From NCBI GenBank assembly GCA_000091205.1, contig AP006499.2: a stretch of DNA of 64,000 bases. One strand, 5' to 3'. Source of the stretch: Cyanidioschyzon merolae. Taxonomy: Eukaryota. A model generated the notes under the pieces. That model saw only the letters and a program-made list of their open reading frames with translations. It did not search any database and was not told where the DNA came from. Both the position numbers and the translations under genes were made by a program. Positions 1 through 64,000 of this stretch are shown here, piece after piece; positions within the stretch are counted from its first letter, which is position 1, and every line of letters begins with the position of its first letter.

Positions 1-147
1 CGTGCGGTCTGCTTTCTGACGCCCTCAACAGCGTCGGCCACGCCAGCTAGAGGAAAGCCGACTCGAACTGCGCAATGTGAGACGCGCCCACAGCAGGACC
101 TTGGGACGACAGAGTTCGCGGATGAGCAGGAGATCTCGGTAGGAGGC

Positions 148-2391
148 TTGGTTGACTCAACGTCTTCACGTGCGCAGCGGACCTGTGACTCATCAGGAGC
201 GGTGTGTATTGAGCCCGTTTCAGAGTTCAGCGAGAGGCTTGTCGTGTCCACTGAAACGAACCCGCGTACCGAAGGTAACTGGTATTTTGAGCTTCCCTGG
301 CCAGATGGAGGACTTTGCTCCCAAGACCAGGGAGGCGCTTGTAGAAAAGCTCCAGATGTTCGTCTTCCGCGAGGCGCCGCCCAGGGTGGGGCAGCTGCTA
401 CGAGTGTACTGCTGAAGCACTCGGCTAGTCTTTCACGAGACTCGAGTTCTGCGAGGCGCCAGACGAAACCGGGCCCGTCCCAGACGGTTGCGTCTTTTCT
501 TTTTAGCGCTCAAAAAGTGGTTGACGCTCCCCGGAATTTCTTCGTATCAAGCTGCGGATATGTTGCGAACGAGCCTGATTCAGCGAAAAATCTCTCAAAT
601 TGCTGGCAGGTACCTCTCGAAGGTGCCTCAGACAAGCCTGCGGTCTGGAGGCAAGACGTTCAGGAAACTTCTCATGGTTATGAGTATTCTCTTGCGACAG
701 AGCGTGTTGCGTTTGAAACTGCATCCGATGTGCTTGCCGATGAGGAGCAGAAATTATTCAACCAACAAGAATCGAGCCATCCTACAGTGCGGGACAACAT
801 GTCGCCATCCTTCTCCACAAGCGGGGACTCTACGAACGAGGATCCTGAAAGGAACGAAATTACTCGTTTCACGCCACCAAGAGCTCCAGCTTCGAAGACA
901 TCGTATGAGCGCAGACTTGCTGAGAGCAGGAATCTGTTCCCCGTTTCAAATCTGAATGTTGCAGATGCAGACCTCAGATCTCCGTTACATAGAAGCGCTT
1001 CACAACATCGGAGCGATGGAAGCCTAGCACCTCAAGTAAGAGAAATCAGATCTACACGACAGCTGAATAAGATACTCAGCGCACTATACAAATCAGGTCG
1101 GGCAGCGGATGCACTCAGTTTGTGTAGAATTGTGGAGAGAGAGGGACATATTGAGATAGATGTAGCATCCTACTCTATCCTTATCTCGTGTCTTGGGAAA
1201 TGCGGCGCGTCGGCACAAGCAATCGAAATGTTTCACAAAATGATAAGAAATGGCGTAGCGCCCAATGCATTCACGTTTTCAGCGCTCTTCGGAGCGTTGA
1301 CTGACGGTGCCTTCTTCGATCAGGCAATGCGGCTCTTTCAGATGATCAGAGCAAGCTATCCCAATGAGCTTAATGTCGTAGTATACAATGCCGTTCTGAA
1401 ATACGTGGGCCGGGCGGGCAGAATCGACGCAGCGTTGGATCTACTGGGGCAGATGGAACAAAACCGGAACGTGCAACCAGACATCGTAACATACGGGACA
1501 ATACTCGATATTTGCGCAAAGAAGCAAGACGTCTCGCTGGCGTATGCGGTTCTCGATCGGATGCGAAAACGTGGCATGCGACCGAACAACTTCTGTTACG
1601 CGTCTCTCATTGACGCATGTGCACGTGCGGGTCTCCCGGACCAGGCCGAGTCTCTGTTCCGGCAACTACGAGCCGAAGGCCTGGAGTACGACTTGTTTAT
1701 CTGCAATGCCCTGCTTGGCGCTTTCGCCCGGGCAAAAATGGTGGAGCGAGCTTTTCAGGCCTTCGAGGAAATGCGCAGCGCGGGCGTGCGAGGAGATCGC
1801 ATCACCTTTAACACCTTGATCACCGCAGCGGCGCGTGCACGCGAGTTCGACAAAGCCTGGAAAGCTTTCGAGACGATGAAAAAGTCGAACATTTCTGCAG
1901 ACGCAACGACATACAATGCTCTGATTGATGCCTGTAGCAAGAGCGGCATGACTGAGCTGGCGTTTGCGCTTTTCAACGAAATGCGCCAAGCTCATCTGCA
2001 GCCGACGATCTTTACCTTCAATGCTCTCATTGGAGCATGCACGAAATTACAGGATATGCGCAGAGCCACGCAGGTTTTAATGCTCATGCATGGCTTTGGT
2101 GTGTATCCGGATACATTTACACTGAACATTCTTTTAACAGCATGTGCGCGGAACGAAGACTTTGACTATGCGATAAGTTTGGTTCGGGAGTTCGAAACGA
2201 ATTATCGCGTTCGCCTGGATCGCCTCGGTTCTAGCATTGTAACAAACCTTTGCATCAAAGCGTGCGACTCTCAATCAAGGGACCGTTGCTTGAGGCTTCT
2301 TGAGGCTGCAGTACTCGAAGGCTACGAAACATTACGAGAGGTTCGAGATCGAGCTCGTAGCGCTTTCGCAAACCCAATGACTGGCTCATGA
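148..2391 (+). CDS. Pentatricopeptide-repeat (PPR) protein; N-terminal ~300 aa low-complexity, probable organelle targeting region
   Basis: Tandem 35-aa PPR units are visible in the translation, e.g. 'TYNALIDACSKSGMTELAFALFNEMRQAHLQPTIFTFNALIGACTKLQDMRRATQVLMLMHGFGVYPDTFTLNILLTACAR'. There are at least 8 consecutive repeats between aa ~310 and 690. It is one 747-aa ORF. Confidence 0.8.
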   Translation: MVDSTSSRAQRTCDSSGAVCIEPVSEFSERLVVSTETNPRTEGNWYFELPWPDGGLCSQDQGGACRKAPDVRLPRGAAQGGAAATSVLLKHSASLSRDSSSARRQTKPGPSQTVASFLFSAQKVVDAPRNFFVSSCGYVANEPDSAKNLSNCWQVPLEGASDKPAVWRQDVQETSHGYEYSLATERVAFETASDVLADEEQKLFNQQESSHPTVRDNMSPSFSTSGDSTNEDPERNEITRFTPPRAPASKTSYERRLAESRNLFPVSNLNVADADLRSPLHRSASQHRSDGSLAPQVREIRSTRQLNKILSALYKSGRAADALSLCRIVEREGHIEIDVASYSILISCLGKCGASAQAIEMFHKMIRNGVAPNAFTFSALFGALTDGAFFDQAMRLFQMIRASYPNELNVVVYNAVLKYVGRAGRIDAALDLLGQMEQNRNVQPDIVTYGTILDICAKKQDVSLAYAVLDRMRKRGMRPNNFCYASLIDACARAGLPDQAESLFRQLRAEGLEYDLFICNALLGAFARAKMVERAFQAFEEMRSAGVRGDRITFNTLITAAARAREFDKAWKAFETMKKSNISADATTYNALIDACSKSGMTELAFALFNEMRQAHLQPTIFTFNALIGACTKLQDMRRATQVLMLMHGFGVYPDTFTLNILLTACARNEDFDYAISLVREFETNYRVRLDRLGSSIVTNLCIKACDSQSRDRCLRLLEAAVLEGYETLREVRDRARSAFANPMTGS

Positions 2392-2804
2392 TGAGCTGGA
2401 AAGCGACTTGATTTGACCAGGATCGTCGGACTTTGAATCGAACGGGATTCGCTTAACGTATTTGGGATATTTAGTCATTTTCATGGGACAGATACGTCGT
2501 TGCAGCCGCAACGGTTTGCGATGAGGCGTTGATACTGCTTTAGACTGATGCGCTCAAACCTAGCGAGCTGTCCTGCATAGCTATACGAGCGCACCGGCAT
2601 TCTTTAGAGTGAATACAACGTGTCGAGATTTGGAGGTACTCGCTTCACCGGCGCACAATATGCCGACGTCGCGATATGCAGCCGATCCCTGAGCTCCTGT
2701 ACAGAGGAGGCAATATCTCCCAGCGGGTAGCTTTTGGAAATTAATCCGTCGAAAATTATGGGAATCTGAACATGTACATATGATTGGTCACAATGAGGCT
2801 AAAG

Positions 2805-4039
2805 CACCCGCCGTAGCTCGGTTGCAAGGGACTCCACCCCCGCCCGGTCGACCGCTCGCCAATCGTCCGGCCGCATGCAGCGTCACTGGCGGACCCAAGT
2901 ACCAAACGCCCCGTGCGAAAGGCACAGCGCCATCGCCGATGGCCCGGGGGCCGCTGCGCCGGCGCACTGACACCCAAACAAGATGCGTCCCGCCTTTACG
3001 CTCCATGATTGATGAATCTAGCCTGACCTTCCCGGATGCGCGCATGCTCTGGCGAGCAACAGCGGTATACGCCGTCAGCTCCATCCGTGTGCCATCGCCA
3101 GCCGCAGCTTTCGCCGCTCGCGCGCGCACGCACGAGCATGGCTGCGGACGCACACGCACGCCATGCGCATCTCAGCTATCATAGGCACAGGGAATGAACG
3201 TCGCTGGTGCGGCCGCGCGCTACCATATCGTGCAGCCGCATTGCAAATCAAGTCGCACACGCATCACCCGATACATGCGACGTCTGGCGCCGCTGCACGC
3301 TGCCCACAAATCATCGCAACATGATCGGAACTTGCCAGCGCCGGTGAATCTGCATGCAGCGCGCCACAGTCCAGATATGAGTACGAAGCGGGACTTTCGC
3401 GCTCTGTATGGTCGATCCCAACTGTAGCGTACAGCACGTCAACTGGCGGTCCACAGAACGGCGCATCGATTCCGGCTTCGTTACTTTGCAAAACGCTACA
3501 AGCGTCTGCGCGGTTGAGTCGCTCCTGCTGCGCGGACGTTACTGCATATGCCCCTGTTGCGTCTTTCTGAGACTGCATAGTGTGTGCGTAGACGCACGCA
3601 GGCGCACATCGCGGGCGTTGTCCATCCGGTCGCTCTTCAGCATTGCATTTCAGTAGCATGTGCGCCGCACATCAAACATGAATCTATGCGTGCGCATCGA
3701 GCGCGGCTTCCTCGGAGCCCAGCTTCCGCTGCAACGGAACACGCCGCAGCTGTGGGCAGAGGCGCGCTCATCGCCAGTGATGAGCGTACATGTGTCGAGC
3801 TGTTATTCGAGCGCACACAAGGAGAACTTGCATGCCGAGAATTTTCGCTCAGGGTGCCCTGAGATGGTGCTCGTGTGGGGTCATCAGGCGGACCCAGCAG
3901 TTCCTCCGTTCCATCAAGAGCCGAGTGAATAGCGGAGACTACAAGCGCTACCGAGTGACCCATGAGGCATCGCATGCTCCAGGCGCAGACGCTAGCAGTC
4001 GGGGCGCGTGCAGCGCAAGTGTCATATCAGGAGAGATGG
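2805..4039. repeat. Left arm of 1.23-kb inverted repeat (IR-C); GC-rich, non-coding
   Basis: Its reverse complement matches 7806-9038. The ORF-track peptides are mirrored exactly, e.g. 3637..3975(-) equals 7868..8206(+). There are about 1-2 mismatches per 250 bp in the inner part, decaying toward the outer ends. All six frames give short overlapping ORFs, typical of GC-rich non-coding DNA. Confidence 0.9.
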
Positions 4040-4618
4040 TTTCGGCCCCGCTCAAAAACTCTGATTTGGGATCTCAGTGATATGGGACTGAGCGGGGAGC
4101 GCGCATGTTTGCATAAATCTGTTCCAGATCGCCTGTGAAGTTCCCTCTTTCCGAGCAGATGTACGAATGAGGAACCAAGTGCAATCTTCCCGGATTTTCA
4201 GGATATCTGCTCAGCATGATCCAGGGTGAATTGCGCGATCACTCTACATATTCCAAGTTGTCTTCCACAAAAAGCATGAAGAATTCGGGTCATTCAGAAA
4301 CCAAGAAGCAGTATGCTAGTGCAAAACGAAACCGTGCTCATCACGTGCCGAACTTTTTTAAGAGCGCGCACGATGCTCCTTGTTATGCTTGCAGACCAAT
4401 GCGTGGAGCAAAGTAGTGCCCGCTTACCTAAATGCGGAGAGCAATCGCGCATTGAAACGATCCCTGCTAAGACTAATTGAGTTCTAGCCATGAAAATCTA
4501 CATAAAAGATTACTACTGGCTCTAAGCACAGCATGCTCGACAGGAAAAAAGCTCATTTCACGAAAATTTCCGAACTGATTCTGATCCGGAATGAAAATAC
4601 TTGAAAAAGAGAAAGCGT

Positions 4619-6538
4619 CTAAAAAGCCGGCAAGAATGCCTTGTCGCGTGCCAGCGGATTTGCTCTGCCATCTTGGGGTCCATTTCTGAGCATCTGAAGA
4701 ATCAAGACGGATGATAAAATGAAACCGATGTGACGCACTCGGACGTGTGATGGCACTAATGATCGCACTTTCAGACGAGGACGATCGCGGTTTCTCAGAA
4801 ACACATTTTCACCAATGGTCACAAAACGATCGAGGAAAGAGATCCCGTTGGGAAGAATCAAATTACCCGCCGAATCCCGCGGACAAGACTCCGAGTTTTC
4901 GACTACACAGACAGGAATGAATATATCCCTTCGACCGGATACGCGATGTACTTCCTCTTGTGCAAGATGCATCCTTCTAGCAAGATTCTCTTCAAATGTG
5001 AGGCCCTCTGGAGGGAGCGCATACCCATGTGTGAAAACCAGTATGCATCGCTCCCATACTCCACCATCGAAGAGACTCTTCAGTTCCTCCAAAACTAGCC
5101 TGAAACAATGGGATCGGTACGAATCCAGTCGCTCTATAATGCAGACAATGTCGATTTCCAAACCGCGAAGCGCAGCTGCGACACTCTCGCATGTTCCAGC
5201 GCGGCTCCATTTCTTAGAATCCTCCCCAGCTTCATCGTAAAAATATTTTTCAGAGGAAGGGATCTCAATCAAACGCAGAGACATCCCTTCCTTTTCTACA
5301 GGATAAATCAGAACGTTTTCGTTCGGCGAAGGAACGAATTCAGTCTTGCGATTTGGATGCGCTCTTTGTTCCCTTTCACGTTCATACGATCGCTCTTCTA
5401 TTACTTCGAGCCCATGCTCTGGATCTCGTTCTAAAATCTCATCATCCGATAGTATGAGAGCCATGGTGTGGTTGGTTCGTGCGACAGGGCTTCCAAGAAT
5501 GCGGTTAATTGTGGCAGACTTTCCTGCACCGATCGTGCCAGCGAAAAGAATAGTGGCATCTCGAAATGGAGAATGCGCGCGAACGACGTCCACTAATTGA
5601 TTTACAGTGGCGCACCCTGGCCGCGAATCATTCCCAAAGCCGCGAATGATTTCCTCATAGTTCCTTCTTTGGAGACCGACTTGCTTCATGCAAGCTGTGA
5701 ATGCTTCCGAGTCCGTCTTTTCGGCGTAAGCACAAAGCACTTTGCACGCAAGGTGCAGATTTTTTCCTTCAATAACGTCTTCTGGCTCAAACAGTGCATT
5801 GGCATCGAGCCCCGCATTCCGTGCAGAATCCAGAAAGAGCTGAATGCACCGCCGCATGCTGTCCAAATTCCGTGCATCTCCAGAGCACGGAGCGTCTATT
5901 CCGGCAATATGCAAGAAAACGTTAGGGTCGCTGAGCACAGCCCGAAGCCCGTTTGAAGAAGATTCCGATGCGCCTGTTTTTCGTGCGATCCACAACAGGC
6001 AGAGCCTTTCCAAGGCTTTTTCAGTGGCATCTGGAATAGCTCCCCAAGGTTGCTCCCCACAGACCTCCGACAGCGAAGGCTTATCAGAAAGCGTAGGGCT
6101 GGGCCCCTGCTGCCAACTCGACCCAGACTCTTTGAGATCTTTGCTATATGGCGCTGGGCTTGTCACCACGAGTGCTGCGAGACGAGACAGGTTAAGCTCT
6201 TGCTTCACGTGTATACCCATGTTGTAAAGATGTCGCTCATCGGATATGAAGAATTCTCCGTCAGCTGCGTTTTCCGCTCCGTGTCCTTCAGATTCCGTGC
6301 CTTTTCGGGACTGGCTAAGCACCCCTGGAAGAAGATTACGCCGAAAGAGTTGGCGCCGACGTGACCGAGTTCGTCCTGTGGAAGGCCTCGAGCCTCTCGT
6401 GGTTTTATCCGAGTCGGCTGTGCGCCGGCCAGAGACGTCGCGCCTTTCAGCAGCATCATCACCGCGAGGCTCGACACGCTCTGCAAAATCCAGTCTGACT
6501 TGTTCTCTAGTCTGCGGAGAGGTAAAGCTCTCCGTCAT
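4619..6538 (-). CDS. AIG1/Toc34-type (TRAFAC, paraseptin-like) GTPase with ~370-aa N-terminal extension and C-terminal hydrophobic anchor
   Basis: P-loop 'ILFAGTIGAGKSATINRILG' resembles AIG1 'GKSATGNSI' and Toc34 'GKSSTVNSI'. The family-specific 'CILVFTHGYALPPEGLTFEE' resembles Toc34 'LTHAQFSPPDGL'. The C-terminal 'HIGFILSSVLILQML' is a likely TM helix. It is a 639-aa ORF. Confidence 0.6.
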   Translation of the reverse strand: MTESFTSPQTREQVRLDFAERVEPRGDDAAERRDVSGRRTADSDKTTRGSRPSTGRTRSRRRQLFRRNLLPGVLSQSRKGTESEGHGAENAADGEFFISDERHLYNMGIHVKQELNLSRLAALVVTSPAPYSKDLKESGSSWQQGPSPTLSDKPSLSEVCGEQPWGAIPDATEKALERLCLLWIARKTGASESSSNGLRAVLSDPNVFLHIAGIDAPCSGDARNLDSMRRCIQLFLDSARNAGLDANALFEPEDVIEGKNLHLACKVLCAYAEKTDSEAFTACMKQVGLQRRNYEEIIRGFGNDSRPGCATVNQLVDVVRAHSPFRDATILFAGTIGAGKSATINRILGSPVARTNHTMALILSDDEILERDPEHGLEVIEERSYEREREQRAHPNRKTEFVPSPNENVLIYPVEKEGMSLRLIEIPSSEKYFYDEAGEDSKKWSRAGTCESVAAALRGLEIDIVCIIERLDSYRSHCFRLVLEELKSLFDGGVWERCILVFTHGYALPPEGLTFEENLARRMHLAQEEVHRVSGRRDIFIPVCVVENSESCPRDSAGNLILPNGISFLDRFVTIGENVFLRNRDRPRLKVRSLVPSHVRVRHIGFILSSVLILQMLRNGPQDGRANPLARDKAFLPAF

Positions 6539-6824
6539 TTACGGTGCCCTGGAGGTGTCGAGTCCTGCAACTATGCACCTGAGACGCAGCTGAACGAAGC
6601 CCAAACGTTCTGCAGAATCTGAGTAAATTAATACCGGCGTGCAGACGCATACCAACTTTTTTTGACCGTCTCCATGCTATCGGTTTCAACTTGTCATTGT
6701 ACAGCTCGATCCTGAGAGGTTGCCCCACAAAGTTGACTCTTGTCAGCTCCTTGGGTCTCATTTTCAGCACCGCACATTTTCTGATATTGATGATGGCATG
6801 GAAGTCTCGGTTCACGAACTCCAT
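6507..6824 (-). mobile_element. Degenerate Tc1/mariner transposase N-terminal (paired-like HTH with GRPR-like linker) fragment
   Basis: Peptide 'IRKCAVLKMRPKELTRVNFVGQPLRIELYNDKLKPIAWRRSKK' aligns to Tc1 'KTGRPRVTSSRADRLLIRSSKQNP'-type HTH1-GRPR-HTH2. Paralogous copies lie at 48249-48524 and 63535-63954. No DDE domain follows it; the GTPase gene starts right there. Confidence 0.45.
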
Positions 6825-7275
6825 GCGTTTATTGCCTCTGGATCAACGCACTATTGCTAGAGTTCCTCGAACTCGTACCCACTGTCCCACTACAGTCTCG
6901 TCATCCTCCCGTTGGGCATACATCTTTTGCTCAGTTGGCTCCCCTATTTTTCTTCGTCTTCGTTATTTCCTCTTCTTCGCTGCATGGTTGGCGAGAACGA
7001 GATGTTCCGTTTATTACTGCAGTCATCGATGACGGCCCTCAAGGATTCGCAAATTCCAGATCCATAACATTCTCACAGATTTTTACTTTTGGAAAAGAAC
7101 GCACTTAGAACGTATTTACTGAAACCTGGGAAAAAGCATTTGCTTACGCTCATCTGCGGACGGAACACAGATGAGGTGCAAGCCTCGAAATGACGCGATC
7201 GCAAATTTGCACAGTCCATTCGGTTTGGAAAGTCTTGATTAGAAAGTCTTCTGCTCTACTAGAACGAATCCGGAT

Positions 7276-7509
7276 ATGCTTGGGAGGACGCTGAGTTTAT
7301 TAAAGTCAAAAGTGGCCAGAAGTGCCCCGTTTCTTCACGCGAAGCATGGACCGCAGAACTACTACAAAGGAAACCGCTGTCGTCGGCTGGGTCGACACAC
7401 GCGCAAGGGTGGGTACGTCGTAGACCACGCAAACAAGGTCCCTGACTTCAGAATACCGCAAATTCCAGAAGATTTTCCACTGAAACCATATGTTGCAGTT
7501 GGTTCGTAA
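7276..7509 (+). CDS. Mitochondrial ribosomal protein mL41 (MRPL41/yeast MRPL27 family), first exon
   Basis: 'NYYKGNRCRRLGRHTRKGGYVVDHANKVPDFRIPQIPEDFPLKPYV' matches the mL41 family signature (compare 'FVVPDLTGFKLKPYVS'). The ORF stops in ...GGTTCG|GTAAAG, a plausible 5' splice donor. This suggests a downstream exon. Confidence 0.55.
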   Translation: MLGRTLSLLKSKVARSAPFLHAKHGPQNYYKGNRCRRLGRHTRKGGYVVDHANKVPDFRIPQIPEDFPLKPYVAVGS

Positions 7510-7805
7510 AGGTTTCTGGGGCTACGTTTGGACACCTTTCGTCGTGGCGAGGGAAAAATCTGCAGGGAGTTTCAAATAACGCTGCAATATGGACGACTAT
7601 GATGAGAAGACGCTTCTTTCCCCAACTGAGGCGCAACGGTTTTTACACCACTGCCAATATGACGATTAAGGCAAGTACTTACCTCTGAGAGTCCTGATGC
7701 AACCCTGTCAAAAACATATAGCGCAAAAGCACGAATAAGGTCACGGTCCTTCTGTGAGTGGCAGTATTTCACAACGTTGAGTTTTACTCGAAGCAGCTGG
7801 AAACC

Positions 7806-9038
7806 CTCTCTCCTGATATGACACTTGCGCTGCACGCGCCCCGACTGCTAGCGTCTGCGCCTGGAGCATGCGATGCCTCATGGGTCACTCAGTAGCGCTT
7901 GTAGTCTCCGCTATTCACTCGGCTCTTGATGGAACGGAGGAACTGCTGGGTCCGCCTGATGACCCCACACGAGCACCATCTCAGGGCACCCTGAGCGAAA
8001 ATTCTCGGCATGCAAGTTCTCCTTGTGTGCGCTCGAATAACAGCTCGACACATGTACGCTCATCACTGGCGATGAGCGCGCCTCTGCCCACAGCTGCAGC
8101 GTGTTCCGTTGCAGCGGAAGCTGGGCTCCGAGGAAGCCGCGCTCGATGCGCACGCATAGATTCATGTTTGATGTGCGGCGCACATGCTACTGAAATGCAA
8201 TGCTGAAGAGCGACCGGATGGACAACGCCCGCGATGTGCGCCTGCGTGCGTCTACGCACACACTATGCAGTCTCAGAAAGACGCAACAGGGGCATATGCA
8301 GTAACGTCCGCGCAGCAGGAGCGACTCAACCGCGCAGACGCTTGTAGCGTTTTGTAAAGTAACGAAGCCGGTATCGATGCGCCGTTCTGTGGACCGCCAG
8401 TTGACGTGCTGTACGCTACAGTTGGGATCGACCATACAGAGCGCGAAAGTCCCGCTTCGTACTCATATCTGGACTGTGGCGCGCTGCATGCAGATTCACC
8501 GGCGCTGGCAAGTTCCGATCATGTTGCGATGATTTGTGGGCAGCGTGCAGCGGCGCCAGACGTCGCATGTATCGGGTGATGCGTGTGCGACTTGATTTGC
8601 AATGCGGCTGCACGATATGGTAGCGCGCGGCCGCACCAGCGACGTTCATTCCCTGTGCCTATGATAGCTGAGATGCGCATGGCGTGCGTGTGCGTCCGCA
8701 GCCATGCTCGTGCGTGCGCGCGCGAGCGGCGAAAGCTGCGGCTGGCGATGGCACACGGATGGAGCTGACGGCGTATACCGCTGTTGCTCGCCAGAGCATG
8801 CGCACATCCGGGAAGGTCACGCAAGATTCATCAATCATGGAGCGTAACGGCGGGACGCATCTTGTTTGGGTGTCAGTGCGCCGGCGCAGCGGCCCCCGGG
8901 CCATCGGCGATGGCGCTGTGCCTTTCGCACGGGGCGTTTGGTACTTGGGTCCGCCAGTGACGCTGCATGCGGCCGGACGATTGGCGAGCGGTCGACCGGG
9001 CGGGGGTGGAGTCCCTTGCAACCGAGCTACGGCGGGTG
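7806..9038. repeat. Right arm of inverted repeat IR-C
   Basis: It is the reverse complement of 2805-4039 (see the left arm). Confidence 0.9.
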
Positions 9039-9532
9039 TGCTGTATTTAGTTTTCATGGGTCGGAGGAGGTAACCTTCGCGATGCCGCTCCATGCGTCGC
9101 GACCGTATTGGAGAGAGCCACATTGTACCAATTGGCATGATGAACTGACCCGTTTGCGTAGATGCAACTAGCATTGAAAGAAATCGCAGCACGACTTCAT
9201 GAAGGATCCGAATCACGAAAATCGATACCACAGATTAATTGAACTTCCTCCAGTGCGCATTGGCCTTCTACACGGAGAATGGAGTATACTACACCGACGT
9301 CGAACTGCGCGACAATCTTCCATCTATTCGTCTTCATAGTCCAATCGGATAGATTACACCCGGGGTCCGAGAAAGATCCCTCAATTTTTGTGCGGGGCGT
9401 CGAGTCCACTGCGTCCAGTTCATTCTGTTCAGGGATCGTCTCCCTTTAGCTACGGCACGCATGTCCAACGCTTCGTGCATGATTGCGAAAAGGGTCTCAT
9501 GGAGGCTGAGCCCCCGATAGACGAGACCCCAA

Positions 9533-10075
9533 TCAGTTCCGGCCAAAATGGTCGCGAAGTATTGTTGCTACGCAGGTTGCCGCACCCTCTGGTGGGACGC
9601 CTACTGCCCGCCAGCGAACGCGAGCGCTCCTATCTAAAAAATAGACGTAAGCGCTAAAACGGTTTTCGATGTGTAAAAGGCTTAGAAACTCCGTGAAAAG
9701 TTTGTCCTTCCGTGAAGGTGTGTAAATCAGACTCCCAGCAGGCAGCAACTGTTTCTGAAAACCTACCAGAAGGCGATCAAGCAGCCTTTCATTTACTGTT
9801 AACTCATATATGGGAAGTCTTTTTTCTGCCTCAGTCAGAATTCCGCGCCATGTGTCTAGTGCCTGTTGAGAAAACGCACGAAAGCCCAAAAGAAGCCAGC
9901 TTTCCTGCTTCCCTCCACTGGTAAGGTATGCGCGAGAGTCCTTAACGACAGTGCTTTTCCCTGCAACTTCGAATGCGATTTCCGGAAAGAGCCGCGCTTC
10001 CTCCGTTCGGATAAGACTAGGCAACAAGAAACTGTCCTTTAGACCGCGGATAACCTTCGGCGACAACCTAGTCAT
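9533..10075 (-). CDS. Possible ATP10-like F1Fo-ATP synthase assembly factor (thioredoxin-like)
   Basis: The C-terminal 'SAYVYFLDRSARVRWRAVGVPPEGE' resembles the conserved 'YLVD..G.IRWAG.G' motif of the ATP10 family. It is a 180-aa ORF, recalled from memory only. Confidence 0.3.
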   Translation of the reverse strand: MTRLSPKVIRGLKDSFLLPSLIRTEEARLFPEIAFEVAGKSTVVKDSRAYLTSGGKQESWLLLGFRAFSQQALDTWRGILTEAEKRLPIYELTVNERLLDRLLVGFQKQLLPAGSLIYTPSRKDKLFTEFLSLLHIENRFSAYVYFLDRSARVRWRAVGVPPEGAATCVATILRDHFGRN

Positions 10076-10253
10076 GAAACCAGGACGCTACGAGGCGCAT
10101 ACAGACGATAGAAATTTTGCCCGCATTCTAGCCACACGCCGCTCGCTCGCCGAAATGCACTGCAGGCAGCTGCTAAATAGATGACAAACGCTTAAATGCG
10201 AAGCAAAACAGACGCTGCTACAATGATCCATCGACGGCTTCTCGGGGCATTCG

Positions 10254-12872
10254 TTATGGAAACTCATAGGCGACTTCCAAAAGAGCAAAATCACATCCCG
10301 GTGCCGCGCGATACAGAGCCAGCAGGCAAGCCATTGGTTTGTTACGAATAGCGGCGAGTCCCTTCTCACGTAGCGAGCCGCGCAAGCTTGCGCCGAAGCG
10401 ACCCAGAAATGCTGTGCGTTTGTTGTAAGTTTTGGCGATCCCTGACCCGAAAACAGTTCTTCCAGGGGTGATGACGACAGGGATCCAGCTATTGTTGTCA
10501 TTCAGAGCGCGAAGGTGCCCAATGTGAATCTCATCGAAGTAAACAGTAGCGAATGAGGATCCTGCTAGCCCTAAAGCCTTCGCTTCCTCGAGCTGAGCCT
10601 TCTCAGGTTTTGAGGTGGATCTGAAGCACGAAAGATATCCGTATACCAGAACCTCTCGTCTTTCTCGTAGAAAGATTTCCGACTGGACTGCTCTAAGTCG
10701 CTCAAACTCAATGCAAAGGTTTTCAATTTTCTCCTGGCCTCCATACAGTGCTGCTAATTGCTCTAGCGTGTCAGTGTATCGAAAGGTGCTATGCTGGATC
10801 CTTCCAAGTGCGAATGTTTGACGTATCTTGACAGATTTTTTCCCCTCCGAGGATTGAATCCATCGAGCTAATGCCAGTATACGACGAACAAGACGATCCT
10901 GCAGAATTACTTTCGGAATATTTTCAGGGAGGCTCGTGCCCTCCGTTCTTTTTTGCTGTTCTCTTACTCCATCTAGCAGGTACATTGAGGTCCATCGGGT
11001 CGAATGTACCTCCATGATGCTGACACCATCAAAAGGAGCATTGTACAGCTCTCGCTTTTCGAGGGATGTTAGCAGGATTGCCGCACCTGGAACGCAGATA
11101 GCATCAAATGCATCGCGTTGGGAGGTTTCATAAAGGCGAATGCAGACGTCTCGCGCTTCGGATCCATCGCGCGCCAAAATGATTCTATATTTCCTAAAAA
11201 TGTAGTAGTCATCTGATGCACTCAGTATTTGCGGTGCACTCGTCCGTTCTGCAGACCTGTACGTCCCGCGCTCTCGATACAGAGGTGACACATGTGTCAC
11301 AATGCATGCTAGAGAGAAATACGAGCGGTCGTCCCATGCATCCAGAGCGCTGGTAAGAATGCAGGGGTGGTAGAGTTCACCCGTTCGACCACCGCCAAGC
11401 TTTGCAATAGGTCCGAAATCAAGTAACTCCTCATAATTATCTGAAAGCTTCCGAATAATGCCCTGGGGCGATGATGCATTCAGGTGAATCTCGCCTCTGC
11501 GTACACGGTAATTCTCTATGATAAGGATGTCACCGAGTTGAATGTGATAAAAATATTTGGAACAAAGCGAATTCCACACGACAACAGTAGCAGAATCCGC
11601 ACCGTCACCTATCTCAAATTCGAATTTGAATGGCACTGACTGCCGCATGTCACTCTTTTTCGGCCATGGCATTAGGGACGTCTTTCTGAGGACGCGCCCG
11701 ATGATTGGTCGCTTCACGTCTCCCATCAGCGCCCTGGCGATGCGCACCGCTGCACTAGTGACTGATTTAATCGAAGCTGGGTCTTCGACACGCTCTACGT
11801 TGCTAGGGTCTCGCAATCTGGAATCGACAGGTAAGGCATCAAACGCTCCAGGACCAAGATAACTCTTTCTCGACGATGCCAAAGGGACATTTGCAGCAGT
11901 CTCAAGCGGGGTGGATGACGTTGTCCAAGCGCATGTCAGGGGAACGTCTATCCAAAAATCCTCGTGGGGTCGACGTAGTACGAGACAGTCATACACAACG
12001 ATTACTCGAGGCGGGTAGAGTCCGCGCAATTCGTTGAAACGAACTGACCATTTTCTTATTTCTAAAATGCTCCCTCGATCTAGGTCACCGGACTGGACGA
12101 TTGAATTCAAATGTGGGTGTAGGCAAAAGCGTGTTTTCGTCTGCTCAACCGGATTGCAGACGGTAATGTCATACGCATCTGCATCCATCTCAGGGATTTC
12201 ATCTTTTGTGCCGTTGACCGTAAACCAATAGGCTTGATCCCGGATATAATGCCGGACGCATAGAACTAGGAACACGATTGAACCGCGGCATTCTTCCCCA
12301 GGAGCACACTCGTGGAGCTTTTCCGTGCCAGCAGTCGTGAATATTTGGTCTCGTTCCTTTGGCTCTGAAGAGCCGCTCTGAACCAGGCTTGAAGAGGCTG
12401 AAACCTGACCTGTGTTGGACTTTGCAAGCTTTTGATTTGCGACTTTTAACGTGCCCTCCCTCGGCCGCTTGCGCTGGTTTCCACGGTTTCCAGTCTGTCG
12501 CTTGCTGCGTGAGTCCCGCGAGTCAGACCCTTCGACCTGTACTGTACGATTCTCTACAGCCTTCTGCAGCGGCTTTGCTCGACTCTTTTGCAGCTCTTCG
12601 TCTTGCCTCCTTTGGAAAATAGGTTTCACATAGTCATCAGCCTTGGTGTCGCCGAAGCGTCCACTTTTACGAGGCATTAACCGTTCTGTACGAGAACGTT
12701 TGTTGTTTTCTCGGATACACTCGCAATCAGAAATTTGCGCCACATTCAAATTGGGCGCGTGCTGGACAGATGGTGCATCATAAGCACAGGATGTATCCAG
12801 CTGCGCGCAGCTTCCGCCTATATCAGTCAAAGATAGAATAGACCCCGTGAGGAAAGTCGGACGTACTCGCAC
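10254..12872 (-). CDS. Hypothetical nuclear protein (872 aa): basic low-complexity N-terminus, central OB-fold-like segment
   Basis: Long uninterrupted ORF. The K/R-rich region is at aa 55-160. 'FKFEFEIGDGADSATVVVWNSLCSKYFYHIQLGDILIIENYRVRRGE' is OB-fold-like. No family was recognised. The first ~23 codons lie inside repeat DR-A, so the true start is probably a downstream Met. Confidence 0.5.
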   Translation of the reverse strand: MRVRPTFLTGSILSLTDIGGSCAQLDTSCAYDAPSVQHAPNLNVAQISDCECIRENNKRSRTERLMPRKSGRFGDTKADDYVKPIFQRRQDEELQKSRAKPLQKAVENRTVQVEGSDSRDSRSKRQTGNRGNQRKRPREGTLKVANQKLAKSNTGQVSASSSLVQSGSSEPKERDQIFTTAGTEKLHECAPGEECRGSIVFLVLCVRHYIRDQAYWFTVNGTKDEIPEMDADAYDITVCNPVEQTKTRFCLHPHLNSIVQSGDLDRGSILEIRKWSVRFNELRGLYPPRVIVVYDCLVLRRPHEDFWIDVPLTCAWTTSSTPLETAANVPLASSRKSYLGPGAFDALPVDSRLRDPSNVERVEDPASIKSVTSAAVRIARALMGDVKRPIIGRVLRKTSLMPWPKKSDMRQSVPFKFEFEIGDGADSATVVVWNSLCSKYFYHIQLGDILIIENYRVRRGEIHLNASSPQGIIRKLSDNYEELLDFGPIAKLGGGRTGELYHPCILTSALDAWDDRSYFSLACIVTHVSPLYRERGTYRSAERTSAPQILSASDDYYIFRKYRIILARDGSEARDVCIRLYETSQRDAFDAICVPGAAILLTSLEKRELYNAPFDGVSIMEVHSTRWTSMYLLDGVREQQKRTEGTSLPENIPKVILQDRLVRRILALARWIQSSEGKKSVKIRQTFALGRIQHSTFRYTDTLEQLAALYGGQEKIENLCIEFERLRAVQSEIFLRERREVLVYGYLSCFRSTSKPEKAQLEEAKALGLAGSSFATVYFDEIHIGHLRALNDNNSWIPVVITPGRTVFGSGIAKTYNKRTAFLGRFGASLRGSLREKGLAAIRNKPMACLLALYRAAPGCDFALLEVAYEFP

Positions 12873-15621
12873 TATATTCTGGACCTATTTTGCACGACCA
12901 TCAGCACAAGTCATTGCAGTTTGCACCGCGACCGCTTCCTTCTCCTTTCCCGTATCTCCGACTTTCAATACGCTGGCGTCTCCTAGCCCTCCAGCTTCGA
13001 TGTCAGCAGGCGAAGGATGCCGATGGCTGCGTTCATTCGAACCCAGAGTTTCCTGCTTCCAGCCCTCATCGACGTACTTCATGCAAAGGCGGAAGTTGTG
13101 ATCTGCGCTTCTTTTAGCATTTTCATCCTTTTTGTCCACAACTCCGGTGCACCCTTCGCAGCGAGGACACTTGCCCGTTGTCCGGTGCCGCCATACGTCC
13201 ATCGCACGTCTTGCTCCGAGTGCCGCCCTGTGGCGCATGCCTGCTTGCAGTGTCGCTCGGTACACGCCCTCGACGGGTGCAGAGCGCTCCGCTCCATGCG
13301 CTCTTCAGTTTCTGTGCCCAGCGCCATACCCTGCGATCACAGGCTCGGGCTGGGCGATCCCCGCGGCAAGCACCCTCACTGCTGGGCGCGTAAACGCTCG
13401 CTGCTCGATTCGAGTACTCGGAATCCGCTCCCTCGCACGCTCTTCGTTTTTCGCGTACGCTTCCCATCGAAGCTGCCGACGAGCATCACGCGACTCGAGG
13501 TGCCGTGCCAGCTCATGAGTATTGTGCGCGCAGGTTCCATCCACTTGCGACGATGCGGGTCAGCCATCTGCGACTCCCTTCGTCTCCGGTCGCTCGCTCG
13601 CTCGCTTGCGTGTTCTTCTATCCCCATACTCGTTCGCTTCCGCTTCAGCGAAGATGGCAGGCGCGGGAGGAGAAGTCACGACTGTGGGCGTAACTCGGAC
13701 GTTTCCGATCCCGTGCCCCGGGACGGGGTGTCGGTTTCCACATGGGCGTCGGGCTTCGCCTCGGGTCTCACGGAGGCGCTGGTGCAACGCTTCGCTCTCC
13801 TTGGGCTCCTGCCGTTGCTAAGTGCACTGGATTGCAGGTTCACGAGGCCACGCATCTGTACAGCTTGCTGCTCATCGTCGCCGTGTTTCCTGTTCTGAGC
13901 AGGGGTGCGTTGGAGCTCTGATGGGGCCTTGAGGCATGTAGGGCGCTCACGACTGATAGCGGTGGATGCTGCCAGGCCATCGGTCTCGAACGAGGACACC
14001 ACGCCTCCTCGACTTTATGTGAGCGTTCTGTTTCTATCTGTTCCCTGCCTGTCGCATCTCTCTTTAGCGTCGTTCGCTTTTCGTTCCCCCAGCGGTTCAT
14101 GAGTGTCTCCGAAGTTTCGGGCGAAATTTGCGTAGTACGCTTCATGTACTCTATGCTGTCGATGGATACCTCCTCTTCTTCGATGTGCTCCTTGGCCTCC
14201 ATAGGACGTTTCCATGCCCTAATCCCTCGTGCGTGGGCGCCCACTTCGCAGCGAGGCGAAAAAGCCGCGAACCGGGGCGCGCGTACGAGCGACCTATAAA
14301 TGCGTTTACAGCAAGGCGAAAATCCATTCCATTCAGGGGCTCTGGAACAGTTCCCGAGGTGCAGAGGCTGTTTCACTCGCTCGGGTAGGCACTCGCAGGC
14401 TGCAGGTCTATAGTCTCCTCGACATGTTCGTCTTCCAGGATACTCAACGGAGGCTCACGCGCTCTGTATATCCGCCCAGCATATTCAAGTCGGCGAAGCG
14501 CCCGTCATGAAGAGCTCGTCCATGCCGTCCAGGCTGGTATCTGAGTCGTCATCCGCACGTATCCACGTCATCGAATCCTTCACGCGCCATGGGAATGAAT
14601 GCTGGCATGATCCAGGGTCGCGCGGCGTAGTTTTCCGCCCATATACACCTTTGAGTTATCCAGGCTGATTTGGGTCGCGAAGCGAATGCTGGCCTCGAAA
14701 TGCGCAACGTCGTTCGGCTATGGAGCCAAAGTGCCCGCGACGTCGATGAAAGCACAGTGCAGGTGAGGTGTGTCCCGACTACGCTTCGAGACAGTGACGG
14801 CATGAAAGGCCATCGATGCCAACGGTGCATCTACGAAGTTGTTCGGTTTCTCAGGGACCCCGATGCACTGGACGTACACGGTCCTAGGCAGGAGGTAAGC
14901 GCGCCACTGACGCATGCTGCAAAGAAGCGCATGTTTGCGGACGCGGAATCTGATATCCGGCGGGTGCGGGTGCATTTCGAAGTATCCCTTGCCGACAGTG
15001 GTGCCGTAGAATACCTCATACAAACAGCGAAGGAGGGAGTTTCCGAGATCGTATCCCGTGAGATGTAGCGCACTGCTTATTTGGGATGTGGTTTCGTTGA
15101 TGGTTGGAAAGCGAGAATATTTTGTGTTTCAAACGGAATCGATTATATGAGGTGAGGATTTGAACATACTTTCGGTATGAGCTCTTGAAGAAGTATTCGC
15201 ACGAAAACTTCCAACTTTTGCGTCGTCAACCGAGCGTAGCGGCCTGGTGCGCCCACGAGTAGCCTTGAAACATGGAGATCGGAAGCGTGCAGAATGCCTG
15301 ACTTGAGCGTGCAACGCGTAACTAAAGGAAAAGAGTTCAGGCTTCCTTGTACGAATTGCATCATGATATCGGCTATTTTAGGCAACGGTATGTGAGGATA
15401 TCTCGAATCACCTTGATGCTGGTGATGTAACGAATCCCTTCGGTGCAAAGTCGAGGGAGCCACTTTGAAGAGTCGACCGAGAATCCTAGAACGATGCATG
15501 AGTCCTGAGGCCCTCATTGCTGGACTATGAATACTCGGGTCCTGCATCTGAAAATGAGTTCGGGTGAAAAATCGAAATCGAGGAACACAGGCAGCAGCTC
15601 CGTGTTCTACTTCACTCCGAC
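12858..15621 (+). repeat. DR-A copy 1: 2.76-kb GC-rich non-coding direct repeat (full length)
   Basis: Collinear with 28111-30874 at a constant offset of 15253, with about 10 substitutions. Its 5' 1.34 kb is collinear with 18615-19951 at offset 5757, with no differences seen. There are no long or conserved ORFs. It contains (CTCG)n at ~13588. Confidence 0.9.
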
Positions 15622-15858
15622 CCGGGTGCCGACTCCGGCGATGCATCGCTGTGACGGCCAGCGGGCCCGCTGAGCTGCTTGCCCGGCGGCGGCAAACGGA
15701 CACGCTGTTGAGTGCACTCGGGGCACACGTTGATCTCGCGCCGGCGTCTATGCGACGCGTTTGAATAGGAACAAACAACAGCAATTTGCTCAACGAACAT
15801 AGTTCTGTGCCAAAGCTTTCCTGGGGAAGGCAGCTATCGAATATGCACAACTTTTAAT

Positions 15859-17118
15859 ATGCCGCAGTACGGAGCTCAAAATTGTTTTCTTCTGCGGGAG
15901 CTTTTCAACCATGTGGGGGATGGAGGATCCTTTTGGCAAAGACAAGCTCTCGTGCTGGTATTCGTGTGCCTCGCGGCGTTTTTGAATTCCATCACAGTCA
16001 TACTTCATTTCGTTGGCCAGAACTGGATGGCTCGTTGCTTGCAGTTCCATCTCGCAAAACAGGTTGTGAGGGCTCAGAGGAGGGCCGCGCAAGACAGAGC
16101 TTTTCGCTTAGGCAGCACGGTTGGACACACCGGCACCGGGGGCACACCTGAGTTTCTGTGCGCTTGCAAAGGCTGTAGGAAACTGAGCTCTGTGCTGAAC
16201 CCACAACAACGGCAAGCACTTGAGGCGAGCAGAGTTGTTAGAGTGAGGAAGCTTCTCGGTCAGCAAGGACTGCACGCTGAGGCCGCGAACAGCTCACAAT
16301 GGTGCTCTGACCTAACAATCATGCGCTATCTTGACTCGTACGGCTCTTGCCCTGCTCTCGCGGCGAAATATTTAGCCGCTACCATTAAGTGGAGGATCCA
16401 AAATTCTGTCCATGAGCTTACTGTCACTGAGTTTACTGAGGAGCTCAGAAAAGGTGTCGTTTCTTTCGGTGGGTTTGATTCGCAGTCACGACCGGTTTTC
16501 ATCGTCCGGTTCGTACCTGGTTTCAGCTTGAGACTTTTAATTTTCATGCTTGAAGTTGGTGAAAGCATCATTCGTAACTCTATGGAGCCTGATGTGCTGC
16601 GCAAGGATGCGCCAAGCGCATCAGCCACTCCAGGTGTCTGGCAAAGGATATACCGTTCAATGTTTCGGGGTATGAAACGGGTAGAATCTGACCGCAAGGT
16701 GCAAAATCGGGATCGATGGGTCTGGATCGTGGAATGGGGGAGCGTTCAGAGAGAATGCACCCGGGAAGCTTGCACGCAATGCACCCCTTCCGAAGACAGC
16801 CCTGTCCCTACAAAATACGCCGGCGGTGTCTCCGCATCGGAGCTTATAGGCGCCTTCCGAATATGTAATGAGCACTACCCGAACCGCTTGCATGCTGCAT
16901 ACGTCCTTGGAGCACCGGAACCTATCGTATCGCTGTTCAGAATCTTGGCAAAGAAGTCTACGAAGCGGAAGGTGCGATTTGTGCGACTAAGAGACGGATG
17001 TGATAGGGGTTCGCTTAGCGAATACGGTCCAATATGGCGCCGGCCCTGGGCTGCTACGGATTTTATTCAGCTGATCAACTATATTGATGGATCACTTGCC
17101 GTACAGAAGAGCAAATAA
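15859..17118 (+). CDS. CRAL-TRIO / Sec14-like lipid-transfer protein
   Basis: The CRAL-TRIO N-domain is 'SDLTIMRYLDSYGSCPALAAKYLAATIKWRIQNSVHELTVTEF'. The C-lobe 'AYVLGAPEPIVSLFRILAKKSTKRKVRFV' resembles Sec14 'FIINAPWIFS...KIHVL'. The N-terminal ~100 aa are probably not coding. Confidence 0.55.
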   Translation: MPQYGAQNCFLLRELFNHVGDGGSFWQRQALVLVFVCLAAFLNSITVILHFVGQNWMARCLQFHLAKQVVRAQRRAAQDRAFRLGSTVGHTGTGGTPEFLCACKGCRKLSSVLNPQQRQALEASRVVRVRKLLGQQGLHAEAANSSQWCSDLTIMRYLDSYGSCPALAAKYLAATIKWRIQNSVHELTVTEFTEELRKGVVSFGGFDSQSRPVFIVRFVPGFSLRLLIFMLEVGESIIRNSMEPDVLRKDAPSASATPGVWQRIYRSMFRGMKRVESDRKVQNRDRWVWIVEWGSVQRECTREACTQCTPSEDSPVPTKYAGGVSASELIGAFRICNEHYPNRLHAAYVLGAPEPIVSLFRILAKKSTKRKVRFVRLRDGCDRGSLSEYGPIWRRPWAATDFIQLINYIDGSLAVQKSK

Positions 17119-17674
17119 GGCAGTCCATATACAATTTACAGCTCGAGTGCTTCGCCTAAGCATTCGATATCGCGAATTGATCAGAATTTCTTCTGTTAGT
17201 TATGATGCGGCGGTCGGCTTTGTGCGTGCAAAACCCAAACAATGGAACAATGGTGACTGTTTTCTACGCGTTGCAGCCATCCGTTCCCACGTGCGACTCG
17301 GTTTCAGGACCTTCGGATCAGTACCTGAGCTCGCCACTTATTCGAATACTTTTCATGCTATTGGACGAAGCAGATCACCTCCGCGAAAGTTGACACCGCA
17401 TGAGACTTATTTCGTGGACGCGATGTCCAGAAGGCATGCTTAAAGAGCGGCTTGGATGCCTTGACGAGGTGCAGTTCGCCATCTGGCATTTAGGAGAAAA
17501 TGGCCGTACGAGCAAGGGCAGCAGAATCTGCGAGCATTCTAAAGGAAGAATATATGAAGCATCATCTCGAAGATGGCATGGCAGAATTATCTCATCTTTT
17601 ACCACCGTCAAATACTATTCCCCAAGCTTCTAAAATCCTCCGAAGCGTACGTCTCTTACAGTCCCTTTGCCCCT

Positions 17675-18319
17675 TCACTGTAATGGTTGAAAGTTCGTTA
17701 TCTGCTCGAAAGGCATCTTCCCGTTCAAGAACTCACCATGGATGATGCCCGCAAAGCCGAGCATGGCAAGTCGCCCGTTATTCACTTCCCGATCCCGCAT
17801 GGCCTTGTCGTTCGGCAAGTTGAGGGGATTGAAGCCCAGCTCACCAGGCTTCCGCCCTTTCCATTCCATATCGGAATAGAGCACCTTGCCACGGTGGAGC
17901 AGGAACTCAAGAAACCCGATGAATGCTAAGATCTGAATCATGGCCCCAGACTTGACGAAATAGTCATGGGCTGGTCCAGCGAGTTTAGGAGCCCCCGCGA
18001 AGAACGGAAACTGGTAAAACTCGGTTACGAAGAAGTGCAGGCAAGCGAGCATTGCGACGCGCCCGTTCTTAATCTCGCCCTCTTGAAGCCAGTTAACGTC
18101 GAACGCATCAGAGAAGCGAAGCGGGTCAAAACCACGATATCCCGGCATATCAGGCGACAGGTTAGGCGGTTTCGAAAGGAACGGTAGCGCCGGCGACTGC
18201 TCCATTTTTAGAGTAGCATAACCCGAAGCATGTCTCGAACGGATAGCGCTGGTGCCAGTTGCCTTGGATACCGTATTGGCGCGCTGAACAAGTGGAGCGA
18301 AACTCACGAAAGCGTACAT
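17675..18319 (-). CDS. Light-harvesting complex protein, fucoxanthin-chlorophyll a/c (FCP/Lhc) family, last exon
   Basis: Helix 1 is 'EGEIKNGRVAMLACLHF'. Helix 3 is 'REVNNGRLAMLGFAGIIHGEF'. 'IAFIGFLE' is identical to diatom FCP. 'GFDPL' is present. The 'FVS|FAP' motif sits only 6 aa from the ORF Met. Confidence 0.85.
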   Translation of the reverse strand: MYAFVSFAPLVQRANTVSKATGTSAIRSRHASGYATLKMEQSPALPFLSKPPNLSPDMPGYRGFDPLRFSDAFDVNWLQEGEIKNGRVAMLACLHFFVTEFYQFPFFAGAPKLAGPAHDYFVKSGAMIQILAFIGFLEFLLHRGKVLYSDMEWKGRKPGELGFNPLNLPNDKAMRDREVNNGRLAMLGFAGIIHGEFLNGKMPFEQITNFQPLQ

Positions 18320-18614
18320 TATCCAACAGTTGCCTCTGTCGAGAAAGAACGATCACCACACAACCCGAGGGCTTCTAGCGAGAATCTCCGGGCATTTTAC
18401 AGCGCACATGGAGCTGTTGCCGATCGCGGGAGCTCTGCGCCTGCACGCCGCTGCTGTGAGCTCGACGCTCGAAAAGCGATCGTGCCTTCCGAGGCGTCGC
18501 GCGTCACCACAAAATCGGTGGGTGCGCTCGAGCCAGCAACCTCGCCGATGCTGCAGCGGGCGCGCAGCTTCCGCCTATATCAGTCAAAGATAGAATAGAC
18601 CCCGTGAGGAAAGT

Positions 18615-19951
18615 CGGACGTACTCGCACTATATTCTGGACCTATTTTGCACGACCATCAGCACAAGTCATTGCAGTTTGCACCGCGACCGCTTCCTTCT
18701 CCTTTCCCGTATCTCCGACTTTCAATACGCTGGCGTCTCCTAGCCCTCCAGCTTCGATGTCAGCAGGCGAAGGATGCCGATGGCTGCGTTCATTCGAACC
18801 CAGAGTTTCCTGCTTCCAGCCCTCATCGACGTACTTCATGCAAAGGCGGAAGTTGTGATCTGCGCTTCTTTTAGCATTTTCATCCTTTTTGTCCACAACT
18901 CCGGTGCACCCTTCGCAGCGAGGACACTTGCCCGTTGTCCGGTGCCGCCATACGTCCATCGCACGTCTTGCTCCGAGTGCCGCCCTGTGGCGCATGCCTG
19001 CTTGCAGTGTCGCTCGGTACACGCCCTCGACGGGTGCAGAGCGCTCCGCTCCATGCGCTCTTCAGTTTCTGTGCCCAGCGCCATACCCTGCGATCACAGG
19101 CTCGGGCTGGGCGATCCCCGCGGCAAGCACCCTCACTGCTGGGCGCGTAAACGCTCGCTGCTCGATTCGAGTACTCGGAATCCGCTCCCTCGCACGCTCT
19201 TCGTTTTTCGCGTACGCTTCCCATCGAAGCTGCCGACGAGCATCACGCGACTCGAGGTGCCGTGCCAGCTCATGAGTATTGTGCGCGCAGGTTCCATCCA
19301 CTTGCGACGATGCGGGTCAGCCATCTGCGACTCCCTTCGTCTCCGGTCGCTCGCTCGCTCGCTTGCGTGTTCTTCTATCCCCATACTCGTTCGCTTCCGC
19401 TTCAGCGAAGATGGCAGGCGCGGGAGGAGAAGTCACGACTGTGGGCGTAACTCGGACGTTTCCGATCCCGTGCCCCGGGACGGGGTGTCGGTTTCCACAT
19501 GGGCGTCGGGCTTCGCCTCGGGTCTCACGGAGGCGCTGGTGCAACGCTTCGCTCTCCTTGGGCTCCTGCCGTTGCTGAGTGCACTGGATTGCAGGTTCAC
19601 GAGGCCACGCATCTGTACAGCTTGCTGCTCATCGTCGCCGTGTTTCCTGTTCTGAGCAGGGGTGCGTTGGAGCTCTGATGGGGCCTTGAGGCATGTAGGG
19701 CGCTCACGACTGATAGCGGTGGATGCTGCCAGGCCATCGGTCTCGAACGAGGACACCACGCCTCCTCGACTTTATGTGAGCGTTCTGTTTCTATCTGTTC
19801 CCTGCCTGTCGCATCTCTCTTTAGCGTCGTTCGCTTTTCGTTCCCCCAGCGGTTCATGAGTGTCTCCGAAGTTTCGGGCGAAATTTGCGTAGTACGCTTC
19901 ATGTACTCTATGCTGTCGATGGATACCTCCTCTTCTTCGATGTGCTCCTTG
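18615..19951 (+). repeat. DR-A copy 2: 5' half-copy (1.34 kb), identical to copy 1
   Basis: All mirrored ORF peptides are identical to copy 1. An extra ~55 bp of upstream flank (18560-18614) also matches copy 1 (12803-12857) but not copy 3. The repeat ends abruptly at 19951, with 'ctccttg|ttctaacg' versus copy 1 'ctccttg|gcctcc'. Confidence 0.9.
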
Positions 19952-20155
19952 TTCTAACGCGGCCTCAAAACCTTTTTCTTGATCGCGGGACACCTACTTA
20001 GCTGGAACATTGTATGCAAAATCGCTCATGTTTGTTAATACAGAGACCCCGGAGGCACATTCACATGCACGTTCGGGCCCACATTCTCATTCGAAAAAAC
20101 TAACATACAAGTAAGTTCCACAATGCCAAATCTGGCGTGGTTTATGGCGGTACAA

Positions 20156-21922
20156 CTATTTTCTGCTATTCATAGGCTTGGGATCACGAAAAAGTTTCTC
20201 GTCGCTCAGACCATGTGAGTTGAGAAATGTCACTAGAAGTCGCACACGTTTTTCGATTTTTGTAGGCTCTGCCACAACTGAAGTATCCACAGATCGTTCC
20301 GCAGTAGGACACGTGTTTCGTAGCACTTGGCGGAGAGGAGAAAGAGCTTTTCTTCCATAAAAGGAGCAAAGTTCAATCAGAAGATGGCCGTAAAACTCGT
20401 TCGTCTTCTTTTCATTCAGATAACACTGGAGAATAGCTTCTAAAGCCTGATACAGCGAAGCGCTTCGTGAACTACGGCTTAGTAACTTGTAAATTCTTGA
20501 AGCGGCTTCTATGAAATTCACAGAGGAGGCCAAAATCTCAACAACTGATCTGCCAGTCGCGCTCCAGATACGATTCCTATCCAGTAAAGAAGAGATTCGA
20601 TCCTTGGATTCCAAGAGCTCAGTAGCTCCTGACGTACCCTTCGACGAAGCCCTTCTGGTGAGGCTAGAATTCTCCCAAAGGATCCCGCCATCAGTTACTA
20701 GGCTCTCCTTGCTCGCATCATCACAAACTTCGGGGCGTTTTGAAATAGTCGCGTTTGCTCTAATGCGTTTTTCGTAAACGAAAGATGATCCTAGTTTGGC
20801 ATGAACCCACAGTAAAGCTTCGGGCACAGGTTCCAGAGCGCTCTGAGCGCTCAGCTCTTGTGATCGACTTTCGCGTACGACGTCCGCAATAACTGTTTCT
20901 ATCATGTAAACTGTGCAGCCTTCATGAAACTCTCTGAAGTGGCTGCTTCTTTCGCATCCACACGAGGTAGTCTCATGCATGTTCCTACAGATACTTCTTA
21001 GTTGAGCCTCGAATGCCGCAAACTTTTCGGGAAAAGAATTACGAAGATGCAAACCACAGAGCTTCGTGACATGAAGCATACCAACGAGACCGACTGCGTT
21101 TCCGCTGTTGAGCACGGATGACTTGGCAAGTTCAAATACGACTTCCCATTCAATCATTCCGCCCAGAAACAGATGGCATAGCGGCGTTAAAGCATCAAGC
21201 AAATTTTGCAAGTCTAATCTTCCGGATGCTCCAACATTTTGGAGCCTCTCTGTGACTTTCACGAAAAAGCAGTTGACGAAACTAGCGTCGACGGTGCAGT
21301 GAAGATAAATCAGAACAGCACACAAAGCTGCACAGTTAAATGTTGATACGCCTTCATGCTGCCCTTTTGGGTTTTCCATAGCAACCGAATTTTCAAACGT
21401 GCGCCCCATGCGAGCAGAACAAAGAACTGTACAAAATATGTCTCTCAAATGGACGAACCCAAGGGGGTCATGACGAATCTCAGAAAAATACTTGTAAAGT
21501 TTGCTGCAAGTGAGGTCCAGATTCGTGTCCGAAACTCGGTTAAGAATGCTGCTCAGTTGCGAAACGAGACTATCAATCTCATTTTGGGTCCAGGTTTTTC
21601 CCTTTTCCCGCGCACTCGACAGCTTGGTAGCCGTCCCCTCTTGTGGGGCCACATCTTCGTCAACTGCATCTGCGGAAAGACTGGTCTCAGCACCAGACTT
21701 CATCGACTTAACCTTCTGGTTGTTGCTTTTTAAAAGCGGTCCTATGATCACGCCCAGAGAGTCTACGTCGTTTGAAAGAAACTCCGCAGCCTCCCACGTC
21801 TTCAAATCAGTTTGAGGAAAGGCGTACGGGCTCCCACGGCTCTTTCTCTTTCTTGAAAACTTCCGATCGAAGCCTTCAATCTTTCTCTTCAATCTGCTTT
21901 GCAGGCTCAGCTCCTCGTCCAT
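20156..21922 (-). CDS. Hypothetical alpha-helical protein (588 aa), possibly MIF4G-like
   Basis: Long ORF. The 'LVSQLSSILNRVSDTNLDLTCSKLYKYF' segment loosely resembles the start of a MIF4G domain. No firm family assignment. Confidence 0.4.
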   Translation of the reverse strand: MDEELSLQSRLKRKIEGFDRKFSRKRKSRGSPYAFPQTDLKTWEAAEFLSNDVDSLGVIIGPLLKSNNQKVKSMKSGAETSLSADAVDEDVAPQEGTATKLSSAREKGKTWTQNEIDSLVSQLSSILNRVSDTNLDLTCSKLYKYFSEIRHDPLGFVHLRDIFCTVLCSARMGRTFENSVAMENPKGQHEGVSTFNCAALCAVLIYLHCTVDASFVNCFFVKVTERLQNVGASGRLDLQNLLDALTPLCHLFLGGMIEWEVVFELAKSSVLNSGNAVGLVGMLHVTKLCGLHLRNSFPEKFAAFEAQLRSICRNMHETTSCGCERSSHFREFHEGCTVYMIETVIADVVRESRSQELSAQSALEPVPEALLWVHAKLGSSFVYEKRIRANATISKRPEVCDDASKESLVTDGGILWENSSLTRRASSKGTSGATELLESKDRISSLLDRNRIWSATGRSVVEILASSVNFIEAASRIYKLLSRSSRSASLYQALEAILQCYLNEKKTNEFYGHLLIELCSFYGRKALSPLRQVLRNTCPTAERSVDTSVVAEPTKIEKRVRLLVTFLNSHGLSDEKLFRDPKPMNSRK

Positions 21923-22033
21923 GGTCAGCTAAACCCGTCTCCAGTAAAGCAAGGGAAACCAGCTGTGCACGCACGCCTTTTATCGAGGGACTGCCGTTTT
22001 CGAAATCGCGTTGTATGGATCGCTAACTGCGCC

Positions 22034-23390
22034 CATGCAGGAGTGATTTGGAACTGGTCCCACGTAATTTACTCGGTCGAACACTCTAGTCTTTCAGCCT
22101 CTTCCGTCCGTCATTAACTTCAGCCTTTGCGAGCAGTTTCTGCGTATGTTTCCTTTCCTTTTCCCGTACCTCCGGCTTTAAGTGTGCCGGTACCTCACTT
22201 CCATCCAGCTCCGTTCGAAGCAGTCGAAGGATGGTAATAGTGGCCTTAGGGTCCCGAGTTCATTGCCTACGGTTGCTTTCTACGCATTTCATGCACAGAC
22301 GGTAGTTGCGGCCTGCGCGTCACTTCCCATTTTTATTTTCTATGCATACAGCCTACGTGTGCCCTTCGCTGCGGTGAGACTCGGCCCGGTTCAGTTGTTC
22401 ACATATTTCTACAATGTCCCGTCCTCCGCGGGCACCCCTGTGGCTCGAGGTAGCTTGCTATATCGCTCAGTATATGCCTTTGACCCGTACAGAGGTCTTG
22501 TATCGATGCCCTCCTCGGTTTTTCGCGCGCGGTGCCGTATCCTACGATCATGGGCTTCTTCTGGACGGTTTTCTCAGCGAACATGCTGAAGGCTGCATGC
22601 ACGTGCGAACCTTGTTCCATTTGATAAAAGATTTCTTGTATGCGTGAATGCCCTTGATGGTGCACGCACCGGTAGGTTAATCCCGCATGGAGAAGTCTAG
22701 AAATTCCGATCCGAGTGCGCTTCCTCTGTGGAGAGCGGTGACGCAGACGCCACAGGGAGCGATCGTTGTCATGACTGAAGACGGAGTCCAAAAACATTCT
22801 CCAAGCGAACAGACGACTCAAGAGCCACTCGGAGCGCATCCCTAGAAGGTACCATGCTCCTGCAGAGTCTTATTTAATCGACGGCCGCTAAAAGAGGTAG
22901 ACCAGTTCGTCGAACAAAATCGACTGTTGAACTTGGCAAGTTAGGTCAACTTTCTGAACGACTTTGTGAACATGTCGTTCATGGACGACGTAGAGCCTAT
23001 TTTCTCGTCAATTCATAGGCACGAATTACCGCGACAATGAGTTGCCTTGAAGCAGAGAGATCCGCAACATGAAGAACGCGGGATATGAAAATGTTACAAG
23101 AAAAGAAAGGAAAATACCATGGGTGTGGCAGTATTAATTGGAAACGGTGCCGGCCATTGTACGAACGCTCGTTCCACGGCACCGCGAATCATCCTGATTC
23201 CGGTGATGCGTTTAACTCCGGCAGCGAAACGTCGATGTAAACTTTCCGAAAATACGACCAAGCACCCTGAACTAAGAATGAAACAGTCAAGCCTTATTGC
23301 GACACCTGAGAGAGTCGAGGCTGAACGACTGAAAACCTGGGGGAAGATCATAGCACAAGTATAGAGCAAACCATTCAGTGGTGCACTTAA
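22034..23390. repeat. Left arm of 1.36-kb inverted repeat (IR-B)
   Basis: Its reverse complement matches 24859-26216. The ORF peptides are mirrored with 1-2 aa differences (SMFAEK/SIFAEK, SEHAEG/SENAEG). A degenerate extension runs to ~22011. Confidence 0.9.
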
Positions 23391-24858
23391 TGCTTGCGCA
23401 TATGGTTACTGTGCACGGGATAATAGTATGGAGAGATCTCTTCTATACATCATCAATATGCTGTGTGGGAGGAAGGAATTCATATTCCTACCGCGTAAAA
23501 ACTCGTGCATTTCTATTCGCGTTCGGACAGTAACGTCTTCTAGTCACTGTCTGCGTCACCTTCGAAGACAAAAAAGCTTTGCTCGCAAAACTGACATTTT
23601 TCCGGAATATTTTTACAACGCCCGCAAATAATCGCTAATCCTACTCTATAACCGAATTGTTTAAATAACGGGTACCGGGAAAGATCTGGTTGTTCTACAA
23701 ATTGTGCACTGAACGTTCTGCGCGTGATGCATTTTACTTCTATAGAAAATTGAATTTTCAACACCGAAACCGCTTATTGCGCGCAACCTAAATCGGCGCA
23801 GCGGATTGAGTTTTGATTTACTGCTTGGAAGCTAACTGTTCTATGCTGAATATTCTCTGCGATACGGCAATTCTTTGATCACTTAGTAGACGTCGTTCTA
23901 CTTTTAACATATTCTAACTCTTTTGGGGTTGGCGTGTTCAATTTCGCCTGGCCCGTTCTAGCTGGGGCTGTCTAAAAAGACCAGTTGTCTCTTGTCGTGC
24001 GTTCCATTGCTGCCCGAATGCCATTTCATATTTATTGGTTCAAACCCAAAAAAACTGTCTGACTCTGCTCCGTTGTATCAAGCGAGCCACTTCAATGGGT
24101 CAGAGGTTGTTGAGAACGTCGTATTCTTTCAACCATTAACACAGTTTCAGAAGACGACCGAAGGTTTGCTGGCTGGGACAAGATTTTGCGAAAATTTGCA
24201 GTGCAGCAAATCGGGGATCGATTATTCTTAACAAGTAGAAATGAGATCAAGCTCGAAGAATCAATGAAAATGTGTTTATTCTGCCGTAGGTCGCTCGTTT
24301 TCATCCTTCTGTGCACCCATTATTGTTGGATGTTGTTGCGCTTGAGATGAAGACCCTTTCATAGCTCTCCTAGAATAGAAGTTCATTAGAAATGAAAACT
24401 GCACGATTCAGAAATAAGCTACAGATTCAGGAGTATCTGTTTTGATTCATTCTATTCTCTTCAATTTTTGCTGCCCAAAAAATGCATGTCCAGAGCCCCG
24501 ACGATTCTAGCTAAGCCCTATCTTTCCAGTTTTGCGAACCAGAGTAGTTTTCGACACTAGACATCAAATATTCGGCGTAGAGCGAGGCCGTTTATGATTT
24601 TGTAGCAGAAGAGAGCAAAGCATTCAATTCACGCGTGGTATCTCAGATCAAATGCAGAGTCTCAATCATGACCGTGCCATTTCCATGGCTTCATTTTAGT
24701 GGTGTATCTTCAGGATGTTTTCTGCAGCCGCTGACCGCAGGAAACCACAGTTTCATCGTACACAGACGCTAATTCACCTTGATGAGAGGCTATGGCAGGC
24801 ATATTGCGATGCAGGCGGATGCTGCGACCACAGCACTTCTTTGTACTTCAGTGTCAGC

Positions 24859-26216
24859 TTTAAGTGCACCACTGAATGGTTTGCTCTATACTTGTGCTAT
24901 GATCTTCCCCCAGGTTTTCAGTCGTTCAGCCTCGACTCTCTCAGGTGTCGCAATAAGGCTTGACTGTTTCATTCTTAGTTCAGGGTGCTTGGTCGTATTT
25001 TCGGAAAGTTTACATCGACGTTTCGCTGCCGGAGTTAAACGCATCACCGGAATCAGGATGATTCGCGGTGCCGTGGAACGAGCGTTCGTACAATGGCCGG
25101 CACCGTTTCCAATTAATACTGCCACACCCATGGTATTTTCCTTTCTTTTCTTGTAACATTTTCATATCCCGCGTTCTTCATGTTGCGGATCTCTCTGCTT
25201 CAAGGCAACTCATTGTCGCGGTAATTCGTGCCTATGAATTGACGAGAAAATAGGCTCTACGTCGTCCATGAACGACATGTTCACAAAGTCGTTCAGAAAG
25301 TTGACCTAACTTGCCAAGTTCAACAGTCGATTTTGTTCGACGAACTGGTCTACCTCTTTTAGCGGCCGTCGATTAAATAAGACTCTGCAGGAGCATGGTA
25401 CCTTCTAGGGATGCGCTCCGAGTGGCTCTTGAGTCGTCTGTTCGCTTGGAGAATGTTTTTGGACTCCGTCTTCAGTCATGACAACGATCGCTCCCTGTGG
25501 CGTCTGCGTCACCGCTCTCCACAGAGGAAGCGCACTCGGATCGGAATTTCTAGACTTCTCCATGCGGGATTAACCTACCGGTGCGTGCACCATCAAGGGC
25601 ATTCACGCATACAAGAAATCTTTTATCAAATGGAACAAGGTTCGCACGTGCATGCAGCCTTCAGCATTTTCGCTGAGAAAACCGTCCAGAAGAAGCCCAT
25701 GATCGTAGGATACGGCACCGCGCGCGAAAAACCGAGGAGGGCATCGATACAAGACCTCTGTACGGGTCAAAGGCATATACTGAGCGATATAGCAAGCTAC
25801 CTCGAGCCACAGGGGTGCCCGCGGAGGACGGGACATTGTAGAAATATGTGAACAACTGAACCGGGCCGAGTCTCACCGCAGCGAAGGGCACACGTAGGCT
25901 GTATGCATAGAAAATAAAAATGGGAAGTGACGCGCAGGCCGCAACTACCGTCTGTGCATGAAATGCGTAGAAAGCAACCGTAGGCAATGAACTCGGGACC
26001 CTAAGGCCACTATTACCATCCTTCGACTGCTTCGAACGGAGCTGGATGGAAGTGAGGTACCGGCACACTTAAAGCCGGAGGTACGGGAAAAGGAAAGGAA
26101 ACATACGCAGAAACTGCTCGCAAAGGCTGAAGTTAATGACGGACGGAAGAGGCTGAAAGACTAGAGTGTTCGACCGAGTAAATTACGTGGGACCAGTTCC
26201 AAATCACTCCTGCATG
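24859..26216. repeat. Right arm of inverted repeat IR-B
   Basis: It is the reverse complement of 22034-23390. The inner junction is sharp, with 'ggtgcacttaa' shared and flanks diverging. Confidence 0.9.
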
Positions 26217-26886
26217 AGCGCATTCCATACAATGATCACCTCTGGCAAGCTCGAATCGCCCGAGAAACCTTGAAAGCATTCTATACTTTTTCAGAATTGG
26301 AGGGAAAATTGAAAGCTTTGCCTCAAAACGATTGATAACAAAAAAGGCTGCCTAACCCGAAACCCCGAACTCATACGTCCGTACGCTTGACTTAAAAACT
26401 CGTGCATGAAAACTATTCGAGATTGCCGTATACCAAAAAGTAGATCGATTCATCACATAAGTGCATATCTGCACCCTTTCGCTAATCTGAAACTTGTTCG
26501 TCTGTGGGTTCCAGGTCGCGTGAATAACTCTGCTTGAAGATACAAATCATGATAACGTGTGAAGTCTATGAATTACCACTGGATTGATGAAAAATTTCTC
26601 AGCATATGCGCATCACCTACTGTTTAAAAAGCTCTTGAGAATTTTTACAGAACATGCTCACAATTTCGAAATGCGCGGTTACTTGGTAAGCGACTCTCGT
26701 CTAGGCTGTACTGAACTCGGGGAGTATCTGATAATGAGATGCAGAAATATTGCAAGTATCTAGGCTCTCGAAAGCTTCTCATACCTTGCTAAGGATCACT
26801 GCCTGAAGCATGGCTGATCCTGGGAACATCGCTGTGGAAAATTCAGTTCCTCTAAATTAAGCGTTCTGTAAGTTTGTAGCCAGAAT

Positions 26887-27912
26887 ATGGTATTTGTTAG
26901 GGTACTAGCCAAACCTATTACCTTTCGCTATCTTTCCTTGATTTTAATTTTATACGGAAGTCTTTCTGCTTCTATTGTTGCTGAGAAAAATTGCGTAGTC
27001 TTGGCGGCAAATGTTTTCAACAACGTAGGAACGGTAGACCTGTTTCACACGCTCCTCTCTGACTTAGAGGGAATGCTACAAGCCGCTGGGTTTTCCACAG
27101 GCCTGTGCATCTACGAAGACAACTCGAGGGATGGTACCGACGTTCGAGTTTCCCAGTGGAATCAGTCCCGGCGAGGAACACCGTTCACGAGGATCCTTGC
27201 AGACAAGACACCCCCCACGGCAACGGAACGCGTGTCGAGAATAGCAGTTGTTCGCAGCCGTTTGCTGAATCTTATCCATGAGGTTCTGGCGGAAATGCAA
27301 AATTGTTCTGGACGGTATATATTATTTTTTAACGATGTTGTCTTCGAACCATCGGATGTTCATAAGATGGTGCTAGACGGAATCCGGCAGAACTTTGACA
27401 TGCTCTGCGCAGTGGACGTCTATCGAGGGTTTTATGACCGTTGGGTTACTCGGGATGCCTCTGGATTGATCCCATCGCGGTGGGCATCTGTCTTCTTCAC
27501 CGGGAAAACTGGTTCCAGAATACGCAATAAAGATGCAACTGAGTGGCGGACAGATTTTTGGCCTTCGAGAGCCTGCTGGAATGGAGCTGTTTTGGTTAAC
27601 GCAGAAAGTGCACCGCGCAGTTTCCGCAGTGCGAGGAATGACGAATGCTATGCTTCAGAATGCAAGCTTTTTGTTGACGATCTCTTGAAGGAACGTGGCG
27701 GCCAAGCGCGTGTTGCGGTGAGACTCGATACGCTTGTGGCGTACGACGTTATCCATCTCTTACTACATAAGTTTGTTATCAGGACATATGCCTCCCATAT
27801 TGCTGCTTTTCAAAGCCTCGGAGAACTCATTGTGAAAGCGAAGCATCGCTATCAGGCGGAGAGGGTTCTCCAATCAGACCCCTGTCCGAAATTACCAATG
27901 CTTTGTTGTTGA
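26887..27912 (+). CDS. Putative type II membrane GT-A-fold glycosyltransferase-like protein
   Basis: The N-terminal hydrophobic segment is 'YLSLILILYGSLSASIVA'. 'LCIYEDNSRDGTDV' resembles the GT2/GT-A 'DDGSTDGT' nucleotide-sugar motif. 'ILFFNDVVFEP' is a possible DxD equivalent. It is a 341-aa ORF. Confidence 0.35.
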   Translation: MVFVRVLAKPITFRYLSLILILYGSLSASIVAEKNCVVLAANVFNNVGTVDLFHTLLSDLEGMLQAAGFSTGLCIYEDNSRDGTDVRVSQWNQSRRGTPFTRILADKTPPTATERVSRIAVVRSRLLNLIHEVLAEMQNCSGRYILFFNDVVFEPSDVHKMVLDGIRQNFDMLCAVDVYRGFYDRWVTRDASGLIPSRWASVFFTGKTGSRIRNKDATEWRTDFWPSRACWNGAVLVNAESAPRSFRSARNDECYASECKLFVDDLLKERGGQARVAVRLDTLVAYDVIHLLLHKFVIRTYASHIAAFQSLGELIVKAKHRYQAERVLQSDPCPKLPMLCC

Positions 27913-28110
27913 TTGCTACGGAAATGTTTTGAACTGTTTCACGAATCATTGTTATTTATTTTCAAAAGTAACTCATGAAACTCTCGCAAAGAATTGAAGC
28001 GCATGTGGCCATCCTCCTGTAAGGCGCTTAGCCGTTTAAAAACCATTAATATGGCCCACGCAGATCGTCTTAGACCTATATTAATTTCAGATGGAGGAGA
28101 TCCTCGCACA

Positions 28111-30874
28111 CGGACGTACTCGCACTATATTCTGGACCTATTTTGCACGACCATCAGCACAAGTCATTGCAGTTTGCACCGCGACCGCTTCCTTCTCCTT
28201 TCCCGTATCTCCGACTTTCAATACGCTGGCGTCTCCTAGCCCTCCAGCTTCGATGTCAGCAGGCGAAGGATGCCGATGGCTGCGTTCATTCGAACCCAGA
28301 GTTTCCTGCTTCCAGCCCTCATCGACGTACTTCATGCAAAGGCGGAAGTTGTGATCTGCGCTTCTTTTAGCATTTTCATCCTTTTTGTCCACAACTCCGG
28401 TGCACCCTTCGCAGCGAGGACACTTGCCCGTTGTCCGGTGCCGCCATACGTCCATCGCACGTCTTGCTCCGAGTGCCGCCCTGTGGCGCATGCCTGCTTG
28501 CAGTGTCGCTCGGTACACGCCCTCGACGGGTGCAGAGCGCTCCGCTTCATGCGCTCTTCAGTTTCTGTGCCCAGCGCCATACCCTGCGATCACAGGCTCG
28601 GGCTGGGCGATCCCCGCGGCAAGCACCCTCACTGCTGGGCGCGTAAACGCTCGCTGCTCGATTCGAGTACTCGGAATCCGCTCCCTCGCACGCTCTTCGT
28701 TTTTCGCGTACGCTTCCCATCGAAGCTGCCGACGAGCATCACGCGACTCGAGGTGCCGTGCCAGCTCATGAGTATTGTGCGCGCAGGTTCCATCCACTTG
28801 CGACGATGCGGGTCAGCCATCTGCGACTCCCTTCGTCTCCGGTCGCTCGCTCGCTCGCTTGCGTGTTCTTCTATCCCCATACTCGTTCGCTTCCGCTTCA
28901 GCGAAGATGGCAGGCGCGGGAGGAGAAGTCACGACTGTGGGCGTAACTCGGACGTTTCCGATCCCGTGCCCCGGGACGGGGTGTCGGTTTCCACATGGGC
29001 GTCGGACTTCGCCTCGGGTCTCACGGAGGCGCTGGTGCAACGCTTCGCTCTCCTTGGGCTCCTGCCGTTGCTGAGTGCACTGGATTGCAGGTTCACGAGG
29101 CCACGCATCTGTACAGCTTGCTGCTCATCGTCGCCGTGTTTCCTGTTCTGAGCAGGGGTGCGTTGGAGCTCTGATGGGGCCTTGAGGCATGTAGGGCGCT
29201 CACGACTGATAGCGGTGGATGCTGCCAGGCCATCGGTCTCGAACGAGGACACCACGCCTCCTCGACTTTATGTGAGCGTTCTGTTTCTATCTGTTCCCTG
29301 CCTGTCGCATCTCTCTTTAGCGTCGTTCGCTTTTCGTTCCCCCAGCGGTTCATGAGTGTCTCCGAAGTTTCGGGCGAAATTTGGGTAGTACGCTTCATGT
29401 ACTCTATGCTGTCGATGGATACCTCCTCTTCTTCGATGTGCTCCTTGGCCTCCATAGGACGTTTCCATGCCCTAATCCCTCGTGCGTGGGCGCCCACTTC
29501 GCAGCGAGGCGAAAAAGCCGCGAACCGGGGCGCGCGTACGAGCGACCTATAAATGCGTTTACAGCAAGGCGAAAATCCATTCCATTCAGGGGCTCTGGAA
29601 CAGTTCCCGAGGTGCAGAGGCTGTTTCACTCGCTCGGGTAGGCACTCGCAGGCTGCAGGTCTATAGTCTCCTCGACATGTTCGTCTTCCAGGATACTCAA
29701 CGGAGGCTCACGCGCTCTGTATATCCGCCCAGCATATTCAAGTCGGCGAAGCGCCCGTCATGAAGAGCTCGTCCATGCCGTCCAGGCTGGTATCTGAGTC
29801 GTCATCCGCACGTATCCACGTCATCGAATCCTTCACGCGCCATGGGAATGAATGCTGGCATGATCCAGGGTCGCGCGGCGTAGTTTTCCGCCCATATACA
29901 CCTTTGAGTTATCCAGGCTGATTTGGGTCGCGAAGCGAATGCTGGCCTCGAAATGCGCAACGTCGTTCGGCTATGGAGCCAAAGTGCCCGCGACGTCGAT
30001 GAAAGCACAGTGCAGGTGAGGTGTGTCCCGACTACGCTTCGAGACAGTGACGGCATGAAAGGCCATCGATGCCAACGGTGCATCTACGAAGTTGTTCGGT
30101 TTCTCAGGGACCCCGATGCACTGGACGTACACGGTCCTAGGCAGGAGGTAAGCGCGCCACTGACGCATGCTGCAAAGAAGCGCATGTTTGCGGACGCGGA
30201 ATCTGATATCCGGCGGGTGCGGGTGCATTTCGAAGTATCCCTTGCCGACAGTGGTGCCGTAGAATACCTCATACAAACAGCGAAGGAGGGAGTTTCCGAG
30301 ATCGTATCCCGTGAGATGTAGCGCACTGCTTATTTGGGATGTGGTTTCGTTGATGGTTGGAAAGCGAGAATATTTTGTGTTTCAAACGGAATCGATTATA
30401 TGAGGTGAGGATTTGAACATACTTTCGGTATGAGCTCTTGAAGAAGTATTCGCACGAAAACTTCCAACTTTTGCGTCGTCAACCGAGCGTAGCGGCCTGG
30501 TGCGCCCACGAGTAGCCTTGAAACATGGAGATCGGAAGCGTGCAGAATGCCTGACTTGAGCGTGCAACGCGTAACTAAAGGAAAAGAGTTCAGGCTTCCT
30601 TGTACGAATTGCATCATGATATCGGCTATTTTAGGCAACGGTATGTGAGGATATCTCGAATCACCTTGATGCTGGTGATGTAACGAATCCCTTCGGTGCA
30701 AAGTCGAGGGAGCCACTTTGAAGAGTCGACCGAGAATCCTAGAACGATGCATGAGTCCTGAGGCCCTCATTGCTGGACTATGAATACTCGGGTCCTGCAT
30801 CTGAAAATGAGTTCGGGTGAAAAATCGAAATCGAGGAACACAGGCAGCAGCTCCGTGTTCTACTTCACTCCGAC
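28111..30874 (+). repeat. DR-A copy 3: full-length 2.76-kb direct repeat
   Basis: Collinear with copy 1 at offset 15253. About 10 substitutions are seen as single-aa changes in the mirrored ORFs. The flanks are unrelated to those of copy 1. Confidence 0.9.
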
Positions 30875-31797
30875 ATGAGTCCTGAGCGAGCCCAATAGGC
30901 GCAGGCTTCCATTAACTATGGAATCGGAGCTGTCGAGGTAACCATAAGCAAGAACTGCTAAACATTCCTGTATCTTCTCCATATTACGTGCGCAACCAAG
31001 TAGTAATGAGTCTCACAGGGTTTTGATTATGCTTATGTACCGCCTACGGTCGAAGCATTGTATTTTTATAGGGCATCCCGCTTCCTGGAGCTACTCGCTC
31101 AAAGGCTGGAAACTGTTCTGCAACCAGTTTTTATCCATGATACTGCTGGGGAATAGGTTTAAAAGCTTTCAGAGATTAAATTCCATTTTGTTAGAATGTT
31201 CGATGCCACTTTTGCGGGAACGTAAACCATATTTTTGTGGTTCTGAATTACTTTCCGCGTTCCGGATCCTCTGTTTGTTGGTGTACCTGCGCTTTGCTTG
31301 CATATAGAATTTCTGAAATCGCTGAAAGCCTGAAAGAGAATATTGAGCCCAAACACATAGAGGAAGACCCGCTGAACGAAGGCCGGTGCGCAGCATGAAG
31401 CGTCATAGCGTGCTCGAGCACCGAAGACAGGCGTCCCAGTGCAGAACAGTGGAAGCTGTTCTACGCCACTATTCTTTTGCATTTATCGTGGTATTCCGTA
31501 TGTCCAGAGAAAAATCAGAAGGTTCGAAATGGGTTCGCGACGTACTCCACCACAATCGTAGGGGCGATATTGTCTTCGAAGCGGACAGGGCTCCTGAACA
31601 TATTATACGGGCGAGAGAGAAAATTTGGTTTCGATCTAATGACCACATGCATCATATTTTTGGGCAGACTTGCCTCTCTTTAGTCTAGCATTTATGGCAT
31701 CAAAAAATAGGCACCATCGGATCCCTTAAAATTGCACATCGCTGGTGCAGTCCAAGGAAGCAACCAATGGTAGTGTGCCGCGCAAGTTTTCAGGGTT

Positions 31798-33177
31798 TCA
31801 GCTGCTACTGGGTGATACTCCTCCAGGCCTGGCCCTAACAAAATGCTCAAGGAACTCAGCTACTTCATCGGGATCTCGAAGCCGCCAAGTCGCTGCCGTT
31901 TCGCGTGAATCATCCTCCGTGACGATGATGCCAACGCCGCCGAAGTTTGTGACGAATCTCAAGGCGTCCTCGTCGGTGACGTCATCTCCAACGTAAACAG
32001 GCACATACTCACGCTTCTCACGGCATTGAATCATCTCAAGAAGCCACTTCGCTGCGCGCCCCTTGTCCCATTTGACTGCCGGTCGTAGTTCAAACACACA
32101 TTTTCCGCGGGTTTTTCGGAGACCGTACTTGTACGCAATAGAATCCACAATTTTCTCGATTGTTGGCACATGCGCTGGGTCGCAGCGTCGATAATGGATC
32201 GAAATCGAAAGAAGGTTATCCTCTATGCCGATGCCCCGAACAGCGTATCTCTCGGTAAGCAGCCGATCGACCTGACTCAGAAAACTTGGATCGAAAACAG
32301 GCGGTGACGACGGCTCTGGCTGAATCGGCAGCGGAGGCAGCAACATGCTCCCCGGTGCTCCACAGTCGTCAATGTTACTGCACGCCATCTGCTTTGGAGC
32401 CTGAACATTGGCGGTAACTGTTTCTTGTCCATCTACTCGCCGTTCGGGCTCAGGCAGATCCGATGCAGGCTCTTCGAGGCCGAAAATAGATCGCAAATGC
32501 CTCGCGGCTTCACGTAGAACCGGTATGACTTCTTCCGCTATATGATAGCGGAAATATGCATCCTCTGGATCTTTAGTCTGCATCGCATCTGCAAGGGCGC
32601 TGATCTCTCCATTCTCCAAAGAACTACCATTTGAAGGACGCGATTTTCGAAGAGGTACTTCTATGTCAAACCCATGCGAACCTGCATAGTATACGCCTTT
32701 GATTCCAACAAGTTGTATAATTTTCTCCCGCGATCTACCTGTGACGATGGCGACGGGATATAGTCGCGCTAGCTCTTGTAAAATGCCGCGAACGCGCTCG
32801 CCAAGCACAGCGCCATTTGGATCTTCTACGATGGCTGTTAACGTTCCATCATAGTCGAGGAGAAACGCGAACGTGTCTGCACGCTTTAAAAGACTATCCA
32901 TATGGTCTAGAGCACTTGGTAGGGACTCAGCGCGTCTGCTGATTCGGGGACTTGGTCGACCTCTGTCGAAGCTCCGGGTAGGCTCCATGTTATTGCCAGA
33001 GGAACACACAAGCGCCTGTCCAGAATCAGCGAATACCTTTCGCAGAAGCACACAATTGAAGTCCAAACGTGTAGCGATTCGAAATTGGCACGAAAGCTCC
33101 ACCAGTTTCACAGGGCGCGCACAGTTCAGACGGGTGCTAGACGTGTTCCCAAATGCAAACGACTCGATGCGAGGCAA
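31798..33177 (-). CDS. Trehalose-6-phosphate phosphatase (HAD superfamily)
   Basis: HAD motif I is 'FLLDYDGTLTAIVEDP'. Motif II is 'VAIVTGRSREK'. 'GIKGVYYAGSHGFDIE', 'KGRAAKWLLE' and 'VYVGDDVTDEDALRFV...GVGIIV' are typical TPP/TPS2 C-domain motifs. Confidence 0.85.
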   Translation of the reverse strand: MPRIESFAFGNTSSTRLNCARPVKLVELSCQFRIATRLDFNCVLLRKVFADSGQALVCSSGNNMEPTRSFDRGRPSPRISRRAESLPSALDHMDSLLKRADTFAFLLDYDGTLTAIVEDPNGAVLGERVRGILQELARLYPVAIVTGRSREKIIQLVGIKGVYYAGSHGFDIEVPLRKSRPSNGSSLENGEISALADAMQTKDPEDAYFRYHIAEEVIPVLREAARHLRSIFGLEEPASDLPEPERRVDGQETVTANVQAPKQMACSNIDDCGAPGSMLLPPLPIQPEPSSPPVFDPSFLSQVDRLLTERYAVRGIGIEDNLLSISIHYRRCDPAHVPTIEKIVDSIAYKYGLRKTRGKCVFELRPAVKWDKGRAAKWLLEMIQCREKREYVPVYVGDDVTDEDALRFVTNFGGVGIIVTEDDSRETAATWRLRDPDEVAEFLEHFVRARPGGVSPSSS

Positions 33178-34138
33178 CCGTTCTCAACGATGCCCCAGGT
33201 GTTCCTCACCGCGGATAGAGAAACAGAAGCACAGTTTGGAGACGGCTGCTCAAAAAATTGCTCTCTGACTCCGAACACCACGACGGTACGGCAGCGGGCA
33301 ATCGTAAAAACGTGCTTCCGGAACGTTCCCTTGCTTGCCGGAACTAAAATAGTGTAGCCCGCGGCACTGCGTACAGCGCAGCGTAGCGATCGTTGCGATG
33401 GCGAGCGGCTCGTCGATCTTGGTTGAAGCCGCGTTCCGCTCATTTTCGTGACTGCGACGGTGGCGGATGTTACGGCCATGGCCATAGCCATAGCCATAGT
33501 AAAAGAGCGCTCCACTCGTGCCAAATTACGCTGGAACACTAAAGTGCTTCCAGTTTTCCTGGGTCTCGAATTTTAGGCCCGCTTTTAAGTAAAAAGCGCC
33601 GAATTTCCGAGAACACCAACGAGATCTTACGGAGTCAAGCATAGCACTAGGAATCCCGGTCCTCGATTCAGCGTGGCTTCCTGGGTTTTGCCGCTGGAAT
33701 TCGTTGTATCACTGGACTCAAGATGCTTCACGACGCCCTCGAACTAGGGATGATTAACTTCCTGTTATCATTATCCTGTATATGAGTGCAAGCCTCCACA
33801 CGTTTCCTTACCATATGTCTAGCGTGCTCAAGTCATGCATTCTCCAGGATTTCCATATTTCTGGTTCGAGGGGATTCATAGGCGCAGCGATTTGAGCCAC
33901 TGGATTAAAGACGAAAAATACTTGAAGCTATTCGTTAAAACCCTGTTCATCATTCCATGCCGAAAGTTCAGAAAATGTGGCATATGGAAAGATCAGTACC
34001 ATTTGAAACACCTATCCGCCTCTCTTTGTGGTCATCCACGCAAAGTCATTCCATAGCAATACCTTAGCGCTCACGAGCTACGTTGCAAGAGGCTCCCGTC
34101 CCATTTGTTTACATGAAGAAGGGTCCTGGACTCGGGAT

Positions 34139-34771
34139 TCACGCATCGAATTGATCGCTTGTCTTCGTATATTCATAACAGATTTGCACGATGGAGGCGT
34201 AGACAAATCGAAATTGTCGACTTTTCTCCAGCCTGGTTTTTCCTTCCGGTAGGGTTTCGTCATCGACAACATCGCGTTCCCAGTCCTCTGTCAGGTGGAG
34301 CAGCGTGCGCTTGGGCGTGCCGCAGACAGAATATTCTCCGAGGGCATCGCTCGGGGCAAGCCCGAGCTCCCAGGGTACGGCGCCATACGCGGAAGCGGAC
34401 GGGAGTTTGGATCGCATTCTTCTCCGCCTCTCGGGGCCATGTTCGGCGACTTGAAGCAATTTTTCACGCCCCATATAGCGACGTCTGGAGGCGACGTTTT
34501 GGTTGACGTATGGGAAAATCTTTCCAGTGCAAAATTTTACCGTTGCGAAGTACGCATCGAGGATGTACATGAAGAATACGAAAATGCAGTTGAACTGTAG
34601 ATCTCCTAACCAATTGTGGATGAAATCTGGCCAAAATAGCCGAAATGAGCGAAATCGGATCTTGAACGCCACCGCCAGCATCCTTCGACTGCTGAGAACG
34701 GAGCCGGAAGGGCAGGAGAGACCGGAGTTTTCAAATCCCGAGACCAGAAAGAGGAAGAGAAACAGTTGCAC
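34139..34771 (-). CDS. Hypothetical small membrane protein
   Basis: It is a 210-aa ORF with two strongly hydrophobic N-terminal segments ('LFLFLFLVSGF', 'NCIFVFFMYILDAYFATV'). No family was recognised. Opposite-strand ORFs are shorter. Confidence 0.25.
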   Translation of the reverse strand: MQLFLFLFLVSGFENSGLSCPSGSVLSSRRMLAVAFKIRFRSFRLFWPDFIHNWLGDLQFNCIFVFFMYILDAYFATVKFCTGKIFPYVNQNVASRRRYMGREKLLQVAEHGPERRRRMRSKLPSASAYGAVPWELGLAPSDALGEYSVCGTPKRTLLHLTEDWERDVVDDETLPEGKTRLEKSRQFRFVYASIVQICYEYTKTSDQFDA

Positions 34772-36300
34772 AAAATCCCATTTATGCTGGAGTTAATGAT
34801 CGCACGAAGAGATCGACACTCAATAGTGCAAGGTAGAGTGAGATAGATGAATTCGTCGCATGTTAGTCTAGCATGGGTGTATAGGATGTTAATCCCCGCT
34901 ACACAAGTGAGTTGAGATACTCGGCAAGGCGTCAGCTCTCCTAGATGCAGACGCGAGACGTGCATTTGGTTCGGAGAAAAACCAGCTTTGCACGAATCTT
35001 GCTTGGTACGCTTCAGGGAGTCGAGTTTTGATGCGAAGAGGCTAGGTTATAGTCAACTGACCTCAACAGATTATTGCATACATCTAGAAAGGAGATCGAA
35101 TGCAAAAGGGTCCTAACATGTTGAAAAACCCCGCAAGCTAGCATGCATCAAGATCATTCGGAGATCCTCTCTAGGACGTCAGTGTGGGGCGGTGCAAACC
35201 GAATTGCTATTCCTGATTTTTCTTTGTTTCTGTGCATTTTCACGGACTGCAGTCGCGTTACCATCATGGGAAGGCTCTAAAATCCGCAAACGCGAAACAA
35301 GCGTGCTGGCATTAAATGCGAACCTGATCCACAGCTATTGCTCTCGCCCTTGTCCAGGATTCCACCATGGATTTCGCACTTAACATATGTGATGTCACCG
35401 CCTTTTCTATCTCCTACATCAAAAAGCGAACTATGTACATATTTTTCATAACATTGATCAATTATAAAAACTTTCGAAGTTAAAATCGGAATTATATGCA
35501 TTTTGAATGCGTAGTTACGTGATGTTTTCGGGCAAGACTCTTCTAATGCAGAGATTGCCTTCCGGAATGGATGCATTTTTGTGAAGCTCGCGCATCAGTC
35601 CTCCCACTCGAAGGACTCGTAAACGGAGCCTTGGTTGTTTGGTCTCGTCTTTTTAGACGAGATCGCGCTGCGTAGACGATATTCGAACAGCATTTTGCGT
35701 GAAAGATCTGGTTATCGCAAGTACTTGTATCAGAAAGAGTAGAACGAGAGCTCCCTTGAGACTCAATTTTACCGACTGATACGTGTGGACTTCGCAATTC
35801 TTCCCTAAACTTTGGAATTTCATGAGGGAGTTAGCTAGATTGACGGGTTCTTGAAGAATAACGCCATCTGACCTCGATATGTGCCTGCTCCTACGGAAAC
35901 TTTCCACGTGTTCGTTTGTTTTGCGCAGATGCCATCGCGGAAGTCCCTCACCGTGGACAAAATCTCTTCCATGGCCAACGTCTTTTCTAATATTTTCGAT
36001 GATCCGTTACCAGAAATGGTACTTGGTGGAAGCGAACTGGTACCGTTCTGCTTTTCGCCGGCGAATACGGTCAGGCGATGGCAAATACTTCGTTGTGAAA
36101 GAGATTCCTCTGGTTCTAAATAGGATGACACGTCGTGTTATCGATCAGCACAGCCTGAATGAGCATACAGAACACCCGCAAAAGCAACTCCGAACGCGGT
36201 CTGAGGATTCAAGGCATGGTTATTCTGGGCGAAAACCGACAGCAGCGCAATTCACGATGTGAGGTACCAGTATTATTTTCTGAACAGAACAACTCGAATA

Positions 36301-36861
36301 TTACTGGTGATGATCTGTACATATCCAAGCAACCTCCGAGTCCTGACTCGCGCTCCAGTGCGATGCATCAGTTGGCGACGAAGACACTGGCCTCGCAAGC
36401 TTGTACGAATCGTTGGATTCTCGCTTCCAATCGGGTCTCAGTTGCCACACGATGAAATTATCGAGCTTCTGTGGCAATCTCCGCAGAGCCCGGGCATTGA
36501 TCGCGGAGGAATAGCAAGTGCTTTGTGATGAGGACGTTTTGGGCGGACCAGTAGCAGCGTTATCCACGCGAATTCTATTACGCTGAGCTATTCCGTTCAG
36601 CACAGTCTCATTTTCCCTCTCGTCTACAGTTTCGAAAGGGCTATCAGACATGGTTCCAAAGCCAGACGGCAATACACCTCGCACGTTGTGCTTCTCCCCG
36701 CCGTGGTTCACCAAGAAAAGCTGTTCGTTACTCTCTTCCAGTTTCAAAAGCGTATCAATGGAAACGTCGTTGCCCTCTTCGCAGATAGCAGCAGCCAACT
36801 CGGAAGCTAGCATGCTCCCGCTTTCGGCCTCCGAGTAAACTAGAAGGAGCATTTCGCTCAT
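36301..36861 (-). CDS. Hypothetical acidic protein
   Basis: It is a 186-aa ORF with no recognisable domain. It is the longest ORF in its intergenic interval. Confidence 0.25.
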   Translation of the reverse strand: MSEMLLLVYSEAESGSMLASELAAAICEEGNDVSIDTLLKLEESNEQLFLVNHGGEKHNVRGVLPSGFGTMSDSPFETVDERENETVLNGIAQRNRIRVDNAATGPPKTSSSQSTCYSSAINARALRRLPQKLDNFIVWQLRPDWKRESNDSYKLARPVSSSPTDASHWSASQDSEVAWICTDHHQ

Positions 36862-39051
36862 AAATTCGCTGCATTTGGCGCATTCAAGAAATTATAGCTG
36901 TGCAGCTCGCTTTTCTTGACAGCCAGTCTTGCCTCTGCAACAGTTTACAGATGCTGAGAATATGGTAGCACGATCCCGATATGGCGATTGTGTTCGATGC
37001 GACTTCGCCCAAACGCACTTTTCGGGATTTGTGTCGATGGGAACTATGCATGCAGCGCTCGTCTGGAAAAGCGCCGCGTTTGTGCCCTCGCACCCAAGGC
37101 AACACAGATGACGGACAAAGCTTTTAAAGTTTGACAGAACGTTTACATTGACTATTGATTCCAGGTTGTGGGATGGATATTGGCATTCGGGAAAGAGCCC
37201 ACCATGCTGCGCCCTGCTTCGAAGTTGCATCACGCAGACTTATTCTTGGATATACTGGTCGTTTCATGAGCTCCATCGTTCGCCGAGCCTGCCCTAGTGG
37301 CCCACGGTAGCGCCCATAGCGTTTGCGCGGATGCATCGCCGAGACAGAGCGGCTTTGCCATACCGCTGGAGGCGTCGGCTTGAGGCGTGGATCATCCGAC
37401 ACGGGATCGGGATTCATCGTCATAACGTGAGCCTGCGAGCTGCGCAGAAAGACACACTGCCTGCCGGAGCGGAACGCGATATGCTACGAGTCCACCGCGA
37501 CCAGGGCGACGCCCAGACACAGTATACCCGCTCCTAGTCCCAGAATAAAGTGCGTTGCGGACGAGCTGCTCGGGTCTCGCCGCATCACGACTCGATGCAG
37601 AGGCGTATGGAGCGTCTACCAGACAGACTCGTTAGGCTCTAGGGACATTCCGCATAGAAGGTAAACTTTCGAAAATACGGAAAACTTTGCTCCTTCCAAC
37701 GTTTACAGTAGAGGGAGAAAGAAAATTTAAAAAGTTGCTATTTAATGGTTAGTTTCGCTTCCTTTATGGGCGACGCTTTGTCGTCCATCATGCAGGATCG
37801 GTATATCGCACCAAACTCGCTAGGGGTGCACGGAGGCTGGCAATGCTCCAAGCAAGGATCGAGATCTCTCACGTTGTTATTCCTAGTGATACGACATACA
37901 TGACTCTAGGGAGTCTTGCTGGAACGCACCGACGATGTGCGGAATCTGTATATGGACTGAGTGCTCCTGCAAAGATCTCTCGTGACGCAGGATCGATGCG
38001 CTTAACCAGACGCGCCGAAAGTGTCGATGCTGACAGTTGCCGGGCCATGGAATCTACTCTCTATCGGCATTATTGCAGTTCCTAGTTCAAGAATATCCTC
38101 ATAATCAGCACCGGTATCGCCCGAGTCCTGTTTTTGTGTTGATTGTGATCCTCGAATGATAGAGAACAGGGCAGCCTCGTAAATTCTCGTGGCAGTACTT
38201 GGAACGATAATGGGGACATACGCTCGTGCGGGGATCACTGTACTGTAAGCTGGAGCCGAGTCGACCATCGGCATTCACATCGCTGTGTGTTTCGAACACA
38301 GCAGTCGGCAAACACCACGTCAGTGCACTTATATAAGTATCATTGTAAACTGTTATGACCAGTCGGCAGCTTCCAGATTTCGCAATTCGAACGCTGTCGG
38401 CACTCGAGCTTCAATTGAGCAGATGAACACGGAAAGCAGTTTCAGAGTTCACGCACGATACAGTTTAGAATCTGCACTCACAGAGGTTTCAGATTTTTGT
38501 AAATGGTACATTATGTGGATATTTCAGGTACCATTGAGCGGATGCGCATTCGAAACTGACCGAAGCAAGGCCTACTTGCAGCGAATCGCTGAATCTGACA
38601 CAAACGCACGCGGAGAACGAGCGTTGAAACTTAATCATCCGCAGATCACGTGCTTAACTGCCCCGAAAAAGCCCGAAACGTGGTCTGCTCCAGCAATGCC
38701 TGACCGAGAGTGTGCGGTCAGGCATATGCCAGGGTTCGATTAGAGCGAATCGATGGCATACAGAATTGTATCGAGTCGACGAGATTATATTCTATCCAGA
38801 AGAGCAAATAGGATTATAGACGCTTTAGCAACGAGTGATACCGGTCATCACCAGCTCCTATCTTTGAAATGAGGGTTCATTGTACTGAAAAAGAGGCAAA
38901 ACTCTACCCGCGGCTCTCGAACTGCGAGTGAAACATTTTCCAACGCTGTAGTCCGACATCGAAATAGTTGACCAGCATCGCGTTGCCGGCACTGCGTTCG
39001 CTTGCTGTGCACAGCTTATGAGTAGACGACAGCTACCGGTTTTGCACAGAA

Positions 39052-42000
39052 TTGGTAGGTCGATACTGCATGAGTGATCCGTTCCGAAACAAGCCAAATG
39101 CAAGAGCAACTGTTGAACAAGACGATTTGAAAGCAGTGAACGCTTTCTTCCGTACGCTTGGTCACGTCTCGTGCGATCCGAGTGCGATCGTTGACATCGG
39201 ACATTCGTTACTCTCTCTTCTAGAGAGTTCCCTGACAGACGTGGATTTAGAAAGTGACCTTTTCGATCTCATAGGGAATCCAGAGGTTGCCGCGGAGCTC
39301 CTCAAACTACGTCCAAGCGTTCAAAGGCACAGTAGCTCCATAAGAGCAGAACTAACTGGCAGCTATGGACGAGAACGAACAAAAAAGACGAAGCAGCAGA
39401 GTCCGGAGAAGTTTCTACCCAGTTCGAGTCTGAGCGGCTTACAATATTCTTCTCCCTTCGAAGCAAAAGGCAGAACTCGCACGGATAGTGCCACCCATGG
39501 CGGGGCGTTCAGGCAACGAGCTCCTTTTTTATCCGGCTCGGTTACCTCAACCACGTCCGCGACTGCAGACTCCATCCAAGAGCTCTCGCCAGACTTTCCC
39601 GGCAGCGACAATCCTTTCGTTGCTAAGCCTACATATCCCGCACCGAAATCAAGCAACATCGAGTTCCGGTCAGAGGAGCTTTATAAGGAAATCTTTGTAC
39701 CGCCACCGCAGCCTTGCTCTGCGGCCCAGCAGCGGTTGAAGGTTGCGGAATGTTTGGACCCTCCGTTGCGAAGAATTTTCGAGCACACAGAGCATTTCAA
39801 CCCTGTACAGAGCACCGTGTTTTCTGCGGTCTACCACACGAGCGAGAACCTGCTCATCTGTGCGCCAACCGGAGCTGGCAAGACAAATATCGCACTTCTG
39901 GCTATTGGGAGGGAGATTCTCCACCGAATGCATGAGCGTGCATGGCGTTGCGTGTATATCGCACCCATGCGTGCTCTGGCCTCGGAGATCGTGCGGAAGC
40001 TTGCGAACTCGCTGAGATCGCTATCCGTCGAAGTGTTGGAATACACCGGGGATACGAATCCGACGCTTCCTAGCTTGAGACGAAGTCAGGTGTTAGTGAC
40101 CACTCCCGAGAAATGGGACGTTCTCTCACGAAATAGTGCGCATTGGCAATCGGGGCTCGCTGCTTCGATTCGTTTGCTCGTCATTGATGAGATCCACCTT
40201 CTACACGATAATCGAGGTCCGGTACTCGAAGCTGTGGTTGCAAGAACGTTACGCTTAGCGGAAATTCAGCAAACGAGAGTTCGCATCGTCGGATTGTCAG
40301 CAACGCTGCCGAATTATGTGGATATCTCGGCGTTCCTCCGGGTGACTCCCGAAAAAGGGCTTTTTTACTTCGACGCTAGCTATCGACCTGTCCCCTTGGG
40401 TCAACGCCTCATTGGAATGCGAAAAAGGCGAGATCGAGGTTCCGAGTCTGCCCTTATCGAGGTCTGTTACGAAAAAGCTCGCTCATTCGTTACATGTGGG
40501 CACCAGGTCATCATCTTTGTCCACTCACGAAAGAAGACCAAACTCCTTGCCGAGGACCTGCTGAAGATGGCACGGGAGCGGAACGAGGCGTCTCTTTTCG
40601 TACAGTCAGAGCGCAGCCAAGATCAATTGCCTAGAACGATTCGATCAGCGGACCTGCGGATGCTCTTAATGCATGGCGTTGGTATTCACCACGCTGGTCT
40701 CGCTCGTTCAGATCGCATCGCGACCGAGACGCACTTCCGAGATGGGTCGATCACTTTGTTGGTAAGCACAGCCACTCTCGCATGGGGTGTCAATCTGCCT
40801 GCCAGGGCCGTCATCATCTACGGCACGAAAATCTATGATGCAAGTCGCGGGGGTTTTGTTGACATTGGCGTCCTCGATATTTTACAGATTTTCGGAAGAG
40901 CAGGTCGGCCGGAATACGACAGCTATGGAGAAGGAATCATACTGACGGAAGAGCAACGTCTTCCGTTTTTCTACCGACTCCTCAGCGTCCAGATGCCGAT
41001 CGAGAGTCAGATGTTGAACGGGTTCGCTCTTGTTGATCATCTGAATGCCGAAATCGCCACGGGGCACGTCACGTCGGAGCACGAAGCCCTGGCGTGGCTG
41101 GCATGTCTGTACCTTTCGGTACGCCTTGCCAAGAATCCACTTCATTATGGTATTGCTTGGGAAGACGTGCAGCGAGATCCAACGCTCTCAGCTTTTAAAT
41201 ATCAGCTGCTGAAGAAATCGATTGATGCTCTTGTTATAGCGGGCCTCGTTTCTGTTGATAGCGAGCTGTCGCAGCTGGAACCAACAGACTGGGGCATCGT
41301 AGCGAGTAGATTTTACGTATCGCACCAAACGATGCAGATCTTCAAAGAGAATCTGAGACAGGATGCGTCTGCGAGTCAAGTGATTCGATGCATCAGCTCG
41401 TCATCAGAATTCGAAAATTTGGCCTTACGAGAAGAAGAAATCCCTGAACTGGAAACCCTCTATGCTGACGCCTGCCCATATGAATATCCGCGGCATGCAA
41501 ACATCGCGATTAGATCCAAATTAGAGGATGAGTCGGAATATTTCTTGAATGGCTACACAGGCAAGGTATACATTCTTCTTCAGTCATATATATCACGAGC
41601 TACTGTGCATGATTTTGCATTGCTTTCAGACATGCGATATATCGAGGAGTCAGCAACAAGACTCTTCGGTGCAGTATTTGAGATTGCTCTCCGTCAAGGC
41701 TGGCCTGAACTTGCTCGAAACGCCAGTGAGTTGGCGCGAGCCGTTGAGCGACGTCTCTGGCCTTTTGAACATCCCCTTACACAAATGCAGAACGTTCAAG
41801 CCTCTGTTGTGGACCTTATCAAGAACAGGAATATACCGCATGATATTCAGATTTTGCGAAGACTATCGAACGAGCAATGGACGGATTTACTTGGTTCACC
41901 TTCTCACGTGCAAATCATGGCAGAAATAGTGTCGGAGTTTCCGTACTTAGAGGTATCTGGTCACCTGTCCGCGCTGGCGGAGCAGCTCTTTCGTATCCAA

Positions 42001-44646
42001 ATAAGCTGCACACCGTGCTGGAAGTGGGGATCCCGGCTACACAGTACACGCACGAGCGAAGCTGCACGGTACACGCTCATGATCAACGATGTGGATGCGG
42101 GTGTAATGGTCTATTCTCAGAGTGTCACATTCTCGAAGAAGCAAGTTCAAGAGCGCGAGACATCATTTTTCGAAATTTATCTGAGCCATGGCGGTCAATG
42201 GCCACAAACATTTGAAGCGGTGTTCCTGTCGGAGGAGTGGCTCGGGGCAGACCAGAAATACGTCCTCCAAACAGATGCCCCTGGTCCGCCACAGAGCCAG
42301 CTAATACGGACGCCACTTCTGAACCTGCGCCTGCTGGGCCGGGAGGCACTCGGATTCGGCCTCGGTGCAGCGTGCGACACATTATTTCCAGGTCTGTCGC
42401 ATCTCAACCCGATCCAGACGCAAATTTGCCACAGCGTTTTGCACTCGGACGCGAGCTTGTTCATTGGGATGCCACCGAACGCTGGGAAGGATCTTGTGCT
42501 GTTACTGTGCATCCTGCGTCAACTACGCGCCAAGCGCAGTGCCCACTGCCGAGTGCTCTACCTCAGTCTTGCTTCGAATAATATGGATGACATGGACGCA
42601 TGTCTCCGCAGGTGGCTCTCCGTGTTGGATGTTCGCCTGCTTGACCTGAGCGATGGCTGCAAGGCAGGGATTCATGACCCAATGGTCGTCTGTTGCGTGA
42701 CGCCCAAGCAGCTGCTCGACTGGCTCCTCGATAAAACAGAGTCAGCGATTGCGTTCTTTGACAGTGTGGATCTTGTGCTGGTCGACAACATGCACCACTT
42801 GAACGAGGACAATGGTGTACTCGCTGAGAGTGCTCTAGTTGCCGTGCGTGCCGTTACTCGAAGATCGACGCGACTGGTTGCCTTTGGGAATCTCATTGGT
42901 AACGCAATGGATCTGGCTTCATGGCTATCTACAAGTCGTATGTACAATTTCGCACTGGAGCATAGCCCTACGCCGATAGCGTTTAGTGTGATCCCTTTCC
43001 GAGAGCGGAACATCGCAGAACGTTTTGCGCGAATGGATCAAACCATTCGTAAGATCGTTCAACATCACAACGCGGAGCAAGTTATTGTGTTGGTGCAGTC
43101 GGATAGGGAATGCATCGAGACCGCTCGTCGGCTGCTGCACGTGGCTGCAGCTGACGGGACATCCCATAGAGCGGGCATAGAAGGACATCTACTAGATGTT
43201 TCTGTTCTGAATGCGGATATTGGCCAGTTCCTTGCTTTCGGGATCGGTGTTCTGGTAGGTGAAATGAATAACGTGCTTCAGAGCCTCATGCAAGATCTTT
43301 TCTCAGCCCGGAAACTTTCATGGTTAGCCGTAGCTTTTCCACTTCTAGATGAGCTGCGATGCAGTGCACCAGTTGTTGTTGTGAAAGGCACGGAGTGGCA
43401 CCTTACAGCTGGCGGAACATGGAAGCATTTGAGTCCAAGCGTACTATTGAAAATCCTGCAACGCTGCGGTTGCCAGGAAATACAACGCGGTTCATTTTAC
43501 CTCCTCGCTTCAGAATCGCGCAAGGCATACTTTCAGAAGCTACTAGAATGTGAAGTTCCCGTCGAGGCAGGCATTCGCACTGAGGAAGACCTTGGCTTGT
43601 TTCTGTGTCAGATGGTTGCAGGCGATCTTGTGTCGGAGCCAGAGGAGAGCTTTCAGCTGACGCGGGAAACGTATCTTTCGCGGCGTCTGGCCCAGAATCC
43701 GAGCTGGTATCCCTGGGTAACCGCGAACGACAATGAAATGCGAACAGTTGTGGAAACGTCTCTCTTGAGGATGGCCAGCATTGGTCTCCTTAGAATCCAA
43801 GCGAGTAGCTCAGCGGTGCTAACCCTCGAACCAACCACGCTTGGTAAGCTGGCTTGTTTCTTCTCTCTGAGACCAATTTTTTTCGAACGCATTAACAATT
43901 TACTGAGTGAGATGAATCAAGAAAAACGCGAGCAGAAAGCCCATGATTTGGCGCATGAAGACCATGCTTGTATGCCCGATTCTTGCAAAGTGGAGGATTC
44001 GATTCCAGACGCTGCAAAGGAAAGCGACAATGGCCCGGCGACCCAAGTGATTCCATATAATGTCGTCCGCTTCGAGACGGCCGCCAGAGAACTGCTCTAC
44101 ATAGGTCTGCGCGAGATAGCACCGCACTGCTCGAGCATGGAGCTGGCGGTGGCGGCGGCAGTCGTAGCGGCTGAAAAGGGTTTTGATCCAGCCGTGTCCC
44201 CCTTGCTAAGATTCGCTAAGGTAGAACGGAAGGAGCACAGGCGAAGCTCCCATGCGCGCCCAACCCCTCGAATTGCGCTGAACGTTAGCAGCGTTGAACG
44301 TGTTCAGCTGAACTGGATCCAGGTGAGTCTTTGCTTTCGGAAAATCGAGCTGGAAGGCATCAACAGGACTCAGCCCGAACGCATATACGCATCGGCACTA
44401 CCTGCTTCCTGCCCGGTTACCAAATTGGTCTGCTTCGCATTTTCTGCTGTGACTGAAGAACTCTTGGGATATGGGATTTCGGAAGAAACTGTTCTCCACG
44501 TAGATCTTGAACTACGGCGACATATTCCCGCTGGTGGCAAACTCAAGCTGAAGCTTTTCTGTTTTCCGGTGGAGCTGACGCATGAAATAGGTGTGAGCTT
44601 GAGCGACGAGCAAATGAGCGCGTCGTCTTCCACCAGAAAGCAGTAA
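39052..44646 (+). CDS. Brr2/ASCC3(Slh1)-family Ski2-like DExH helicase with two helicase-Sec63 cassettes, the second highly degenerate
   Basis: Cassette 1 has '[15 protein letters not shown]', '[27 protein letters not shown]' and '[16 protein letters not shown]', which closely match Brr2/ASCC3. Cassette 2 has 'NPIQTQ' but a Walker A of '[12 protein letters not shown]' and a DEVH replaced by 'VDNMHH'. It is 1864 aa in a single ORF. Confidence 0.85.
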   Translation: [1864 protein letters not shown]

Positions 44647-45283
44647 GGCTACCATAAACCGCGCAAGGCACCCTACGGTGAGATCATCTGTTGGTGCACC
44701 TGTGCATGACTGCTGGTCCACGTCGAGTTGAGACTCTGATTCCGCGTAATTACGAAGAATCTCTCGGGCTGACGACGAGCATGGAAAGCAAAGCGTTCAA
44801 CTGCAGACGCTCCCAAACTCTGTGGATGCTCCCGGGTACATGCCAAGAGGTCACTCAGAAGTACTTGAGGTCGCAATTACTCTGCATACGAGACTCAAAG
44901 CCGACAATGGGAAGCAATCGCAAACTTGTCAGGGGACATGGCGATCATGAATGTAAAAGCACGCAGGTGCGGGAGAAAACTCTCGAGCGTGCCGAAATAA
45001 TTTTCTAGCATGCAAGAGATCCGAAATGCGGTATCCCTCACCGCAGGCTGCAGCAGGTACCAGCATCAAGCCAAGGGCATTTGGCATCCCTAATGACTAA
45101 TTTTCCTCGAGACGAATGCGTTGACGAAAACCCTGCGAATGCGAGTCATCTAGCGATTTGAACCGCATTCACTGCGCTGGTAAATGTGCGCATGCTCACT
45201 AGTCCCCACAGCGAAGTGCATTTTGTATACGGCTGCTATGGGCAAGTCTGCAATGACTCCGACTCCGGCCGAACGTCGCACTT

Positions 45284-46219
45284 TCAGACACTGGAACGCG
45301 CGCCAGCTTTCCGGTCATGTCCATGGCAATCTGCCGGAGAGTCCATGAAGCAATGAATATCCGGCGGAAACGAGGCATCTGGCCACTGATCATCGCCACC
45401 ATGGAGCCACTGATCTCGTTTCTCCGCGATGAGCGCGAAATACTTCCGATCCTCATCGGGAACATGCAGAATCTCTGCGAGCTTTAACCAGACGAGTTCG
45501 TCTTGAGGCCGCAATGGGTTTCGTGAGCTCGTCGATAATCCAGGAATGTTGGCGCCGCTTGAAGTATTCGTGTCTATGGGTCCACGGTGCACTCCATCGA
45601 GCAACGTTGCTGCGACGTCGTCAGGGCTGCATACCTGCTCAACCTCGGAGTCCGACGACCACGAATCAATGACGGATGTCGACCCTTCGGAATCAGTGAT
45701 GGTGGCGTCCTGGTCCGCCGAAGAAACGCTTAGAGCGAGCTGCGCAGCAGCGACAAACTCGACAGCCTCTACGGGCTGCGAGCGCTCCTCGGTACTCGTC
45801 TCCGGTTCCTCTATTCGAGTTGAGGCACTCGTTACACAGGTTAGTAAACCCTCAACTCTCGGTTCGAAATCATCGGAAGTTGCACCCTGAGCATATGAAG
45901 CTCTACCCTCTCGAAGGATGCTGAGCTCGCTAACCAGCCGGTTCCGCAACGTCACTGCGGACACATAATCTCCCTTTAAAGACTCTGACTCTTGCGCGAC
46001 TTCAACGCTCCCCTTGACTGATTTTTGGAACAGAAGCAGCCTGCCAAGCGGGCGATAAATGGATCCCGAACCAAAGGATCCCATTTCTAGACAGCACACT
46101 GCTTCGGTCTGATGCTGATAGGAACCGAAAGAAACAAGTCGGTAATGGACTTCGATGTGGAGGCTGTTAACGCGCACGTTAGGGACGAGCGGCCGATCGG
46201 ATGCTGTCGTTCGGTGCAA
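45284..46219 (-). CDS. Hypothetical Ser/Asp-rich protein
   Basis: It is a 311-aa ORF. The opposite strand only has a 114-aa ORF. No family was recognised. Confidence 0.3.
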   Translation of the reverse strand: MHRTTASDRPLVPNVRVNSLHIEVHYRLVSFGSYQHQTEAVCCLEMGSFGSGSIYRPLGRLLLFQKSVKGSVEVAQESESLKGDYVSAVTLRNRLVSELSILREGRASYAQGATSDDFEPRVEGLLTCVTSASTRIEEPETSTEERSQPVEAVEFVAAAQLALSVSSADQDATITDSEGSTSVIDSWSSDSEVEQVCSPDDVAATLLDGVHRGPIDTNTSSGANIPGLSTSSRNPLRPQDELVWLKLAEILHVPDEDRKYFALIAEKRDQWLHGGDDQWPDASFPPDIHCFMDSPADCHGHDRKAGARSSV

Positions 46220-46276
46220 GGCACGCGGACGTCCGAAACTTGAACGTTAAAGCGAATATCGCTGAGCGTTTCGCTC

Positions 46277-46831
46277 TTGGAGGTTTCTGACTCGTTTCGA
46301 GCAGAGCACTGCACCTCTGTGGATCTTGTGATAGAATATGGGGAAATGACACTTGAGAAAAAAGAGTACGGTGCGCCTGGTTTCTGGCCTGGGTCGATGA
46401 TAGGCAGGGTGCACGCGTTCGAAACGCCGGCCCCGCTGACGAGAGCACAGCTCGACCGGCTTCGCGACGAGTTCTTTGAGACCCGTACAGAAGGCCACCT
46501 GGAAATTTGGACTGCTATAAGGGCTGCTTCTCATGCACAAGAAGCGGGCGACGATGAGTTGGCATACGCAATTATCACGGCTGTTGGGATCCTGCCTGCG
46601 GAGGTGGGTCCTGCCGGTGAAGGGCTTGGCGAACGTATCCCCTTTGCTGAACAGCCTCTGGACCGTCTACTCGGGATGATATGCGGTTGTTGTTTTCCGG
46701 CTTTTACGCGTTACCGGACGTTGGAACGTGTATATGACCAGCGTGGTTTTCTGTACGAAACGCCGAAAGAGTGCATTGCGACACCGTCGAACGTGCTGCC
46801 AGATGAAAGCACTGAAGCCTCAGCACGCTAG
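46277..46831 (+). CDS. UBTD (ubiquitin-domain-containing protein) N-terminal DC-UbP domain protein
   Basis: 'LTRAQLDRLRDEFFETRTEGHLEIWTAIRAASHAQEAGDDELAYAIITAVGI' matches human UBTD1/2 '[31 protein letters not shown]...DHELAQAIIDGANI'. No ubiquitin-like domain is seen in this ORF. Confidence 0.6.
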   Translation: MEVSDSFRAEHCTSVDLVIEYGEMTLEKKEYGAPGFWPGSMIGRVHAFETPAPLTRAQLDRLRDEFFETRTEGHLEIWTAIRAASHAQEAGDDELAYAIITAVGILPAEVGPAGEGLGERIPFAEQPLDRLLGMICGCCFPAFTRYRTLERVYDQRGFLYETPKECIATPSNVLPDESTEASAR

Positions 46832-47489
46832 AAAGCAAAATGGATGGCGGTCTCCTGCAAGGCAATATCGAGAGGCAGGTAGCCTGCTAAGTCGCGCGCC
46901 GTTTGCGCGGCGCGTTGCTTTCGCAGCGCATACGAGGCTCTTCACCGAGGCTATTTGTTAGTTGATCCGTCGCCTGCGAGCTTGCGCAGTTCTGAGGTTA
47001 CGGGCGAAACGCCTCCGACAGCATGATGGATACGAAAAGATTTTGCAGACGCTACTTTGAGAGCGAGATTGTTGCTCATGGCTCTTAGCAGAAACCGTGA
47101 AAATGTTCCTTGGCGCCGTTCGTTGCACCGATGTCAGACGATAGTCTTTCAGTTGAATTTTGTTTCAACCTCAATGCAGTGTATAGCAGTAGATCGAAAT
47201 TACTGTGCAATGTACCCTATAGATCGTGTACGATTTGTCTGTAGGATATATTCTTTATTAAACAGTGCAAGCAGATCTGCATTCCTCATTCAGCTCTATC
47301 ATACAACGGTGTTCAGAATGTTGAGGAACACCGAAAGGAAGAGTTATATGCGCTCCGCGCCGAAAACCGATCTGCCCAGAGCGTGCCTCCGGTCAAATGT
47401 AGAAAACGATCCTTTGATTACCTTTTACGGAAGGCAAAATCAACGACAGTAACAGCTGCGGGTGTCTCTGTTGCTCTACAGCTTGTTTT

Positions 47490-48048
47490 TTGGTTCTGAA
47501 ACCCCCGCGATACAGCCGCGAAAAAAGCGCCCTAGTTCATTCACGGCCAACTTGCACAGAAATCGCAATAACGGAATTCCTGGAACGTCGCGATCGATAT
47601 GGAGCACATCTACGTCGGTTTGATTTTTCAGTCGATGAGACTGCCTTCGGAAGAAGCTGTCGGAGCGGTTATGTGTATTTTCGGAGCGGAGCGCCTGTTG
47701 TATGTACGATCGAACTCGAAGAGAATGACGACATCATCATTTGTTCTAGCCGCCGTGGATTCATTAGGCGGCCTCAGTTTCGCTCGTAGAGAAGGCTCGT
47801 CCAACAGCGACCACCGCCTGGAGTCATTGAAAGCATTTCCCCTGACGTCTGGCGAAATACTTCTACTGGACCACGTTGCATTCAACTATCCCCAATGCGT
47901 CCGAGCCTTTGGTAAATCTATCGAAGTACAGCTGCTTTTCGTTCCCTCTTTCTCTCCGGGGTTCAACACCATCGAAGGGGAGATTTCAATCGTGAAACGT
48001 AATAATCGCTCCACTGGACGAATCGGTGGAGCCTTCAGCACACGGTGA
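47490..48048 (+). mobile_element. Frameshifted Tc1/mariner (IS630-Tc1) DDE transposase remnant
   Basis: Two overlapping ORFs in different frames carry the DDE_3 motifs in order. 'FSVDETAFGRSCRSGYVYFRSG' matches Tc1 'LFSDESTFTLQGSQGRLYVWRRKGE'. 'ILLLDHVAF...VQLLFVPSFSPGFNTIEGEISIVKR' matches Tc1 'FQQDNDPKH...[24 protein letters not shown]'. Confidence 0.6.
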
Positions 48049-48248
48049 CACGTCGGGACACATGTCGTCATGCTTCCGCGAGTCCTTCTCCCTCCGGGAA
48101 GGTCCTCACCAAAGGACATAAATAAGTGCATTCATTTTCTAAAATAAATTACCTAAAGAAAAAGCATGGATATGGAAGTTGAGGATCCTTGGGGGTCGTC
48201 ATCGGTGGCTGCCGGTAAAAAACGAAGAAAGTCACTTTTTCCCGATCA

Positions 48249-48524
48249 TTGAGCACAGAAGAGAAAGTGAAGAACAAAAAGAAGAGGGCAGATAGGCGAG
48301 AAGAGGTATTTGCAGGACAGGACGACGACGAGACCCTGGTGACACGGAGGGCACAATTTCTAGCAATCCTTGCAATGATGAGTTCAACCAGCGGCAACTC
48401 ACGCAAGGAGTTTGTGAGCCGAGATTTCAATGTCGCCATCATTATCAGACGTTGTGTCGTGCTGAAGACGAGACCCGACGAGCTGCAGCGATCCTACTTC
48501 GCGAGGCAGCCTCTCAGGCTCTAA
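48249..48524 (+). mobile_element. Tc1/mariner N-terminal HTH fragment (paralogue of 6507-6824 and 63535-63954)
   Basis: 'EFVSRDFNVAIIIRRCVVLKTRPDELQRSYFARQPLRL' aligns with the other two copies, and 'MMSST' is shared with the 63.5-kb copy. It is truncated by a stop right after the GRPR-like motif. Confidence 0.45.
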
Positions 48525-50456
48525 GTGTGCTGTGCAGAACTGAAGCCGAGAGCAGGTGGCCGGTCGAAAATGGCGGGGAGGCGTCTGTGAATGAGTATAT
48601 ATATACAGTTTTTGGCCGTGAGAAGTTTTTGCTTTACATGAAAATGTAAGATGAAATACTCGCTATGTTCCTATTTTGCGTTATTTTCGAACTGTTTGAT
48701 TAAATGCACAGTCTCGACATTCGAATTGCACCAGTAAATGCTTACGGATTCATAGGCAATTTTGGGATCCTCCGTCTCCCTTCCGGAGGATGTTCTTTGA
48801 CGCTTCGCAGCTGGAACTCTTGACGATCTCGGAATCGAGATGATTTGCGATGCACTCGAACAAGCAATCGTAAAATAGCTGATATGGTTATCCATTTCAT
48901 ACGTGCAAGCATATAGTCTTCTCCGTTCCGTATGTGCAGCAAGCTTACATCACGCATGTTTAAAGATTTTCTTGCTTCTATTTCAACGCAATTTGCTGGC
49001 GCAGCAATTTGCGTCGTTACATTGACGCAGAAAAATCATGATGTAGTTCCTTAACGACTTCTGCATTGGCTTACATAGAAAGTTTAATGAAACCATCACG
49101 AAATATAATCGCATCCGTTCGAACGAGAAATCCTCCTTTCATGGTGGCCATCGACGAGACGTCTTTCGATATTAGCGAAATACCTTTCACGGGAAATGTT
49201 TTCAGAGACGTCGGTGCTTTCTGTTTGCGCGGAAACTGATTTTGAGCTCGCGCTCCAGTCAGAGCAATGATCGATTTCAGTGGAGAGATTGTCAGTGCTT
49301 CACACAAATGGAACGTAGACAAATCGAAAAGTCTCGATATTCCCACCGATAATTTTTTCATCAAGGACAACGCACCGTTCGACAAATCGTCTATTATACG
49401 GAACAGCATGCACTTGCACATGCAGCCGAAGGAGTACTTGCTAGCGGATCGCCAAGCTCAAGCCGATGATCGAACGGAAGGAGATAGGGCTCGCTAACGG
49501 AAAAGGTCACTCATGCTAGCCGCTTGTACCCGTCCAAAACATGGAGTGAACAATGAAGCATGCGTTTATGCGCGTCATGGTGGCTCTCGGAGGAGGTTTG
49601 GTGGATACACACGTAAACCTGAATAAAGCCATGTGTACCCGTAGAGAATGTCGCCACAAGGCTGGATACATGGATGCTGAAAATGACACGAGATGTGCAG
49701 ATCGCAGATACAATATGGCTGTGAAATGCATGAACAAGAGCCGGAAATTGCGAAATCAAGACAAACGCGCTGCCATCGACATCCTTCGATTGCTGACAAC
49801 GGAGCTGGAGGGGTACGAGAGACCACGAGTTTTTATAGCCAGAGATAGTAAAGTGGAAATGGAACAGTCACCGGAAAGCCCTCAAAAGCTGGTTTTCATG
49901 AGAGTTGGTAGACGCTCAACCTTAAGAGTATACTCCCGAGATAGCTGGGTGGACCAGTTCCATTTTAGTCTGCCATCGGTGCGAGGCCGAGTCAGGTGCA
50001 CTCAGATCTTACGAGTTTAAAGCTCCATCCAAAGAGGCAAATATCGGAAATGTTTCTGTTGTTTTCACTGTAAAACCAAGCTGAAAGCAGAAAATCTGAT
50101 CATTCCAGACACGATTCAGCATTTGAGGAGACGTACGTGATACGTGACGTGAACACTGGGCCTCGGACGGCAGGTCTACCGTTGTTAAAAATCGCGGACG
50201 AGTATCCGTGGGTCAGTTGCCAGCAGCAGCTTTCCCAGGTAAATACTCAGATCCATGAACACGATGTGTTACAGCTGGAGATTCGCTCAGAGCAGCTATG
50301 GATCATGGTCGTTGAAACGCAGTACAACTCTGCCTTCTGTTGCGTTGTCCGCGACGGCCCACCCAGTAGTTTCTAGAGGATTTTAGAAACTTACATTTCT
50401 CTATGTTGGATGTCAATGGTACCGCACAAGGTCTCCTGGGTCCAGAGGCTGTCTTT

Positions 50457-51302
50457 TCAGGGTGTCTTGGATACGTTTGGGTGTGACTCCTTTGCGGGTA
50501 ATGCCATGGGTGTCTTCCTGCGCAAAAGTCTCGAGAAATGCGCTGTACCACCTAGTCGTCCCACTGCAGCAGCTAGCGTCGATGCACCAAAGCGCTTCAT
50601 GGTTCTGTATGTTGGCGCTCGATCCGGTGGAAGGCGATGTGCGGCGATGAATGTTTTTAGCTCGACAAGGGTACGCCTCTTGTCATTCCAGTATCCATTG
50701 GGTCTCCGATGAGCTTTCAGTCCGAGTTGCTCAGCTACCTTGGGAAATCCCCCGTGTTTGCGGATCGCACGGATGAGATCTGAGCGATGATGAGCCGCCA
50801 GCTGCCCAGCTGTAGGCATCGTGTCCTTTGCCTCGAGATGTTCGGCGATGAAGCTTTGTAGTTCCTTGGCGAGATTATCAAAGTCTTTCCAGTAGTTGTG
50901 TGGCATCATGCGTCCACGCCGCAGATCGACCGCAAAAGTCACATATAAACTTCTTGGTTGAGAGACGCACGCAGGTTTCAGGTTCAGCTTCGCTGCTACG
51001 GCCTGCCAACCGCCGTGCAGTCGAATAGGGTAAAGTAGATCTGGTCGGGGAAAGCTTGCGGATATAAACTGTTGCTCGCTAGGTAGCTGGTTCAAATTAT
51101 CCCAACCGTTCAGGCGAAGAAACTCGCGGACTTCTTTCTCGAGGTTTGCAGCATCTTTCCAGTAACCCCGTGGTTTCCGTTTCCTCGTACCAGTCTCATT
51201 CTGCTCCCGTTGACTTTGAGGCGGTGTCAGTTCGCACTTGACCCCACACTTCAAGCGAGACGAAATCCTTGTGTGCGAGAGGTTCACGCTTGCTAACCAC
51301 AT
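50457..51302 (-). CDS. Hypothetical protein built from three tandem ~65-aa repeats (HTH/Myb-like?)
   Basis: The repeats are 'GYWKDAANLEKEVREFL...IRLHGGWQAVAAKLNLK', 'NYWKDFDNLAKELQSFI...IRKHGGFPKVAEQLGLK' and 'GYWNDKRRTLVELKTFI...VGRLGGTAHFSRLL'. It is a 281-aa ORF. Confidence 0.45.
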   Translation of the reverse strand: MWLASVNLSHTRISSRLKCGVKCELTPPQSQREQNETGTRKRKPRGYWKDAANLEKEVREFLRLNGWDNLNQLPSEQQFISASFPRPDLLYPIRLHGGWQAVAAKLNLKPACVSQPRSLYVTFAVDLRRGRMMPHNYWKDFDNLAKELQSFIAEHLEAKDTMPTAGQLAAHHRSDLIRAIRKHGGFPKVAEQLGLKAHRRPNGYWNDKRRTLVELKTFIAAHRLPPDRAPTYRTMKRFGASTLAAAVGRLGGTAHFSRLLRRKTPMALPAKESHPNVSKTP

Positions 51303-52810
51303 GAGAGCTTAGTCGGTCGCTTGTGACGTGGGATAAAATCCCGTACGAAAACGACGACTGGAGCGAATGGCTCTCGAGCCGACGCCCTCAACCGTGCGGC
51401 AATGCCATTCGGTCGCGGTGATGCATCCACACGGGAGCTACTGGCGCTATCGCGGGCGATCACTGTCGGCACTCGGGGCACGATGGAATGTATGAAGCGA
51501 CCAGTATATCCGAGAAGAAGTATGAGTTACGGAACTTGGAAGCAGGGAGTTTGATGGATGCTTCACTGCGCGCTGATATCAAGCACACTGTCGGGGAACG
51601 CATGCCTGTGTAGACGTTTTGCCCATTGTAAAAAACCTGTGCGAGGTTCCAAAGTCTACCATATGCGATGCCGCATTTATACTTCTTCCCAGCCTCGCTC
51701 GGTTGCGCTGGTGCGGCAGCAATTCTGCGTAGACATCGAGCACTAGTGTGCTATCTTTCCATCCTCACACGATCCGTGTGTGTGACCAAACTCCCAGGGA
51801 TCCGCGGATGCTGCCGGGAATCTTGGTATGGATCGGGCGCTCTTAGGGGATTTCTTCTAAAACTTAGGATTTGTACATATGACCAGACCTGCTTGGATGC
51901 GCACCTATCGATGACAACTTTGTCGTGGATCGAGCGCTCCATTGCGGGCAGGTCACGTACAGGCCATTGAACGAATCGATCCAAGGCGTTTCATACAAAA
52001 ATACGTTGAACTCGCCTGGATAGTTGCACAGTCGCCAAAATCATAACACAGAAATGCGCAGCCGCGAAGATTTTCTGGCGGTGTACAATCGGAGCAAGTC
52101 TGTCCATTATTGTAACGGCTGCGACTTCACGCGTACAGTTCATCCACATGGGTTCCAACCGTGTCGCGAGTCGCTGTCCTGGAGCGGAGCAGCAAAGCGG
52201 AACAGGAAATGCAACATGTACCGGCGAACAAGCAGTGCAGATTGCCTCGCGCAACACGATGATAGTGGTGAGGCTTTCGAGTCGTCCGGATTCGGAAAGG
52301 TGACGTCCCCCTCCCAGCAACTTCAGAGAATTTGCTCGCTGCTTGATCCAGCCGGCGATCATTTAGGAAAACGCGCATTCCGGATCCAGACCACTGGAAA
52401 TATAGCAAAAGGGACTGAGTTCAAGCTCTTCCACCACAAGACCGGCGGTTCACTCGAGCATAATCAAGCTAGATATGCTATTCGACAGAGAGCTCCATCA
52501 TTTTTAGGACTCAGGGAGACCAGCTGGAGGCTGCCTCTCTCTGGAAAAGCACCAGCACGCAGGACTGGTTCAAAAGCTACCCATGTCAAAATTCGCGTTA
52601 TGAAACTGAGCTGAAAATCAGCTCATCTGAACGAAGGTTTCCACGCTCAATTGGCCCATTCAGCAAGCCGCTCTGAGCAACCAGCTAACATTAAAGTCAA
52701 AAGTTGTACCATTTTCGTTGTAAACGCACACACGCCGCGAAAGCGAGTTCGTCACATGCGCCATTCGAGTGCTCACACACCGCGTCTCCTCCAGAACTGC
52801 AGTTGGCCCC

Positions 52811-54529
52811 TTAGTGCAACTTCTTGTCGAAATCATCCAAAAGCTCCTGGTTTTGCTCGATTAAACTCTTTGCCGTTGTGTACGTTATATCCTCTGCTTG
52901 GATCTTCCTCAGATTGGAGCGCAAATAGCGAGCGCTCTCCAGCTTACGAAGTACATTCGGGTCCCGCTTCTGTAAAAGCTGATACCAGGCCTTTCGGGCA
53001 CGATTTCGCCGCTGAATGCGCTCATTCTCTTTCCGCTGGCGATACCACCTTACAGCAGGAATGATCAGAAAAGCGAGCGCATAGGCCAAGAGCGGAGGGT
53101 ACAACCACTTCAGAAACGGAAGCGGTACTGCTCTCAGCTGAGCCATATACTCCCCAAGCGTCACTGCACCGAGCAGATTTAGAACTCCAAGACCTGCTGC
53201 CCCCAGAATCTGGCCAGATGAGGCCTTGGAAAACACATATTCCTGCTCCTCGATGTAGCCCTTGTCGTAGTGGCTCTGCTCACTTGACGCTGAACCGGAC
53301 GTGGAGCCACTTCCCGATACGGTATTCAGCAAATCAGGAAAAACGTACACAATATCGCCGTCGTCGGTTACTTCGGGTCTACCGCCGAACCTCTCAAGCA
53401 CTGGCAGCATGAAAGATTCGTCAACATAAACAGCGCCTCGCGACTCGGGCGGTTCAGGGACATCGAGCAACGGTGCGATTTGCTCTGCGGTGACGGCACC
53501 GCCCAGCCGACGAATCGTTTCTCCGATCCTCCTCCAGCGGTAGGTTTCCAGATCGGCGTTCGGGTTCCCGTCGCCGAACAGGAAAGAGAAGATGCTTTCG
53601 AGAAATGACATGCCCCCTTCGCGCCTGCGTCCCGAATATCCATGATTTGCGTAGAAGATAAGGTCAAATGGACTGGGGCCCATCCAGACGTAGAGACTAC
53701 CCCCACCGTAGCTGCGATTATAGCTCGAGCGGCGGTCATCCTCGCGACTTTGGACAGAGCTCGATATCGCAACAATACTGGTGTAGATAATGAAGATGGA
53801 CGCAATGAGTAAAATGCCAAACGATATGCGCACGAGATAGTTCAGGAACGGTGAGATCTTTTCCCAACGATTGCGCAGCGCAAAAATGATACTCTCTTGA
53901 AGAAGCACACGGCGAACGTTGGACGGAAATGCGTATACGAGCTCGCCATCACGCGATACTTCTAGGTGCCCACCAGCGACGTTTGCAAGCGCGACAAGGC
54001 AGCGCTGTGCGGTCGGGAGGCCTAACCCAGTGCGAGCCGCCACGTCTGCGACGGTGACCCTGCCTCCTAGCGACTCCACAGCTCCGAGAACACGATCATC
54101 AACGGCGTTCAGACCGAAGCTTTTTGATTCTTCACTCTGTTCATAGACACAGCGCAAGGCATGAGCAGAAGCTGCTGCTCCTGCTGCCACCGGAAACGAC
54201 ACACTGCGCCGCTCCGGTCGTCGTACTCTGTTCAAGACGAGCTCCCCGGGTGCGCACAGCCTGCGTAAACCCCGTGCCACCGAAGCGGATTCTGTACACC
54301 GCCCCAGAACTGTTACGCATCTCGTGCACGTACGAACGGTAGTGCGATCGTGTCCACCGGGTACCAAACAAAGCCACATGGGCAGTTTACCCCTGGTGCT
54401 CACAGAAACCAGCTCGAAGTCGTCCAGGTACAACGATGTGAAGTGGCCGGATGTGGGCGTTGCCCCTGGTCGACCGGCCATGATCTGAAGCATCGCGCAA
54501 ACGTCGCTGCCGCAACTAGCATCAAACAT
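52811..54529 (-). CDS. Cyanobacterial/plastid-type membrane protein with two N-terminal winged-helix-like repeats and C-terminal TM segments
   Basis: The tandem units are 'LGAVESLGGRVTVADVAARTGLGLPTAQRCLVALANVAGGHLEVSRDGELVYAFP' and 'LGGAVTAEQIAPLLDVPEPPESRGAVYVDESFMLPVLERFGGRPEVTDDGDIVYVFP'. They are followed by hydrophobic helices ('ILLIASIFIIYTSIVAI', 'ILGAAGLGVLNLLGAVTLG', 'LLAYALAFLIIPAV'). It is a 572-aa ORF. Confidence 0.5.
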   Translation of the reverse strand: MFDASCGSDVCAMLQIMAGRPGATPTSGHFTSLYLDDFELVSVSTRGKLPMWLCLVPGGHDRTTVRTCTRCVTVLGRCTESASVARGLRRLCAPGELVLNRVRRPERRSVSFPVAAGAAASAHALRCVYEQSEESKSFGLNAVDDRVLGAVESLGGRVTVADVAARTGLGLPTAQRCLVALANVAGGHLEVSRDGELVYAFPSNVRRVLLQESIIFALRNRWEKISPFLNYLVRISFGILLIASIFIIYTSIVAISSSVQSREDDRRSSYNRSYGGGSLYVWMGPSPFDLIFYANHGYSGRRREGGMSFLESIFSFLFGDGNPNADLETYRWRRIGETIRRLGGAVTAEQIAPLLDVPEPPESRGAVYVDESFMLPVLERFGGRPEVTDDGDIVYVFPDLLNTVSGSGSTSGSASSEQSHYDKGYIEEQEYVFSKASSGQILGAAGLGVLNLLGAVTLGEYMAQLRAVPLPFLKWLYPPLLAYALAFLIIPAVRWYRQRKENERIQRRNRARKAWYQLLQKRDPNVLRKLESARYLRSNLRKIQAEDITYTTAKSLIEQNQELLDDFDKKLH

Positions 54530-54534
54530 GCGTT

Positions 54535-55827
54535 ATGAATGAGGCAACTGCTATCGTGCCGATACAGGAGAACTCGGACTTTACACTTTATAACCTTCCG
54601 TTCGGTGTTTTTCGAAAGAAAGGGGAAGCTTCACGTGAAGCGCGAGTTGCTGTCGCCGTCGGACGAAATGTGCTCGATCTATGTGCGCTTGCTGAGACGG
54701 ACCTCTTCGAGGCTTGCAGTCCGGACACGCCGTTACGTGGCGCTGCGGCAGACGTTTTCGGACAGGAATCGTTGAATCGATTTATAAAACTTGGAGAGCA
54801 ATGTTGTTCGGAGACCAGACGTCTCGTTCAGCGCGCACTCTCAAGGGACAGCGGTCTCTGTCCGCAGCTGGAGCGAGCGTTGGAGAACTCGCGCGCAGAC
54901 GCTTTTCTCACCGCTCAAGACGTAGTAGACGTGCTACTGCCTGTAGAGATTGGTGATTACACGGATTTTTACGCGTCGAAAGAGCATGCATCCCACCTAG
55001 GCCAGATGATGCGCGGTCCTGGACATGAACTGACCCCGAATTATGTGCACTTACCGATTGGGTATCATGGACGAGCCTCTTCTGTAGTGGTTTCAGGAAC
55101 GCCGATCACTCGGCCTTGTGGGCAAATCAAACCTGAGGGGTCGGATTGTCCTGTGTTTAAGCCAACGGAACGCCTCGACTTCGAACTAGAGCTTGGCGCT
55201 ATCATCGGAAGGGATAGCATATTGGGCGAACGAATTCCCGTAGAGCATAGTCGACAGTACATCTTTGGATACGTGCTCGTTAATGATTGGAGTGCTCGCG
55301 ATATTCAACGCTGGGAGTATCAGCCTCTTGGCCCGTTCAACTCGAAGAATTTTGCAACGACGATTTCACCCTGGGTCGTGACACGCGAGGCTCTGGAGCC
55401 ATACCGCGTAGCGGCACCGCATCAGGATCCTCCTGTTTTGCAGTATCTGAATGAAGATGCGGGCCGAACGAACCTGGATCTGAATCTTAGCGTGATGCTG
55501 AATGGTATCACCATTAGCCAGTGCAATTTTCGGGGCATGTACTGGACCTTCGAACAAATGGTCGCGCACCACACCTCCACTGGCTGCAACTTGCGCTGCG
55601 GAGATCTCCTGGCGAGCGGCACAGTTTCTGGTGCAGAACCGAACACCTACGGCTCAATGATAGAACTGACCTGGGGTGGCAGACATCCGCTGAAACTGCC
55701 AAACGGAAAACAACGCACGTTCCTCGAAGACGGCGATGAAGTTGAGCTGCATGGGTATGCGGGAGCGGGCTCCCGCCGCGTCGGATTCGGACGCTGTCAC
55801 GGATGCATCCTACCTGCCGTCGTGTGA
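54535..55827 (+). CDS. FAH: Fumarylacetoacetase (fumarylacetoacetate hydrolase, tyrosine catabolism)
   Basis: The N-terminal 'IVPIQENSDFTLYNLPFGVF' matches the FAH N-domain. 'DFYASKEHASHLGQMMRG', 'LPIGYHGRASSVVVSGTPI', 'FELELGAIIGR' and 'VNDWSARDIQRWEYQPLGPFNSKNF' are signature FAH active-site motifs. Confidence 0.9.
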   Translation: MNEATAIVPIQENSDFTLYNLPFGVFRKKGEASREARVAVAVGRNVLDLCALAETDLFEACSPDTPLRGAAADVFGQESLNRFIKLGEQCCSETRRLVQRALSRDSGLCPQLERALENSRADAFLTAQDVVDVLLPVEIGDYTDFYASKEHASHLGQMMRGPGHELTPNYVHLPIGYHGRASSVVVSGTPITRPCGQIKPEGSDCPVFKPTERLDFELELGAIIGRDSILGERIPVEHSRQYIFGYVLVNDWSARDIQRWEYQPLGPFNSKNFATTISPWVVTREALEPYRVAAPHQDPPVLQYLNEDAGRTNLDLNLSVMLNGITISQCNFRGMYWTFEQMVAHHTSTGCNLRCGDLLASGTVSGAEPNTYGSMIELTWGGRHPLKLPNGKQRTFLEDGDEVELHGYAGAGSRRVGFGRCHGCILPAVV

Positions 55828-56089
55828 AACCCTGCAGCATGATGTCAAGACTGAGGATACGGAGTAGCAGCTCGGCGCAGGCCAGGTATGCTGCTAGGCA
55901 GTGCGGCTATGGTGATGCACTCGAGTCTGACGAGATCTAGTTTGCATTTCAGCTGCGGAAGCCGTATGGTGCTCGAAAATGGTACTCAGGCGCTCTGGAC
56001 TAGGCGGACTCGTAGCGGCCGATCTGGAGCTCTTTCGGGAATAAAGGGTCTTCGTTTCTAGCTCGCACGTCAGTTTCAGGTGGTCGTTG

Positions 56090-57610
56090 TCACACACTAA
56101 GCAGCGATAAGTATCCTCTCGTATCTGTGAGGGCGATCATGCTGAGTGCAAGGTGAAGATCTCCTTTGGCAAGCGTGGGGGAGCCCGGTATAAATGCATC
56201 CGGAGACGGCTCCGACTGGTGTTCACATCGGAAAGGATGCATGTGCCAGTCAGGGGCGAGTGTTGCCGTCTTCTCATCATAGCTCCACATAACCGCAGTC
56301 GGACTTCCAAAAGAGATGAATTGATGAGGTCCAACCGAACGAATATCGCCTACGGAAGCGAATGGGCTCTCTCTATAACGTCCAATTTCCCGGAACGTTC
56401 GGAAATCCAGTATGGACAAGAGACCGTCCGCATAGCCGAGCAAAACAACTGGTGCGTCACCTGCTTCATGATCATGAGCAAAGAGGCCGTCCCGTTTCGT
56501 CTCTAGTACGCAGATTGCCGCCTGCCAAGTTGGCATGCGCATGTCAACCAGGTAGAGCGCACCGTCATCGGTTGTTACCGTGCATGTCTCCTTGGATGAG
56601 CTATTCGTACACGTCGGGCGGACACTGCTCGTTGGGCGACCAATAGATACGCGACCGATCTCGGCACCATTAGAGACGGTGTCTGCGCTTGCCAGTGGCG
56701 CGCCAGATGCTTCGGCAAACAGCCTCTCAATCGAGGTCAGGAGTACTTGACCATCATGACTGATTGTGAACATGCAGTCATTTCCGTCTGTAAGAACTAT
56801 TTCACGGATGGCATCCCTGTGCAAGCGTGTCGTCCGCGGCGGCATATCTGGACCGAGCCCGAGGCTTTCCGCAGTCGTGTGCAGGGCAGCTACGTGCCCT
56901 GTGGAAAGCCCCAGCAGCACGGTATTCCTTCGTGCGTAGACCAAATCCTGCACGGGGTTGTTGAGGGCGCAGGCCCACCACTGGTATGTCTCATTGGCGC
57001 CTTGTCCGCAGGAACCCTGCTGGCCGCCGCCAGATGCGGCATCCATCGGGAGGGATTGTGAGCTCGGATCAGGCTGTAAACTCACATGAATGAGGCGATT
57101 GCCTTGGCTGTTCGACGAATCTGGTTCCGTGATCCCGAATACAACTGCATCCGCATCTGGTGACAGCGCCGGACGCGATAGTGCAGAACACCTGAACGGA
57201 TCGAGATTGCCTGTTCGCTGCCCAATGCGTGCAGCATGGATAACCAAACGGGGCGCCCGGCTTGGGGATATGGCGCAGAGATCACAGAGGCCATCCGGAT
57301 GATCCATGCGAAGCTCAATGTGTTCCTGGAAAGTCGATGAATGCAGGACGCCGCTGCAACTTGATGATTGCGCACAATGGGCATCATTGTCAGTGGTGCA
57401 GATCCCAATCTCAGGCATCGTTTCAAGCAAAGAAGCGCAGAAGATCTGGTCTAGACTTGGGTCGTTGTCAAAACGGTATCGTGAACGCACCCCAAACGAA
57501 GCGTGCTCAACTGCCGCTCTAGTTTGCGAGAGATCAGTGCATCTACTGTTGTTGCCTGCGGCATAAAGTGCGCCCGTGTGATTCTCAGAGTGTTTGTGAC
57601 TTTGCTCCAT
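56090..57610 (-). CDS. Hypothetical WD40-like beta-propeller protein
   Basis: It is a 506-aa ORF with several blade-like segments ('FTISHDGQVLLTSI', 'DGALYLVDMRMP', 'GYADGLLSILDFRT', 'DTRGYLSLLSV'). The canonical WD dipeptides are weak. Confidence 0.4.
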   Translation of the reverse strand: MEQSHKHSENHTGALYAAGNNSRCTDLSQTRAAVEHASFGVRSRYRFDNDPSLDQIFCASLLETMPEIGICTTDNDAHCAQSSSCSGVLHSSTFQEHIELRMDHPDGLCDLCAISPSRAPRLVIHAARIGQRTGNLDPFRCSALSRPALSPDADAVVFGITEPDSSNSQGNRLIHVSLQPDPSSQSLPMDAASGGGQQGSCGQGANETYQWWACALNNPVQDLVYARRNTVLLGLSTGHVAALHTTAESLGLGPDMPPRTTRLHRDAIREIVLTDGNDCMFTISHDGQVLLTSIERLFAEASGAPLASADTVSNGAEIGRVSIGRPTSSVRPTCTNSSSKETCTVTTDDGALYLVDMRMPTWQAAICVLETKRDGLFAHDHEAGDAPVVLLGYADGLLSILDFRTFREIGRYRESPFASVGDIRSVGPHQFISFGSPTAVMWSYDEKTATLAPDWHMHPFRCEHQSEPSPDAFIPGSPTLAKGDLHLALSMIALTDTRGYLSLLSV

Positions 57611-59149
57611 AACACAACCTGTTGTGCTCGCTGTCTATTCTCGTTCTCCAGTCGAACTGAATGAAAGCTAAAAGGCATCGCGGATGACAGTCGGACAGGA
57701 AACGCTCGACAATGAACCCTACCGGCTGACCGCAGCGATGCGAAGCGGCGCATCAGCGTACAGGCGCGATCGATCCCCTGAGCGCCGCGCGCGGCAGCGA
57801 AGGGTTCATGCGCCGCTGCTCGCCGCGATGCTCGCATCCGATCCGTTCAGAACTGTGGATAGAAAGCATGATCTAGTTTGTGAATATATGTCTATTAATT
57901 GCATATTATGTACTGATTCTGGTTGATAAGTGGTTTTTTCGATGACAAAAAAATTCGTTTCCATTGGCTATGGATCCCTGGTTGCGCGATGGATAATGGT
58001 ATTTGAAAAAGCGTCGATGATGAAGCACCTATGCTCAAGTTCCATTACCCACACTTCCTCTCGGATATACTGGTCGTTTTTTACATGCTACCATGTGCTG
58101 AATGCCTGCCGTGAAAACCCTCCGTGGTGCTTACACCCCTGGAGCAGAGCCATCACGGAGACAGAACGGCGTTGCCATCCGACTAAAGGGCGTCGTCTGG
58201 AATTGTCGTTCACCCGACATATGGTCGGGATTCGGGATCATTCTGTGAGCCTGCATGCTGTGCAGACAGACGTACTGCCCGAGGCAGCGCGAAGCGATAT
58301 ATAAATAGCTCACTGCGACCAGGGCGATGTCCTCAGTCGGATGGCGCAGCTGTTCTGTCTCCGTGATGCTTCTGCTTTAGCGGTATGAGCGCTACGGCAG
58401 GTGCTCACGGCAGGTACTCGGCGCAAGATAGCATGTACAAAACGGACAGTATATCCGAGAGGAAGTATGGGTAATGGAACTTAAAGGTAGGTGCTTCATC
58501 ATGGACGCTTTCCCCAAGGGCATTATACATATGCCGAATTCTGGGAAGCATGTTCAATGTAAAAGTTTTGTCATCGAAAAATCAATCGGCGGCATATTCT
58601 AGCAAAACTGATTATCATGCACGCACACTTTTCATGGTCAAAATAGGCTCGCAGAGACTCGTTGGGGAATAAGAAGAGGACTCTCGATGAGTTCGTGGGA
58701 CCAACGGGCCATCGTTTCGGTATCTTTCTCGCCGGCAATGATGAGCTTACTATATCAACAGGTTGAAAAATCTCAGCGCAACGCGCTTCGTTTGCCGGTA
58801 TTCGAATCGGCCACGCAACCGCCGTCCTTAACTTTGCGTCCAAATTTCTAATCTTTTTCAGGTATCGCTATTCTGTTGAAATTTAGTTTCAGCGAACCTC
58901 TGCACTGTGAAGTCATCGGTGGTCGTGCAGGAAGCCCGGTGTATATAGGCTTGAATGTGAGGAAAGAGGTCGTTCTGGGATCAGCACCCAACGTGCACGA
59001 ACTATTCCGTGCGAGGCGCTTTTTGCTGCCGACGAGTGTTGTCGCACTCTTGCAGTGTAGCTGACAGACGGCTTTCGTGCCTAATTTTTTGAAACTTACT
59101 AAAGTGAGTCATCATCGACTTCAGAAAGCCTTAGTTTTCAGGAAAATCA

Positions 59150-61546
59150 GTGAGCATAGGCCGAAGAAGACGCGCTCCAGGGCGAAAAGCGCCCCACAAA
59201 ATTGATATGGTGCGCCGCAAAGACTGGAAACAGCGCAAACAAAGCAGCATACCTTCTCTTTACCGGGATGTCTTCGAGAGGGCCGAAAGGGAGTTTGCGA
59301 ATGAGCAGCGAGAATATGTGTTAGCGTTGGTCGCCGAAAACCGAGCACGGTTACAACGCGAGAGATCTGGGACGCCACTGCCTGTGGCCTCCGCAGAGAA
59401 CGAAATCCTTCGACGCAGAATCGACCAGTCACCAACCAGTCGCGACGATAATGGAAAGCTACGACTCCAGAGATGCCGGAAAATTGTTTTTCCGCATGTC
59501 GACCCTCTTCCGGACTCAACAGCGTATATTCCAATTAGAAGAAATTTCGCGGCATCGGACATTGTCACGAGCAACCTTTTCTTGCCCTATCTCGGGGACA
59601 CAAAGAGGAATATCGAGTCTGCATACCAAATTATTTCTGCGGTAGATGAAATTCGTCGACTGCAAGAAAACCAGCACGACGGGAGTGGTGATGAGATAGA
59701 CACCGGGTCGCTGGCTGCCTGGAGACGAGGATTTTCCCATGGAATACCAGTGCCGCAAAACTTGGGGCCAGTGTTAGAGTGCGGCTCGCTGTCCATAATG
59801 GAAGAGCGAGATTCTGTTGCGTTGTGGACCTGGATGCAGTCGCAGAAAATGGCGCTCTACTTGCTTCGAAAGACTGCGAGCCAATTCGGTGAAGTCCAGG
59901 AAGCGCTGCAGTATTTAAGCACATACACTTCAACTAGCCTCACGGATCTGAAGTCAGTGCTTGCCGAGCAAGAGATTCAGAACAGAGAACAAGTTGCACC
60001 AGTCCATGGTCGGTCGCCAAATCAACATTGTTCAAATGTATGTCTTGCCGAAGACAGCACGGATTCCCTGCTGGGTATCTGCGAGTCCGACACGATGCGC
60101 AGCTTGTTTTGTAGGCGATGCTATATGTACGACTGTGCAATGCACGGCTCACATCACCCACTGCCAAGAGTGAGAAGACCACGTTTAGGATTGTTCGAAT
60201 TCCCAAGTGCAGAGGTCACATTTTGTAGTGGTCGCTGCTTTCGACGACTCTGGCCGAACGGTATCGGTAGTATCGAAGGTGAGCTGCGCTCAGATGCCAC
60301 CCGAAGATCGGAGACACCAGAAAAAGCGGATCGTATCGATTTTGATCTCAATCAAGTGGTGTGTGCCGCATACGAGTTGCCCTTGCTCCAGACGGGTCAG
60401 GAAATATTTGATAATGATTTTTGTCGTATCCGGCAAGTTTGCCTTCCATGGCGATCATGCGTGGAATGTGCGATGCTCGCGATGAAATATTATCGTGAGG
60501 GCGGCATGCAGAAAAAGCCCTCTGGACAAGTGAAAAGCAACGACATGGTGCAGACTAACCATGAAGACGCTGCCTCTCACCAGACGATGAGTGCCGCTTC
60601 CGAACTGAGACCTAATGCAGTTCGGCACGTTACCAGTACTGCAGCGCCCGACCACAGGAATGACGCCAGCTCCAGTGGCCTTGTCAGCGATGTTAGCCAC
60701 TTCGCACTCGCAAACGGAAGTGTCGACCGCCTCCACGGACAGCAGAGACGCTCCTGTGATATTCGGCTGTGCAGGGCTTCGCGTCCTATGAACCAATTAT
60801 CTGCAGGACGCTCGTTCGTGTATCGCCCATGCGATCACGAGGGCGCTTGCTCGAAGGAAACCTGTGAGTGTGTCATCAAGGGGCGGTTCTGTGAAAAATA
60901 CTGTTGCTGTGCATCGGTTGTGATGGGTGAATCGTGTCCCAGGGCCTTTAAAGGCTGCAAATGTCGAACGAAATGTAACAACAAGAAATGTCCCTGCTTT
61001 GCGGCGGACCGCGAATGCGACCCGGACTCTTGCACCGGCTGTGGTGCTCGCGACCCGGAGGATAAGCACAGGACTTGTGAAAACATGAACTTACAGCTGG
61101 GCATCCAGAAACGACTTTTACTCGGTCGCTCAGATGTCCACGGATGGGGTATCTTTGCCAGTGCGGTCATTCCCAAAGGTGCCTTTATTGGAGAGTACTG
61201 TGGCGAAATTGTGAGCCAGCTCGAGGCGGAATGGCGAGGCCGGATTCATGATCATACAACTGGCGTATCATACCTTTTCGATCTCAACGACGAGCAATGC
61301 ATCGATGCCCATCGGGCCGGCAAGCGCACAAAGTTTATCAATCATAGCCGGATTCCGCCTCGAAAGAATTGCGTGGTGCGTTATCGGATTGTGAACGGGG
61401 ATATTCGAGTTGCGCTCTATGCAGATCGTCAGATCGAAGCAGGCGAGGAGCTATTCTTCGATTACGGCTATGAATCGGGTACGAACGCGCCATTGTGGGC
61501 GCGCGCTGAGGGCGGAAGCTCTAGCACGCTAGCGAAAGCCTCTTAG
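59150..61546 (+). CDS. E(z)/EZH2-type histone H3K27 methyltransferase (PRC2 catalytic subunit): CXC + SET
   Basis: The CXC region 'CDHEGACSKETCECVIKGRFCEKYCCCASVVMGESCPRAFKGCKCRTKCNNKKCPCFAADRECDPDSCTGCG' matches E(z). The SET region 'LLLGRSDVHGWGIFASAVIPKGAFIGEYCGEIVSQLEAEWRG...KFINHSRIPPRKNCVV...GEELFFDYGY' matches EZH2 'LLLAPSDVAGWGIFIKD...GEELFFDYRY'. Confidence 0.9.
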   Translation: MSIGRRRRAPGRKAPHKIDMVRRKDWKQRKQSSIPSLYRDVFERAEREFANEQREYVLALVAENRARLQRERSGTPLPVASAENEILRRRIDQSPTSRDDNGKLRLQRCRKIVFPHVDPLPDSTAYIPIRRNFAASDIVTSNLFLPYLGDTKRNIESAYQIISAVDEIRRLQENQHDGSGDEIDTGSLAAWRRGFSHGIPVPQNLGPVLECGSLSIMEERDSVALWTWMQSQKMALYLLRKTASQFGEVQEALQYLSTYTSTSLTDLKSVLAEQEIQNREQVAPVHGRSPNQHCSNVCLAEDSTDSLLGICESDTMRSLFCRRCYMYDCAMHGSHHPLPRVRRPRLGLFEFPSAEVTFCSGRCFRRLWPNGIGSIEGELRSDATRRSETPEKADRIDFDLNQVVCAAYELPLLQTGQEIFDNDFCRIRQVCLPWRSCVECAMLAMKYYREGGMQKKPSGQVKSNDMVQTNHEDAASHQTMSAASELRPNAVRHVTSTAAPDHRNDASSSGLVSDVSHFALANGSVDRLHGQQRRSCDIRLCRASRPMNQLSAGRSFVYRPCDHEGACSKETCECVIKGRFCEKYCCCASVVMGESCPRAFKGCKCRTKCNNKKCPCFAADRECDPDSCTGCGARDPEDKHRTCENMNLQLGIQKRLLLGRSDVHGWGIFASAVIPKGAFIGEYCGEIVSQLEAEWRGRIHDHTTGVSYLFDLNDEQCIDAHRAGKRTKFINHSRIPPRKNCVVRYRIVNGDIRVALYADRQIEAGEELFFDYGYESGTNAPLWARAEGGSSSTLAKAS

Positions 61547-63534
61547 CAAGATCCGTGAAGAGAGACGCTACATTCCGGTATGGTTGGAGAGATACAATAG
61601 GATTTTGCTGGGAGCCGAGATGCCTGCAAAGGCGCCGCAAAGCTGCTCTGCGTCCATGTGAGAACTGCAACTGCAACGCATTCACCGTTGTAGCGAGCGC
61701 CCTGCGGAAGGCTCGACCCCCGACTGGGTCACTATACAAGTCTCAGATAAAAATGGAGCATTGAACTGCTAGCACTGTTGCTAGCGTTCAATTTTTAGCC
61801 CAATCATTTCTTAGATGCGCATCCTCCGCACTCAAACTAAAATAATAAAAGTTTACAGGTTCACTCGTGGTTTTTTTAGATTCTCGTTCGTTTTTCCGTG
61901 GTAGCTTGTTCGACTCTTTGTTGCTGGAATGCGTTTCTTTGTCGAAATCATAATGATTCACGACGCCATTGAACAAGGGTTCGTAAAGTACCCGATTATA
62001 TTATCCAGTTGATACGTCCAAGATTCCATTTTTCTCCTTTCTTTGCGTCTAGTACGATGAAACAGCGCATTCTTCAAGTGTTTGACCTTTCTGCTTCAAG
62101 ACAGCTGGAGCGCGTAGCAACTTGCACCGCTGGATTGACGACGACGAAGAAAATTCGACATCGTCCCTTGAATAGCGTTTCGTAAACGCACGCCAAACGC
62201 TCACTGAACCAATCACAGCAAGTAATCGATGCGGTTCGAAAAGCAAGTCCTTCCCTCTTGATCGCCATCGACGAAACGGGATTCCGCCGCAATTATAAGC
62301 TATCTCTCACGGGACACGCTCCCAGAGGCACCCATCTCATTTTCCGCGCGGAAAAGGTTCTTGGACTAGAACTAGAGTCGTCGCTGCGATCGCTTCCACT
62401 CGGGATTCCGTCACCGCTTTGAGCCTGGGGGCGTACACGGATCGAGATCTCTCGAGCGCTTTCACAACCTGGAGCTTCCTTCTGGTACTTGTTTCAGCAT
62501 GGTCAACATAGCGTTCCGTGAATCCTCTATCGAATAGAACAGCGAGCACTCGGGCGCGCAGCAGACATAGTACTCGCCAAGTAGTCACCCAGCTCAAGCA
62601 CGTCATCGTAGAGTTCGCCGTCGGACCCGGAAACGGAGGAGCGAACGGACAGGACCCTTTTCTGGCTGTCAAATTGGCATGTGCCGAACGATGAAGAAAG
62701 GGTTCATGATCTGCAGGGCGACCCTTTGAGGAACAGTTTTCGGGTATATCGGGGAACACTTGACCACAATCAGATGTCATCGCCGCGATGAGCGCACCGC
62801 GACTTTACGCGAGGAAGACGCAAATGGCAAGCAAAGCGTAGATCGCCTCTCCCGTTCGAGCATTAAATGCGTGAGCAGCAGCCGGAAGCAGTGAAATGGT
62901 GGCTTTGACACTGCCATGAACATCCTTCTACTTCTGAAAACGGAGCTAGAGGGACAAGAGAATTCTGCGTTGCTACAGGCGCATATGAGAGAGACAAGGG
63001 AAGTAGTCAAACATCATGCCCACCAAGACTGGTATTGACGAAAGTGAGAAGCGACCCAAAGCCTAGTCTTTTCTCCCGAGTTAGAGGGTCGGTCCTCGTT
63101 TGTTCAGAAGTGAGTGTAGATCTGCCTCCACGTTGGGGGCCTATTAATGAAATGATTCATAATCCGCGTCCTCCTGCTGGCAAACCTGCTCTTTCTACTT
63201 ATGGTCTATCACCTCAATTTAGTTCCAATCTCAGGTGAGCGTCATCGAATGCTTTTTCGCAGTTTTCAGCAGGAGCATTGGAGTGCATTCATTTTGAAGG
63301 AATGAATAATCCAAGGTGAAGCCATGGATATGCAGGACAGAGATCCTGTTGTCCCAGTGTTGCCGTATACGACCAATAAAACGAAAAATCTATTTCACGC
63401 GAACCATCGAGCGAAAAGAGCATAGAACGAACAAGAAATAGAACTGGGGAGATGGGCGATAAAAGGTGTTTGCTGGACTGGACGATGCCGAGACTGAACT
63501 TGCACTGAATACACGAGTTCGATGAGTCCCTGCA

Positions 63535-63954
63535 TTGATGAGTTCAACCTGGTTCAATCAATACAAGAGGTTCACGCAGCGTGACTGCAACGCTGCTAGC
63601 AGTATCAGACGATATTCGATGCTCAAGACGGGACGCGAGGAGCTGACACGATCCACACTTGTTGGACAGCCTCTCAGGATTGAAGTCTATGGCGAGATGC
63701 TGCAATTGATAGCATACGGCAAGTCGATATGGGCTGAGATGCATCTCTCGGGTGGATGCTCATTGACCCTCTATGGTCGCGGAACGTTTGCGATGCATTG
63801 TGCATCCTGGGGATCGCTTGGCGTCTCGCTCGAGGAAACTTCGCCTAGCCTCCTTCGCATTGATGCAACTCGTCAGGCAACTATTTCCAGTCTCGAACGC
63901 GGGGTTGCGAGCGGTCCACATTCCCCTGAAATTTTTTTTACCAAACCTTCGTGA
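63535..63954 (+). mobile_element. Tc1/mariner N-terminal HTH fragment (third paralogue), runs toward the window edge
   Basis: 'IRRYSMLKTGREELTRSTLVGQPLRIEVYGEMLQLIAYGKS' aligns with the 6.5-kb and 48.3-kb copies at about 70% nt identity. Any DDE part would lie beyond position 64000. Confidence 0.4.
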
Positions 63955-64000
63955 GACACGACAACTAATTTTGGGATAAAGTATGGGATCCGGCTTGATC

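What the first reader, a model, noticed from the sequence alone, without database searches (positions are those of the whole stretch)
2805..9038. 1.23-kb inverted repeats bracket a 3.8-kb unit carrying an AIG1/Toc34-type GTPase and an mL41 exon
The arms (2805-4039 and 7806-9038) are GC-rich and non-coding. They are about 99% identical in their inner kilobase, with divergence only toward the outer ends. They enclose exactly two host-type genes, an HTH fragment of a mariner and AT-rich spacer. This has the architecture of a composite or foldback-type element, or of a gene cassette that can be inverted by recombination between the arms (a flip-flop). Decay of identity at the outer ends with high identity in the inner part is what recurrent intra-element gene conversion would produce. 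No transposase is present inside, so any mobility would be non-autonomous.
Basis: partly seen in the sequence, partly recalled or inferred. Interest (0 to 1): 0.7.

Follow-up and report, generated by a model that had tools for sequence, protein, structure and literature searches.

The report
Invertible two-gene segment between inverted repeats
In the red alga Cyanidioschyzon merolae, two ordinary genes sit between a pair of near-identical 1.24-kb inverted repeats that behave as a substrate for homologous recombination rather than a transposon; the sister genus has an equivalent repeat pair at the same locus, and its strains carry the enclosed segment in opposite orientations.

Summary
The inverted repeat is real. 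The arms are 2805-4043 and 7800-9038, 1239 nt ungapped, with 9 mismatches and sharp edges. The window is C. merolae 10D, chromosome 17. The arms are non-coding and GC-rich (61%), and I found no other copy. They enclose CMQ137C (a Toc34-like AIG1 GTPase) and CMQ138C (a complete mL41 gene, not an exon).

I found no target-site duplication, transposase, sub-repeats or mariner HTH fragment, so the transposon reading fails. The claimed outer-end decay of identity is also absent.

The key evidence is comparative:
- Cyanidiococcus yangmingshanensis has its own ~1.9-kb inverted repeat around the orthologous block. Its arms are unrelated in sequence to the C. merolae arms.
- Two independent assemblies of that species carry the block in opposite orientations, with breakpoints inside the arms. 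Published gene order for a third strain matches one of them.
- In both genera, some arm sites are fixed in both arms of one strain and differ between strains. This indicates arm-to-arm gene conversion.
- The outgroup Cyanidium has no repeat.

Wild C. merolae contigs show all four junction types, but short-read assembly cannot phase a 1.2-kb repeat, so flipping in C. merolae itself is unproven.

Verdict: recombination-driven inversion with concerted evolution of the arms. This is a new member of a known kind and probably neutral.

The parts
2805..4043 (.). Left arm of the inverted repeat (1239 nt, 61% GC, non-coding). It lies between the 3' ends of the convergent PPR and GTPase genes.
   Evidence: coordinates, 9 mismatches, sharp edges; no coding signal; GC content
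7800..9038 (.). Right arm of the inverted repeat, the reverse complement of the left arm. It lies between the 3' ends of the convergent mL41 and ATP10-like genes.
4044..7799 (.). Unique 3756-nt interior, the segment that recombination between the arms would invert.
   Evidence: orientation evidence
4619..6538 (-). CMQ137C, 639 aa. AIG1/Toc34-type GTPase with a weak N-terminal calponin-homology match. Its 3' end faces the left arm, 575 nt away.
   Evidence: AIG1 35.6 bits against a cut-off of 27; CH E=5.6e-4, below cut-off; Toc34 structures, E=4e-18; identical to BAM82044.1; gene ID
7276..7509 (+). CMQ138C, a complete 77-aa mitochondrial ribosomal protein mL41 gene. Its 3' end faces the right arm, 290 nt away.
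   Evidence: PF09809, 47 bits against a cut-off of 25; equals annotated 10D protein P0020; gene ID
148..2391 (+). Left flanking gene, a PPR protein. It is 805 aa in wild contigs and its start lies upstream of the window. Its stop is 413 nt from the left arm.
9533..10075 (-). Right flanking gene, ATP10-like (180 aa). Its stop is 494 nt from the right arm. Its adjacency to mL41 is ancestral.
10254..12872 (-). RADX-like OB-fold protein (872 aa). It serves as the right-flank marker in the orientation comparisons.

Best explanation
The structure is a low-copy inverted duplication of about 1.24 kb of non-coding DNA. The copies sit in two 3'-3' intergenic spacers and bracket CMQ137C and CMQ138C on chromosome 17 of C. 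merolae 10D.

The two arms pair and recombine through the cell's ordinary homologous-recombination machinery. Non-crossover outcomes copy sequence from one arm to the other. That keeps the arms about 99% identical while the sequence itself drifts between strains and species. Crossover outcomes invert the 3.76-kb interior.

All four bordering genes point their 3' ends at the arms. Inversion therefore breaks no gene and moves no promoter, so the polymorphism is probably neutral. The repeat arose after the split from Cyanidium.

What is shown:
- the repeat and its anatomy
- concerted evolution of the arms in both genera
- inversion between Cyanidiococcus strains with breakpoints inside the arms

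What is inferred:
- that the same flipping happens in C. merolae
- that the repeats of the two genera descend from one ancestral repeat
- that the inversion is neutral
For: 1. Anatomy. The arms are 1239 nt with 9 mismatches and sharp edges. They are non-coding, and the flanking genes converge on them.

2. Cyanidiococcus locus L012 has inverted-repeat arms at 953-2854 / 12417-14319 around mL41, X, CAP59 and the GTPase.

3. L012 and L013 are independent assemblies (GCA_026122185.1 and GCA_013995675.1). They are collinear over arms plus interior (98.9%), but their flanks are swapped. In the four-arm alignment the outer-flank columns follow the pattern XYYX and the inner columns follow XYXY.

4. 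The gene order of a third strain, NIES-4659 Ha1, from the supplement of PMC13353863, matches L013.

5. Concerted evolution in Cyanidiococcus. Six arm sites are fixed in both arms of a strain but differ between strains. The arms differ at 0/1889 sites within THAL066 and 16/1889 within 8.1.23 F7, against 10-18/1889 between strains. Unique intergenic DNA differs by 2.1% between strains.

6. Concerted evolution in C. merolae. Arm positions 580 and 582 carry one allele in both arms of 10D and another in both arms of most wild contigs: 11 of the 15 arm sequences that cover them, from both the GTPase side and the mL41 side.

7. The 10D arms differ from each other by 0.73%. Wild contig L001 differs from 10D by only about 0.03-0.1% in unique sequence. 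The duplication is therefore much older than the strain split.

8. Wild contigs show all four junction types:
- left flank-arm-GTPase side: L004-L007
- right flank-arm-mL41 side: L010, L023, L029
- right flank-arm-GTPase side: L001-L003
- left flank-arm-mL41 side: L020

9. A third lineage (L011/L014, GCA_041825655.1) has the block fixed in the inverted orientation and has no repeat. The outgroup Cyanidium has mL41 and ATP10 only 186 nt apart and no repeat.

10. From my own knowledge, not tested here: C. merolae integrates DNA by homologous recombination with arms of about 0.5-1.5 kb, so 1.2 kb of homology should be enough.
Against: - For C. merolae itself, the two-orientation evidence comes only from short-read metagenome (possibly metatranscriptome) contigs. 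A 1.2-kb repeat collapses in the assembly graph. Many contigs stop at the arm edge plus one k-mer length (L034 at 141 nt, L035 at 127 nt) or at SNP sites 1148 and 1233. Contigs that cross an arm may therefore have chosen a path arbitrarily, and the mosaic arm haplotypes could be bubble-popping artefacts.
- The published 10D versus MS1 Ha3 comparison mentions only one inversion, on other chromosomes (chromosomes 3 and 19 are highlighted). A 6-kb inversion would, however, be invisible at that scale.
- The arms of the two genera share no detectable sequence, so common descent of the repeats is not demonstrated. One gain plus one loss is no more parsimonious than two gains.
- I did not search the rest of the 16.5-Mb genome for other arm copies.
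Confidence: 0.72

Rival explanations
1. A static local inverted duplication. One event copied a 1.24-kb spacer in inverted orientation. Since then the two copies have simply accumulated mutations, with no arm-to-arm exchange and no inversion in C. merolae.
For: - The 10D orientation keeps the ancestral mL41-ATP10 adjacency.
- The arms differ at 9 sites, so they are not fully homogenised.
- The contigs showing the inverted junctions could be assembler path choices.
Against: - Alleles at arm positions 580 and 582 are shared by both arms within a strain but differ between 10D and most wild contigs. That requires exchange between the arms.
- Arm-to-arm divergence (0.73%) far exceeds strain divergence in unique DNA (about 0.03-0.1%). 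Yet some wild arm pairs appear almost identical: L004-L007 and L023 differ only at site 1233.
- The equivalent repeat in Cyanidiococcus demonstrably inverts and homogenises.
Confidence: 0.13
2. Independent origins. The inverted repeats of Cyanidioschyzon and Cyanidiococcus are not homologous. Each arose separately, for example as the inverted duplications that staggered breaks leave at inversion breakpoints, at the same rearrangement-prone spacers. This rival concerns history only and is compatible with the recombination mechanism above.
For: - The arms share no detectable similarity by blastn or tblastx.
- Arm lengths differ (1.24 against 1.9 kb), and so do the outer boundaries (494 nt from the ATP10 stop in one, overlapping it by 28 nt in the other).
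- The L011 lineage, which is closer to Cyanidiococcus, has no repeat, so two gains cost the same as one gain plus one loss.
- The neighbourhood has been reshuffled repeatedly. C. merolae also carries other young repeats nearby.
Against: - Both repeats bracket the same GTPase...mL41 block next to ATP10-RADX.
- The inner boundaries fall at very similar distances from the stop codons: 575 against 514 nt after the GTPase, and 290 against 277 nt after mL41.
- Repeats make up only 0.59% of the Cyanidiococcus genome (PMC9812998), so a chance coincidence of position is unlikely.
- Non-coding DNA is not expected to stay alignable at this divergence, where proteins are about 50% identical. Lack of similarity is therefore uninformative.
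Confidence: 0.3
3. A mobile element: a composite or foldback-type transposon, or a non-autonomous element that captured two host genes.
For: Only the superficial architecture fits, namely long terminal inverted repeats around a cargo.
Against: - There is no target-site duplication of 2-12 nt.
- There are no tandem sub-repeats in the arms.
- I found no transposase or HTH fragment.
- I found no other arm copy in the window, in the scanned metagenome collection, or as translated relatives among 5.8 billion protein clusters.
- The cargo genes and their neighbours are in ancestral synteny.
Confidence: 0.03
4. A programmed switch. A dedicated site-specific recombinase (as with Hin/Gin or FLP) flips the segment to regulate the enclosed or neighbouring genes.
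For: A repeat-bracketed block persists in two genera, and both orientations exist.
Against: - No recombinase is encoded in or near the unit.
- The arms sit at the 3' ends of four convergent genes, so no promoter or coding sequence is switched.
- The arms are long and their sequence is not conserved between genera, unlike short conserved recombinase target sites.
- Strains appear fixed for one orientation in the clonal haploid assemblies.
Confidence: 0.03

Closest known systems
The FLNA-EMD inversion on the eutherian X chromosome, and human recurrent inversion polymorphisms flanked by inverted segmental duplications (non-allelic homologous recombination). Cited from my own knowledge.
   Same: - A few ordinary genes lie between long inverted repeats of 99% identity or more.
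- Both orientations are found among individuals or lineages, with breakpoints inside the repeats.
- The arms evolve in concert, so they stay alike within a genome while diverging between lineages.
- No gene is disrupted.
   Different: - This case is in a compact, nearly intron-free 16.5-Mb algal genome.
- The arms are 1.2-1.9 kb rather than 10 kb or more, and the interior is 3.8-9.6 kb.
- Recurrence (repeated independent flips) is not yet demonstrated, and common descent of the repeats in the two genera is unproven.
Flip-flop isomerisation of the plastid genome inverted repeat
   Same: Large inverted repeats are kept identical by gene conversion, and recombination between them inverts the intervening single-copy region.
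   Different: - Plastid repeats carry rRNA genes and are essentially identical, and both isomers coexist in equal amounts in every cell.
- Here the locus is nuclear and single-copy in a haploid.
- The arms are non-coding and differ at 0-0.85% of sites.
- Clonal assemblies show one orientation each.
Y-chromosome palindromes with arm-to-arm gene conversion
   Same: Arm-to-arm conversion maintains about 99.9% identity over long periods. Raised GC content in the arms would fit GC-biased conversion.
   Different: Those palindromes have short spacers and carry multi-copy genes inside the arms. Here the arms are gene-free and the genes lie in the spacer.
Foldback and composite transposons
   Same: Long inverted termini around an internal segment.
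   Different: Target-site duplication, transposase, internal sub-repeats and multiple genomic copies were all looked for and not found.
Site-specific invertible switches (Hin/Gin, the fim switch, yeast 2-micron FLP/FRT)
   Same: A DNA segment inverts between inverted repeats.
   Different: Those systems use a dedicated recombinase, short defined crossover sites and a promoter or coding switch. None of these is present here.

Membership tests
Inversion polymorphism mediated by inverted low-copy repeats (non-allelic homologous recombination) | Two long, high-identity repeats in inverted orientation flank a unique segment | tested here: met
   1239-nt arms at 99.27% identity with a 3756-nt interior. 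Cyanidiococcus has 1.89-kb arms at 99.1-100% identity.
Inversion polymorphism mediated by inverted low-copy repeats (non-allelic homologous recombination) | Both orientations exist among individuals or strains, with breakpoints inside the repeats | tested here: inconclusive
   Met in Cyanidiococcus: L012 and L013 have swapped flanks with exchange inside the arms, and a third strain matches L013 in gene order. In C. merolae all four junction types occur in wild contigs, but short-read assembly cannot phase across a 1.2-kb repeat.
Inversion polymorphism mediated by inverted low-copy repeats (non-allelic homologous recombination) | Concerted evolution (gene conversion) of the arms | tested here: met
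   Six sites are fixed in both arms per Cyanidiococcus strain, and within-genome arm distance (0-0.85%) is at or below between-strain distance (0.53-0.95%). In C. merolae, arm positions 580 and 582 are shared by both arms within strains.
Foldback or composite transposon | Target-site duplication flanking the outer ends | tested here: not met
   No direct repeat of 2-12 nt at the outer junctions.
Foldback or composite transposon | A transposase (or remnant) inside, or arms that are themselves insertion-sequence or TE copies present elsewhere in the genome | tested here: not met
   No Pfam hit for arm ORFs or interior spacer ORFs. No further arm copy in the window, in the metagenome scan or as translated homologues. 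The rest of the 10D genome was not searched.
Foldback or composite transposon | Tandem sub-repeats within the long inverted termini (foldback elements) | tested here: not met
   Tandem Repeats Finder found nothing in 2400-9500. Only chance-level short repeats occur inside the arm.
Site-specific invertible switch | A dedicated recombinase gene at the locus, and a promoter or coding sequence that inversion toggles | tested here: not met
   Neighbouring genes are PPR, an AIG1 GTPase, mL41, ATP10-like and RADX-like. All four bordering genes have their 3' ends towards the arms.
Plastid-type flip-flop (both isomers in equal amounts within one clone) | Both orientations coexist within a clonal culture | not testable with these tools
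   This needs long reads or junction PCR from clonal 10D.
Toc34/AIG1 (TRAFAC-class) GTPases, for CMQ137C | A G domain homologous to AIG1/Toc34 | tested here: met
   PF04548 at 35.6 bits against a cut-off of 27. The best solved-structure hits are Toc34/Toc33 at E=4e-18 over residues 458-580. A role in plastid import is doubted in the literature (PMC9407449).
Mitochondrial ribosomal protein mL41 (Pfam MRP-L27), for CMQ138C | Match to PF09809 over a complete ORF | tested here: met
   47 bits against a cut-off of 25. The ORF equals annotated protein P0020, and orthologues of 80-85 aa exist in relatives.

The most novel reading that the evidence does not exclude
The repeat-bracketed GTPase/mL41 block may be an ancient flip-flop cassette that predates the Cyanidioschyzon-Cyanidiococcus split. 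On this reading it has been retained because the arrangement matters: the arms might act as shared 3' regulatory or termination elements for four convergent genes, or orientation might affect expression, replication or local recombination suppression in heterozygous diploids. The flipping would be recurrent and ongoing in natural populations. This would be an algal counterpart of the recurrent FLNA-EMD inversion, but under selection.
Probability: 0.1. Interest if true: 0.7.

Novelty: new member of a known kind. Interest (0 to 1): 0.42.

Why it matters
C. merolae and its relatives are model organisms prized for tiny, stable, telomere-to-telomere genomes, and they now have a tractable sexual cycle. 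This locus gives a concrete small-scale example of recombination between repeats reshaping those genomes. Strain comparisons made with whole-chromosome dot plots did not report it.

The system is compact and can be assayed by PCR. It could be used to measure mitotic and meiotic ectopic recombination, gene-conversion tract lengths and GC-biased conversion in a haploid/diploid red alga.

There is also a practical point for anyone engineering or assembling the CMQ136C-CMQ139C region. The orientation of CMQ137C-CMQ138C may differ between strains, and short-read assemblies of this locus are unreliable.

Tried and rejected
- Transposon reading: no target-site duplication, no tandem or internal sub-repeats, and no transposase or mariner HTH in arm ORFs or interior spacers.
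- RNA gene in the arms: no Rfam match at E<=0.1 in 1-14000.
- Foreign origin of the arms: no blastn match to plasmids or phages.
- Hidden coding sequence in the arms: codon usage and ORF lengths are at background level. tblastx against relatives gave only scattered compositional hits to the GC-rich Cyanidium locus.
- Homology between the arms of the two genera, or with the spacers of the repeat-free lineage: nothing significant.
That collection evidently covers C. merolae thinly, so the negative is weak.
- Phasing wild contigs by arm SNP haplotype, to prove inversion in C. merolae: the haplotypes are mosaics of left-arm and right-arm alleles. Real exchange and assembler bubble-popping both predict exactly this, so I do not count it as proof.
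- Coordinates of published inversions: the papers mention only inversions on other chromosomes, and the C. merolae supplementary table is truncated before the CMQ genes.
- Centromere position on chromosome 17, to ask whether the neighbouring second inverted repeat is centromeric: not available in the papers I could read.
- Fetching the 10D record by exact protein look-up failed. The window was identified as 10D from residue S99 of the GTPase and from the gene-ID order.
Full report
**Observation**

The inverted repeat exists as described in outline. The repeat finder reports a single pair in 1-14000, with arms at 2805-4043 and 7800-9038. The arms are 1239 nt and 3756 nt lie between them. An ungapped base-by-base comparison gives 9 mismatches, or 99.27% identity. 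Similarity stops abruptly at both ends. Just outside the outer edge 87 of 105 positions mismatch, and just inside the inner edge 109 of 157 mismatch. BLAST finds no further copy in the 64-kb window.

Counted from the outer end, the mismatches lie at arm positions 191, 216, 219, 235, 667, 684, 941, 1148 and 1233.

**What the locus is**

[quoted passage not shown] This includes Ser99, where wild metagenome variants carry Ala.

The literature names CMQ137C as one of two tentative Toc34 homologues (PMC9407449) and CMQ142C as Lhcr1 (PMC13306765). An orthology table lists CMQ137C as the Toc34-like gene, CMQ138C next to it, CMQ144C and CMQ146C (supplement of PMC13353863). This fits the window's gene order:

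| Feature | Coordinates | Strand |
|---|---|---|
| PPR gene | 148-2391 | + |
| Left arm | 2805-4043 | |
| CMQ137C GTPase | 4619-6538 | - |
| CMQ138C mL41 | 7276-7509 | + |
| Right arm | 7800-9038 | |
| ATP10-like | 9533-10075 | - |
| RADX-like | 10254-12872 | - |
| CRAL/TRIO protein | 15859-17118 | + |
| Lhcr1 | 17675-18319 | - |
| MA3-domain gene X (CMQ144C) | 20156-21922 | - |
| CAP59/GT69 (CMQ146C) | 26887-27912 | + |

The window is therefore on chromosome 17 of strain 10D.

**Contents of the unit**

- CMQ137C carries an AIG1 domain (35.6 bits against a cut-off of 27) and a sub-threshold calponin-homology match. Its closest solved structures are Toc34/Toc33 (E=4e-18).
- The 77-aa mL41 ORF is the complete annotated protein, not an exon.
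- The arms show no sign of coding. They have no Pfam hit. Arm ORFs score -0.30 to +0.03 on codon usage, against +0.065 to +0.13 for real genes of 180 aa or more. The longest stop-free stretch is 135 codons, against a shuffle median of 144.
- There is no Rfam match and no match to plasmids or phages.
- None of the ten longest stop-free stretches in the interior spacers matches a transposase or HTH family, even at E<=1. The 'mariner HTH fragment' is therefore unsupported.
- The arms are 61% GC. Adjacent unique spacers are 46-51% and neighbouring genes about 50%.
- All four bordering genes point their 3' ends at the arms.

**Is it a mobile element?**

I found none of the expected features.
- There is no target-site duplication.
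- There are no tandem or internal sub-repeats, and no transposase.
- I found no other arm copy in the window.
- A metagenome scan with an arm 30-mer returned only two contigs, both from this locus.
- A search with the translated arm ORF found a single protein cluster, again from this locus.
- The mL41-ATP10 adjacency across the right arm is ancestral synteny (see the next section).

The transposon reading is rejected. The caveat is that I could not search the rest of the 10D genome.

**Comparative evidence, the core result**

*Outgroup.* In Cyanidium caldarium (L019) the order is X(+) mL41(+), a 186-nt spacer, then ATP10(-) RADX(-) GTPase(-). There is no inverted repeat. The mL41/ATP10 adjacency seen in 10D is therefore ancestral, and the repeat arose later.

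*Sister genus.* In Cyanidiococcus yangmingshanensis strain 8.1.23 F7 (L012, GCA_026122185.1) the orthologous block is mL41, X, CAP59 and the GTPase. It is bracketed by its own inverted repeat at 953-2854 / 12417-14319. ATP10 and RADX lie just outside one arm.

*Second assembly.* An independent assembly of the same species (L013, GCA_013995675.1) is collinear with L012 across arms plus interior (98.9%), but the two flanks are exchanged and reversed. I aligned all four arms with 40 nt of context. The outer-flank columns follow the pattern XYYX and the inner columns follow XYXY. The interior is therefore inverted relative to the chromosome, and the exchange lies inside the arms.

*Third strain.* The published gene order for NIES-4659 Ha1 is g906, mL41, X, CAP59, GTPase, g911, CMQ139C, CMQ141C, LHC. 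This matches L013 and is opposite to 8.1.23 F7.

*Third lineage.* L011/L014-L016 (GCA_041825655.1) has PPR(+), then [mL41(-) X(-) CAP59(-) GTPase(+)], then ATP10(-) RADX(-). This is the inverted orientation, and no inverted repeat remains.

**Concerted evolution**

In Cyanidiococcus, six arm sites are fixed in both arms of one strain and differ in both arms of the other. Arm-to-arm distance is 0/1889 in THAL066 (L013) and 16/1889 in 8.1.23 F7. Between strains it is 10-18/1889, and unique intergenic DNA of the interior differs by 2.1%.

In C. merolae, positions 580 and 582 have one allele in both 10D arms. A different allele appears in most wild arm sequences that cover them (11 of 15), on both the GTPase side and the mL41 side. 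L020, L029, L032 and L033 carry the 10D alleles.

The 10D arms differ from each other by 0.73%. Wild contig L001 differs from 10D by only about 0.03-0.1% in unique sequence. The duplication is much older than the strain split, and the arms have exchanged sequence since.

The arms of the two genera share no detectable similarity. That is expected for non-coding DNA at about 50% protein identity, but it leaves common descent unproven. In favour of homology, the inner boundaries fall at similar distances from the stop codons: 575 against 514 nt after the GTPase, and 290 against 277 nt after mL41. In addition, repeats make up only 0.59% of the Cyanidiococcus genome (PMC9812998).

**Wild C. merolae**

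Contigs that carry the identical or near-identical genes and span a whole arm fall into four junction types:

| Junction | Contigs | Isomer |
|---|---|---|
| left flank-arm-GTPase side | L004-L007 | 10D form |
| right flank-arm-mL41 side | L010, L023, L029 | 10D form |
| right flank-arm-GTPase side | L001-L003 | inverted form |
| left flank-arm-mL41 side | L020 | inverted form |

Both reciprocal junctions of the inverted isomer are therefore seen, in independent samples.

I do not regard this as proof. Other contigs stop exactly one k-mer into the arm (141 nt and 127 nt) or at SNP sites 1148 and 1233. That shows the assembly graphs are ambiguous here. The mosaic arm haplotypes could be real exchange or bubble-popping. 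Several contigs also have chimeric or hairpin 5' ends just upstream of start codons, which suggests that some are metatranscriptome assemblies.

**Mechanism**

The best-supported account is ordinary homologous recombination between inverted low-copy repeats. Non-crossover events homogenise the arms. Crossovers invert the interior.

Because four genes converge on the arms, inversion leaves every gene and promoter intact, so it is most likely neutral. The raised GC content of the arms, and of the other high-identity repeats nearby, is compatible with GC-biased conversion. The few polarised sites give no test of that.

**Comparison with known systems, and novelty**

The closest analogues are inversion polymorphisms flanked by inverted segmental duplications. 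The best match is the recurrent FLNA-EMD inversion of eutherian X chromosomes. Plastid inverted-repeat flip-flop and Y-chromosome palindrome conversion are mechanistic relatives. These comparisons come from my own knowledge.

The papers on these genomes mention only a few large inversions on other chromosomes. I found no description of this locus.

I therefore rate it a new member of a known kind, of moderate interest. Its value is as a compact assay system for ectopic recombination in a model red alga, and as a caution for assembly and strain engineering at CMQ136C-CMQ139C.

Noticed in passing
window 22028-23394 and 24856-26222: A second inverted repeat: 1367-nt arms with 3 mismatches around a 1461-nt spacer that is AT-richer (43% GC) and holds no gene. 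It lies between gene X (CMQ144C, 20156-21922, -) and CAP59 (CMQ146C, 26887-27912, +). In the relatives these two genes are adjacent, on the same strand, and inside the repeat-bracketed block. I could not determine whether the spacer flips or has any link to the centromere of chromosome 17.
   Followed up: partly
window 12803-15621, 18560-19951, 28056-30874: A three-copy direct repeat of 1.4-2.8 kb at 99.8-99.9% identity and 56-59% GC. It fills the intergenic spacers after RADX, after Lhcr1 and after CAP59. It contains a 293-aa ORF with no Pfam hit. Its first ~70 nt overlap the 5' end of the RADX-like ORF, and metagenome contigs break at its edge. A ~400-nt stretch is 64% similar to the arms of the second inverted repeat.
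   Followed up: partly
window 20156-27912 compared with L012 3934-8538 and L011 3729-8286: In C. merolae, genes X and CAP59 have left the GTPase-mL41 block, where they sit in Cyanidiococcus and the L011 lineage. They now lie beyond Lhcr1, separated by the second inverted repeat and with X inverted relative to CAP59. The same eight or so genes are reshuffled locally in every lineage examined, including Cyanidium.
   Followed up: partly
L011 2006-2177 and 12209-12365 (also L014 and L015): The lineage that lacks the inverted repeat has a ~170-nt direct repeat (71% identity) in exactly the two border spacers of the block, PPR-mL41 and GTPase-ATP10. Because its copies are in direct orientation, it cannot be a simple remnant of an inverted repeat. 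Unexplained.
   Followed up: no
L004 1-611, L005 1-97, L006 1-108; L020, L023 and L025 5' ends: Several JGI contigs begin 36-70 nt upstream of the GTPase or mL41 start codons. Some begin with unrelated GC-rich sequence or a short inverted copy of GTPase sequence. This looks like transcript-derived (metatranscriptome) assembly. If so, the arms are covered by RNA, meaning the convergent genes read through or have long 3' UTRs across the arms.
   Followed up: no
window 2805-4043, 7800-9038, 12803-15621, 22028-23394: Every high-identity repeat in the window is GC-richer than the unique spacers beside it: 61%, 56-59% and 50%, against 43-51%. The Cyanidiococcus arms are 53% GC against a 48.5% locus average. 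This fits GC-biased gene conversion but was not tested.
   Followed up: no
window 57989-58184 and 58335-58530: A 196-nt inverted repeat at 80% complementarity with a 150-nt spacer. Not examined.
   Followed up: no
window 4619-6538 (residues 176-272 of the protein): The N-terminal half of the Toc34-like GTPase gives a sub-threshold calponin-homology match (E=5.6e-4). UniRef names the Cyanidiococcus orthologue a CH-domain protein. That is an unusual partner for a Toc34-type G domain. It fits published doubts that CMQ137C is a true TOC receptor.
   Followed up: no

Follow-up and report, generated by a model that had tools for sequence, protein, structure and literature searches.

What brought three systems of long, near-identical repeats together within 30 kb of the Cyanidioschyzon merolae genome? 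A first-pass annotation of this stretch took them to be unrelated and non-coding, and read their concentration as the mark of a rearrangement hotspot, such as a subtelomeric or pericentromeric-like position or a strain-specific island. Here we evaluate the reality, identity and history of these repeats, and of the sequences that surround them.

Results

Three repeat systems in a gene-dense stretch

The window, the whole 64-kb stretch analysed, is part of C. merolae 10D chromosome 17 (1.23 Mb, 355 protein genes) and covers genes CMQ137C-CMQ146C. Repeats aside, it is unremarkable, gene-dense and not telomere-adjacent, with ordinary host genes of the PPR, Toc34-like, MRP-L27, ATP10-like, RADX-like, CRAL-TRIO, Lhcr1, CAP59-like and trehalose-phosphatase types. 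The three long repeat systems are present as annotated, with identities of 99.3-99.9% that are far above chance. The inverted arms of IR-C (2805-4043 and 7800-9038) are 1239 nt long and 99.3% identical, with 9 differences, and those of IR-B (22028-23394 and 24856-26222) are 1367 nt long and 99.8% identical, with 3 differences. DR-A comprises a long pair, in which 12858-15621 corresponds to 28111-30874 over 2764 nt (99.86%), and a short pair of 1392 nt, in which 12803-14194 and 18560-19951 differ by one base (99.93%). The repeat/unique junctions are all covered by independent metagenome contigs at 99.8-99.9% identity, and the repeats are therefore not artefacts of the reference assembly.

DR-A and IR-B belong to one family

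The view that the three systems have no sequence in common holds for IR-C, which is unrelated to the others, but not for DR-A and IR-B, which are linked to each other by nhmmer (E 1e-20 to 1e-39). The same search links IR-B to three further plus-strand elements of 1.35-1.44 kb each (E 1e-74 to 1e-89), namely X34k (33451-34886; E 1e-74 to 1e-76), X49k (48653-50029; E 1e-80 to 1e-82) and X62k (61737-63084; E 1e-88 to 1e-89). The second half of the window, described earlier as containing only short degraded remnants, in fact holds these three family members, which match the IR-B arms in length. It also contains a small family, Y, in two copies, as well as a palindromic element and part of a DDE_3 transposase. 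The first half stands out for its near-identical duplicates rather than for containing the family. On the basis of nhmmer, translated matches, an alignment and an identity matrix, the eight copies fall into five lineages (DR-A, IR-B, X34k, X49k and X62k) with pairwise identities of 52-60%; local duplicates share at least 99.5% identity. X34k, X49k and X62k are old independent lineages in a short form, with Fanzor profile E-values of 4e-08, 2e-10 and 7e-06, respectively, and X34k is 52-58% identical to the remaining lineages.

DR-A1 (12803-15625, minus strand) is a near-full-length element (2.8 kb; 2.82 kb) whose ORF is frameshifted and contains stops. Its tblastn and HMM matches are collinear, with Fanzor profile positions 60-118, 362-428, 486-558 and 563-633 at 15005-14829, 14005-13790, 13529-13311 and 13298-13077, respectively, and a tblastn match to the relative P0045 at E 5e-21. 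DR-A as a whole is collinear with full-length relatives across profile positions 60-633, in shifting frames. DR-A2 (18560-19951, minus strand) is without the N-terminal half but retains the Fanzor C-terminal half and 3' terminus. DR-A3 (28056-30880, minus strand) is full-length and matches DR-A1 at 99.86% identity starting at 28111. The 55 bp before that point (28056-28110) align in register with the rest of the family but as a diverged terminus, which makes the copy a mosaic. Its junctions are reproduced in contigs L051-L055, L028, L036 and L037.

The IR-B arms are two copies of one short element, at 22010-23400 on the minus strand and, inverted, at 24851-26234 on the plus strand. By nhmmer this 1.35-kb form is an internally deleted Fanzor1 element that joins a 5' module to the C-terminal and 3' module, and 22256-22149 of the left arm matches Fanzor profile positions 645-680 (E 3e-05). 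The spacer between the arms (23395-24855, 1461 bp) separates the two elements, which stand head to head with their 5' ends towards it. It has a GC content of about 42%, the window minimum, contains no ORF longer than 82 aa and gave no second nhmmer match in the 64-kb window.

The ORF remnants are of Fanzor type

Fanzor remnants were found in 8/8 copies, all on the predicted strand, and their frameshifts mark them as relics rather than functional genes. The description of the repeats as non-coding is not borne out. They hold no intact genes, but DR-A, IR-B and their relatives retain these ORF remnants. The family consensus peptide matches relatives at E 4e-37 to 7e-22, and a profile search recovered 322 relatives, including proteins of 650-900 aa matched at their C-termini. 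Four full-length relatives are above the Pfam gathering threshold for Cas12f1-like_TNB (PF07282), their sole domain. A profile of 12 full-length relatives matches the solved Fanzor1 structures of SpuFz1 (8gkh, E 2e-10) and Parasitella (9cf0, E 2e-9), and TnpB-like and Cas12f structures more weakly, aligning over RuvC, the Zn-ribbon and RuvC-III; the motif 'C..C ... C..C ... NRDFNAAxNI' is recognisable in the family consensus. The X-derived peptides and the closest relatives alone are below the Pfam threshold and have no direct PDB match; the link to Fanzor runs via this profile of more distant full-length relatives.

Unlike the solved Fanzor1 and TnpB systems, the window copies are pseudogenes, and no omega-RNA-like conserved structure was detected at their 3' ends. 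RNAalifold, run on 6 termini from few lineages, returned -11 kcal/mol and a covariation term that was unfavourable. Coding sequence accounts for the conserved block, and Rfam yielded no matches. TIR scores of the family elements were no better than those of shuffled controls, and no flank duplications (TSDs) were found. The coding remnants show DR-A, IR-B and their relatives to be decayed elements of Fanzor1, a TnpB-like, RNA-guided nuclease.

The repeat family has already been described. Nozaki et al. (2007) reported a 'novel interspersed repetitive element' of 253 copies and 3.2 kb on average, making up about 5% of the genome, present on all chromosomes and 'distributed randomly', with a truncated ORF that weakly resembles WSV486 of WSSV. 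There is one Fanzor1 in WSSV, in keeping with WSV486 being that protein. Bao & Jurka (2013, Mobile DNA; PMC3627910) described CMe-1A as a Fanzor1-encoding element of ~3 kb with about 150 copies, some still encoding intact Fanzor1, with no TIRs and with TSDs that could not be determined. From the descriptions of organism, size, protein and structure, rather than from a consensus alignment, we infer that the window family is CMe-1A and the 253-copy element. CMe-1A and TE-N2_CMe resemble it in their host, a long form of ~3 kb (2.8 kb for DR-A), a TnpB-like Fanzor1, the lack of TIRs and of determinable TSDs, old and diverged copies, and shorter derivatives with a common 5' ~600 bp. In contrast, the 1.35-kb form of the window, with its 5' and C-terminal/3' modules, is not explicitly described among them, and the pairwise identities of 52-60% sit towards the bottom of the range implied for CMe-1A by '80% to consensus'. 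The element of Nozaki et al. is likewise similar in size, truncated ORF, dispersal and abundance. Its published copy number gives a family mean of about one copy per 65 kb, and whereas its distribution was called random, the eight copies in the window are ~8x the genome mean. This excess is due to local duplication; five independent lineages per 64 kb are expected by chance about once per genome. The occurrence of five diverged lineages in the window fits a family that is old and dispersed.

IR-C is a separate duplication

IR-C is an unrelated 1.24-kb segment, specific to this locus and present as an inverted duplication around two host genes. The left arm is bordered by the 3' ends of the PPR gene and of CMQ137C, and the right arm by those of the MRP-L27 and ATP10-like genes. 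The 3.76-kb spacer contains no transposase. It holds CMQ137C, a Toc34-like GTPase gene (4619-6538, minus strand) assigned by an exact match to BAM82044, its AIG1 domain and the literature; the MRP-L27-like gene (7243-7506, plus strand; PF09809, E 3.9e-12); and, filling the divergent intergenic region between them, a member of family Y identified with nhmmer (Y6k; 6589-7203, minus strand). No coding remnant was detected in IR-C, where a 131-aa ORF matches only itself, and the unit has no TIR or TSD, its outer flanks (…GGCTAAAG / TGCTGTAT…) being without duplication.

Family Y matches the Fanzor profile at the RuvC-III motif (hhalign probability 81%, E 1.2e-5), and Y6k is probably a 3'-terminal stub of another Fanzor1 lineage. 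The two other copies, both on the plus strand, adjoin X49k (Y48k; 48123-48613) and X62k (Y63k; 63187-63803). A 97%-identical copy of Y63k lies ~2.4 kb upstream of the window (contig L018).

Linked copies probably evolve in concert

Compared with 10D, environmental contigs carry substitutions at 15273, 15468 and 15528 in DR-A1 and at the homologous positions 30526, 30721 and 30781 in DR-A3. Two further sites of DR-A1, 13753 and 13929, are substituted together with their homologues 19510 and 19686 in DR-A2. At each DR-A1/DR-A3 site 8-9/9 assemblies agree, and two assemblies deviate at one site each. Strain substitutions at homologous positions of paralogues indicate concerted evolution by gene conversion. 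The signal is read from short-read metagenome assemblies, whose graphs merge near-identical repeats into common edges, so that bubble popping could in principle equalise alleles. The high-identity tract of DR-A1 and DR-A3 has one end exactly at the element boundary, which fits whole-element duplication as well as conversion. Every context recovered in the available data for the DR-A internal ORF variants and for an IR-B 34-mer is in the window locus. The pattern, with paralogues within a strain closer than orthologues between strains, is that of concerted evolution and NAHR in plastid inverted repeats, Y-chromosome palindromes and rDNA.

These data allow us to propose, with a probability of roughly 0.78, that the repeats other than IR-C are CMe-1A-like Fanzor1 relics that were locally duplicated and held near-identical by gene conversion. 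An old Fanzor1 family of ~3-kb elements without TIRs would have given rise to the five anciently diverged lineages of the window, the 1.35-kb copies being internal-deletion derivatives in which the 5' module and the C-terminal/3' module survive. Lineages only ~58% identical cannot start gene conversion, and a prior duplication event is therefore needed. DR-A would have expanded locally into three copies inside 18 kb, and IR-B into an inverted pair separated by 1.5 kb. For DR-A at least, near-identity would since have been preserved not by very recent insertion alone but by ectopic gene conversion of linked paralogues that is still under way, most likely with homologous recombination as the homogenising force. 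The elements themselves are dead, with a sole role as recombination substrates. Of the suggested rearrangement hotspot there would remain a modestly recombination-prone locus, as seen in the concerted evolution of paralogues and the mosaic end of DR-A3, while the local excess of the family is local duplication.

Alternative explanations

Compatible with gene conversion among Fanzor1 relics, rather than opposed to it, is the idea that IR-C and IR-B are invertible segments whose spacers (3.76 kb and 1.46 kb) flip by recombination between the arms, with both isomers in populations. Homologous recombination is efficient in C. merolae, and in the NAHR systems named above inverted arms likewise flank a segment that could flip. 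Both reciprocal inverted junctions of IR-C occur in several independent assemblies (D-arm-B in L040, L041 and L042; A-arm-C in L023 and L024), beside the reference orientation in contigs L043-L046, L019 and L020, and contig L060 shows the IR-B spacer inverted. However, these are short-read metagenome contigs, and for inverted repeats longer than the read/insert span both spacer orientations are valid paths in the assembly graph. In the environmental strains the arms look identical across ~1 kb, assemblers left these repeats by the wrong exit in L050/L062, and the MEGAHIT contig L047 ends at an arm boundary. The flipped-spacer contigs at both systems are indistinguishable from assembler path choice, and we treat inversion as putative, a tentative reading held at somewhat less than even odds.

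The near-identity of DR-A and IR-B copies could instead reflect youth, if they were fresh insertions of mobile, perhaps trans-mobilised, subfamilies that became neighbours by chance in a recent transposition burst. Consistent with this, the limits of high identity fall on element ends, at 15621/30874 as well as at both ends of the IR-B arms, and intact Fanzor1 persists in some CMe-1A copies (Bao & Jurka). The copies are, however, frameshifted pseudogenes, and no near-identical copy was found beyond the locus in the available data. Moreover, every copy occupies the same site in the environmental strains as in 10D, and yet these strains differ from 10D in substitutions shared by paralogues. The diverged but in-register terminus of DR-A3, the half-element DR-A2 and the failure to find TSDs are also difficult to reconcile with fresh insertion, which we consider unlikely.

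Less probable again is a special compartment, in the form of a subtelomeric or pericentromeric domain or an accessory island, with IR-B perhaps centromere-like. The telomere repeat AATGGGGGG does not occur in the 64-kb window, even with 2 mismatches allowed, the gene tags CMQ137C-CMQ146C are far from the chromosome ends, and subtelomeric homology blocks of this genome are <=20 kb; together with the ordinary, in many cases housekeeping, genes this gives a subtelomeric position no support. Nor do the available data support a strain-specific island. All environmental contigs recovered, from many samples, are gap-free and collinear with the window at 99.85-99.90% identity, with core genes and an identical repeat set, although this test is weak because the sampled strains are near-clonal with 10D. 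The raised copy number of the family could be taken to favour a special compartment, as could the GC content, since the 20-28 kb stretch is the lowest of the window (45.6-47.7%), falling further in the IR-B spacer, and the centromeres reported for C. merolae are 2-3 kb regions of about 48.4% GC against 55% for the genome. The AT-richer 1.46-kb core between 1.37-kb inverted repeats also recalls the small inverted-repeat centromeres of Komagataella phaffii and Candida tropicalis, but this likeness is geometric alone. A C. merolae centromere would be recognised as the single CENH3-enriched region of its chromosome, the centromeres are described in print as having no repeat or other pattern, and the prior that a given 64-kb window holds CEN17 is ~5%. 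As to copy number, a cluster of five lineages is within what chance predicts for one genome.

A coincidence of IR-B with CEN17 is, in our estimate, about as improbable as that special compartment or slightly more so, and we group with it the view that the near-identity of linked copies is a Fanzor-type homing footprint rather than the outcome of passive NAHR. In that case an active Fanzor1 with its guide RNA elsewhere would cut at or near the relics, and homology-directed repair would copy the element over its neighbours. Its traces would be the in-register mosaic boundary 55 bp from the DR-A3 3' end, along with DR-A2 and the Y stubs as partial copies biased towards the 3' end.

Other mobile elements are hardly credible and have only geometry in their favour, with direct repeats separated by 5.8 kb and inverted repeats by 3.8 kb. 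DR-A copies are ruled out as retrotransposon LTRs, given that the sequence between DR-A1 and DR-A2 holds the host genes CRAL-TRIO and Lhcr1 but neither RT nor integrase, that the repeats are Fanzor pseudogenes and that no LTR elements are known in the C. merolae genome; IR-C arms are ruled out as ends of a composite or TIR transposon by the host genes in the spacer and the lack of a transposase and of a TSD. Finally, introduction of the repeats by the reference assembly, for which nothing specific speaks, is refuted by the unique junctions of every copy in independent metagenome assemblies (contig L006 spans DR-A2 with both flanks) and by a 10D reference finished telomere to telomere.

Discussion

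The supposed three unrelated, non-coding systems resolve into a local cluster of one abundant repeat family, to which duplication and gene conversion have been added; the locus holds an element family already known, whose local history of duplication and recombination is ordinary. C. merolae is a model genome that is otherwise almost repeat-free, and Fanzor1 relics make up about 5% of its 16.5 Mb. For engineering or mapping near CMQ137C-CMQ146C, including Lhcr1 and the Toc34-like gene, the flanking repeats of 1.2-2.8 kb with >99% identity call for caution. With three direct, two inverted and three diverged copies, the locus offers a compact case in which to measure ectopic gene conversion and, possibly, inversion.

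Repeats and genes at the locus

Exact protein look-ups placed the window on chromosome 17 of strain 10D, in a record of 1,232,258 bp. Exact protein matches identified the Toc34-like GTPase BAM82044, which is CMQ137C (4619-6538, minus strand), the CRAL-TRIO protein BAM82047 (15859-17118, plus), Lhcr1 (17675-18319, minus; taken to be CMQ142C), CMQ144C (20156-21922, minus) and CMQ146C (26887-27912, plus). Pfam searches added PPR, ATP10-like, RADX-like, MRP-L27 and trehalose-phosphatase genes; the window is therefore gene-dense and made of ordinary nuclear genes. Scans of the window returned zero tRNA genes and zero Rfam matches. A 790-bp segment carrying Lhcr1 (17593-18382) recurs at 99.7% identity on a metagenome contig (L005, JGI 3300050363; 205-994), where it adjoins a PhoH/PIN-domain gene and the rest of the contig lacks similarity to the window. 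This contig may represent a second Lhcr1 locus, another strain arrangement or a chimera.

All three repeat systems described in the first-pass annotation were recovered at the coordinates it gave. IR-C is an inverted pair of 1239 nt with 9 differences (2805-4043 and 7800-9038), and IR-B an inverted pair of 1367 nt with 3 differences (22028-23394 and 24856-26222). DR-A occurs as direct copies, with DR-A1 matching DR-A3 over 2764 nt with 4 differences (12858-15621 and 28111-30874) and DR-A2 over 1392 nt with 1 difference (12803-14194 and 18560-19951). Many independent metagenome and SRA assemblies yielded contigs that are collinear with the window (99.85-99.90%) and contain each repeat copy's unique junctions, so the repeats genuinely exist in the genome.

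DR-A and IR-B belong to one family

These systems had been described as mutually unrelated. That holds for IR-C, which had no nhmmer match to either family X or family Y within the window, but an nhmmer DNA search and translated comparisons united DR-A and IR-B in one diverged family, which we named X. The 1.35-kb IR-B arm also matched three full-length copies in the second half of the window, at 33451-34886, 48653-50029 and 61737-63084 (E 1e-74 to 1e-89, nhmmer, window), so that this half holds more than the short degraded remnants noted before. DR-A carries the ~600-bp family module at both ends (12803-13413 and 15017-15625), separated by about 1.6 kb of additional internal sequence; DR-A2 retains one end module and part of the interior only. 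The five X lineages stand at similar distances from one another (52-60% identity), in contrast to local duplicates, which share at least 99.5% of positions.

Family X derives from a Fanzor1 element

In the majority consensus of X, recognisable motifs reappear, but on the other strand from the orientation previously assigned to DR-A. Its consensus peptide recovered more intact relatives (E 4e-37 to 7e-22), and a profile of X relatives retrieved 322 proteins from a representative library of 1.84 billion, many of them 650-900 aa long and matched at their C-termini. Cas12f1-like_TNB (PF07282) was the sole domain above the Pfam gathering threshold in four full-length relatives. A profile of twelve full-length relatives matched the Fanzor1 structures 8gkh (Spizellomyces; E 2e-10) and 9cf0 (Parasitella; E 2e-9), with weaker matches to TnpB-like and Cas12f proteins. 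The Fanzor structures were reached only by this twelve-sequence profile: the C-terminal profile A2, and P0047 alone, gave no PDB match, and single decayed X peptides matched nothing when searched directly against Pfam and PDB.

All eight X copies match the full-length relatives on the predicted strand. DR-A is collinear with positions 60-633 of the full-length profile, but its frame shifts along the way and one or more stops interrupt it, which makes it a near-full-length Fanzor1 pseudogene; internal deletion gave rise to the 1.35-kb X copies. Neither terminal inverted repeats nor target-site duplications were found above chance in the X copies, and six aligned termini gave no support for an omega-RNA-like conserved structure at the 3' end of the element. 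The intervals holding DR-A copies (12001-14000, 18001-20000 and 28001-30000) have an AT skew of -0.14 to -0.20 and a GC content of 56-58%, a strand asymmetry and composition that fit the antisense strand of a former protein-coding gene.

LTR and composite-transposon readings of the repeats were ruled out by gene content. A DDE_3 (IS630-type) transposase was suggested for X by the motifs 'AIDETGF' and 'DNIAF' and by a hand-stitched frame with E 2e-5; this was also ruled out, as the stitching was biased, a single frame reached E 0.07 only, and the motif corresponds to the N-terminal 'GVIDEIEF' of full-length Fanzor relatives.

Two published accounts describe repeats of this kind in C. merolae. 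Nozaki et al. reported an element averaging 3.2 kb, present on all chromosomes, occupying about 5% of the genome, transcribed, and holding a truncated ORF weakly similar to WSV486 of WSSV. Bao & Jurka (2013, PMC3627910) described the Fanzor1 family CMe-1A, whose consensus is ~3 kb long and whose roughly 150 copies are about 80% identical to it, with no TIRs and undetermined TSDs, together with TE-N2_CMe, a 635-bp derivative in about 70 copies; they also listed one Fanzor1 in WSSV. Family X shares organism, size, protein and end structure with the published Fanzor1 family, and we infer, from description rather than consensus alignment, that it formally belongs to CMe-1A.

Family Y, IR-C and other elements

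The nhmmer search that defined X also yielded family Y, at 6589-7203, 48123-48613 and 63187-63803. In a profile-profile comparison it aligns with the Fanzor profile at the RuvC-III motif, at the extreme C-terminus (probability 81%, E 1.2e-5), and Y is probably the 3' stub of another Fanzor lineage. A further copy (contig L018, 6472-6664) lies outside the window, about 2.4 kb before its first base, and is 96.9% identical to the copy near 63 kb (63173-63365), so that a high-identity pair exists in family Y as well, its members about 65 kb apart. The copy at 6589-7203 fills nearly all of the divergent intergenic region between CMQ137C, whose start codon lies at 6538, and MRP-L27, whose stop-free stretch begins at 7243. 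Because of this position, the transposon relic may supply or overlap a bidirectional promoter.

Each IR-C arm is flanked by the 3' ends of two convergent genes, and the 3.76-kb spacer contains CMQ137C, the Y stub and the MRP-L27 gene. The arms have no detectable coding remnant and neither TIRs nor TSDs, and their one recorded ORF found only itself as a homologue among 5.8 billion protein clusters. With an ORF lacking relatives and no nhmmer link to X or Y, a dispersed family was rejected, and the best description of IR-C is an inverted duplication specific to this locus.

Two further elements were observed. An ORF fragment at 47599-48048 (plus strand), directly adjoining the Y and X copies near 48-50 kb, has a DDE_3 (IS630/Tc1-type) transposase match above the Pfam threshold (E 1.3e-7) and is probably one of eight 'class II elements' reported for the C. 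merolae genome. An imperfect palindrome of ~650 bp (57932-58584), about 71% self-complementary, has partial relatives at 37131-37516 and 51373-51636 (69-76% identity) and resembles a MITE or hairpin-type repeat.

Possible rearrangements

Several metagenome contigs carry junctions expected if the IR-C spacer had inverted. L040, L041 and L042 join the Toc34 side through an arm to ATP10/RADX, and L023 and L024 join the MRP-L27 side through an arm to PPR; the reference junctions are found in L019, L020 and L043-L046. Similarly, L060 runs from the CMQ144C flank through an IR-B arm into a flipped spacer. Where inverted repeats exceed the read or insert span, both spacer orientations are valid graph paths, and the arms in these strains are apparently identical over about 1 kb. 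Given this symmetric assembly graph, and a contig (L050) in which, as in L062, the assembler exits the DR-A repeat wrongly, we downgraded these contigs as evidence of flip-flop. Inversion of the IR-C and IR-B spacers is plausible but unproven, and we regard it as somewhat less likely than not.

Three 5,880-bp contigs (L001-L003; window 12858-19951) consist of the 5,757-bp DR-A1-to-DR-A2 unit plus a 123-bp overlap; they are assembler cycles, given this structure and their arbitrary start points. L050 and L062 link the left flank of DR-A3 with the right flank of DR-A2, as a circle or a tandem duplication of 9,496 bp would. Both sets are probably assembler artefacts, though the unit that contains Lhcr1 may instead be tandemly duplicated or form eccDNA.

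Chromosomal setting

The concentration of repeats had suggested a subtelomeric or pericentromeric-like position, or a strain-specific island. We reject the first because the telomere repeat AATGGGGGG was not found in the 64-kb window, the window lies, by its locus tags, over 100 features away from the chromosome ends, and blocks of subtelomeric homology in this genome extend no further than 20 kb. An island is not supported, since collinearity holds in every sample, a weak test given that only near-clonal strains were available. Centromeres of C. merolae are reported as just 2-3 kb, about 48% GC and without other pattern; GC is 46-48% over 20-28 kb, and IR-B resembles small inverted-repeat centromeres in geometry alone. 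The IR-B spacer (23395-24855), between two head-to-head Fanzor relics, has no ORF over 82 aa and, at about 42% GC, is the most AT-rich stretch of a window that averages 51.5% GC in a genome of 55%.

With 253 copies genome-wide, 0.98 are expected per 64 kb, and at that rate the eight X copies are very unlikely by chance (P about 9e-6). However, about 0.9 windows with five independent lineages are expected genome-wide, so the enrichment consists essentially of local duplications.

Local duplication and probable gene conversion

In the assemblies available, near-identical DR-A and IR-B sequences occur only at this locus. DR-A3 has a mosaic structure, in which the terminal 55 bp (28056-28110) represent a diverged X terminus in register with the family alignment, and beyond 28110 its identity to DR-A1 jumps to 99.86%. 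Most tellingly, environmental strains carry all copies at the 10D sites and differ from 10D by 0.10-0.15% overall, yet within DR-A, most of these differences fall at homologous positions of paralogues: 15273, 15468 and 15528 in DR-A1 correspond to 30526, 30721 and 30781 in DR-A3 (offset 15,253), and 13753 and 13929 in DR-A1 to 19510 and 19686 in DR-A2 (offset 5,757). Near-identical repeats come to share edges in the graphs of short-read assemblers, but at each DR-A1/DR-A3 site 8-9 of 9 independent assemblies agree, which is not expected from random bubble resolution.

Paralogues that are alike within a lineage and unlike between lineages indicate concerted evolution by gene conversion. As conversion cannot begin at 58% identity, an initial duplication of each lineage is still needed. 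Local duplication would have come first, with ongoing gene conversion afterwards keeping the copies nearly identical. The X copies are relics of the already known C. merolae Fanzor1 element family, and the near-identity of the local duplicates reflects local duplication with ongoing gene conversion rather than a telomere-proximal or accessory compartment.

Follow-up and report, generated by a model that had tools for sequence, protein, structure and literature searches.

A Toc34-type GTPase with a calponin-homology domain and an altered switch region in the red alga Cyanidioschyzon merolae

Introduction

The best sequence and fold matches to the GTPase described here are Toc34 and Toc33, known from pea (psToc34), Arabidopsis (atToc33) and Chlamydomonas (structures 1h65, 3bb1, 3bb3 and 7vcf_G). 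Toc34 has a length of ~310 aa (about 34 kDa), lacks a large N-terminal domain and ends in a C-terminal hydrophobic tail. Its dimer interface includes arginines R128 and R133 in pea Toc34 and R130 in atToc33. The Toc159 family (Toc159, Toc132, Toc120 and Toc90) belongs to the same G-domain superfamily; in Toc159 the G domain follows an acidic A domain and is accompanied by an M domain. The GIMAP/AIG1 (IAN) proteins belong with both groups to Pfam family PF04548 and have the same paraseptin-type G fold. GIMAPs have a canonical DTPG motif and no calponin-homology (CH) domain, and some of them are tail-anchored.

Another set of GTP-binding proteins has been implicated at the red-algal plastid surface. 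These are PTF1-3 of Cyanidioschyzon merolae (CMI311C, CMD101C and CMQ054C), which are Sey1/RHD3-like proteins of the dynamin superfamily, mainly cytosolic and without a membrane anchor, and which bind transit peptides experimentally (Baek et al. 2022, PMC9407449). In this study, import intermediates did not include the two annotated Toc34 homologues of the same alga, CMQ137C and CMP284C, and GST fusions of both bound preprotein much more weakly than PTF1 and PTF3; the authors questioned whether the annotated Toc34 homologues are TOC components (PMC9407449). Their question bears on how red algae recognize and import plastid precursors. In Galdieria partita, an N-terminally tagged 'TOC34', which may be another paralogue, marks the plastid envelope (PMC12145455).

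Identity of the locus

The window analysed, 64,000 nucleotides of C. merolae DNA, contains an ATG-to-stop ORF (Table 1) whose product is 100% identical to XP_005538080.1/BAM82044.1 from C. merolae 10D, annotated as 'similar to chloroplast outer membrane protein Toc34'. The genes follow one another in the order Toc34-like, mL41, ATP10-like, RADX-like, CRAL/TRIO-like and LHC. The last of these is Lhcr1 (CMQ142C), which fixes the locus, and the gene order fits number 137, so that the GTPase gene is almost certainly CMQ137C. It is a known gene with an old annotation, and its product was already put to an experimental test in 2022. A chance ORF was rejected, given the RefSeq identity and the presence of full-length orthologues in other red algae. 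Also rejected was the idea that the ORF is spurious or results from faulty intron modelling, because the reading frame is continuous and its C-terminal tail is kept in orthologues; the concern that the hydrophobic end might prove untranslated once introns were modelled is thereby removed.

A first-pass annotation, made from the letters alone, had drawn attention to the motifs GKSATINRILG and LVFTHGYALPPEGL, and both are present in the translation, the latter at aa 500-513. The same annotation had assumed an alga with a complex plastid. Taxonomy places C. merolae in the Rhodophyta, and its plastid is therefore primary. A Toc34 homologue is what one would expect in such an alga, and the reported absence of Toc GTPases from red-derived complex plastids has no bearing on it.

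Table 1. Coordinates of the GTPase gene, its domains and motifs, and neighbouring features in the window
Feature	Residues	Position	Strand	Basis
Toc34-like GTPase CDS, 639 aa + stop		4619..6538	-	ATG-to-stop ORF
N-terminal region, R/S/T-rich, predicted disordered	1-165	6044..6538	-	AF2, composition, alignment
CH domain	176-272	5723..6013	-	Pfam, family profile, AF2 + Foldseek
Toc34-type G domain	323-585	4784..5572	-	Pea Toc34 match, TIGR00991, Foldseek
G1/P-loop GTIGAGKS	334-341	5516..5539	-	Family alignment
Acidic family-specific insertion, switch I region	~357-410	5309..5470	-	Alignment distances
G3-equivalent E-I-P-S	425-428	5255..5266	-	Alignment to canonical Toc34/159
ERLDSYR	469-475	5114..5134	-	Aligned to 3bb1/1h65
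G4-equivalent T-H-G	503-505	5024..5032	-	Aligned to Toc34 THAQ
G5-equivalent E-N-S	547-549	4892..4900	-	Aligned to Toc34 ENS
C-terminal hydrophobic segment IGFILSSVLILQML, putative tail anchor	604-617	4688..4729	-	Kyte-Doolittle scan
Inverted-repeat left arm, 1239 nt, GC 0.61		2805..4043	.	Repeat comparison
Inverted-repeat right arm, 9 mismatches to left arm		7800..9038	.	Repeat comparison
Mitochondrial ribosomal protein mL41 (MRP-L27 family)		7276..7509	+	Pfam PF09809

The G domain is of the Toc34 type

The initial placement of the protein among paraseptin/AIG1-Toc GTPases held up, since Pfam AIG1 (PF04548) matches at 35.6 bits, above its gathering threshold of 27, and all three close orthologues examined also match this family (best E 3e-11). 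With CMQ137C as a single-sequence query, pea Toc34 is the top match (E 4e-18) and GIMAP5 reaches only E 0.96. A profile of the family described below gives E 8.5e-33 for pea Toc34, 1e-16 for Toc120/90 and 5e-8 to 1e-6 for GIMAPs, the GIMAP matches covering mostly the P-loop. The full-length AF2 model was built from a 3-sequence MSA and is poor (mean pLDDT 48.5), which makes the Foldseek ranking derived from it a coarse one; its best 15 matches are all Toc34 or Toc33, with 7e-10 and TMt 0.6-0.7 for Toc34 versus 2.5e-5, TMt 0.44 and rmsd 17 for GIMAP7. The Toc34 model TIGR00991 is matched with E 1.1e-17 at 64.1 bits, under its 421.55-bit cut-off. Presumed green-algal Toc34s also score below this cut-off (183-328 bits) and one plant-type sequence passes it (529 bits), indicating that the model is plant-centred.

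The phylogeny suggested at first pass was realized as a neighbour-joining tree confined to Toc34-like and Toc159-like sequences. Read within that sampling, it separates the family of CMQ137C plus short Toc34-like proteins from Toc159-like proteins with 99.5% bootstrap, and groups the CH/Toc34-like family as a clade with 97.5%. Judged by the profile, sequence and fold matches, the G domain of CMQ137C is Toc34-type and not GIMAP/AIG1-type.

The motifs shared with Toc34 comprise the P-loop GxxGxGKS(S/A)T, (D/E)RLDxYR, THx at G4, ENSxxC at G5 and LPNG. Across 24 family members, G334, G337, G339, K340 and H504 are invariant, and T503 and S549 nearly so. The ERLDSYR motif aligns with DRLDAYR of pea Toc34, which spans R128 to R133. 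Its R470 is nearly invariant in the 24 members, and R475 is retained in Cyanidiophyceae only; loss of the equivalent of pea R133 outside the Cyanidiophyceae weakens the inference of dimer activation for the family as a whole.

An altered switch region

Two features set the G domain apart from that of canonical Toc proteins. An insertion of ~40 residues separates the P-loop helix from the G3 strand, so that the P-loop-to-G3 spacing is 82 aa (family median 76); the median spacing in 83 canonical Toc34/Toc159 matches is 37 aa. The canonical D-T-P-G at G3, present in 83 such matches, is replaced by E-I-P-S in CMQ137C. The pattern ExP[S..] is confined to family members, and E425 and P427 are invariant across 24 of them, which points to function rather than decay. 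With D changed to E and G to S, the G3 motif might no longer support a normal GTPase cycle.

The N-terminal extension and the C-terminal tail

CMQ137C is about twice the length of Toc34, much of the difference lying in a long N-terminal extension. The first-pass annotation had recognized this extension, put it at 370 aa and assigned it no function; it is closer to ~320 aa, the G domain starting near aa 323, and it holds a genuine calponin-homology domain. By itself CMQ137C scores 20.5 bits against the Pfam CH model (PF00307), below the cut-off of 26, and an orthologue (P0016) passes that cut-off with 36.5 bits. The family profile matches the CH domains of calponin (4.3e-11) and Rng2/IQGAP (2.5e-9) in the PDB. 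The AF2 model of aa 165-300 has a pLDDT of 80.6, and the best 50 Foldseek matches to this CH model are CH domains in 50 of 50 cases (TM ~0.55-0.6). The domain is single and type-3-like. Profile matches (4e-11 to 2e-5) and predicted fold relate it to the type-3 single CH domains of calponin, transgelin, IQGAP/Rng2, Vav, alpha/beta-PIX and GAS2; we found no description of any CH domain fused to a Toc34-type GTPase.

The region preceding the CH domain has an AF2 pLDDT below 50 over aa 1-170. Other Cyanidiophyceae share its basic motif, TGRTRSRRRxLxRR, and its conserved segment SDERHLYxxG...LSRL. An N-terminal transit peptide, suggested by Phe at position 5, was rejected because this Phe is not conserved in orthologues; it would also be at odds with a tail-anchored, cytosol-facing topology.

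The Toc34-like hydrophobic tail noted at first pass was recovered by a Kyte-Doolittle scan as IGFILSSVLILQML. This is the sole hydrophobic stretch outside the G-domain core and is followed by 22 residues. As a putative tail anchor, judged by hydropathy, it is short, with 14 strongly hydrophobic residues. Family members likewise keep a C-terminal hydrophobic tail, which follows basic residues or an RWWE motif.

The overall layout recalls Toc159 in that the G domain follows a long, largely disordered N-terminal extension. Unlike Toc159, CMQ137C has no M domain and ends ~55 aa past the G domain with its single hydrophobic tail. The Toc159 model TIGR00993 gives 39.3 bits versus a cut-off of 660.7, with the G part alone aligning, and the N-terminus of CMQ137C is basic and Arg-rich and bears a CH domain, whereas that of Toc159 is acidic.

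A conserved red-algal family

Approximately 25 relatives combine four features: a CH domain, a post-P-loop insertion of ~40 residues, E-x-P-S and a putative tail anchor. All relatives that bear an organism name are red algae, and the family is found in Cyanidium, Cyanidiococcus, Bangiopsis, Porphyridium and Agarophyton. This family, to which CMQ137C belongs, is distinct and is conserved in different red-algal classes. Its proteins start with a basic, disordered N-terminus and continue with one CH domain and a helical linker, which leads into the Toc34-type G domain and the hydrophobic tail. In our literature searches, we found no paper on the CH domain, insertion, E-x-P-S or tail of this family and none joining 'Toc34' with 'calponin homology'; Knopp et al. 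2020 do not mention 'Toc34' in their main text. The CH domain is named solely by automatic UniRef labels of the Cyanidiococcus and Cyanidium orthologues.

Possible function at the plastid surface

We propose, with slightly better than even confidence, that CMQ137C is a docking or regulatory GTPase of the plastid surface, belonging to a family that joins a CH domain to a Toc34-type G domain. Its tail would anchor the protein in the plastid outer envelope, with the CH and G domains on the cytosolic side, an arrangement like that of Toc34; CMQ137C is probably an outer-envelope tail-anchored GTPase. The protein may still bind guanine nucleotide, with a switch and hydrolysis unlike those of Toc34, and its G-domain interface could mediate pairing, either between two copies of CMQ137C or with CMP284C, the second Toc34-like protein. 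It might serve as a docking or regulatory subunit under GTP control rather than as the main receptor for transit peptides, and its CH domain and N-terminal region would then offer a cytosolic partner a surface to bind. Some involvement in protein import is conceivable, though we lean against it, and a role as principal preprotein receptor is improbable.

Several other readings share part of this evidence. If CMQ137C were a classical Toc34 orthologue, it would serve a red-algal TOC complex as its primary, GTP-dependent receptor for transit peptides, in the manner of plant Toc34. This would agree with the best sequence and fold matches, the putative C-terminal tail anchor, the dimer-interface arginines kept in C. 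merolae, the grouping with short Toc34-like proteins against Toc159-like ones and the GenBank annotation. We consider it unlikely, given the non-canonical G3 and switch I insertion found family-wide, the CH-bearing extension that Toc34 lacks, the low TIGR00991 score and, in Baek et al. 2022, the failure to detect the protein among preprotein-associated proteins and its much weaker preprotein binding than that of PTF1 and PTF3 (PMC9407449). Another reading is a GIMAP-type stress or immunity GTPase, an option the first-pass annotation had left standing. The matched Pfam family bears the name AIG1, GIMAPs are among the weaker PDB matches and a tail anchor occurs in some GIMAPs. However, Pfam AIG1 covers Toc34/159 G domains too, the family profile puts Toc34 25 orders of magnitude ahead of any GIMAP and the Foldseek scores also favour Toc34, so that such a function appears extremely improbable.

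The rewired switch region and the CH domain invite two further interpretations. The G domain could be a structural scaffold without a nucleotide cycle, as might be expected from the replacement of both the aspartate and the glycine of DxxG and from the interruption of switch I by the insertion. Yet the P-loop G-x-x-G-x-G-K-S/T does not vary among 24 divergent members, nor have G4 (T-H) and G5 (E-N-S) been lost, which argues for continued nucleotide binding and renders a pseudo-GTPase very improbable. Alternatively, CMQ137C could be a Toc34-derived tether or signalling GTPase of the outer envelope that is independent of import and whose CH domain links the plastid to cytoskeletal or cytosolic partners, as its positioning, division or inheritance might require. 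A genuine, family-wide CH domain and a switch region that is rewired yet strongly conserved would be consistent with this, but a single type-3 CH domain is often unable to bind actin by itself and, to our knowledge, C. merolae has a very reduced cytoskeleton and does not detectably express actin. No experimental hint of such a role has come to light. Absence from import intermediates, as described by Baek et al. 2022 (PMC9407449), would fit a tether, which we nevertheless rate as rather unlikely.

The proposed docking or regulatory GTPase has a wider implication, which we advance only tentatively: red algae may use a lineage-specific class of tail-anchored envelope GTPases, in place of a plant-type Toc34, with its own nucleotide cycle and partners. 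If so, the CH plus Toc34-type class could be a Toc159-like partner of CMP284C, or could instead connect cytosolic or cytoskeletal factors with the surface of the plastid, and either role would help to explain why CMQ137C was not seen to behave as a classical TOC receptor. The CH domain, residues E425 and S428 of G3 and the tail are concrete handles for probing its function. In surveys of red-derived plastids, E-x-P-S together with an 'RWWE'-type tail offers a signature that separates the family from canonical Toc34/159.

An inverted repeat around the gene

The GTPase gene lies in a segment flanked by the two arms of an inverted repeat. The second gene within it encodes mL41 (PF09809, E 2.7e-12, 47 bits against a cut-off of 25) and is divergent from the GTPase gene. 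The arms have no Pfam, Rfam or tRNA match, and a gene or RNA inside them was rejected for this reason. The first-pass annotation had described the segment as an invertible cassette. The flanking repeat is real, and the segment has probably been inverted during evolution, the opposite orientation being seen in public assemblies and in a sister species; its geometry does not suggest a regulatory switch. Flipped contigs were rejected as proof of active flip-flop because their arms are mosaics of both arms. Arm sequences are identical in 'flipped' and 'collinear' contigs (L003, L004), and contig L004 is visibly chimeric at its start. A flip of the segment would keep both genes and their shared 5' region intact.

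Identity of the gene

The open reading frame reported in the first-pass annotation is present in the window with both strings quoted from it, the first being part of the P-loop GTIGAGKS (aa 334–341) and the second belonging to the LVFTHGYALPPEGL segment around aa 500–513. All 639 of its 639 translated residues (100%) are identical to BAM82044.1/XP_005538080.1, titled 'similar to chloroplast outer membrane protein Toc34 [Cyanidioschyzon merolae strain 10D]'. The Pfam AIG1 match (35.6 bits) lies above the gathering threshold of 27. By taxonomy C. merolae is a rhodophyte, and its plastid is therefore primary, with two membranes. The earlier premise of a complex red-derived plastid, a type generally reported to lack Toc GTPases, was thus wrong, and with the organism known the gene is no longer surprising.

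Along the window the genes run Toc34-like, mL41, ATP10-like, RADX-like, CRAL/TRIO-like and light-harvesting protein (LHC), and the Lhcr1 gene of C. merolae carries the number CMQ142C (PMC13306765). Counting back from the LHC/Lhcr1 gene gives the Toc34-like gene the number 137, from which we strongly infer that it is CMQ137C. Both the gene and its Toc34-like annotation have been published before, as have doubts about what it does, and some experimental work on it exists.

Coordinates of features in the window and in CMQ137C
Feature	Position	Strand	Details
Toc34-like GTPase ORF (CMQ137C)	4619–6538	-	ATG to stop, 639 aa, uninterrupted
Calponin homology (CH) domain	aa 176–272		Pfam CH 20.5 bits vs threshold 26, sub-threshold in CMQ137C alone
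Inverted repeat, left arm	2805–4043		1239 nt
Inverted repeat, right arm	7800–9038		1239 nt
mL41 (mitochondrial ribosomal protein, MRP-L27 family)	7276–7509	+	77 aa; PF09809, E 2.7e-12
Light-harvesting protein gene	17675–18319	-	PF00504, E 6.7e-34

A Toc34-type GTPase domain

An exhaustive HMMER search with a three-sequence profile against 1.84 billion representatives returned 422 relatives. The ~25 best of these, here called the red family, are full-length and matched in a single stretch, and those with a source name are all red algae (Cyanidiococcus, Cyanidium, Bangiopsis, Porphyridium, Agarophyton). Relatives ranked beneath them, both short Toc34-like and long Toc159-like proteins, are matched in two stretches.

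Used as a single-sequence query against the PDB, CMQ137C has pea Toc34 as its best solved-structure match (E 4e-18), followed by Chlamydomonas Toc34 (2e-15), atToc33 (about 1e-10), Toc120/90 (2e-4) and GIMAP5 (0.96). A red-family profile built from 24 members ranks pea Toc34 first (8.5e-33), then atToc33 (about 1e-30), CrToc34 (2e-29) and Toc120/90 (1e-16), with GIMAPs at 5e-8 to 1e-6, mostly over the P-loop. The NCBIfam models TIGR00991 (Toc34, E 1.1e-17) and TIGR00993 (Toc159, E 2.4e-10) match far under their plant-centred cut-offs, and presumed green-algal Toc34s likewise fail that of TIGR00991. In a neighbour-joining tree of 113 G domains (200 bootstraps; provisional rooting, no GIMAP/septin outgroup), the red family forms a clade (97.5%), and the red family plus short Toc34-like proteins separates from long Toc159-like proteins (99.5%). 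The full-length AF2 model is poor (pLDDT 48.5); with it, the 15 best Foldseek matches are Toc34/Toc33 (E 7e-10 to 2e-7, TMt 0.6–0.7), with GIMAP7 behind them (2.5e-5). Because of these profile, tree and structural rankings, we conclude that the G domain is Toc34-type. The proposed placement in the Toc34/Toc159/AIG1 paraseptin clade holds, with Toc34 as the closest type, and an AIG1/GIMAP-like immunity role is unsupported, as GIMAPs rank far behind Toc34 in the profile and Foldseek searches.

Several elements of canonical Toc34/159 G domains are kept, namely the P-loop (G334, G337, G339 and K340 invariant in 24/24 red-family sequences), G4 (T503-H504), G5 (E547-N548-S549), the LPNG motif and the (D/E)RLD segment, in which R470, equivalent to pea R128 by alignment numbering, is nearly invariant. 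An acidic insertion of ~40 residues follows the P-loop helix, and the distance from P-loop to G3 is 82 aa in CMQ137C and 76 aa in the red-family median, compared with a median of 37 aa over 83 canonical hits. At G3 the sequence is E-I-P-S, with E and P invariant in the red family, whereas canonical Toc34/159 hits have D-T-P-G. The 'dimerisation' arginine (R475; pea R133, atToc33 R130) occurs in C. merolae and other Cyanidiophyceae but is absent from the other red-algal classes of the family. The invariance of the unusual residues argues for a nucleotide switch that is constrained and modified, not decayed.

A CH domain and a hydrophobic tail

The region preceding the G domain is long, as first described, at ~320 rather than 370 aa. 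Residues 1–165 are rich in Arg, Ser and Thr and predicted to be disordered. Beyond them, the extension said to be of unknown function contains a CH domain, for which the evidence is much stronger at family level than for CMQ137C alone. The red-family profile matches the CH domains of calponin (E 4.3e-11), calponin-1 (2.8e-10) and Rng2/IQGAP (2.5e-9), as well as those of transgelin-2, GAS2, Vav and PIX, and the unrelated database proteins that it picked up through this region are genuine CH proteins. One orthologue (P0016) clears the Pfam CH threshold with 36.5 bits. With an AF2 model of aa 165–300 (pLDDT 80.6), the 50 best Foldseek hits are all CH domains (TM about 0.55–0.6, weak E-values). 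UniRef already carries the automatic label 'CH domain-containing' on the Cyanidiococcus and Cyanidium orthologues, and no paper combining 'Toc34' with 'calponin homology' was found in the searchable literature.

A Kyte-Doolittle scan gives strong hydrophobicity at just two places, a buried beta-strand within the G domain and the C-terminal IGFILSSVLILQML (aa 604–617), the latter with basic residues before it and 22 residues after it, in agreement with the tail originally proposed. This tail is conserved throughout the red family, in many members with an RWWE-type motif ahead of it. At the N-terminus, Phe5 of MTESF (aa 1–5, 6524–6538) recalls the N-terminal Phe of red-algal transit peptides; we rejected this reading because the Cyanidiococcus orthologue does not keep the feature, which is also inconsistent with a tail-anchored, cytosol-facing protein.

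Proposed role at the plastid surface

If CMQ137C behaves like Toc34, its tail would hold it in the outer envelope of the plastid and its CH and G domains would face the cytosol. In Galdieria partita, the plastid envelope is marked by a 'TOC34' tagged at the N-terminus (PMC12145455), which may or may not be the counterpart of CMQ137C. The kept G1, G4 and G5 motifs imply nucleotide binding, and from the changed G3 and switch I one would expect hydrolysis or switching to work differently. CMQ137C could be a primary transit-peptide receptor, but its preprotein binding is reported to be weak, with GST fusions of CMQ137C and CMP284C binding much less than PTF1/3 and neither protein detected among import intermediates (Baek et al., PMC9407449). 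Given the weak binding, we think it more likely that CMQ137C serves in docking or regulation at the plastid surface under the control of GTP, possibly paired with CMP284C, the second Toc34-like protein of C. merolae. Tethering through the CH domain, unconnected with import, is a serious rival to such a docking role. The red-algal classes sampled all share the CH domain, the switch I insertion and the E-x-P-S G3, a combination for which no description was found in the papers searched. It offers a concrete handle on how red algae import plastid proteins; the most far-reaching reading, which we consider less likely than not, is that they have a class of envelope GTPases of their own in place of a plant-type Toc34.

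The inverted-repeat segment

The inverted repeat claimed around the gene is real, its arms differing by 9 mismatches and lying 3756 nt apart. GC content is 0.61 in the arms vs 0.49 in the interior, the arm sequence is found only twice within the window, and no Pfam, Rfam or tRNA signal was found in the arms. The interior holds two divergent genes, for the GTPase and mL41, with a common 5' region (6539–7275). Each arm sits in a 3'-to-3' gap, one between a PPR gene and the GTPase gene and the other between mL41 and the ATP10-like gene, so a flip would leave both coding sequences and their common 5' region intact, and no expression switch would be expected.

Three of six public metagenome contigs carrying the gene (L004–L006) are collinear with the window, and in the other three (L001–L003) the gene-proximal arm is joined to the opposite flank. 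These two junction types may reflect assembler ambiguity, as suggested by arms that are mosaics of both arms and identical between L003 and L004, and by the chimeric 5' end of L004. The mosaics could stem from gene conversion or assembler collapse. In L004, a JGI metagenome contig, nt 1–611 are GC-rich and unrelated, and are fused to the rest 22 nt upstream of the ATG, while the first 97 nt of L005 repeat part of the gene in inverted orientation. Each looks like a chimera made in assembly, and the contigs are accordingly less trustworthy as structural evidence. At the sister-species locus (L007), the orthologue adjoins the ATP10-like/RADX-like pair in 'flipped' orientation, without an inverted repeat. 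Compared with the ancestral order, the segment has thus probably inverted one or more times, and of the suggested invertible cassette this probable past inversion stands; the 3'-to-3' geometry does not point to a regulatory switch.

Other repeats and relatives

An element of ~310 nt just upstream of the GTPase start codon (6706–7012) has a diverged copy at the window's far end (63379–63683), with 67% nucleotide identity and 42% in one reading frame; the ORFs 6507–6824 (-) and 63535–63954 (+) match by BLASTP (E 1e-17). The element has no Pfam match and is not conserved at the sister-species locus. A GC-rich direct repeat of ~1 kb occurs in three copies (12885–13898, 18642–19655, 28138–29151; at least 99.7% identity), two of which bracket a block with the CRAL/TRIO-like gene and Lhcr1. 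In it lie identical ORFs of 126 and 293 aa, apparently non-coding, and the composition profile has strong negative AT skew at these regions.

Among the profile-search relatives, P0038 (1082 aa, predicted) has a PPR-repeat region at its N-terminus, a Toc34-like G domain of canonical type (DMPG) and a hydrophobic tail at its C-terminus, an architecture that could be real or a gene-model fusion. P0038 and P0040 make up a subgroup of their own, marked by 'YVDRLDSKRV / PPDxMTW'.

What the first reader, a model, noticed from the sequence alone, without database searches (positions are those of the whole stretch)
12803..30874. Three-copy 2.76-kb non-coding direct repeat (DR-A) interleaved with unique genes
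Two full copies lie at 12858-15621 and 28111-30874. They are collinear without indels and show about 10 substitutions, i.e. about 99.7% identity. One 5' half-copy lies at 18615-19951. The copies sit 3 kb and 8 kb apart, separated by ordinary single-copy genes: Sec14, LHC, a 588-aa protein and a glycosyltransferase-like ORF. The element has no conserved ORF, no TG..CA termini, no TIRs and no obvious target-site duplication. It is therefore neither a classical LTR pair nor an autonomous transposon. The near-identity implies very recent duplication or ongoing gene conversion. The element could be a large non-autonomous element such as a LARD, a recombination-prone segmental duplicon, or a multicopy non-coding RNA locus.
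Basis: seen in the sequence. Interest (0 to 1): 0.7.

Follow-up and report, generated by a model that had tools for sequence, protein, structure and literature searches.

The report
Dead IS630/mariner-type transposon, recently triplicated
The three near-identical 2.8-kb repeats are copies of a long-dead "cut-and-paste" DNA transposon of the red alga Cyanidioschyzon merolae that were recently re-copied by the cell's own recombination or repair, so this is an ordinary kind of genomic fossil and not a new type of element.

Summary
The repeat is real. Units 12858-15621 and 28111-30874 are collinear with 4 mismatches in 2764 nt. Copy 18560-19951 matches 12803-14194 with 1 mismatch. Independent metagenome and Logan contigs reproduce every junction.

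The window is C. merolae 10D chromosome 17 (genes CMQ14x-15x).

DR-A is not an isolated non-coding duplicon. It belongs to a family with 8 copies in this window: A1-A3, the inverted pair B1/B2, and C, D and E. A further type lies elsewhere in the genome. Types share only 55-60% identity.

The family is a decayed IS630/Tc1-mariner transposase gene, read on the strand opposite to window '+' of DR-A:
- Consensus against NCBIfam IS630: E 7.5e-7.
- Profile against P0068, a real DDE_3/IS630 transposase: E 2.8e-32; hhalign probability 99.8%.
- Direct tblastn of P0068 hits every copy.
- The consensus ends retain a terminal inverted repeat.

In DR-A, the transposase core (aa 177-238, including the second catalytic D) is replaced by 1.6 kb of orphan DNA.

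The near-identity tracts omit one or both inverted-repeat remnants. I therefore infer recent recombination or repair copying, not canonical transposition. That mechanism is not proven.

The LARD, LTR, Helitron and ncRNA readings are not supported. Interest is low.

The parts
12803..15648 (-). Copy A1: a whole decayed IS630/Tc1-mariner-type element, with the transposase sense on the '-' strand. The tract shared with A3 is 12858-15621; the tract shared with A2 is 12803-14194.
   Evidence: Self-BLASTN; family nhmmer; consensus TIR mapping.
18560..19951 (-). Copy A2: a partial copy holding the left terminus, the transposase C-terminal remnant and the first 789 nt of the orphan segment. It lacks the whole N-terminal/right end. 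It has 1 mismatch to A1.
   Evidence: (5' block only).
28111..30874 (-). Copy A3: 2764 nt with 4 mismatches to A1. The 55 nt to its left (28056-28110) resemble A1's left end at only about 54% identity.
15018..15547 (-). Remnant of transposase aa 1-176 in A1 (the same in A3 at 30271-30800). It covers the HTH DNA-binding region and the first catalytic D region ('INETT', against consensus 'IDETT').
   Evidence: tblastn of the consensus transposase; tblastn of the real IS630 transposase P0068 gives aa 11-118 = 15517-15176, E 3e-5.
13406..15017 (.). Orphan 1612-nt segment specific to the A type. It replaces the ~190 nt that encode transposase aa 177-238 (including the second catalytic D) in the short copies B-E.
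   Evidence: Alignment; tblastn. No similarity to the family, to Pfam, to viral contigs or elsewhere in the window.
13082..13405 (-). Remnant of transposase aa 239-346 (C-terminal part) in A1. The same remnant is at 18839-19162 in A2 and 28335-28658 in A3.
   Evidence: tblastn (57% identity to the consensus, E 1.7e-29).
12806..12839 (+). Left terminal-inverted-repeat remnant. The consensus reads TGCACCCATGnCAGACTAAAATGGAAC. It lies outside the A1/A3 identity tract and inside the A1/A2 tract.
   Evidence: Left-end consensus against the reverse complement of the right-end consensus scores 32. The shuffle mean is 15 +/- 2.2, the maximum is 24, and 0 of 300 shuffles reach 32.
15604..15648 (-). Right terminal-inverted-repeat remnant. 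The A1/A3 identity ends at 15621, inside it.
14655..15065 (+). 137-aa open frame inside the orphan segment (132 aa from TTG, 122 aa from ATG). Its codon usage is gene-like, but it has no homologues.
   Evidence: Its codon score is 0.148 bits/codon, against a maximum of 0.104 for 58 wrong-frame ORFs. In 1.84e9 representatives only its own cluster and spurious repeat-protein hits were found. AF2 pLDDT is 39.
22028..23418 (-). Copy B1 (short form, ~1.3 kb) of the same family.
24846..26222 (+). Copy B2, an inverted near-identical twin of B1 (3 mismatches in 1367 nt).
33488..34852 (+). Copy C (short form).
   Evidence: nhmmer; P0068 tblastn E 1.9e-8.
48612..49952 (+). Copy D (short form).
61703..63084 (+). 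Copy E (short form); the best-preserved transposase remnant.
   Evidence: nhmmer; P0068 tblastn E 4e-14, showing 'AIDETGF' and 'NIAF' motifs.

Best explanation
DR-A is a dead, non-autonomous copy of an IS630/Tc1-mariner (ITm, Pfam DDE_3) cut-and-paste DNA transposon in the nuclear genome of Cyanidioschyzon merolae 10D (chromosome 17).

The ancestral element was about 1.3 kb long. It had ~30-nt terminal inverted repeats and one ~345-codon transposase gene (two HTH motifs followed by a DDE catalytic core). Relative to DR-A, that gene reads on the window's minus strand. Old insertions of this family have decayed neutrally to 55-60% mutual identity. They now fill many intergenic regions here (8 copies, ~21% of the window).

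In the A lineage, the part of the catalytic core containing the second aspartate was replaced by 1.6 kb of orphan DNA. This element therefore cannot make a transposase.

The three copies differ by only 0.04-0.15%, so they arose very recently. I infer, without having shown it, that they arose by DNA-level copying through homologous or microhomology-directed recombination or break repair. That covers segmental duplication and conversion-like replacement. I do not think the element transposed itself.

The copies themselves most likely have no function. They act as dispersed homology that promotes further rearrangement.

Shown: the repeat, the family, the transposase and TIR remnants, and the deleted core. 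Inferred: the copying mechanism and the lack of function.
For: Organism and locus:
- Exact protein look-ups give C. merolae 10D genes CMQ142C, CMQ144C and CMQ146C on a 1,232,258-bp record.

Family:
- BLASTN and nhmmer find 8 copies in the window.
- A 6th type lies at another locus (L040-L047).

Transposase identity:
- The consensus frame matches Pfam DDE_3 at E 3.7e-4, and at 2.3e-3 with HTH_33 upstream.
- It matches NCBIfam IS630 at E 7.5e-7, collinear over 190 residues.
- A profile of the per-copy translations finds P0068 at E 2.8e-32.
- hhalign gives probability 99.8%, E 5e-29, over 239 columns.
- P0068 itself passes the curated cut-offs: DDE_3 at 95 bits and NF033545 IS630 at 127 bits against a cut-off of 100.
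- P0068 tblastn against the raw window hits A1, A3, B1, B2, C, D and E, with E values down to 4e-14.

TIR remnant:
- Significant at the consensus level.

Neutral decay:
- There is no codon periodicity in the substitutions, and every copy carries stops and frameshifts.

Deleted core in A:
-.

Against self-transposition:
- The A1/A3 tract (12858-15621) excludes the left TIR remnant and the outer part of the right one.
- The A1/A2 tract ends at 14194, inside the orphan DNA.
- No TA or other target-site duplication is seen at the tract ends.
- The A-specific half was found only in the A1 and A3 contexts among 20 contigs listed and mapped, out of 48 read.

Background (not tested here):
- Nozaki 2007 (PMC1955436) reports transposase-related elements closest to bacterial transposases in this genome.
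- From general knowledge, C. merolae integrates DNA efficiently by homologous recombination.
Against: - Two independent duplications (A1/A2 and B1/B2) begin within 1-2 nt of the inferred left terminus. That is unexpected for random segmental duplication and hints at a terminus-directed, possibly transposase-dependent, step.
- If A3 kept the ends of an older resident copy, ordinary gene conversion between 55-60% identical sequences should not work. The homology of A3's left flank is only weakly supported (p~0.013).
- I could not search the whole C. merolae assembly, so copy number outside this window is known only indirectly.
- The TIR and terminus positions rest on a 6-sequence consensus.
- TA target duplications are at best visible in 2 of 6 types.
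Confidence: 0.6

Rival explanations
1. The A element is a non-autonomous ITm transposon that was recently mobilised in trans by an intact transposase encoded elsewhere in the C. merolae genome. The odd boundaries would reflect aberrant events: one-ended or alternative transposition, or abortive gap repair.
For: - The A1/A2 and B1/B2 identity tracts start at the inferred left terminus to within 1-2 nt.
- B1/B2 form an inverted pair around a spacer, as alternative transposition can produce.
- There is a possible polymorphic extra partial copy at 30964 in natural samples.
Against: - No pair of copies shares both termini.
- There are no TA duplications at the tract ends.
- The family is otherwise 40-45% diverged and every copy seen is dead.
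- The only intact relative found, P0068, is 38% identical and of unknown host.
- The A-specific half was seen in only two contexts.
Confidence: 0.2
2. DR-A, or its 1.6-kb orphan segment, is one of the 253 'novel interspersed repetitive elements' ('WSV repeats') of the C. merolae genome papers. Those elements average 3.2 kb, make up 5% of the genome, are transcribed, are often marked by H3K27me3, and carry a truncated ORF weakly similar to WSSV protein WSV486.
For: - Literature only: PMC1955436 and PMC5405695.
- The size (2.76 kb) is near the reported mean.
- The locus-tag numbers missing between CMQ142C, CMQ144C and CMQ146C coincide with A2 and B1/B2. This suggests the annotators gave these repeats their own identifiers.
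Against: - The A-specific ORF has no diverged relatives among 1.84e9 protein representatives.
- The A-specific half occurs in only two contexts.
- Scans of viral contigs with two of its ORFs found nothing.
- What is conserved across the family is an IS630-type transposase. That fits the papers' separate 'class II, bacterial-transposase-like' category better.
Confidence: 0.15
3. The repeat is an assembly artefact, produced by collapse or false duplication.
For: No single independent contig spans a full 2.76-kb copy from unique flank to unique flank.
Against: - All six repeat/unique junctions recur in independent assemblies from many samples and three pipelines.
- A 2764-nt Logan unitig is bounded exactly by the repeat ends (L032).
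- The reference is the finished telomere-to-telomere assembly (PMC1955436).
Confidence: 0.02
4. The unit is a multicopy non-coding RNA locus, or an LTR-type non-autonomous element (LARD).
For: - No intact ORF is present.
- Base composition is strongly strand-asymmetric (AT skew about -0.19), which is compatible with transcription of the minus strand.
Against: - No Rfam family reaches its gathering score, and there are no tRNAs.
- RNAalifold gives a positive (penalising) covariation term.
- No direct repeat of 100 nt or more lies within the unit, and none longer than 20 nt lies in the orphan segment 13380-15060.
- The conserved signal is a transposase pseudogene.
Confidence: 0.03

Closest known systems
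IS630 family / Tc1-mariner (ITm) superfamily DNA transposons (Pfam DDE_3 PF13358; NCBIfam NF033545)
   Same: - The short form is about 1.3 kb, the typical size.
- It carries a single transposase gene with N-terminal HTH motifs.
- The recognisable motifs are 'DE(T/S)xF' at the first aspartate, 'DNxxFHKS' at the second, and a 'YSPxxNP' region.
- A terminal inverted-repeat remnant is present.
- The closest real protein, P0068, passes the curated IS630 and DDE_3 thresholds.
   Different: - All copies here are pseudogenes with stops and frameshifts.
- DR-A lacks the segment with the second catalytic aspartate and carries 1.6 kb of unrelated DNA in its place.
- TA target duplications cannot be demonstrated.
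- The recent copies were not made from terminus to terminus.
'Class II elements (transposons)' of C. merolae reported by Nozaki et al. 2007 (PMC1955436)
   Same: - Same genome.
- They are described as transposase-related elements whose best matches are bacterial transposases (E 0.071 to 6e-7). A decayed IS630-like gene would give exactly that.
   Different: - The paper counts only eight in the whole genome, whereas eight copies of this family lie in this 64-kb window alone.
- Whether any of the eight is one of these copies could not be checked.
C. merolae 'WSV repeat' / novel interspersed repetitive element (PMC1955436; PMC5405695)
   Same: - Same genome.
- It is an intergenic, kilobase-scale repeat with only truncated reading frames.
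   Different: - The defining WSV486 similarity was not tested.
- The A-specific part is low-copy.
- The family-wide conserved part is an IS630-type transposase.
Internally rearranged non-autonomous DNA transposons carrying foreign DNA (e.g. Pack-MULE-like cargo elements)
   Same: - The transposon ends and gene remnants are kept while the interior is replaced by unrelated DNA.
- That DNA contains an ORF with host-like codon usage.
   Different: - No parent host gene was found for the inserted DNA.
- There is no evidence that the composite transposes.

Membership tests
IS630/Tc1-mariner (ITm) transposon | Encodes a DDE_3-type transposase with N-terminal helix-turn-helix DNA-binding region | tested here: met
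   Met as a pseudogene remnant.
- Consensus against NF033545: E 7.5e-7.
- DDE_3 and HTH_33 found in the correct order.
- Profile against P0068: E 2.8e-32.
- hhalign: probability 99.8%.
- P0068 passes the curated cut-offs.
- P0068 tblastn hits every copy in the raw DNA.
IS630/Tc1-mariner (ITm) transposon | Intact catalytic D-D-E/D triad and uninterrupted ORF (an autonomous, active member) | tested here: not met
   - Every copy has stops and frameshifts.
- In DR-A, aa 177-238 including the second D are deleted.
- These are relics, not active members.
IS630/Tc1-mariner (ITm) transposon | Terminal inverted repeats | tested here: inconclusive
   - No TIR is detectable in any single copy.
- The consensus ends of the 6 types are inverted repeats over about 27-34 nt, with score 32 against a shuffle maximum of 24 in 300 shuffles.
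IS630/Tc1-mariner (ITm) transposon | TA target-site duplication | tested here: inconclusive
   Reading the alignment:
- TA precedes the inferred left terminus in copies C and E.
- TG precedes it in A1 and B1, and CG in D.
- The right ends are too eroded to read.
IS630/Tc1-mariner (ITm) transposon | Unit length about 1.1-1.4 kb (IS630, mariner) | tested here: met
   - B, C, D, E and G are collinear at about 1.29-1.37 kb.
- DR-A is longer only because of the 1.6-kb replacement.
C. merolae 'WSV repeat' (253-copy interspersed element) | Truncated ORF with weak BLASTX similarity to WSSV WSV486 | not testable with these tools
   - The WSV486 sequence could not be obtained.
- Viral-contig scans with two DR-A ORFs found nothing.
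C. merolae 'WSV repeat' (253-copy interspersed element) | High copy number, dispersed over all chromosomes | tested here: inconclusive
   - The A-specific half was found only in the A1 and A3 contexts.
- Its ORF has no diverged relatives.
- The whole genome could not be searched.
LTR retrotransposon derivative (LARD/TRIM) | Long terminal direct repeats, TG..CA ends, PBS/PPT | tested here: not met
   - No direct repeat of 100 nt or more was found within a unit, and none longer than 20 nt in the orphan segment 13380-15060.
- The unit ends read CGGACG...CCGAC.
- A tentative RT-like reading of the minus strand got no Pfam support.
Helitron | 5'-TC ... CTRR-3' termini with a subterminal hairpin, inserted in AT | tested here: not met
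   The termini and flanks read directly do not fit on either strand.
Structured non-coding RNA family | Match to a curated RNA family, or conserved base-pairing with covariation | tested here: not met
   - Rfam at gathering threshold gives 0 hits in the window.
- The RNAalifold covariation term is +4.64, i.e. penalising.

The most novel reading that the evidence does not exclude
Dead ITm relics in C. merolae are still being copied by a terminus-anchored, non-canonical process. Examples would be one-ended nicking by a surviving or domesticated transposase, followed by break-induced or template-switch replication in this recombination-proficient genome. This would explain two observations: independent duplications start exactly at the left terminus, and they stop inside the right inverted repeat. 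In addition, the 1.6-kb cargo with its gene-like 137-aa ORF might be a lineage-specific gene that is being amplified in this way.
Probability: 0.1. Interest if true: 0.5.

Novelty: new member of a known kind. Interest (0 to 1): 0.22.

Why it matters
- It replaces an 'enigmatic non-coding repeat' with a concrete identity: a fossil IS630/Tc1-mariner family.
- In this stretch of the 'simplest' eukaryotic genome, about a fifth of the DNA is decayed transposon. That is far above the 0.7% transposon figure in the genome paper, and it agrees with later automated annotations that found many more elements.
- The near-identical copies are dispersed homology in a genome that recombines readily. This is relevant to gene-targeting design around CMQ14x-15x and to how this compact genome rearranges.
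- It does not reveal a new kind of element.

Tried and rejected
1. Pfam on 10 and then 89 raw ORF pieces from all copies found nothing. Only the family consensus exposed the transposase.
2. A concatenated minus-strand pseudo-protein with X spacers returned no hits at all. This is probably a technical failure of the query format.
3. The 293-aa plus-strand ORF found only its own cluster.
4. A conserved 33-nt DNA motif was scanned in metagenome contigs.
5. Codon periodicity and RNA covariation across the family were both absent.
6. A reverse-transcriptase-like reading of the minus strand ('AFIDVAG', 'RADDD') got no Pfam support and was dropped.
7. The 137-aa ORF: phmmer against 1.84e9 representatives gave only spurious ankyrin/HYR repeat hits. 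AlphaFold gave pLDDT 39, so no fold search was run.
8. Per-copy TIR searches gave nothing above chance.
9. I tried to show with a short nhmmer profile that A3's flanks are old family ends. The profile was too short to score. A pairwise test is only p~0.013 on the left and not significant on the right.
10. Diagnostic SNPs in metagenome contigs were uninformative, because short-read assemblies merge the copies.
11. The orphan segment compared with the family profile and with the transposases gave nothing.
12. The phage database and viral contigs gave nothing.
13. Matsuzaki 2004 is not held in the library. Locus tags CMQ139-147 do not appear in any searchable paper.
Full report
**1. Observation**

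Self-BLASTN of the window and the repeat finder confirm the repeat almost exactly as described. All alignments are gap-free.
- 12858-15621 vs 28111-30874: 2764 nt, 4 mismatches.
- 12803-14194 vs 18560-19951: 1392 nt, 1 mismatch.
- 18615-19951 vs 28111-29447: 3 mismatches.

The partial copy begins 55 nt further left than stated, and it shares that extension with copy 1 only.

The mismatch pattern makes A1 and A2 sisters. I call the copies A1 (12803-), A2 (18560-) and A3 (28111-).

The window holds other near-identical pairs:
- An inverted pair 22028-23394 / 24856-26222 (3 mismatches).
- An inverted pair 2805-4043 / 7800-9038 (9 mismatches).

**2. Source and reality of the repeat**

Exact look-ups of window proteins identify Cyanidioschyzon merolae 10D, on a 1,232,258-bp record, which is chromosome 17. 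The genes include CMQ142C (Lhcr1), CMQ144C and CMQ146C.

Contigs assembled independently from many JGI, ENA and Logan samples are 99.8-99.9% identical to the window. They reproduce each repeat/unique junction.

Several 5880-nt 'circular' contigs equal the 5757-nt A1-A2 spacing plus a k-mer. A 2764-nt unitig is bounded exactly by the repeat ends. Both are the expected graph signatures of a true repeat. An assembly artefact is therefore very unlikely.

**3. DR-A is one member of a diverged family**

Sensitive BLASTN and nhmmer profiles find the same two conserved blocks in five further places. The left block is ~0.5 kb and the right block is ~0.6 kb. The further places are:
- B1 22058-23418
- B2 24846-26192
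- C 33488-34852
- D 48612-49952
- E 61703-63084

Types share 55-60% identity. B to E are collinear ~1.3-kb elements. In the A type, the ~190-nt middle is replaced by ~1.6 kb (13406-15017).

Together the eight copies cover about 13.6 kb, roughly a fifth of the window.

A sixth type lies at another C. merolae-like locus, next to a mitochondrial-carrier gene and a 6PF2K gene (L040-L047).

**4. What the family is**

The first tests were negative:
- No consistent ORF.
- No Pfam domain in 89 ORF pieces.
- No codon periodicity of substitutions.
- No RNA covariation.
- No Rfam or tRNA hit.

A majority consensus of the five types changed the picture. On the strand opposite to window '+' of DR-A, one frame runs for about 345 codons with seven stops. 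Its matches are:
- Pfam DDE_3 at E 3.7e-4, and at E 2.3e-3 with HTH_33 upstream.
- NCBIfam IS630 transposase at E 7.5e-7, collinear over 190 residues.

A profile of per-copy conceptual translations found P0068, a 261-aa metagenomic protein, at E 2.8e-32. hhalign gives probability 99.8%, E 5e-29, over 239 columns.

P0068 itself passes the curated thresholds:
- DDE_3 at 95 bits.
- IS630 family transposase at 127 bits, against a cut-off of 100.
- It also has weak PDB matches to the Mos1 mariner and Tc3 transposases.

Independently of any consensus, tblastn of P0068 against the raw window hits every copy:
- E: 4e-14
- C: 1.9e-8
- A1 and A3: 1e-5 to 3e-5
- D: 7e-4
- B1 and B2: 4e-3

The motifs 'AIDETGF' and 'NIAF' are visible in these alignments.

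The consensus left end and the reverse complement of the consensus right end align over ~30 nt (TGCAC..TG.CAGAyTAAArTGGAAC). The score is 32, against a maximum of 24 in 300 shuffles. This is a terminal-inverted-repeat remnant.

TA target duplications are only hinted at, in copies C and E.

I conclude, at about 0.9 confidence, that the family consists of fossil IS630/Tc1-mariner elements that have decayed neutrally.

**5. Anatomy of DR-A (A1 coordinates)**

| Feature | Coordinates | Strand |
|---|---|---|
| Left TIR remnant | 12806-12839 | + |
| Transposase aa 239-346 | 13405-13082 | - |
| Orphan segment | 13406-15017 | n/a |
| Transposase aa 1-176 | 15547-15018 | - |
| Right TIR remnant | 15604-15648 | - |

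Residues 177-238, which include the second catalytic aspartate, are missing. The element is dead.

The orphan segment matches nothing:
- Not the family or the transposases.
- Not Pfam.
- Not the rest of the window.
- Not viral contigs.

Its 137-aa plus-strand ORF has the most gene-like codon usage of any non-gene ORF in the window. Its score is 0.148 bits per codon, against a maximum of 0.104 for 58 wrong-frame ORFs. It has no true homologue among 1.84 billion representatives, and its structure prediction has low confidence, pLDDT 39. Its status is open.

**6. How the three near-identical copies arose (inference)**

The types differ by 40-45%, but A1, A2 and A3 differ by 0.04-0.15%. That is no more than the difference between the reference and natural populations.

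The identity tracts are not terminus to terminus:
- A1/A3 (12858-15621) starts 19 nt inside the left TIR remnant and ends 17 nt into the right one.
- A1/A2 starts at the inferred left terminus but stops at 14194, inside the orphan DNA.

No target duplication flanks the tracts.

In the contigs examined, the A-specific half occurs only in the A1 and A3 contexts.

The element has no transposase of its own. I therefore favour recent DNA-level copying by recombination or break repair, at about 0.55-0.6 confidence. This is plausible in an organism known, from general knowledge, for efficient homologous recombination.

Several points count against a simple version of this explanation:
- A1/A2 and B1/B2 both begin within 1-2 nt of the left terminus.
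- A1/A3 and B1/B2 both end inside the right TIR remnant, about 8 nt apart. This regularity hints at a terminus-directed step.
- A3's left 55 nt look like a diverged family end, but the support is weak (p~0.013).
- If that homology is real, classical conversion between such diverged copies would be hard to explain.

These points are recorded as unexplained.

**7. Comparison with the literature**

Nozaki et al. 2007 (PMC1955436) report two categories for this genome:
- Eight class II elements whose best matches are bacterial transposases.
[quoted passage not shown] These average 3.2 kb, carry a truncated ORF weakly similar to WSSV WSV486, and are transcribed. Later papers call them 'WSV repeats' and report that many are marked by H3K27me3 (PMC5405695).

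A later EDTA annotation lists 1755 elements (bioRxiv 10.1101/2022.10.24.513474).

The family described here fits the first category in kind, but it is far more numerous than eight.

Whether DR-A is also annotated as a WSV repeat could not be tested.

No searchable paper links Cyanidioschyzon with IS630 or mariner.

**8. Verdict**

- This is a new member of a well-known kind.
- It has modest value for annotating the C. merolae genome, and its copying mechanism is unresolved.
- Interest is 0.22.

Noticed in passing
window 2805-4043 and 7800-9038: A 1239-nt inverted repeat (9 mismatches) flanks the 639-aa gene at 4619-6538. It has no Pfam domain and no relation to the IS630-like family.
   Followed up: partly
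window 22028-23394 and 24856-26222: B1 and B2 are an inverted, 99.8%-identical pair of the same transposon family, placed around a 1461-nt spacer. Their identity starts at the left terminus ('TGCGC...') and ends inside the right TIR remnant, about 8 nt before the homologous point where A1/A3 identity ends.
   Followed up: partly
window 17593-18382; locus L005 205-994: The Lhcr1 (CMQ142C) gene plus ~60-80 nt on each side occurs 99.7% identical in a different context, next to a PIN/PhoH gene. The LHC gene is therefore not single-copy, and this genome shows other very recent gene-sized duplications or conversions.
   Followed up: no
window 47713-47976 (+): tblastn of the real IS630 transposase P0068 (aa 170-258) hits here at E 2.9e-6. 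This is a further, older transposase relic that the family profiles do not detect.
   Followed up: no
window 30964; locus L016 1639-2302; L037 end: One metagenome contig joins 30964 (90 nt right of A3) to A-unit position ~13533 through a 2-nt microhomology. A Logan unitig from another sample stops at 30963. This is either a polymorphic fourth partial copy or an assembly chimera.
   Followed up: partly
locus L028 (window 62412-63365 at 98.7%): Copy E occurs with a different right-hand flank in one metagenome contig. This suggests a paralogous copy or a strain rearrangement.
   Followed up: no
whole window: The eight IS630-like relics cover about 13.6 kb (~21%) of this 64-kb stretch. The genome paper states that transposons make up 0.7% of the genome.
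   Followed up: partly
family alignments A1, A2 (window copies A-E): Copies differ by 40-45% in substitutions, spread evenly over codon positions, but by only a few indels per 1.3 kb. This is an unusually low indel-to-substitution ratio for neutrally decaying DNA.
   Followed up: no
window 57989-58184 and 58335-58530: A 196-nt inverted repeat (80% complementary, 150-nt loop) lies in the intergenic region before the 798-aa gene.
   Followed up: no
window 12001-14000 and 28001-30000: The left half of DR-A has higher G+C (0.56-0.58) than many neighbouring 2-kb bins (0.46-0.51). It also shows a strong T>A asymmetry on the plus strand (AT skew about -0.19).
   Followed up: no

Follow-up and report, generated by a model that had tools for sequence, protein, structure and literature searches.

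A one-ended fragment of a decayed, putatively Tc1/mariner-IS630-type repeat on chromosome 17 of Cyanidioschyzon merolae, probably copied locally from a resident relic

The 64-kb window analysed here, by which we mean the whole stretch of DNA under study, belongs to nuclear chromosome 17 of Cyanidioschyzon merolae 10D, the genome of which has been published as a finished, gap-free sequence (PMC1955436). The host genome is compact, nearly intron-free and eukaryotic, and the neighbouring reading frames carry typical eukaryotic Pfam domains (PPR, LHC, Brr2-like and E(z)). A gene for a CRAL-TRIO protein (15859-17118, plus strand) is followed by Lhcr1 (CMQ142C; 17675-18319, minus strand), CMQ144C (20156-21922, minus strand) and CMQ146C (26887-27912, plus strand). 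Three copies of a repeat called DR-A lie among these genes. As Rfam and tRNA searches of the window found nothing and a comparison with E. coli gave no match, and as the genes are eukaryotic, a bacterial insertion sequence or rRNA identity of DR-A could be ruled out.

Copy 1 of DR-A (12815-15628, minus strand) is a full-length decayed relic of 2814 bp. Copy 3 (28073-30881, minus strand) is a second relic, preceded by a TA at 28071-28072, of which only the segment 28111-30874 is near-identical to copy 1. Copy 2 (18560-19951, minus strand) combines 12 bp of flank in common with copy 1 (18560-18571) and a one-ended DR-A fragment (18572-19951); it is located between Lhcr1 and CMQ144C, 241 bp from the Lhcr1 promoter, 5.7 kb downstream of copy 1 and in the same orientation. 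By self-blastn and a base-by-base three-way comparison, 12803-14194 and 18560-19951 align over 1392 bp without gaps and with one mismatch (13820/19577), where copy 1 carries A and the other two copies carry G, and copies 1 and 2 are direct repeats spaced by exactly 5757 bp. The initial annotation, which saw no difference between them, thus had the geometry right but missed this one. Copies 1 (12858-15621) and 3 (28111-30874) differ at four of 2764 bp (13294, 13753, 13820 and 14131), all four sites being in the half that copy 2 possesses, which gives 0.145% divergence overall and 0.30% over the 1337 bp common to copy 2.

At these four diagnostic sites, copy 2 sides with copy 1 three times and with copy 3 once, at 13820, so that the grouping ((1,2),3) holds in strain 10D; it is further supported by the element terminus, at which copies 1 and 2 have 43 of 43 nt in common, the divergence of copy 3 there being as large as that within the family. 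The proposal that copies 1 and 3 diverged first, by about 0.3%, is therefore sound as regards the grouping and the common half, but the figure does not apply to the full length, nor are the two simple diverged siblings, as discussed below. Beyond 12803, no flank likeness was found between any DR-A copies, and the flanks outside the elements are unrelated. In the metagenome collection, the 22-mer at the start of DR-A occurs in five contigs only, all of them on the three known copies and with only three left-flank contexts among them, which makes DR-A a local three-copy repeat.

DR-A is one form of a larger family. Sensitive nucleotide and translated self-comparisons revealed at least eight copies in the window, in both orientations and in differing intergenic contexts, with about 56% mutual identity (52-60% pairwise). 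The short members of the family are about 1.38 kb long each and show hardly any indels. They comprise I1L (1.38 kb; 22016-23399, minus strand) and its 99.8% identical inverted partner I1R (24851-26224, plus strand), as well as F4 (33518-34893), F5 (48639-49994) and F6 (61740-63130), all three on the plus strand. The family profile matches copy 1 at its two ends, 12815-13413 and 15018-15620, which are conserved with these diverged relatives, and a DR-A-specific interior of 1604 bp (13414-15017, minus strand) stands where the short members have only 178 bp in their centre. This decayed interior gave no Pfam or PDB match; on its minus strand, the motif ATLDHASIH resembles, at the motif level, a remnant of the second-D region of a transposase. 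Family relics, in units of 1.4-2.8 kb, occupy nearly all intergenic spaces of the region and add up to about 14 kb, or about a fifth of the window.

We found no sign that the family encodes a conserved protein in its present state. Neither a 3-periodicity of codons nor a common open frame was detected in the short members, and no conserved frame starts from the invariant GAAGGATG; family-wide conserved coding was rejected on these grounds. A 293-aa reading frame within DR-A, for which no called gene is on record, retrieved only its own near-identical cluster among 5.8 billion proteins and was not retained as a true gene. Searches of solved structures yielded no meaningful match, and the frame-corrected family alignment, used as a homologue query, yielded none at all.

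To classify the family, we used a consensus representing the majority of the short members, read in the orientation opposite to that of the initial annotation. This consensus matches NF033545 of the IS630 family over 190 collinear residues (E=1.8e-6; 27.6 bits for a cut-off of 100) and DDE_3 (E=4e-4; 20.7 bits for a cut-off of 28.6), and the latter match is preceded, in the expected order, by one to HTH_33 (E=0.026). Downstream of the transposase remnant comes a TnpB-like C-terminus that carries RLCMKC...NRDFNAAISIL and matches the Cas12f1-like TNB domain PF07282 from position 5 to position 60 of its 60 positions (E=4.2e-4), under the gathering cut-off. Profile scores under the curated cut-offs are as expected of a consensus made from five decayed copies. 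DR-A itself did not match the transposase or TNB profiles. Stop codons are found throughout its transposase remnant, and neither DR-A nor the consensus shows a recognisable RuvC-I or N-terminal nuclease region. The motif YSPRDRPAQ was considered as a third catalytic motif and rejected, since these nucleotides, read in a different frame, give the TnpB-like VIVGYGAG region.

Intact relatives from metagenomes point in the same direction. P0074 and P0075 match the TnpB-like part (E=7e-32 and 4.5e-27, respectively) and have its motifs in common, P0074 being only 216 aa long. On their contig (L019), the C-terminus of a DDE_3 transposase is found directly upstream, with a score of 33.1 bits that is over the Pfam cut-off, and another relic in the window itself (47344-48000) reaches 30.7 bits with DDE_3. 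As judged from these sequence matches, DR-A appears to be the 2.8-kb form of an ancient, dead transposon family of the Tc1/mariner-IS630 type with a TnpB/Fanzor-like remnant.

This architecture, a DDE_3 transposon with a TnpB-like passenger, has been described for Mariner-type Fanzor1 elements such as Pythium PUl-1 (Bao & Jurka 2013, PMC3627910). Like them, the DR-A family has inverted repeats, a putative transposase remnant with a helix-turn-helix followed by a DDE_3 region and, encoded by the same strand, a TnpB-like region that bears VGYGAG, WEHLT.KC and NRDFNAAI; amplified derivatives with internal deletions exist in both. Unlike PUl-1-type elements, however, the copies of the DR-A family are all decayed, with about 56% pairwise identity and without any intact open reading frame; of TnpB/Fanzor, no more than the C-terminal third can be recognised, and the TA duplication is only weakly visible. 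The mariner transposase of PUl-1 gave no significant match to the window or to the consensus.

A Fanzor-linked family is already known in C. merolae, namely CMe-1A/TE-N2_CMe (Bao & Jurka 2013, PMC3627910), which is probably the same as the 'WSV486-like' interspersed repeat of Nozaki et al. 2007, present in 253 copies (PMC1955436). It resembles the DR-A family in being old, interspersed, Fanzor-linked and of comparable length (3.2 kb, DR-A having 2.8 kb), and it too has left relics in the window. In blastn and tblastn searches, the CMe-1A consensus and the CMe-1 protein matched seven places totalling about 3 kb, including 37132-37764, 57940-58576, 51373-51621, 6633-7181, 48124-48587 and 63200-63746. 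In contrast, the same searches produced zero matches to DR-A, I1 or F4-F6, and CMe-1A has been reported to be devoid of inverted repeats, whereas the DR-A family has them. An identity of DR-A with CMe-1A or with the 'WSV486-like' repeat was rejected, as the published consensus and protein match no member of the family.

Where exactly DR-A ends matters for the interpretation of copy 2, because the initial annotation took the 55 bp upstream of copy 1 for host flank. The family consensus displays 19-bp terminal inverted repeats, its 5' end TGCCAGACTAAAATGGAAC matching the reverse complement of its 3' end TGCCAGATTAAAGTGGAAC at 17 of 19 positions, a value exceeded by none of 5000 shuffles; single decayed copies are not significant alone. 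In copy 1, the inverted repeat of the TnpB-like end (12815-12839, plus strand; CGCCTATATCAGTCAAAGATAGAAT) sits inside the presumed 55-bp flank, and that of the transposase end is at 15604-15628 (minus strand), its outer 7 nt (15622-15628) being unlike copy 3. A strict anchored +1/-1 score of the terminus proved too harsh, and a profile limited to the 47-nt terminal zone did not detect the corresponding zone of DR-A, apart from a weak reverse-strand match at the DR-A 3' end that results from the inverted repeat. We replaced them with a longer profile, built without DR-A and assessed with shuffles, which aligns DR-A from 12815 (profile position 4) with 3.9 bits more than shuffled or random 55-mers (p ~0.01). 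As the profile starts at 12815 and the family inverted repeat can be aligned to 12815-12839, the element most probably accounts for 43 of the 55 bp. Only the outer 12 bp (GCGCGCAGCTTC; 12803-12814) would then be true flank, and they are identical in copies 1 and 2. This boundary, derived from a consensus of only five decayed lineages, is uncertain by a few nucleotides, and if the terminus of DR-A truly reached 12803, there would be no co-duplicated flank. A perfect 12-nt palindrome, GCTGCGCGCAGC, spans 12800-12811 and overlaps the true flank; the left breakpoint of copy 2 falls inside it.

The same reasoning modifies the picture of copy 3. While 12803-12857 and 18560-18614 are indeed identical (55/55 bp) and 28056-28110, upstream of copy 3, is not identical to them, the latter is a diverged homologue of the copy-1 terminus (pairwise p=0.005; family profile p ~0.01), contrary to the assertion that copy 3 lacks this sequence. 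Copy 3 thus has its own diverged termini, which make up its outermost 38 nt on one side and 7 nt on the opposite side. On the latter side, copies 1 and 3 are unlike each other in their last 7-8 nt, yet each of them agrees with the family consensus at six of eight positions. A TA unambiguously abuts 3 of 11 predicted ends, or 5 of 13 when gapped placements are included, which is weakly above chance; the ends of copy 1 abut TC and CC instead.

Copy 2 is a truncated version of this structure. A single inverted repeat is present, together with the TnpB-like remnant and the first 781 bp of DR-A-specific interior next to it, whereas the transposase half and the second inverted repeat are missing; copy 2 matches copy 1 at 12 of 12 bp beyond the inverted repeat. 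At its right breakpoint (19951/19952, equivalent to 14194 in copy 1), homology stops abruptly, as initially reported, and no family homology was found to the right of 19951. Microhomology had been suggested as something to look for there; it amounts to 0 nt at both junctions, and the site shows no target-site duplication. The hexamer GGCCTC recurs 9 nt past the breakpoint, which may be chance or may reflect filler DNA plus microhomology; for the 9-nt stretch itself, the rest of the window offered only chance-level k-mers as a template. With a single repeat, 12 bp of flank in common with copy 1, no duplication and a stop-filled transposase remnant, copy 2 is not a structure that cut-and-paste transposition could generate directly, and it did not arise by canonical end-to-end transposition. 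The initial annotation had reached the same view from the 55-bp flank and the sharp internal breakpoint, the first of which no longer stands as an argument in that form.

Information on the age of copy 2 comes from the contigs of several metagenome samples, which have about 99.85% identity to the window. Their unique DNA differs by about 0.15% from that of 10D, and every environmental contig across the site has copy 2 in place. One of them (L006) is colinear with the window over 16741-21782 and spans both junctions of copy 2; L016 spans the right junction, L010/L011 and L018 the left one, and junctions are also present in L001 and L007. Copy 2 must then date back at least to the separation of 10D from its environmental relatives, and its derivation from copy 1 cannot be called 'very recent', a qualification that had relied on the absence of any difference. 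Of two candidates for an empty site, L017 is chimeric and starts with 320 nt of poly-A junk, and L005 is ambiguous, the Lhcr1 gene occurring in another context there. Since no empty-site allele for copy 2 was found among the metagenome contigs, we infer, rather than observe, that the fragment was inserted and not retained, and the same applies to the direction of the copying.

The contigs also bear on the exchange of sequence among the copies. At 13753/19510/29006, 10D has G, G and A in copies 1, 2 and 3, and all environmental contigs have A; at 13929/19686, 10D has T in both copies, and C is found in both contexts in four samples. Only copy 3 of 10D has T at 28547 and G at 29384. Such concerted variant sites fit gene conversion among the copies, an inference weakened by the fact that short-read assemblers collapse the 1.4-kb repeat, three metagenome contigs being 5880-bp cyclic walks of the 5757-bp unit. 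The geometry of copies 1 and 3 offers another argument, as their identity tract (12858-15621) leaves out 43 nt at one end of the element and 7 nt at the other. An identity tract lying within two separately diverged relics argues for gene conversion or templated repair between residents, and not for a fresh insertion. Copies 1 and 3 thus look like two resident relics with homogenised interiors rather than simple diverged transposed copies. Near-identity tracts that do not end at the element ends are likewise seen in known cases of ectopic gene conversion and concerted evolution of dispersed repeats.

Taken together, these data make it likely, in our opinion, that copy 2 is an old piece of a relic of the copy-1 lineage, generated by templated, non-transpositional copying and kept similar to its source by conversion. 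A one-ended piece of the copy-1 relic would have been copied together with 12 bp of its flank, and the product would have entered the Lhcr1-CMQ144C interval, 5.7 kb downstream and without a change of orientation, before the split from the environmental relatives of 10D. The route may have been the templated repair of a break at an ectopic site or else a template switch during replication, with joining without detectable microhomology, and the action of a transposase on both ends would be an unlikely one. Gene conversion would, at least in part, maintain the near-identity of the three DR-A copies and account for the fact that the identity of copies 1 and 3 lies inside independently diverged ends. 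Copy 2 resembles known templated insertions, such as SDSA-type filler DNA and the products of FoSTeS/MMBIR, in being a local, same-orientation copy in which a short flank is co-duplicated with an element that ends abruptly inside. Unlike FoSTeS/MMBIR-type events, however, it shows neither microhomology nor templated filler at its junctions, and the mechanism is deduced from the overall arrangement. The segmental or templated duplication from copy 1 put forward in the initial annotation thus remains the preferred reading on account of the 12-bp flank, without its 55-bp argument and with both mechanism and direction presumptive.

The main rival is that copy 2 began as a complete element, transposed or duplicated, and that one deletion removed its transposase half and perhaps adjacent DNA, conversion then keeping it near-identical to copy 1. 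The left boundary at no more than 12 bp from the element end, the blunt right end without family homology past 19951, and the compactness of the genome, in which deletions are plausible, all agree with this scenario, as do the site patterns, which are compatible with conversion between copies. A later deletion of a full copy would moreover give an identical right end. Nevertheless, the 12 bp past the inverted repeat that are common to copies 1 and 2 are not expected from independent transposition, the TA duplication is absent, all transposase remnants seen are dead, and none of the relatives represented by the metagenome contigs has a longer copy 2. We regard truncation of a full copy as unlikely on balance, though worth keeping in mind.

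Two further scenarios appear much less probable than truncation. An older, diverged relic upstream of Lhcr1 might have been overwritten from its terminus inward by conversion from copy 1, in keeping with the internal identity tract of copies 1 and 3 and with the presence of family relics in nearly all intergenic spaces of the region. Conversion, however, is unable to run into a non-homologous 12-bp flank and needs homology on the right side, where nothing family-like follows 19951, and the DR-A-specific interior reaches the breakpoint; we thus consider overwriting very improbable. Scarcely any better, and if anything marginally worse, is a scenario in which the 5757-bp unit (12803-18559) was first duplicated in tandem and the second unit then mostly deleted. 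It would explain why the direct repeats are exactly 5757 bp apart, and assemblers do yield 5880-bp cyclic contigs from such a structure; nevertheless, two events are needed, the deletion must end exactly at the duplication boundary, and no second CRAL-TRIO/Lhcr1 unit is traceable in the window. Finally, repeats are error-prone in assembly, and two metagenome contigs (L013 and L017) are chimeric, but an assembly artefact in the reference can practically be dismissed, since each junction is crossed by independent contigs of several samples, with L006 running colinearly across both, and the 10D sequence is reported to be gap-free and finished.

Local templated duplication of a dead mobile element, as we favour for copy 2, is a known and ordinary kind of event, and a half copy produced by this routine DNA-level process changes little by itself. 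More is to be learned from its anatomy, as what looked like host flank is for the most part the inverted-repeat terminus of the element, and the three copies are conversion-prone relics and not fresh insertions. It is possible, although we propose it tentatively, that the DR-A family, which fills about a fifth of the window, represents a very old lineage of Tc1/mariner-IS630 transposons that carried a TnpB/Fanzor-like gene and had so far escaped classification, with local gene conversion keeping neighbouring relics near-identical. The family is apparently dense and under-annotated. Transposons have been reported to make up 0.7% of the C. merolae genome, and the coverage of the window by about 14 kb of the DR-A family plus about 3 kb of CMe-1A relics is far over this value; if the density of DR-A holds genome-wide, transposon-derived DNA would exceed the reported proportion by an order of magnitude. 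In the part of this model 'minimal' eukaryotic genome studied here, a large share of the intergenic DNA is derived from a decayed family with DDE_3-like and TnpB-like remnants, distinct from CMe-1A, which matters for repeat annotation, for the way in which H3K27me3-marked repeats are interpreted and for work that traces the history of Fanzor/TnpB in red algae.

Two short members of the DR-A family of decayed, probably Tc1/mariner-IS630-type transposon relics, I1L (22016-23399) and I1R (24851-26224), lie in opposite orientations 1461 bp apart and are 99.8% identical. At one end, the match between them extends beyond the terminal inverted repeat and takes in flanking sequence (TTGTATGG) interrupted by a 7-bp indel, and at the opposite end it stops approximately 14 nt before the end of the element. 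As the boundaries of identity do not coincide with the element ends, the sequences suggest that this pair is another product of recombinational duplication or conversion. Between the near-identical tracts of the 2.8-kb DR-A copies 1 and 3 (12858-15621 and 28111-30874), all four mismatches are confined to the leading 1337 bp, leaving the remaining 1427 bp free of differences, a distribution with a chance probability of about 0.055. The transposase half of these two copies could have been homogenised more recently. Of note, a perfect 12-nt palindrome, GCTGCGCGCAGC, at 12800-12811, spans the left limit of the identity between copy 1 and the fragmentary copy 2, which starts at 12803.

Three metagenome contigs of 5880 bp each (L001, L002 and L003) are circular permutations of a 5757-bp unit to which 123 bp of overlap are added. 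The copy-1/copy-2 repeat gives rise to them as cycles in the assembly graph, and they are not real circles. The Lhcr1 gene was found in an altered context in two other contigs, L005 (205-994), where it adjoins a PIN/PhoH gene, and L017 (321-2812), where a frameshift lies in the segment comprising Lhcr1 and CRAL-TRIO and the first 320 nt are poly-A junk. L017 is probably chimeric. As for L005, it could represent a real additional copy in some populations.

The window also harbours relics of the Fanzor-linked element CMe-1A/TE-N2_CMe (Bao & Jurka 2013), which is distinct from the DR-A family. Its 5' 635 bp is represented at 37132-37764, 51373-51621, and 57940-58332 with 58325-58576, at 73-83% identity to the published consensus; the last two, in inverted orientation, form an 80%-complementary inverted repeat. 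Three derivatives of about 0.5 kb each (6633-7181, 48124-48587 and 63200-63746), two of which adjoin the DR-A family members F5 (48639-49994) and F6 (61740-63130), fuse the N-terminal end of the Fanzor1 gene to its C-terminal end through a roughly common internal deletion. Another inverted repeat, of 1239 bp at 99.3% identity (2805-4043 and 7800-9038), lies on either side of a Toc34-like gene (4619-6538); translated comparison revealed no relationship with the DR-A family.

A further decayed DDE_3 transposase relic on the + strand (47344-48000; 30.7 bits, exceeding the Pfam cut-off) retains the motifs VAIDME, LLLDHVAF and SFSPGFNTIE and was missed by the DR-A family nucleotide profile. It may be a fuller copy or belong to a different subfamily. 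An intact DDE_3 transposase C-terminus is found in the AT-rich metagenome contig L019 (ENA ERZ27301260, 1114 bp), followed approximately 240 bp downstream by an intact reading frame for a 216-aa TnpB-like protein, P0074, related to the TnpB-like remnant of the DR-A family. P0074 has no RuvC-I region. It could be a small accessory protein that Tc1/mariner-like elements have derived from TnpB.
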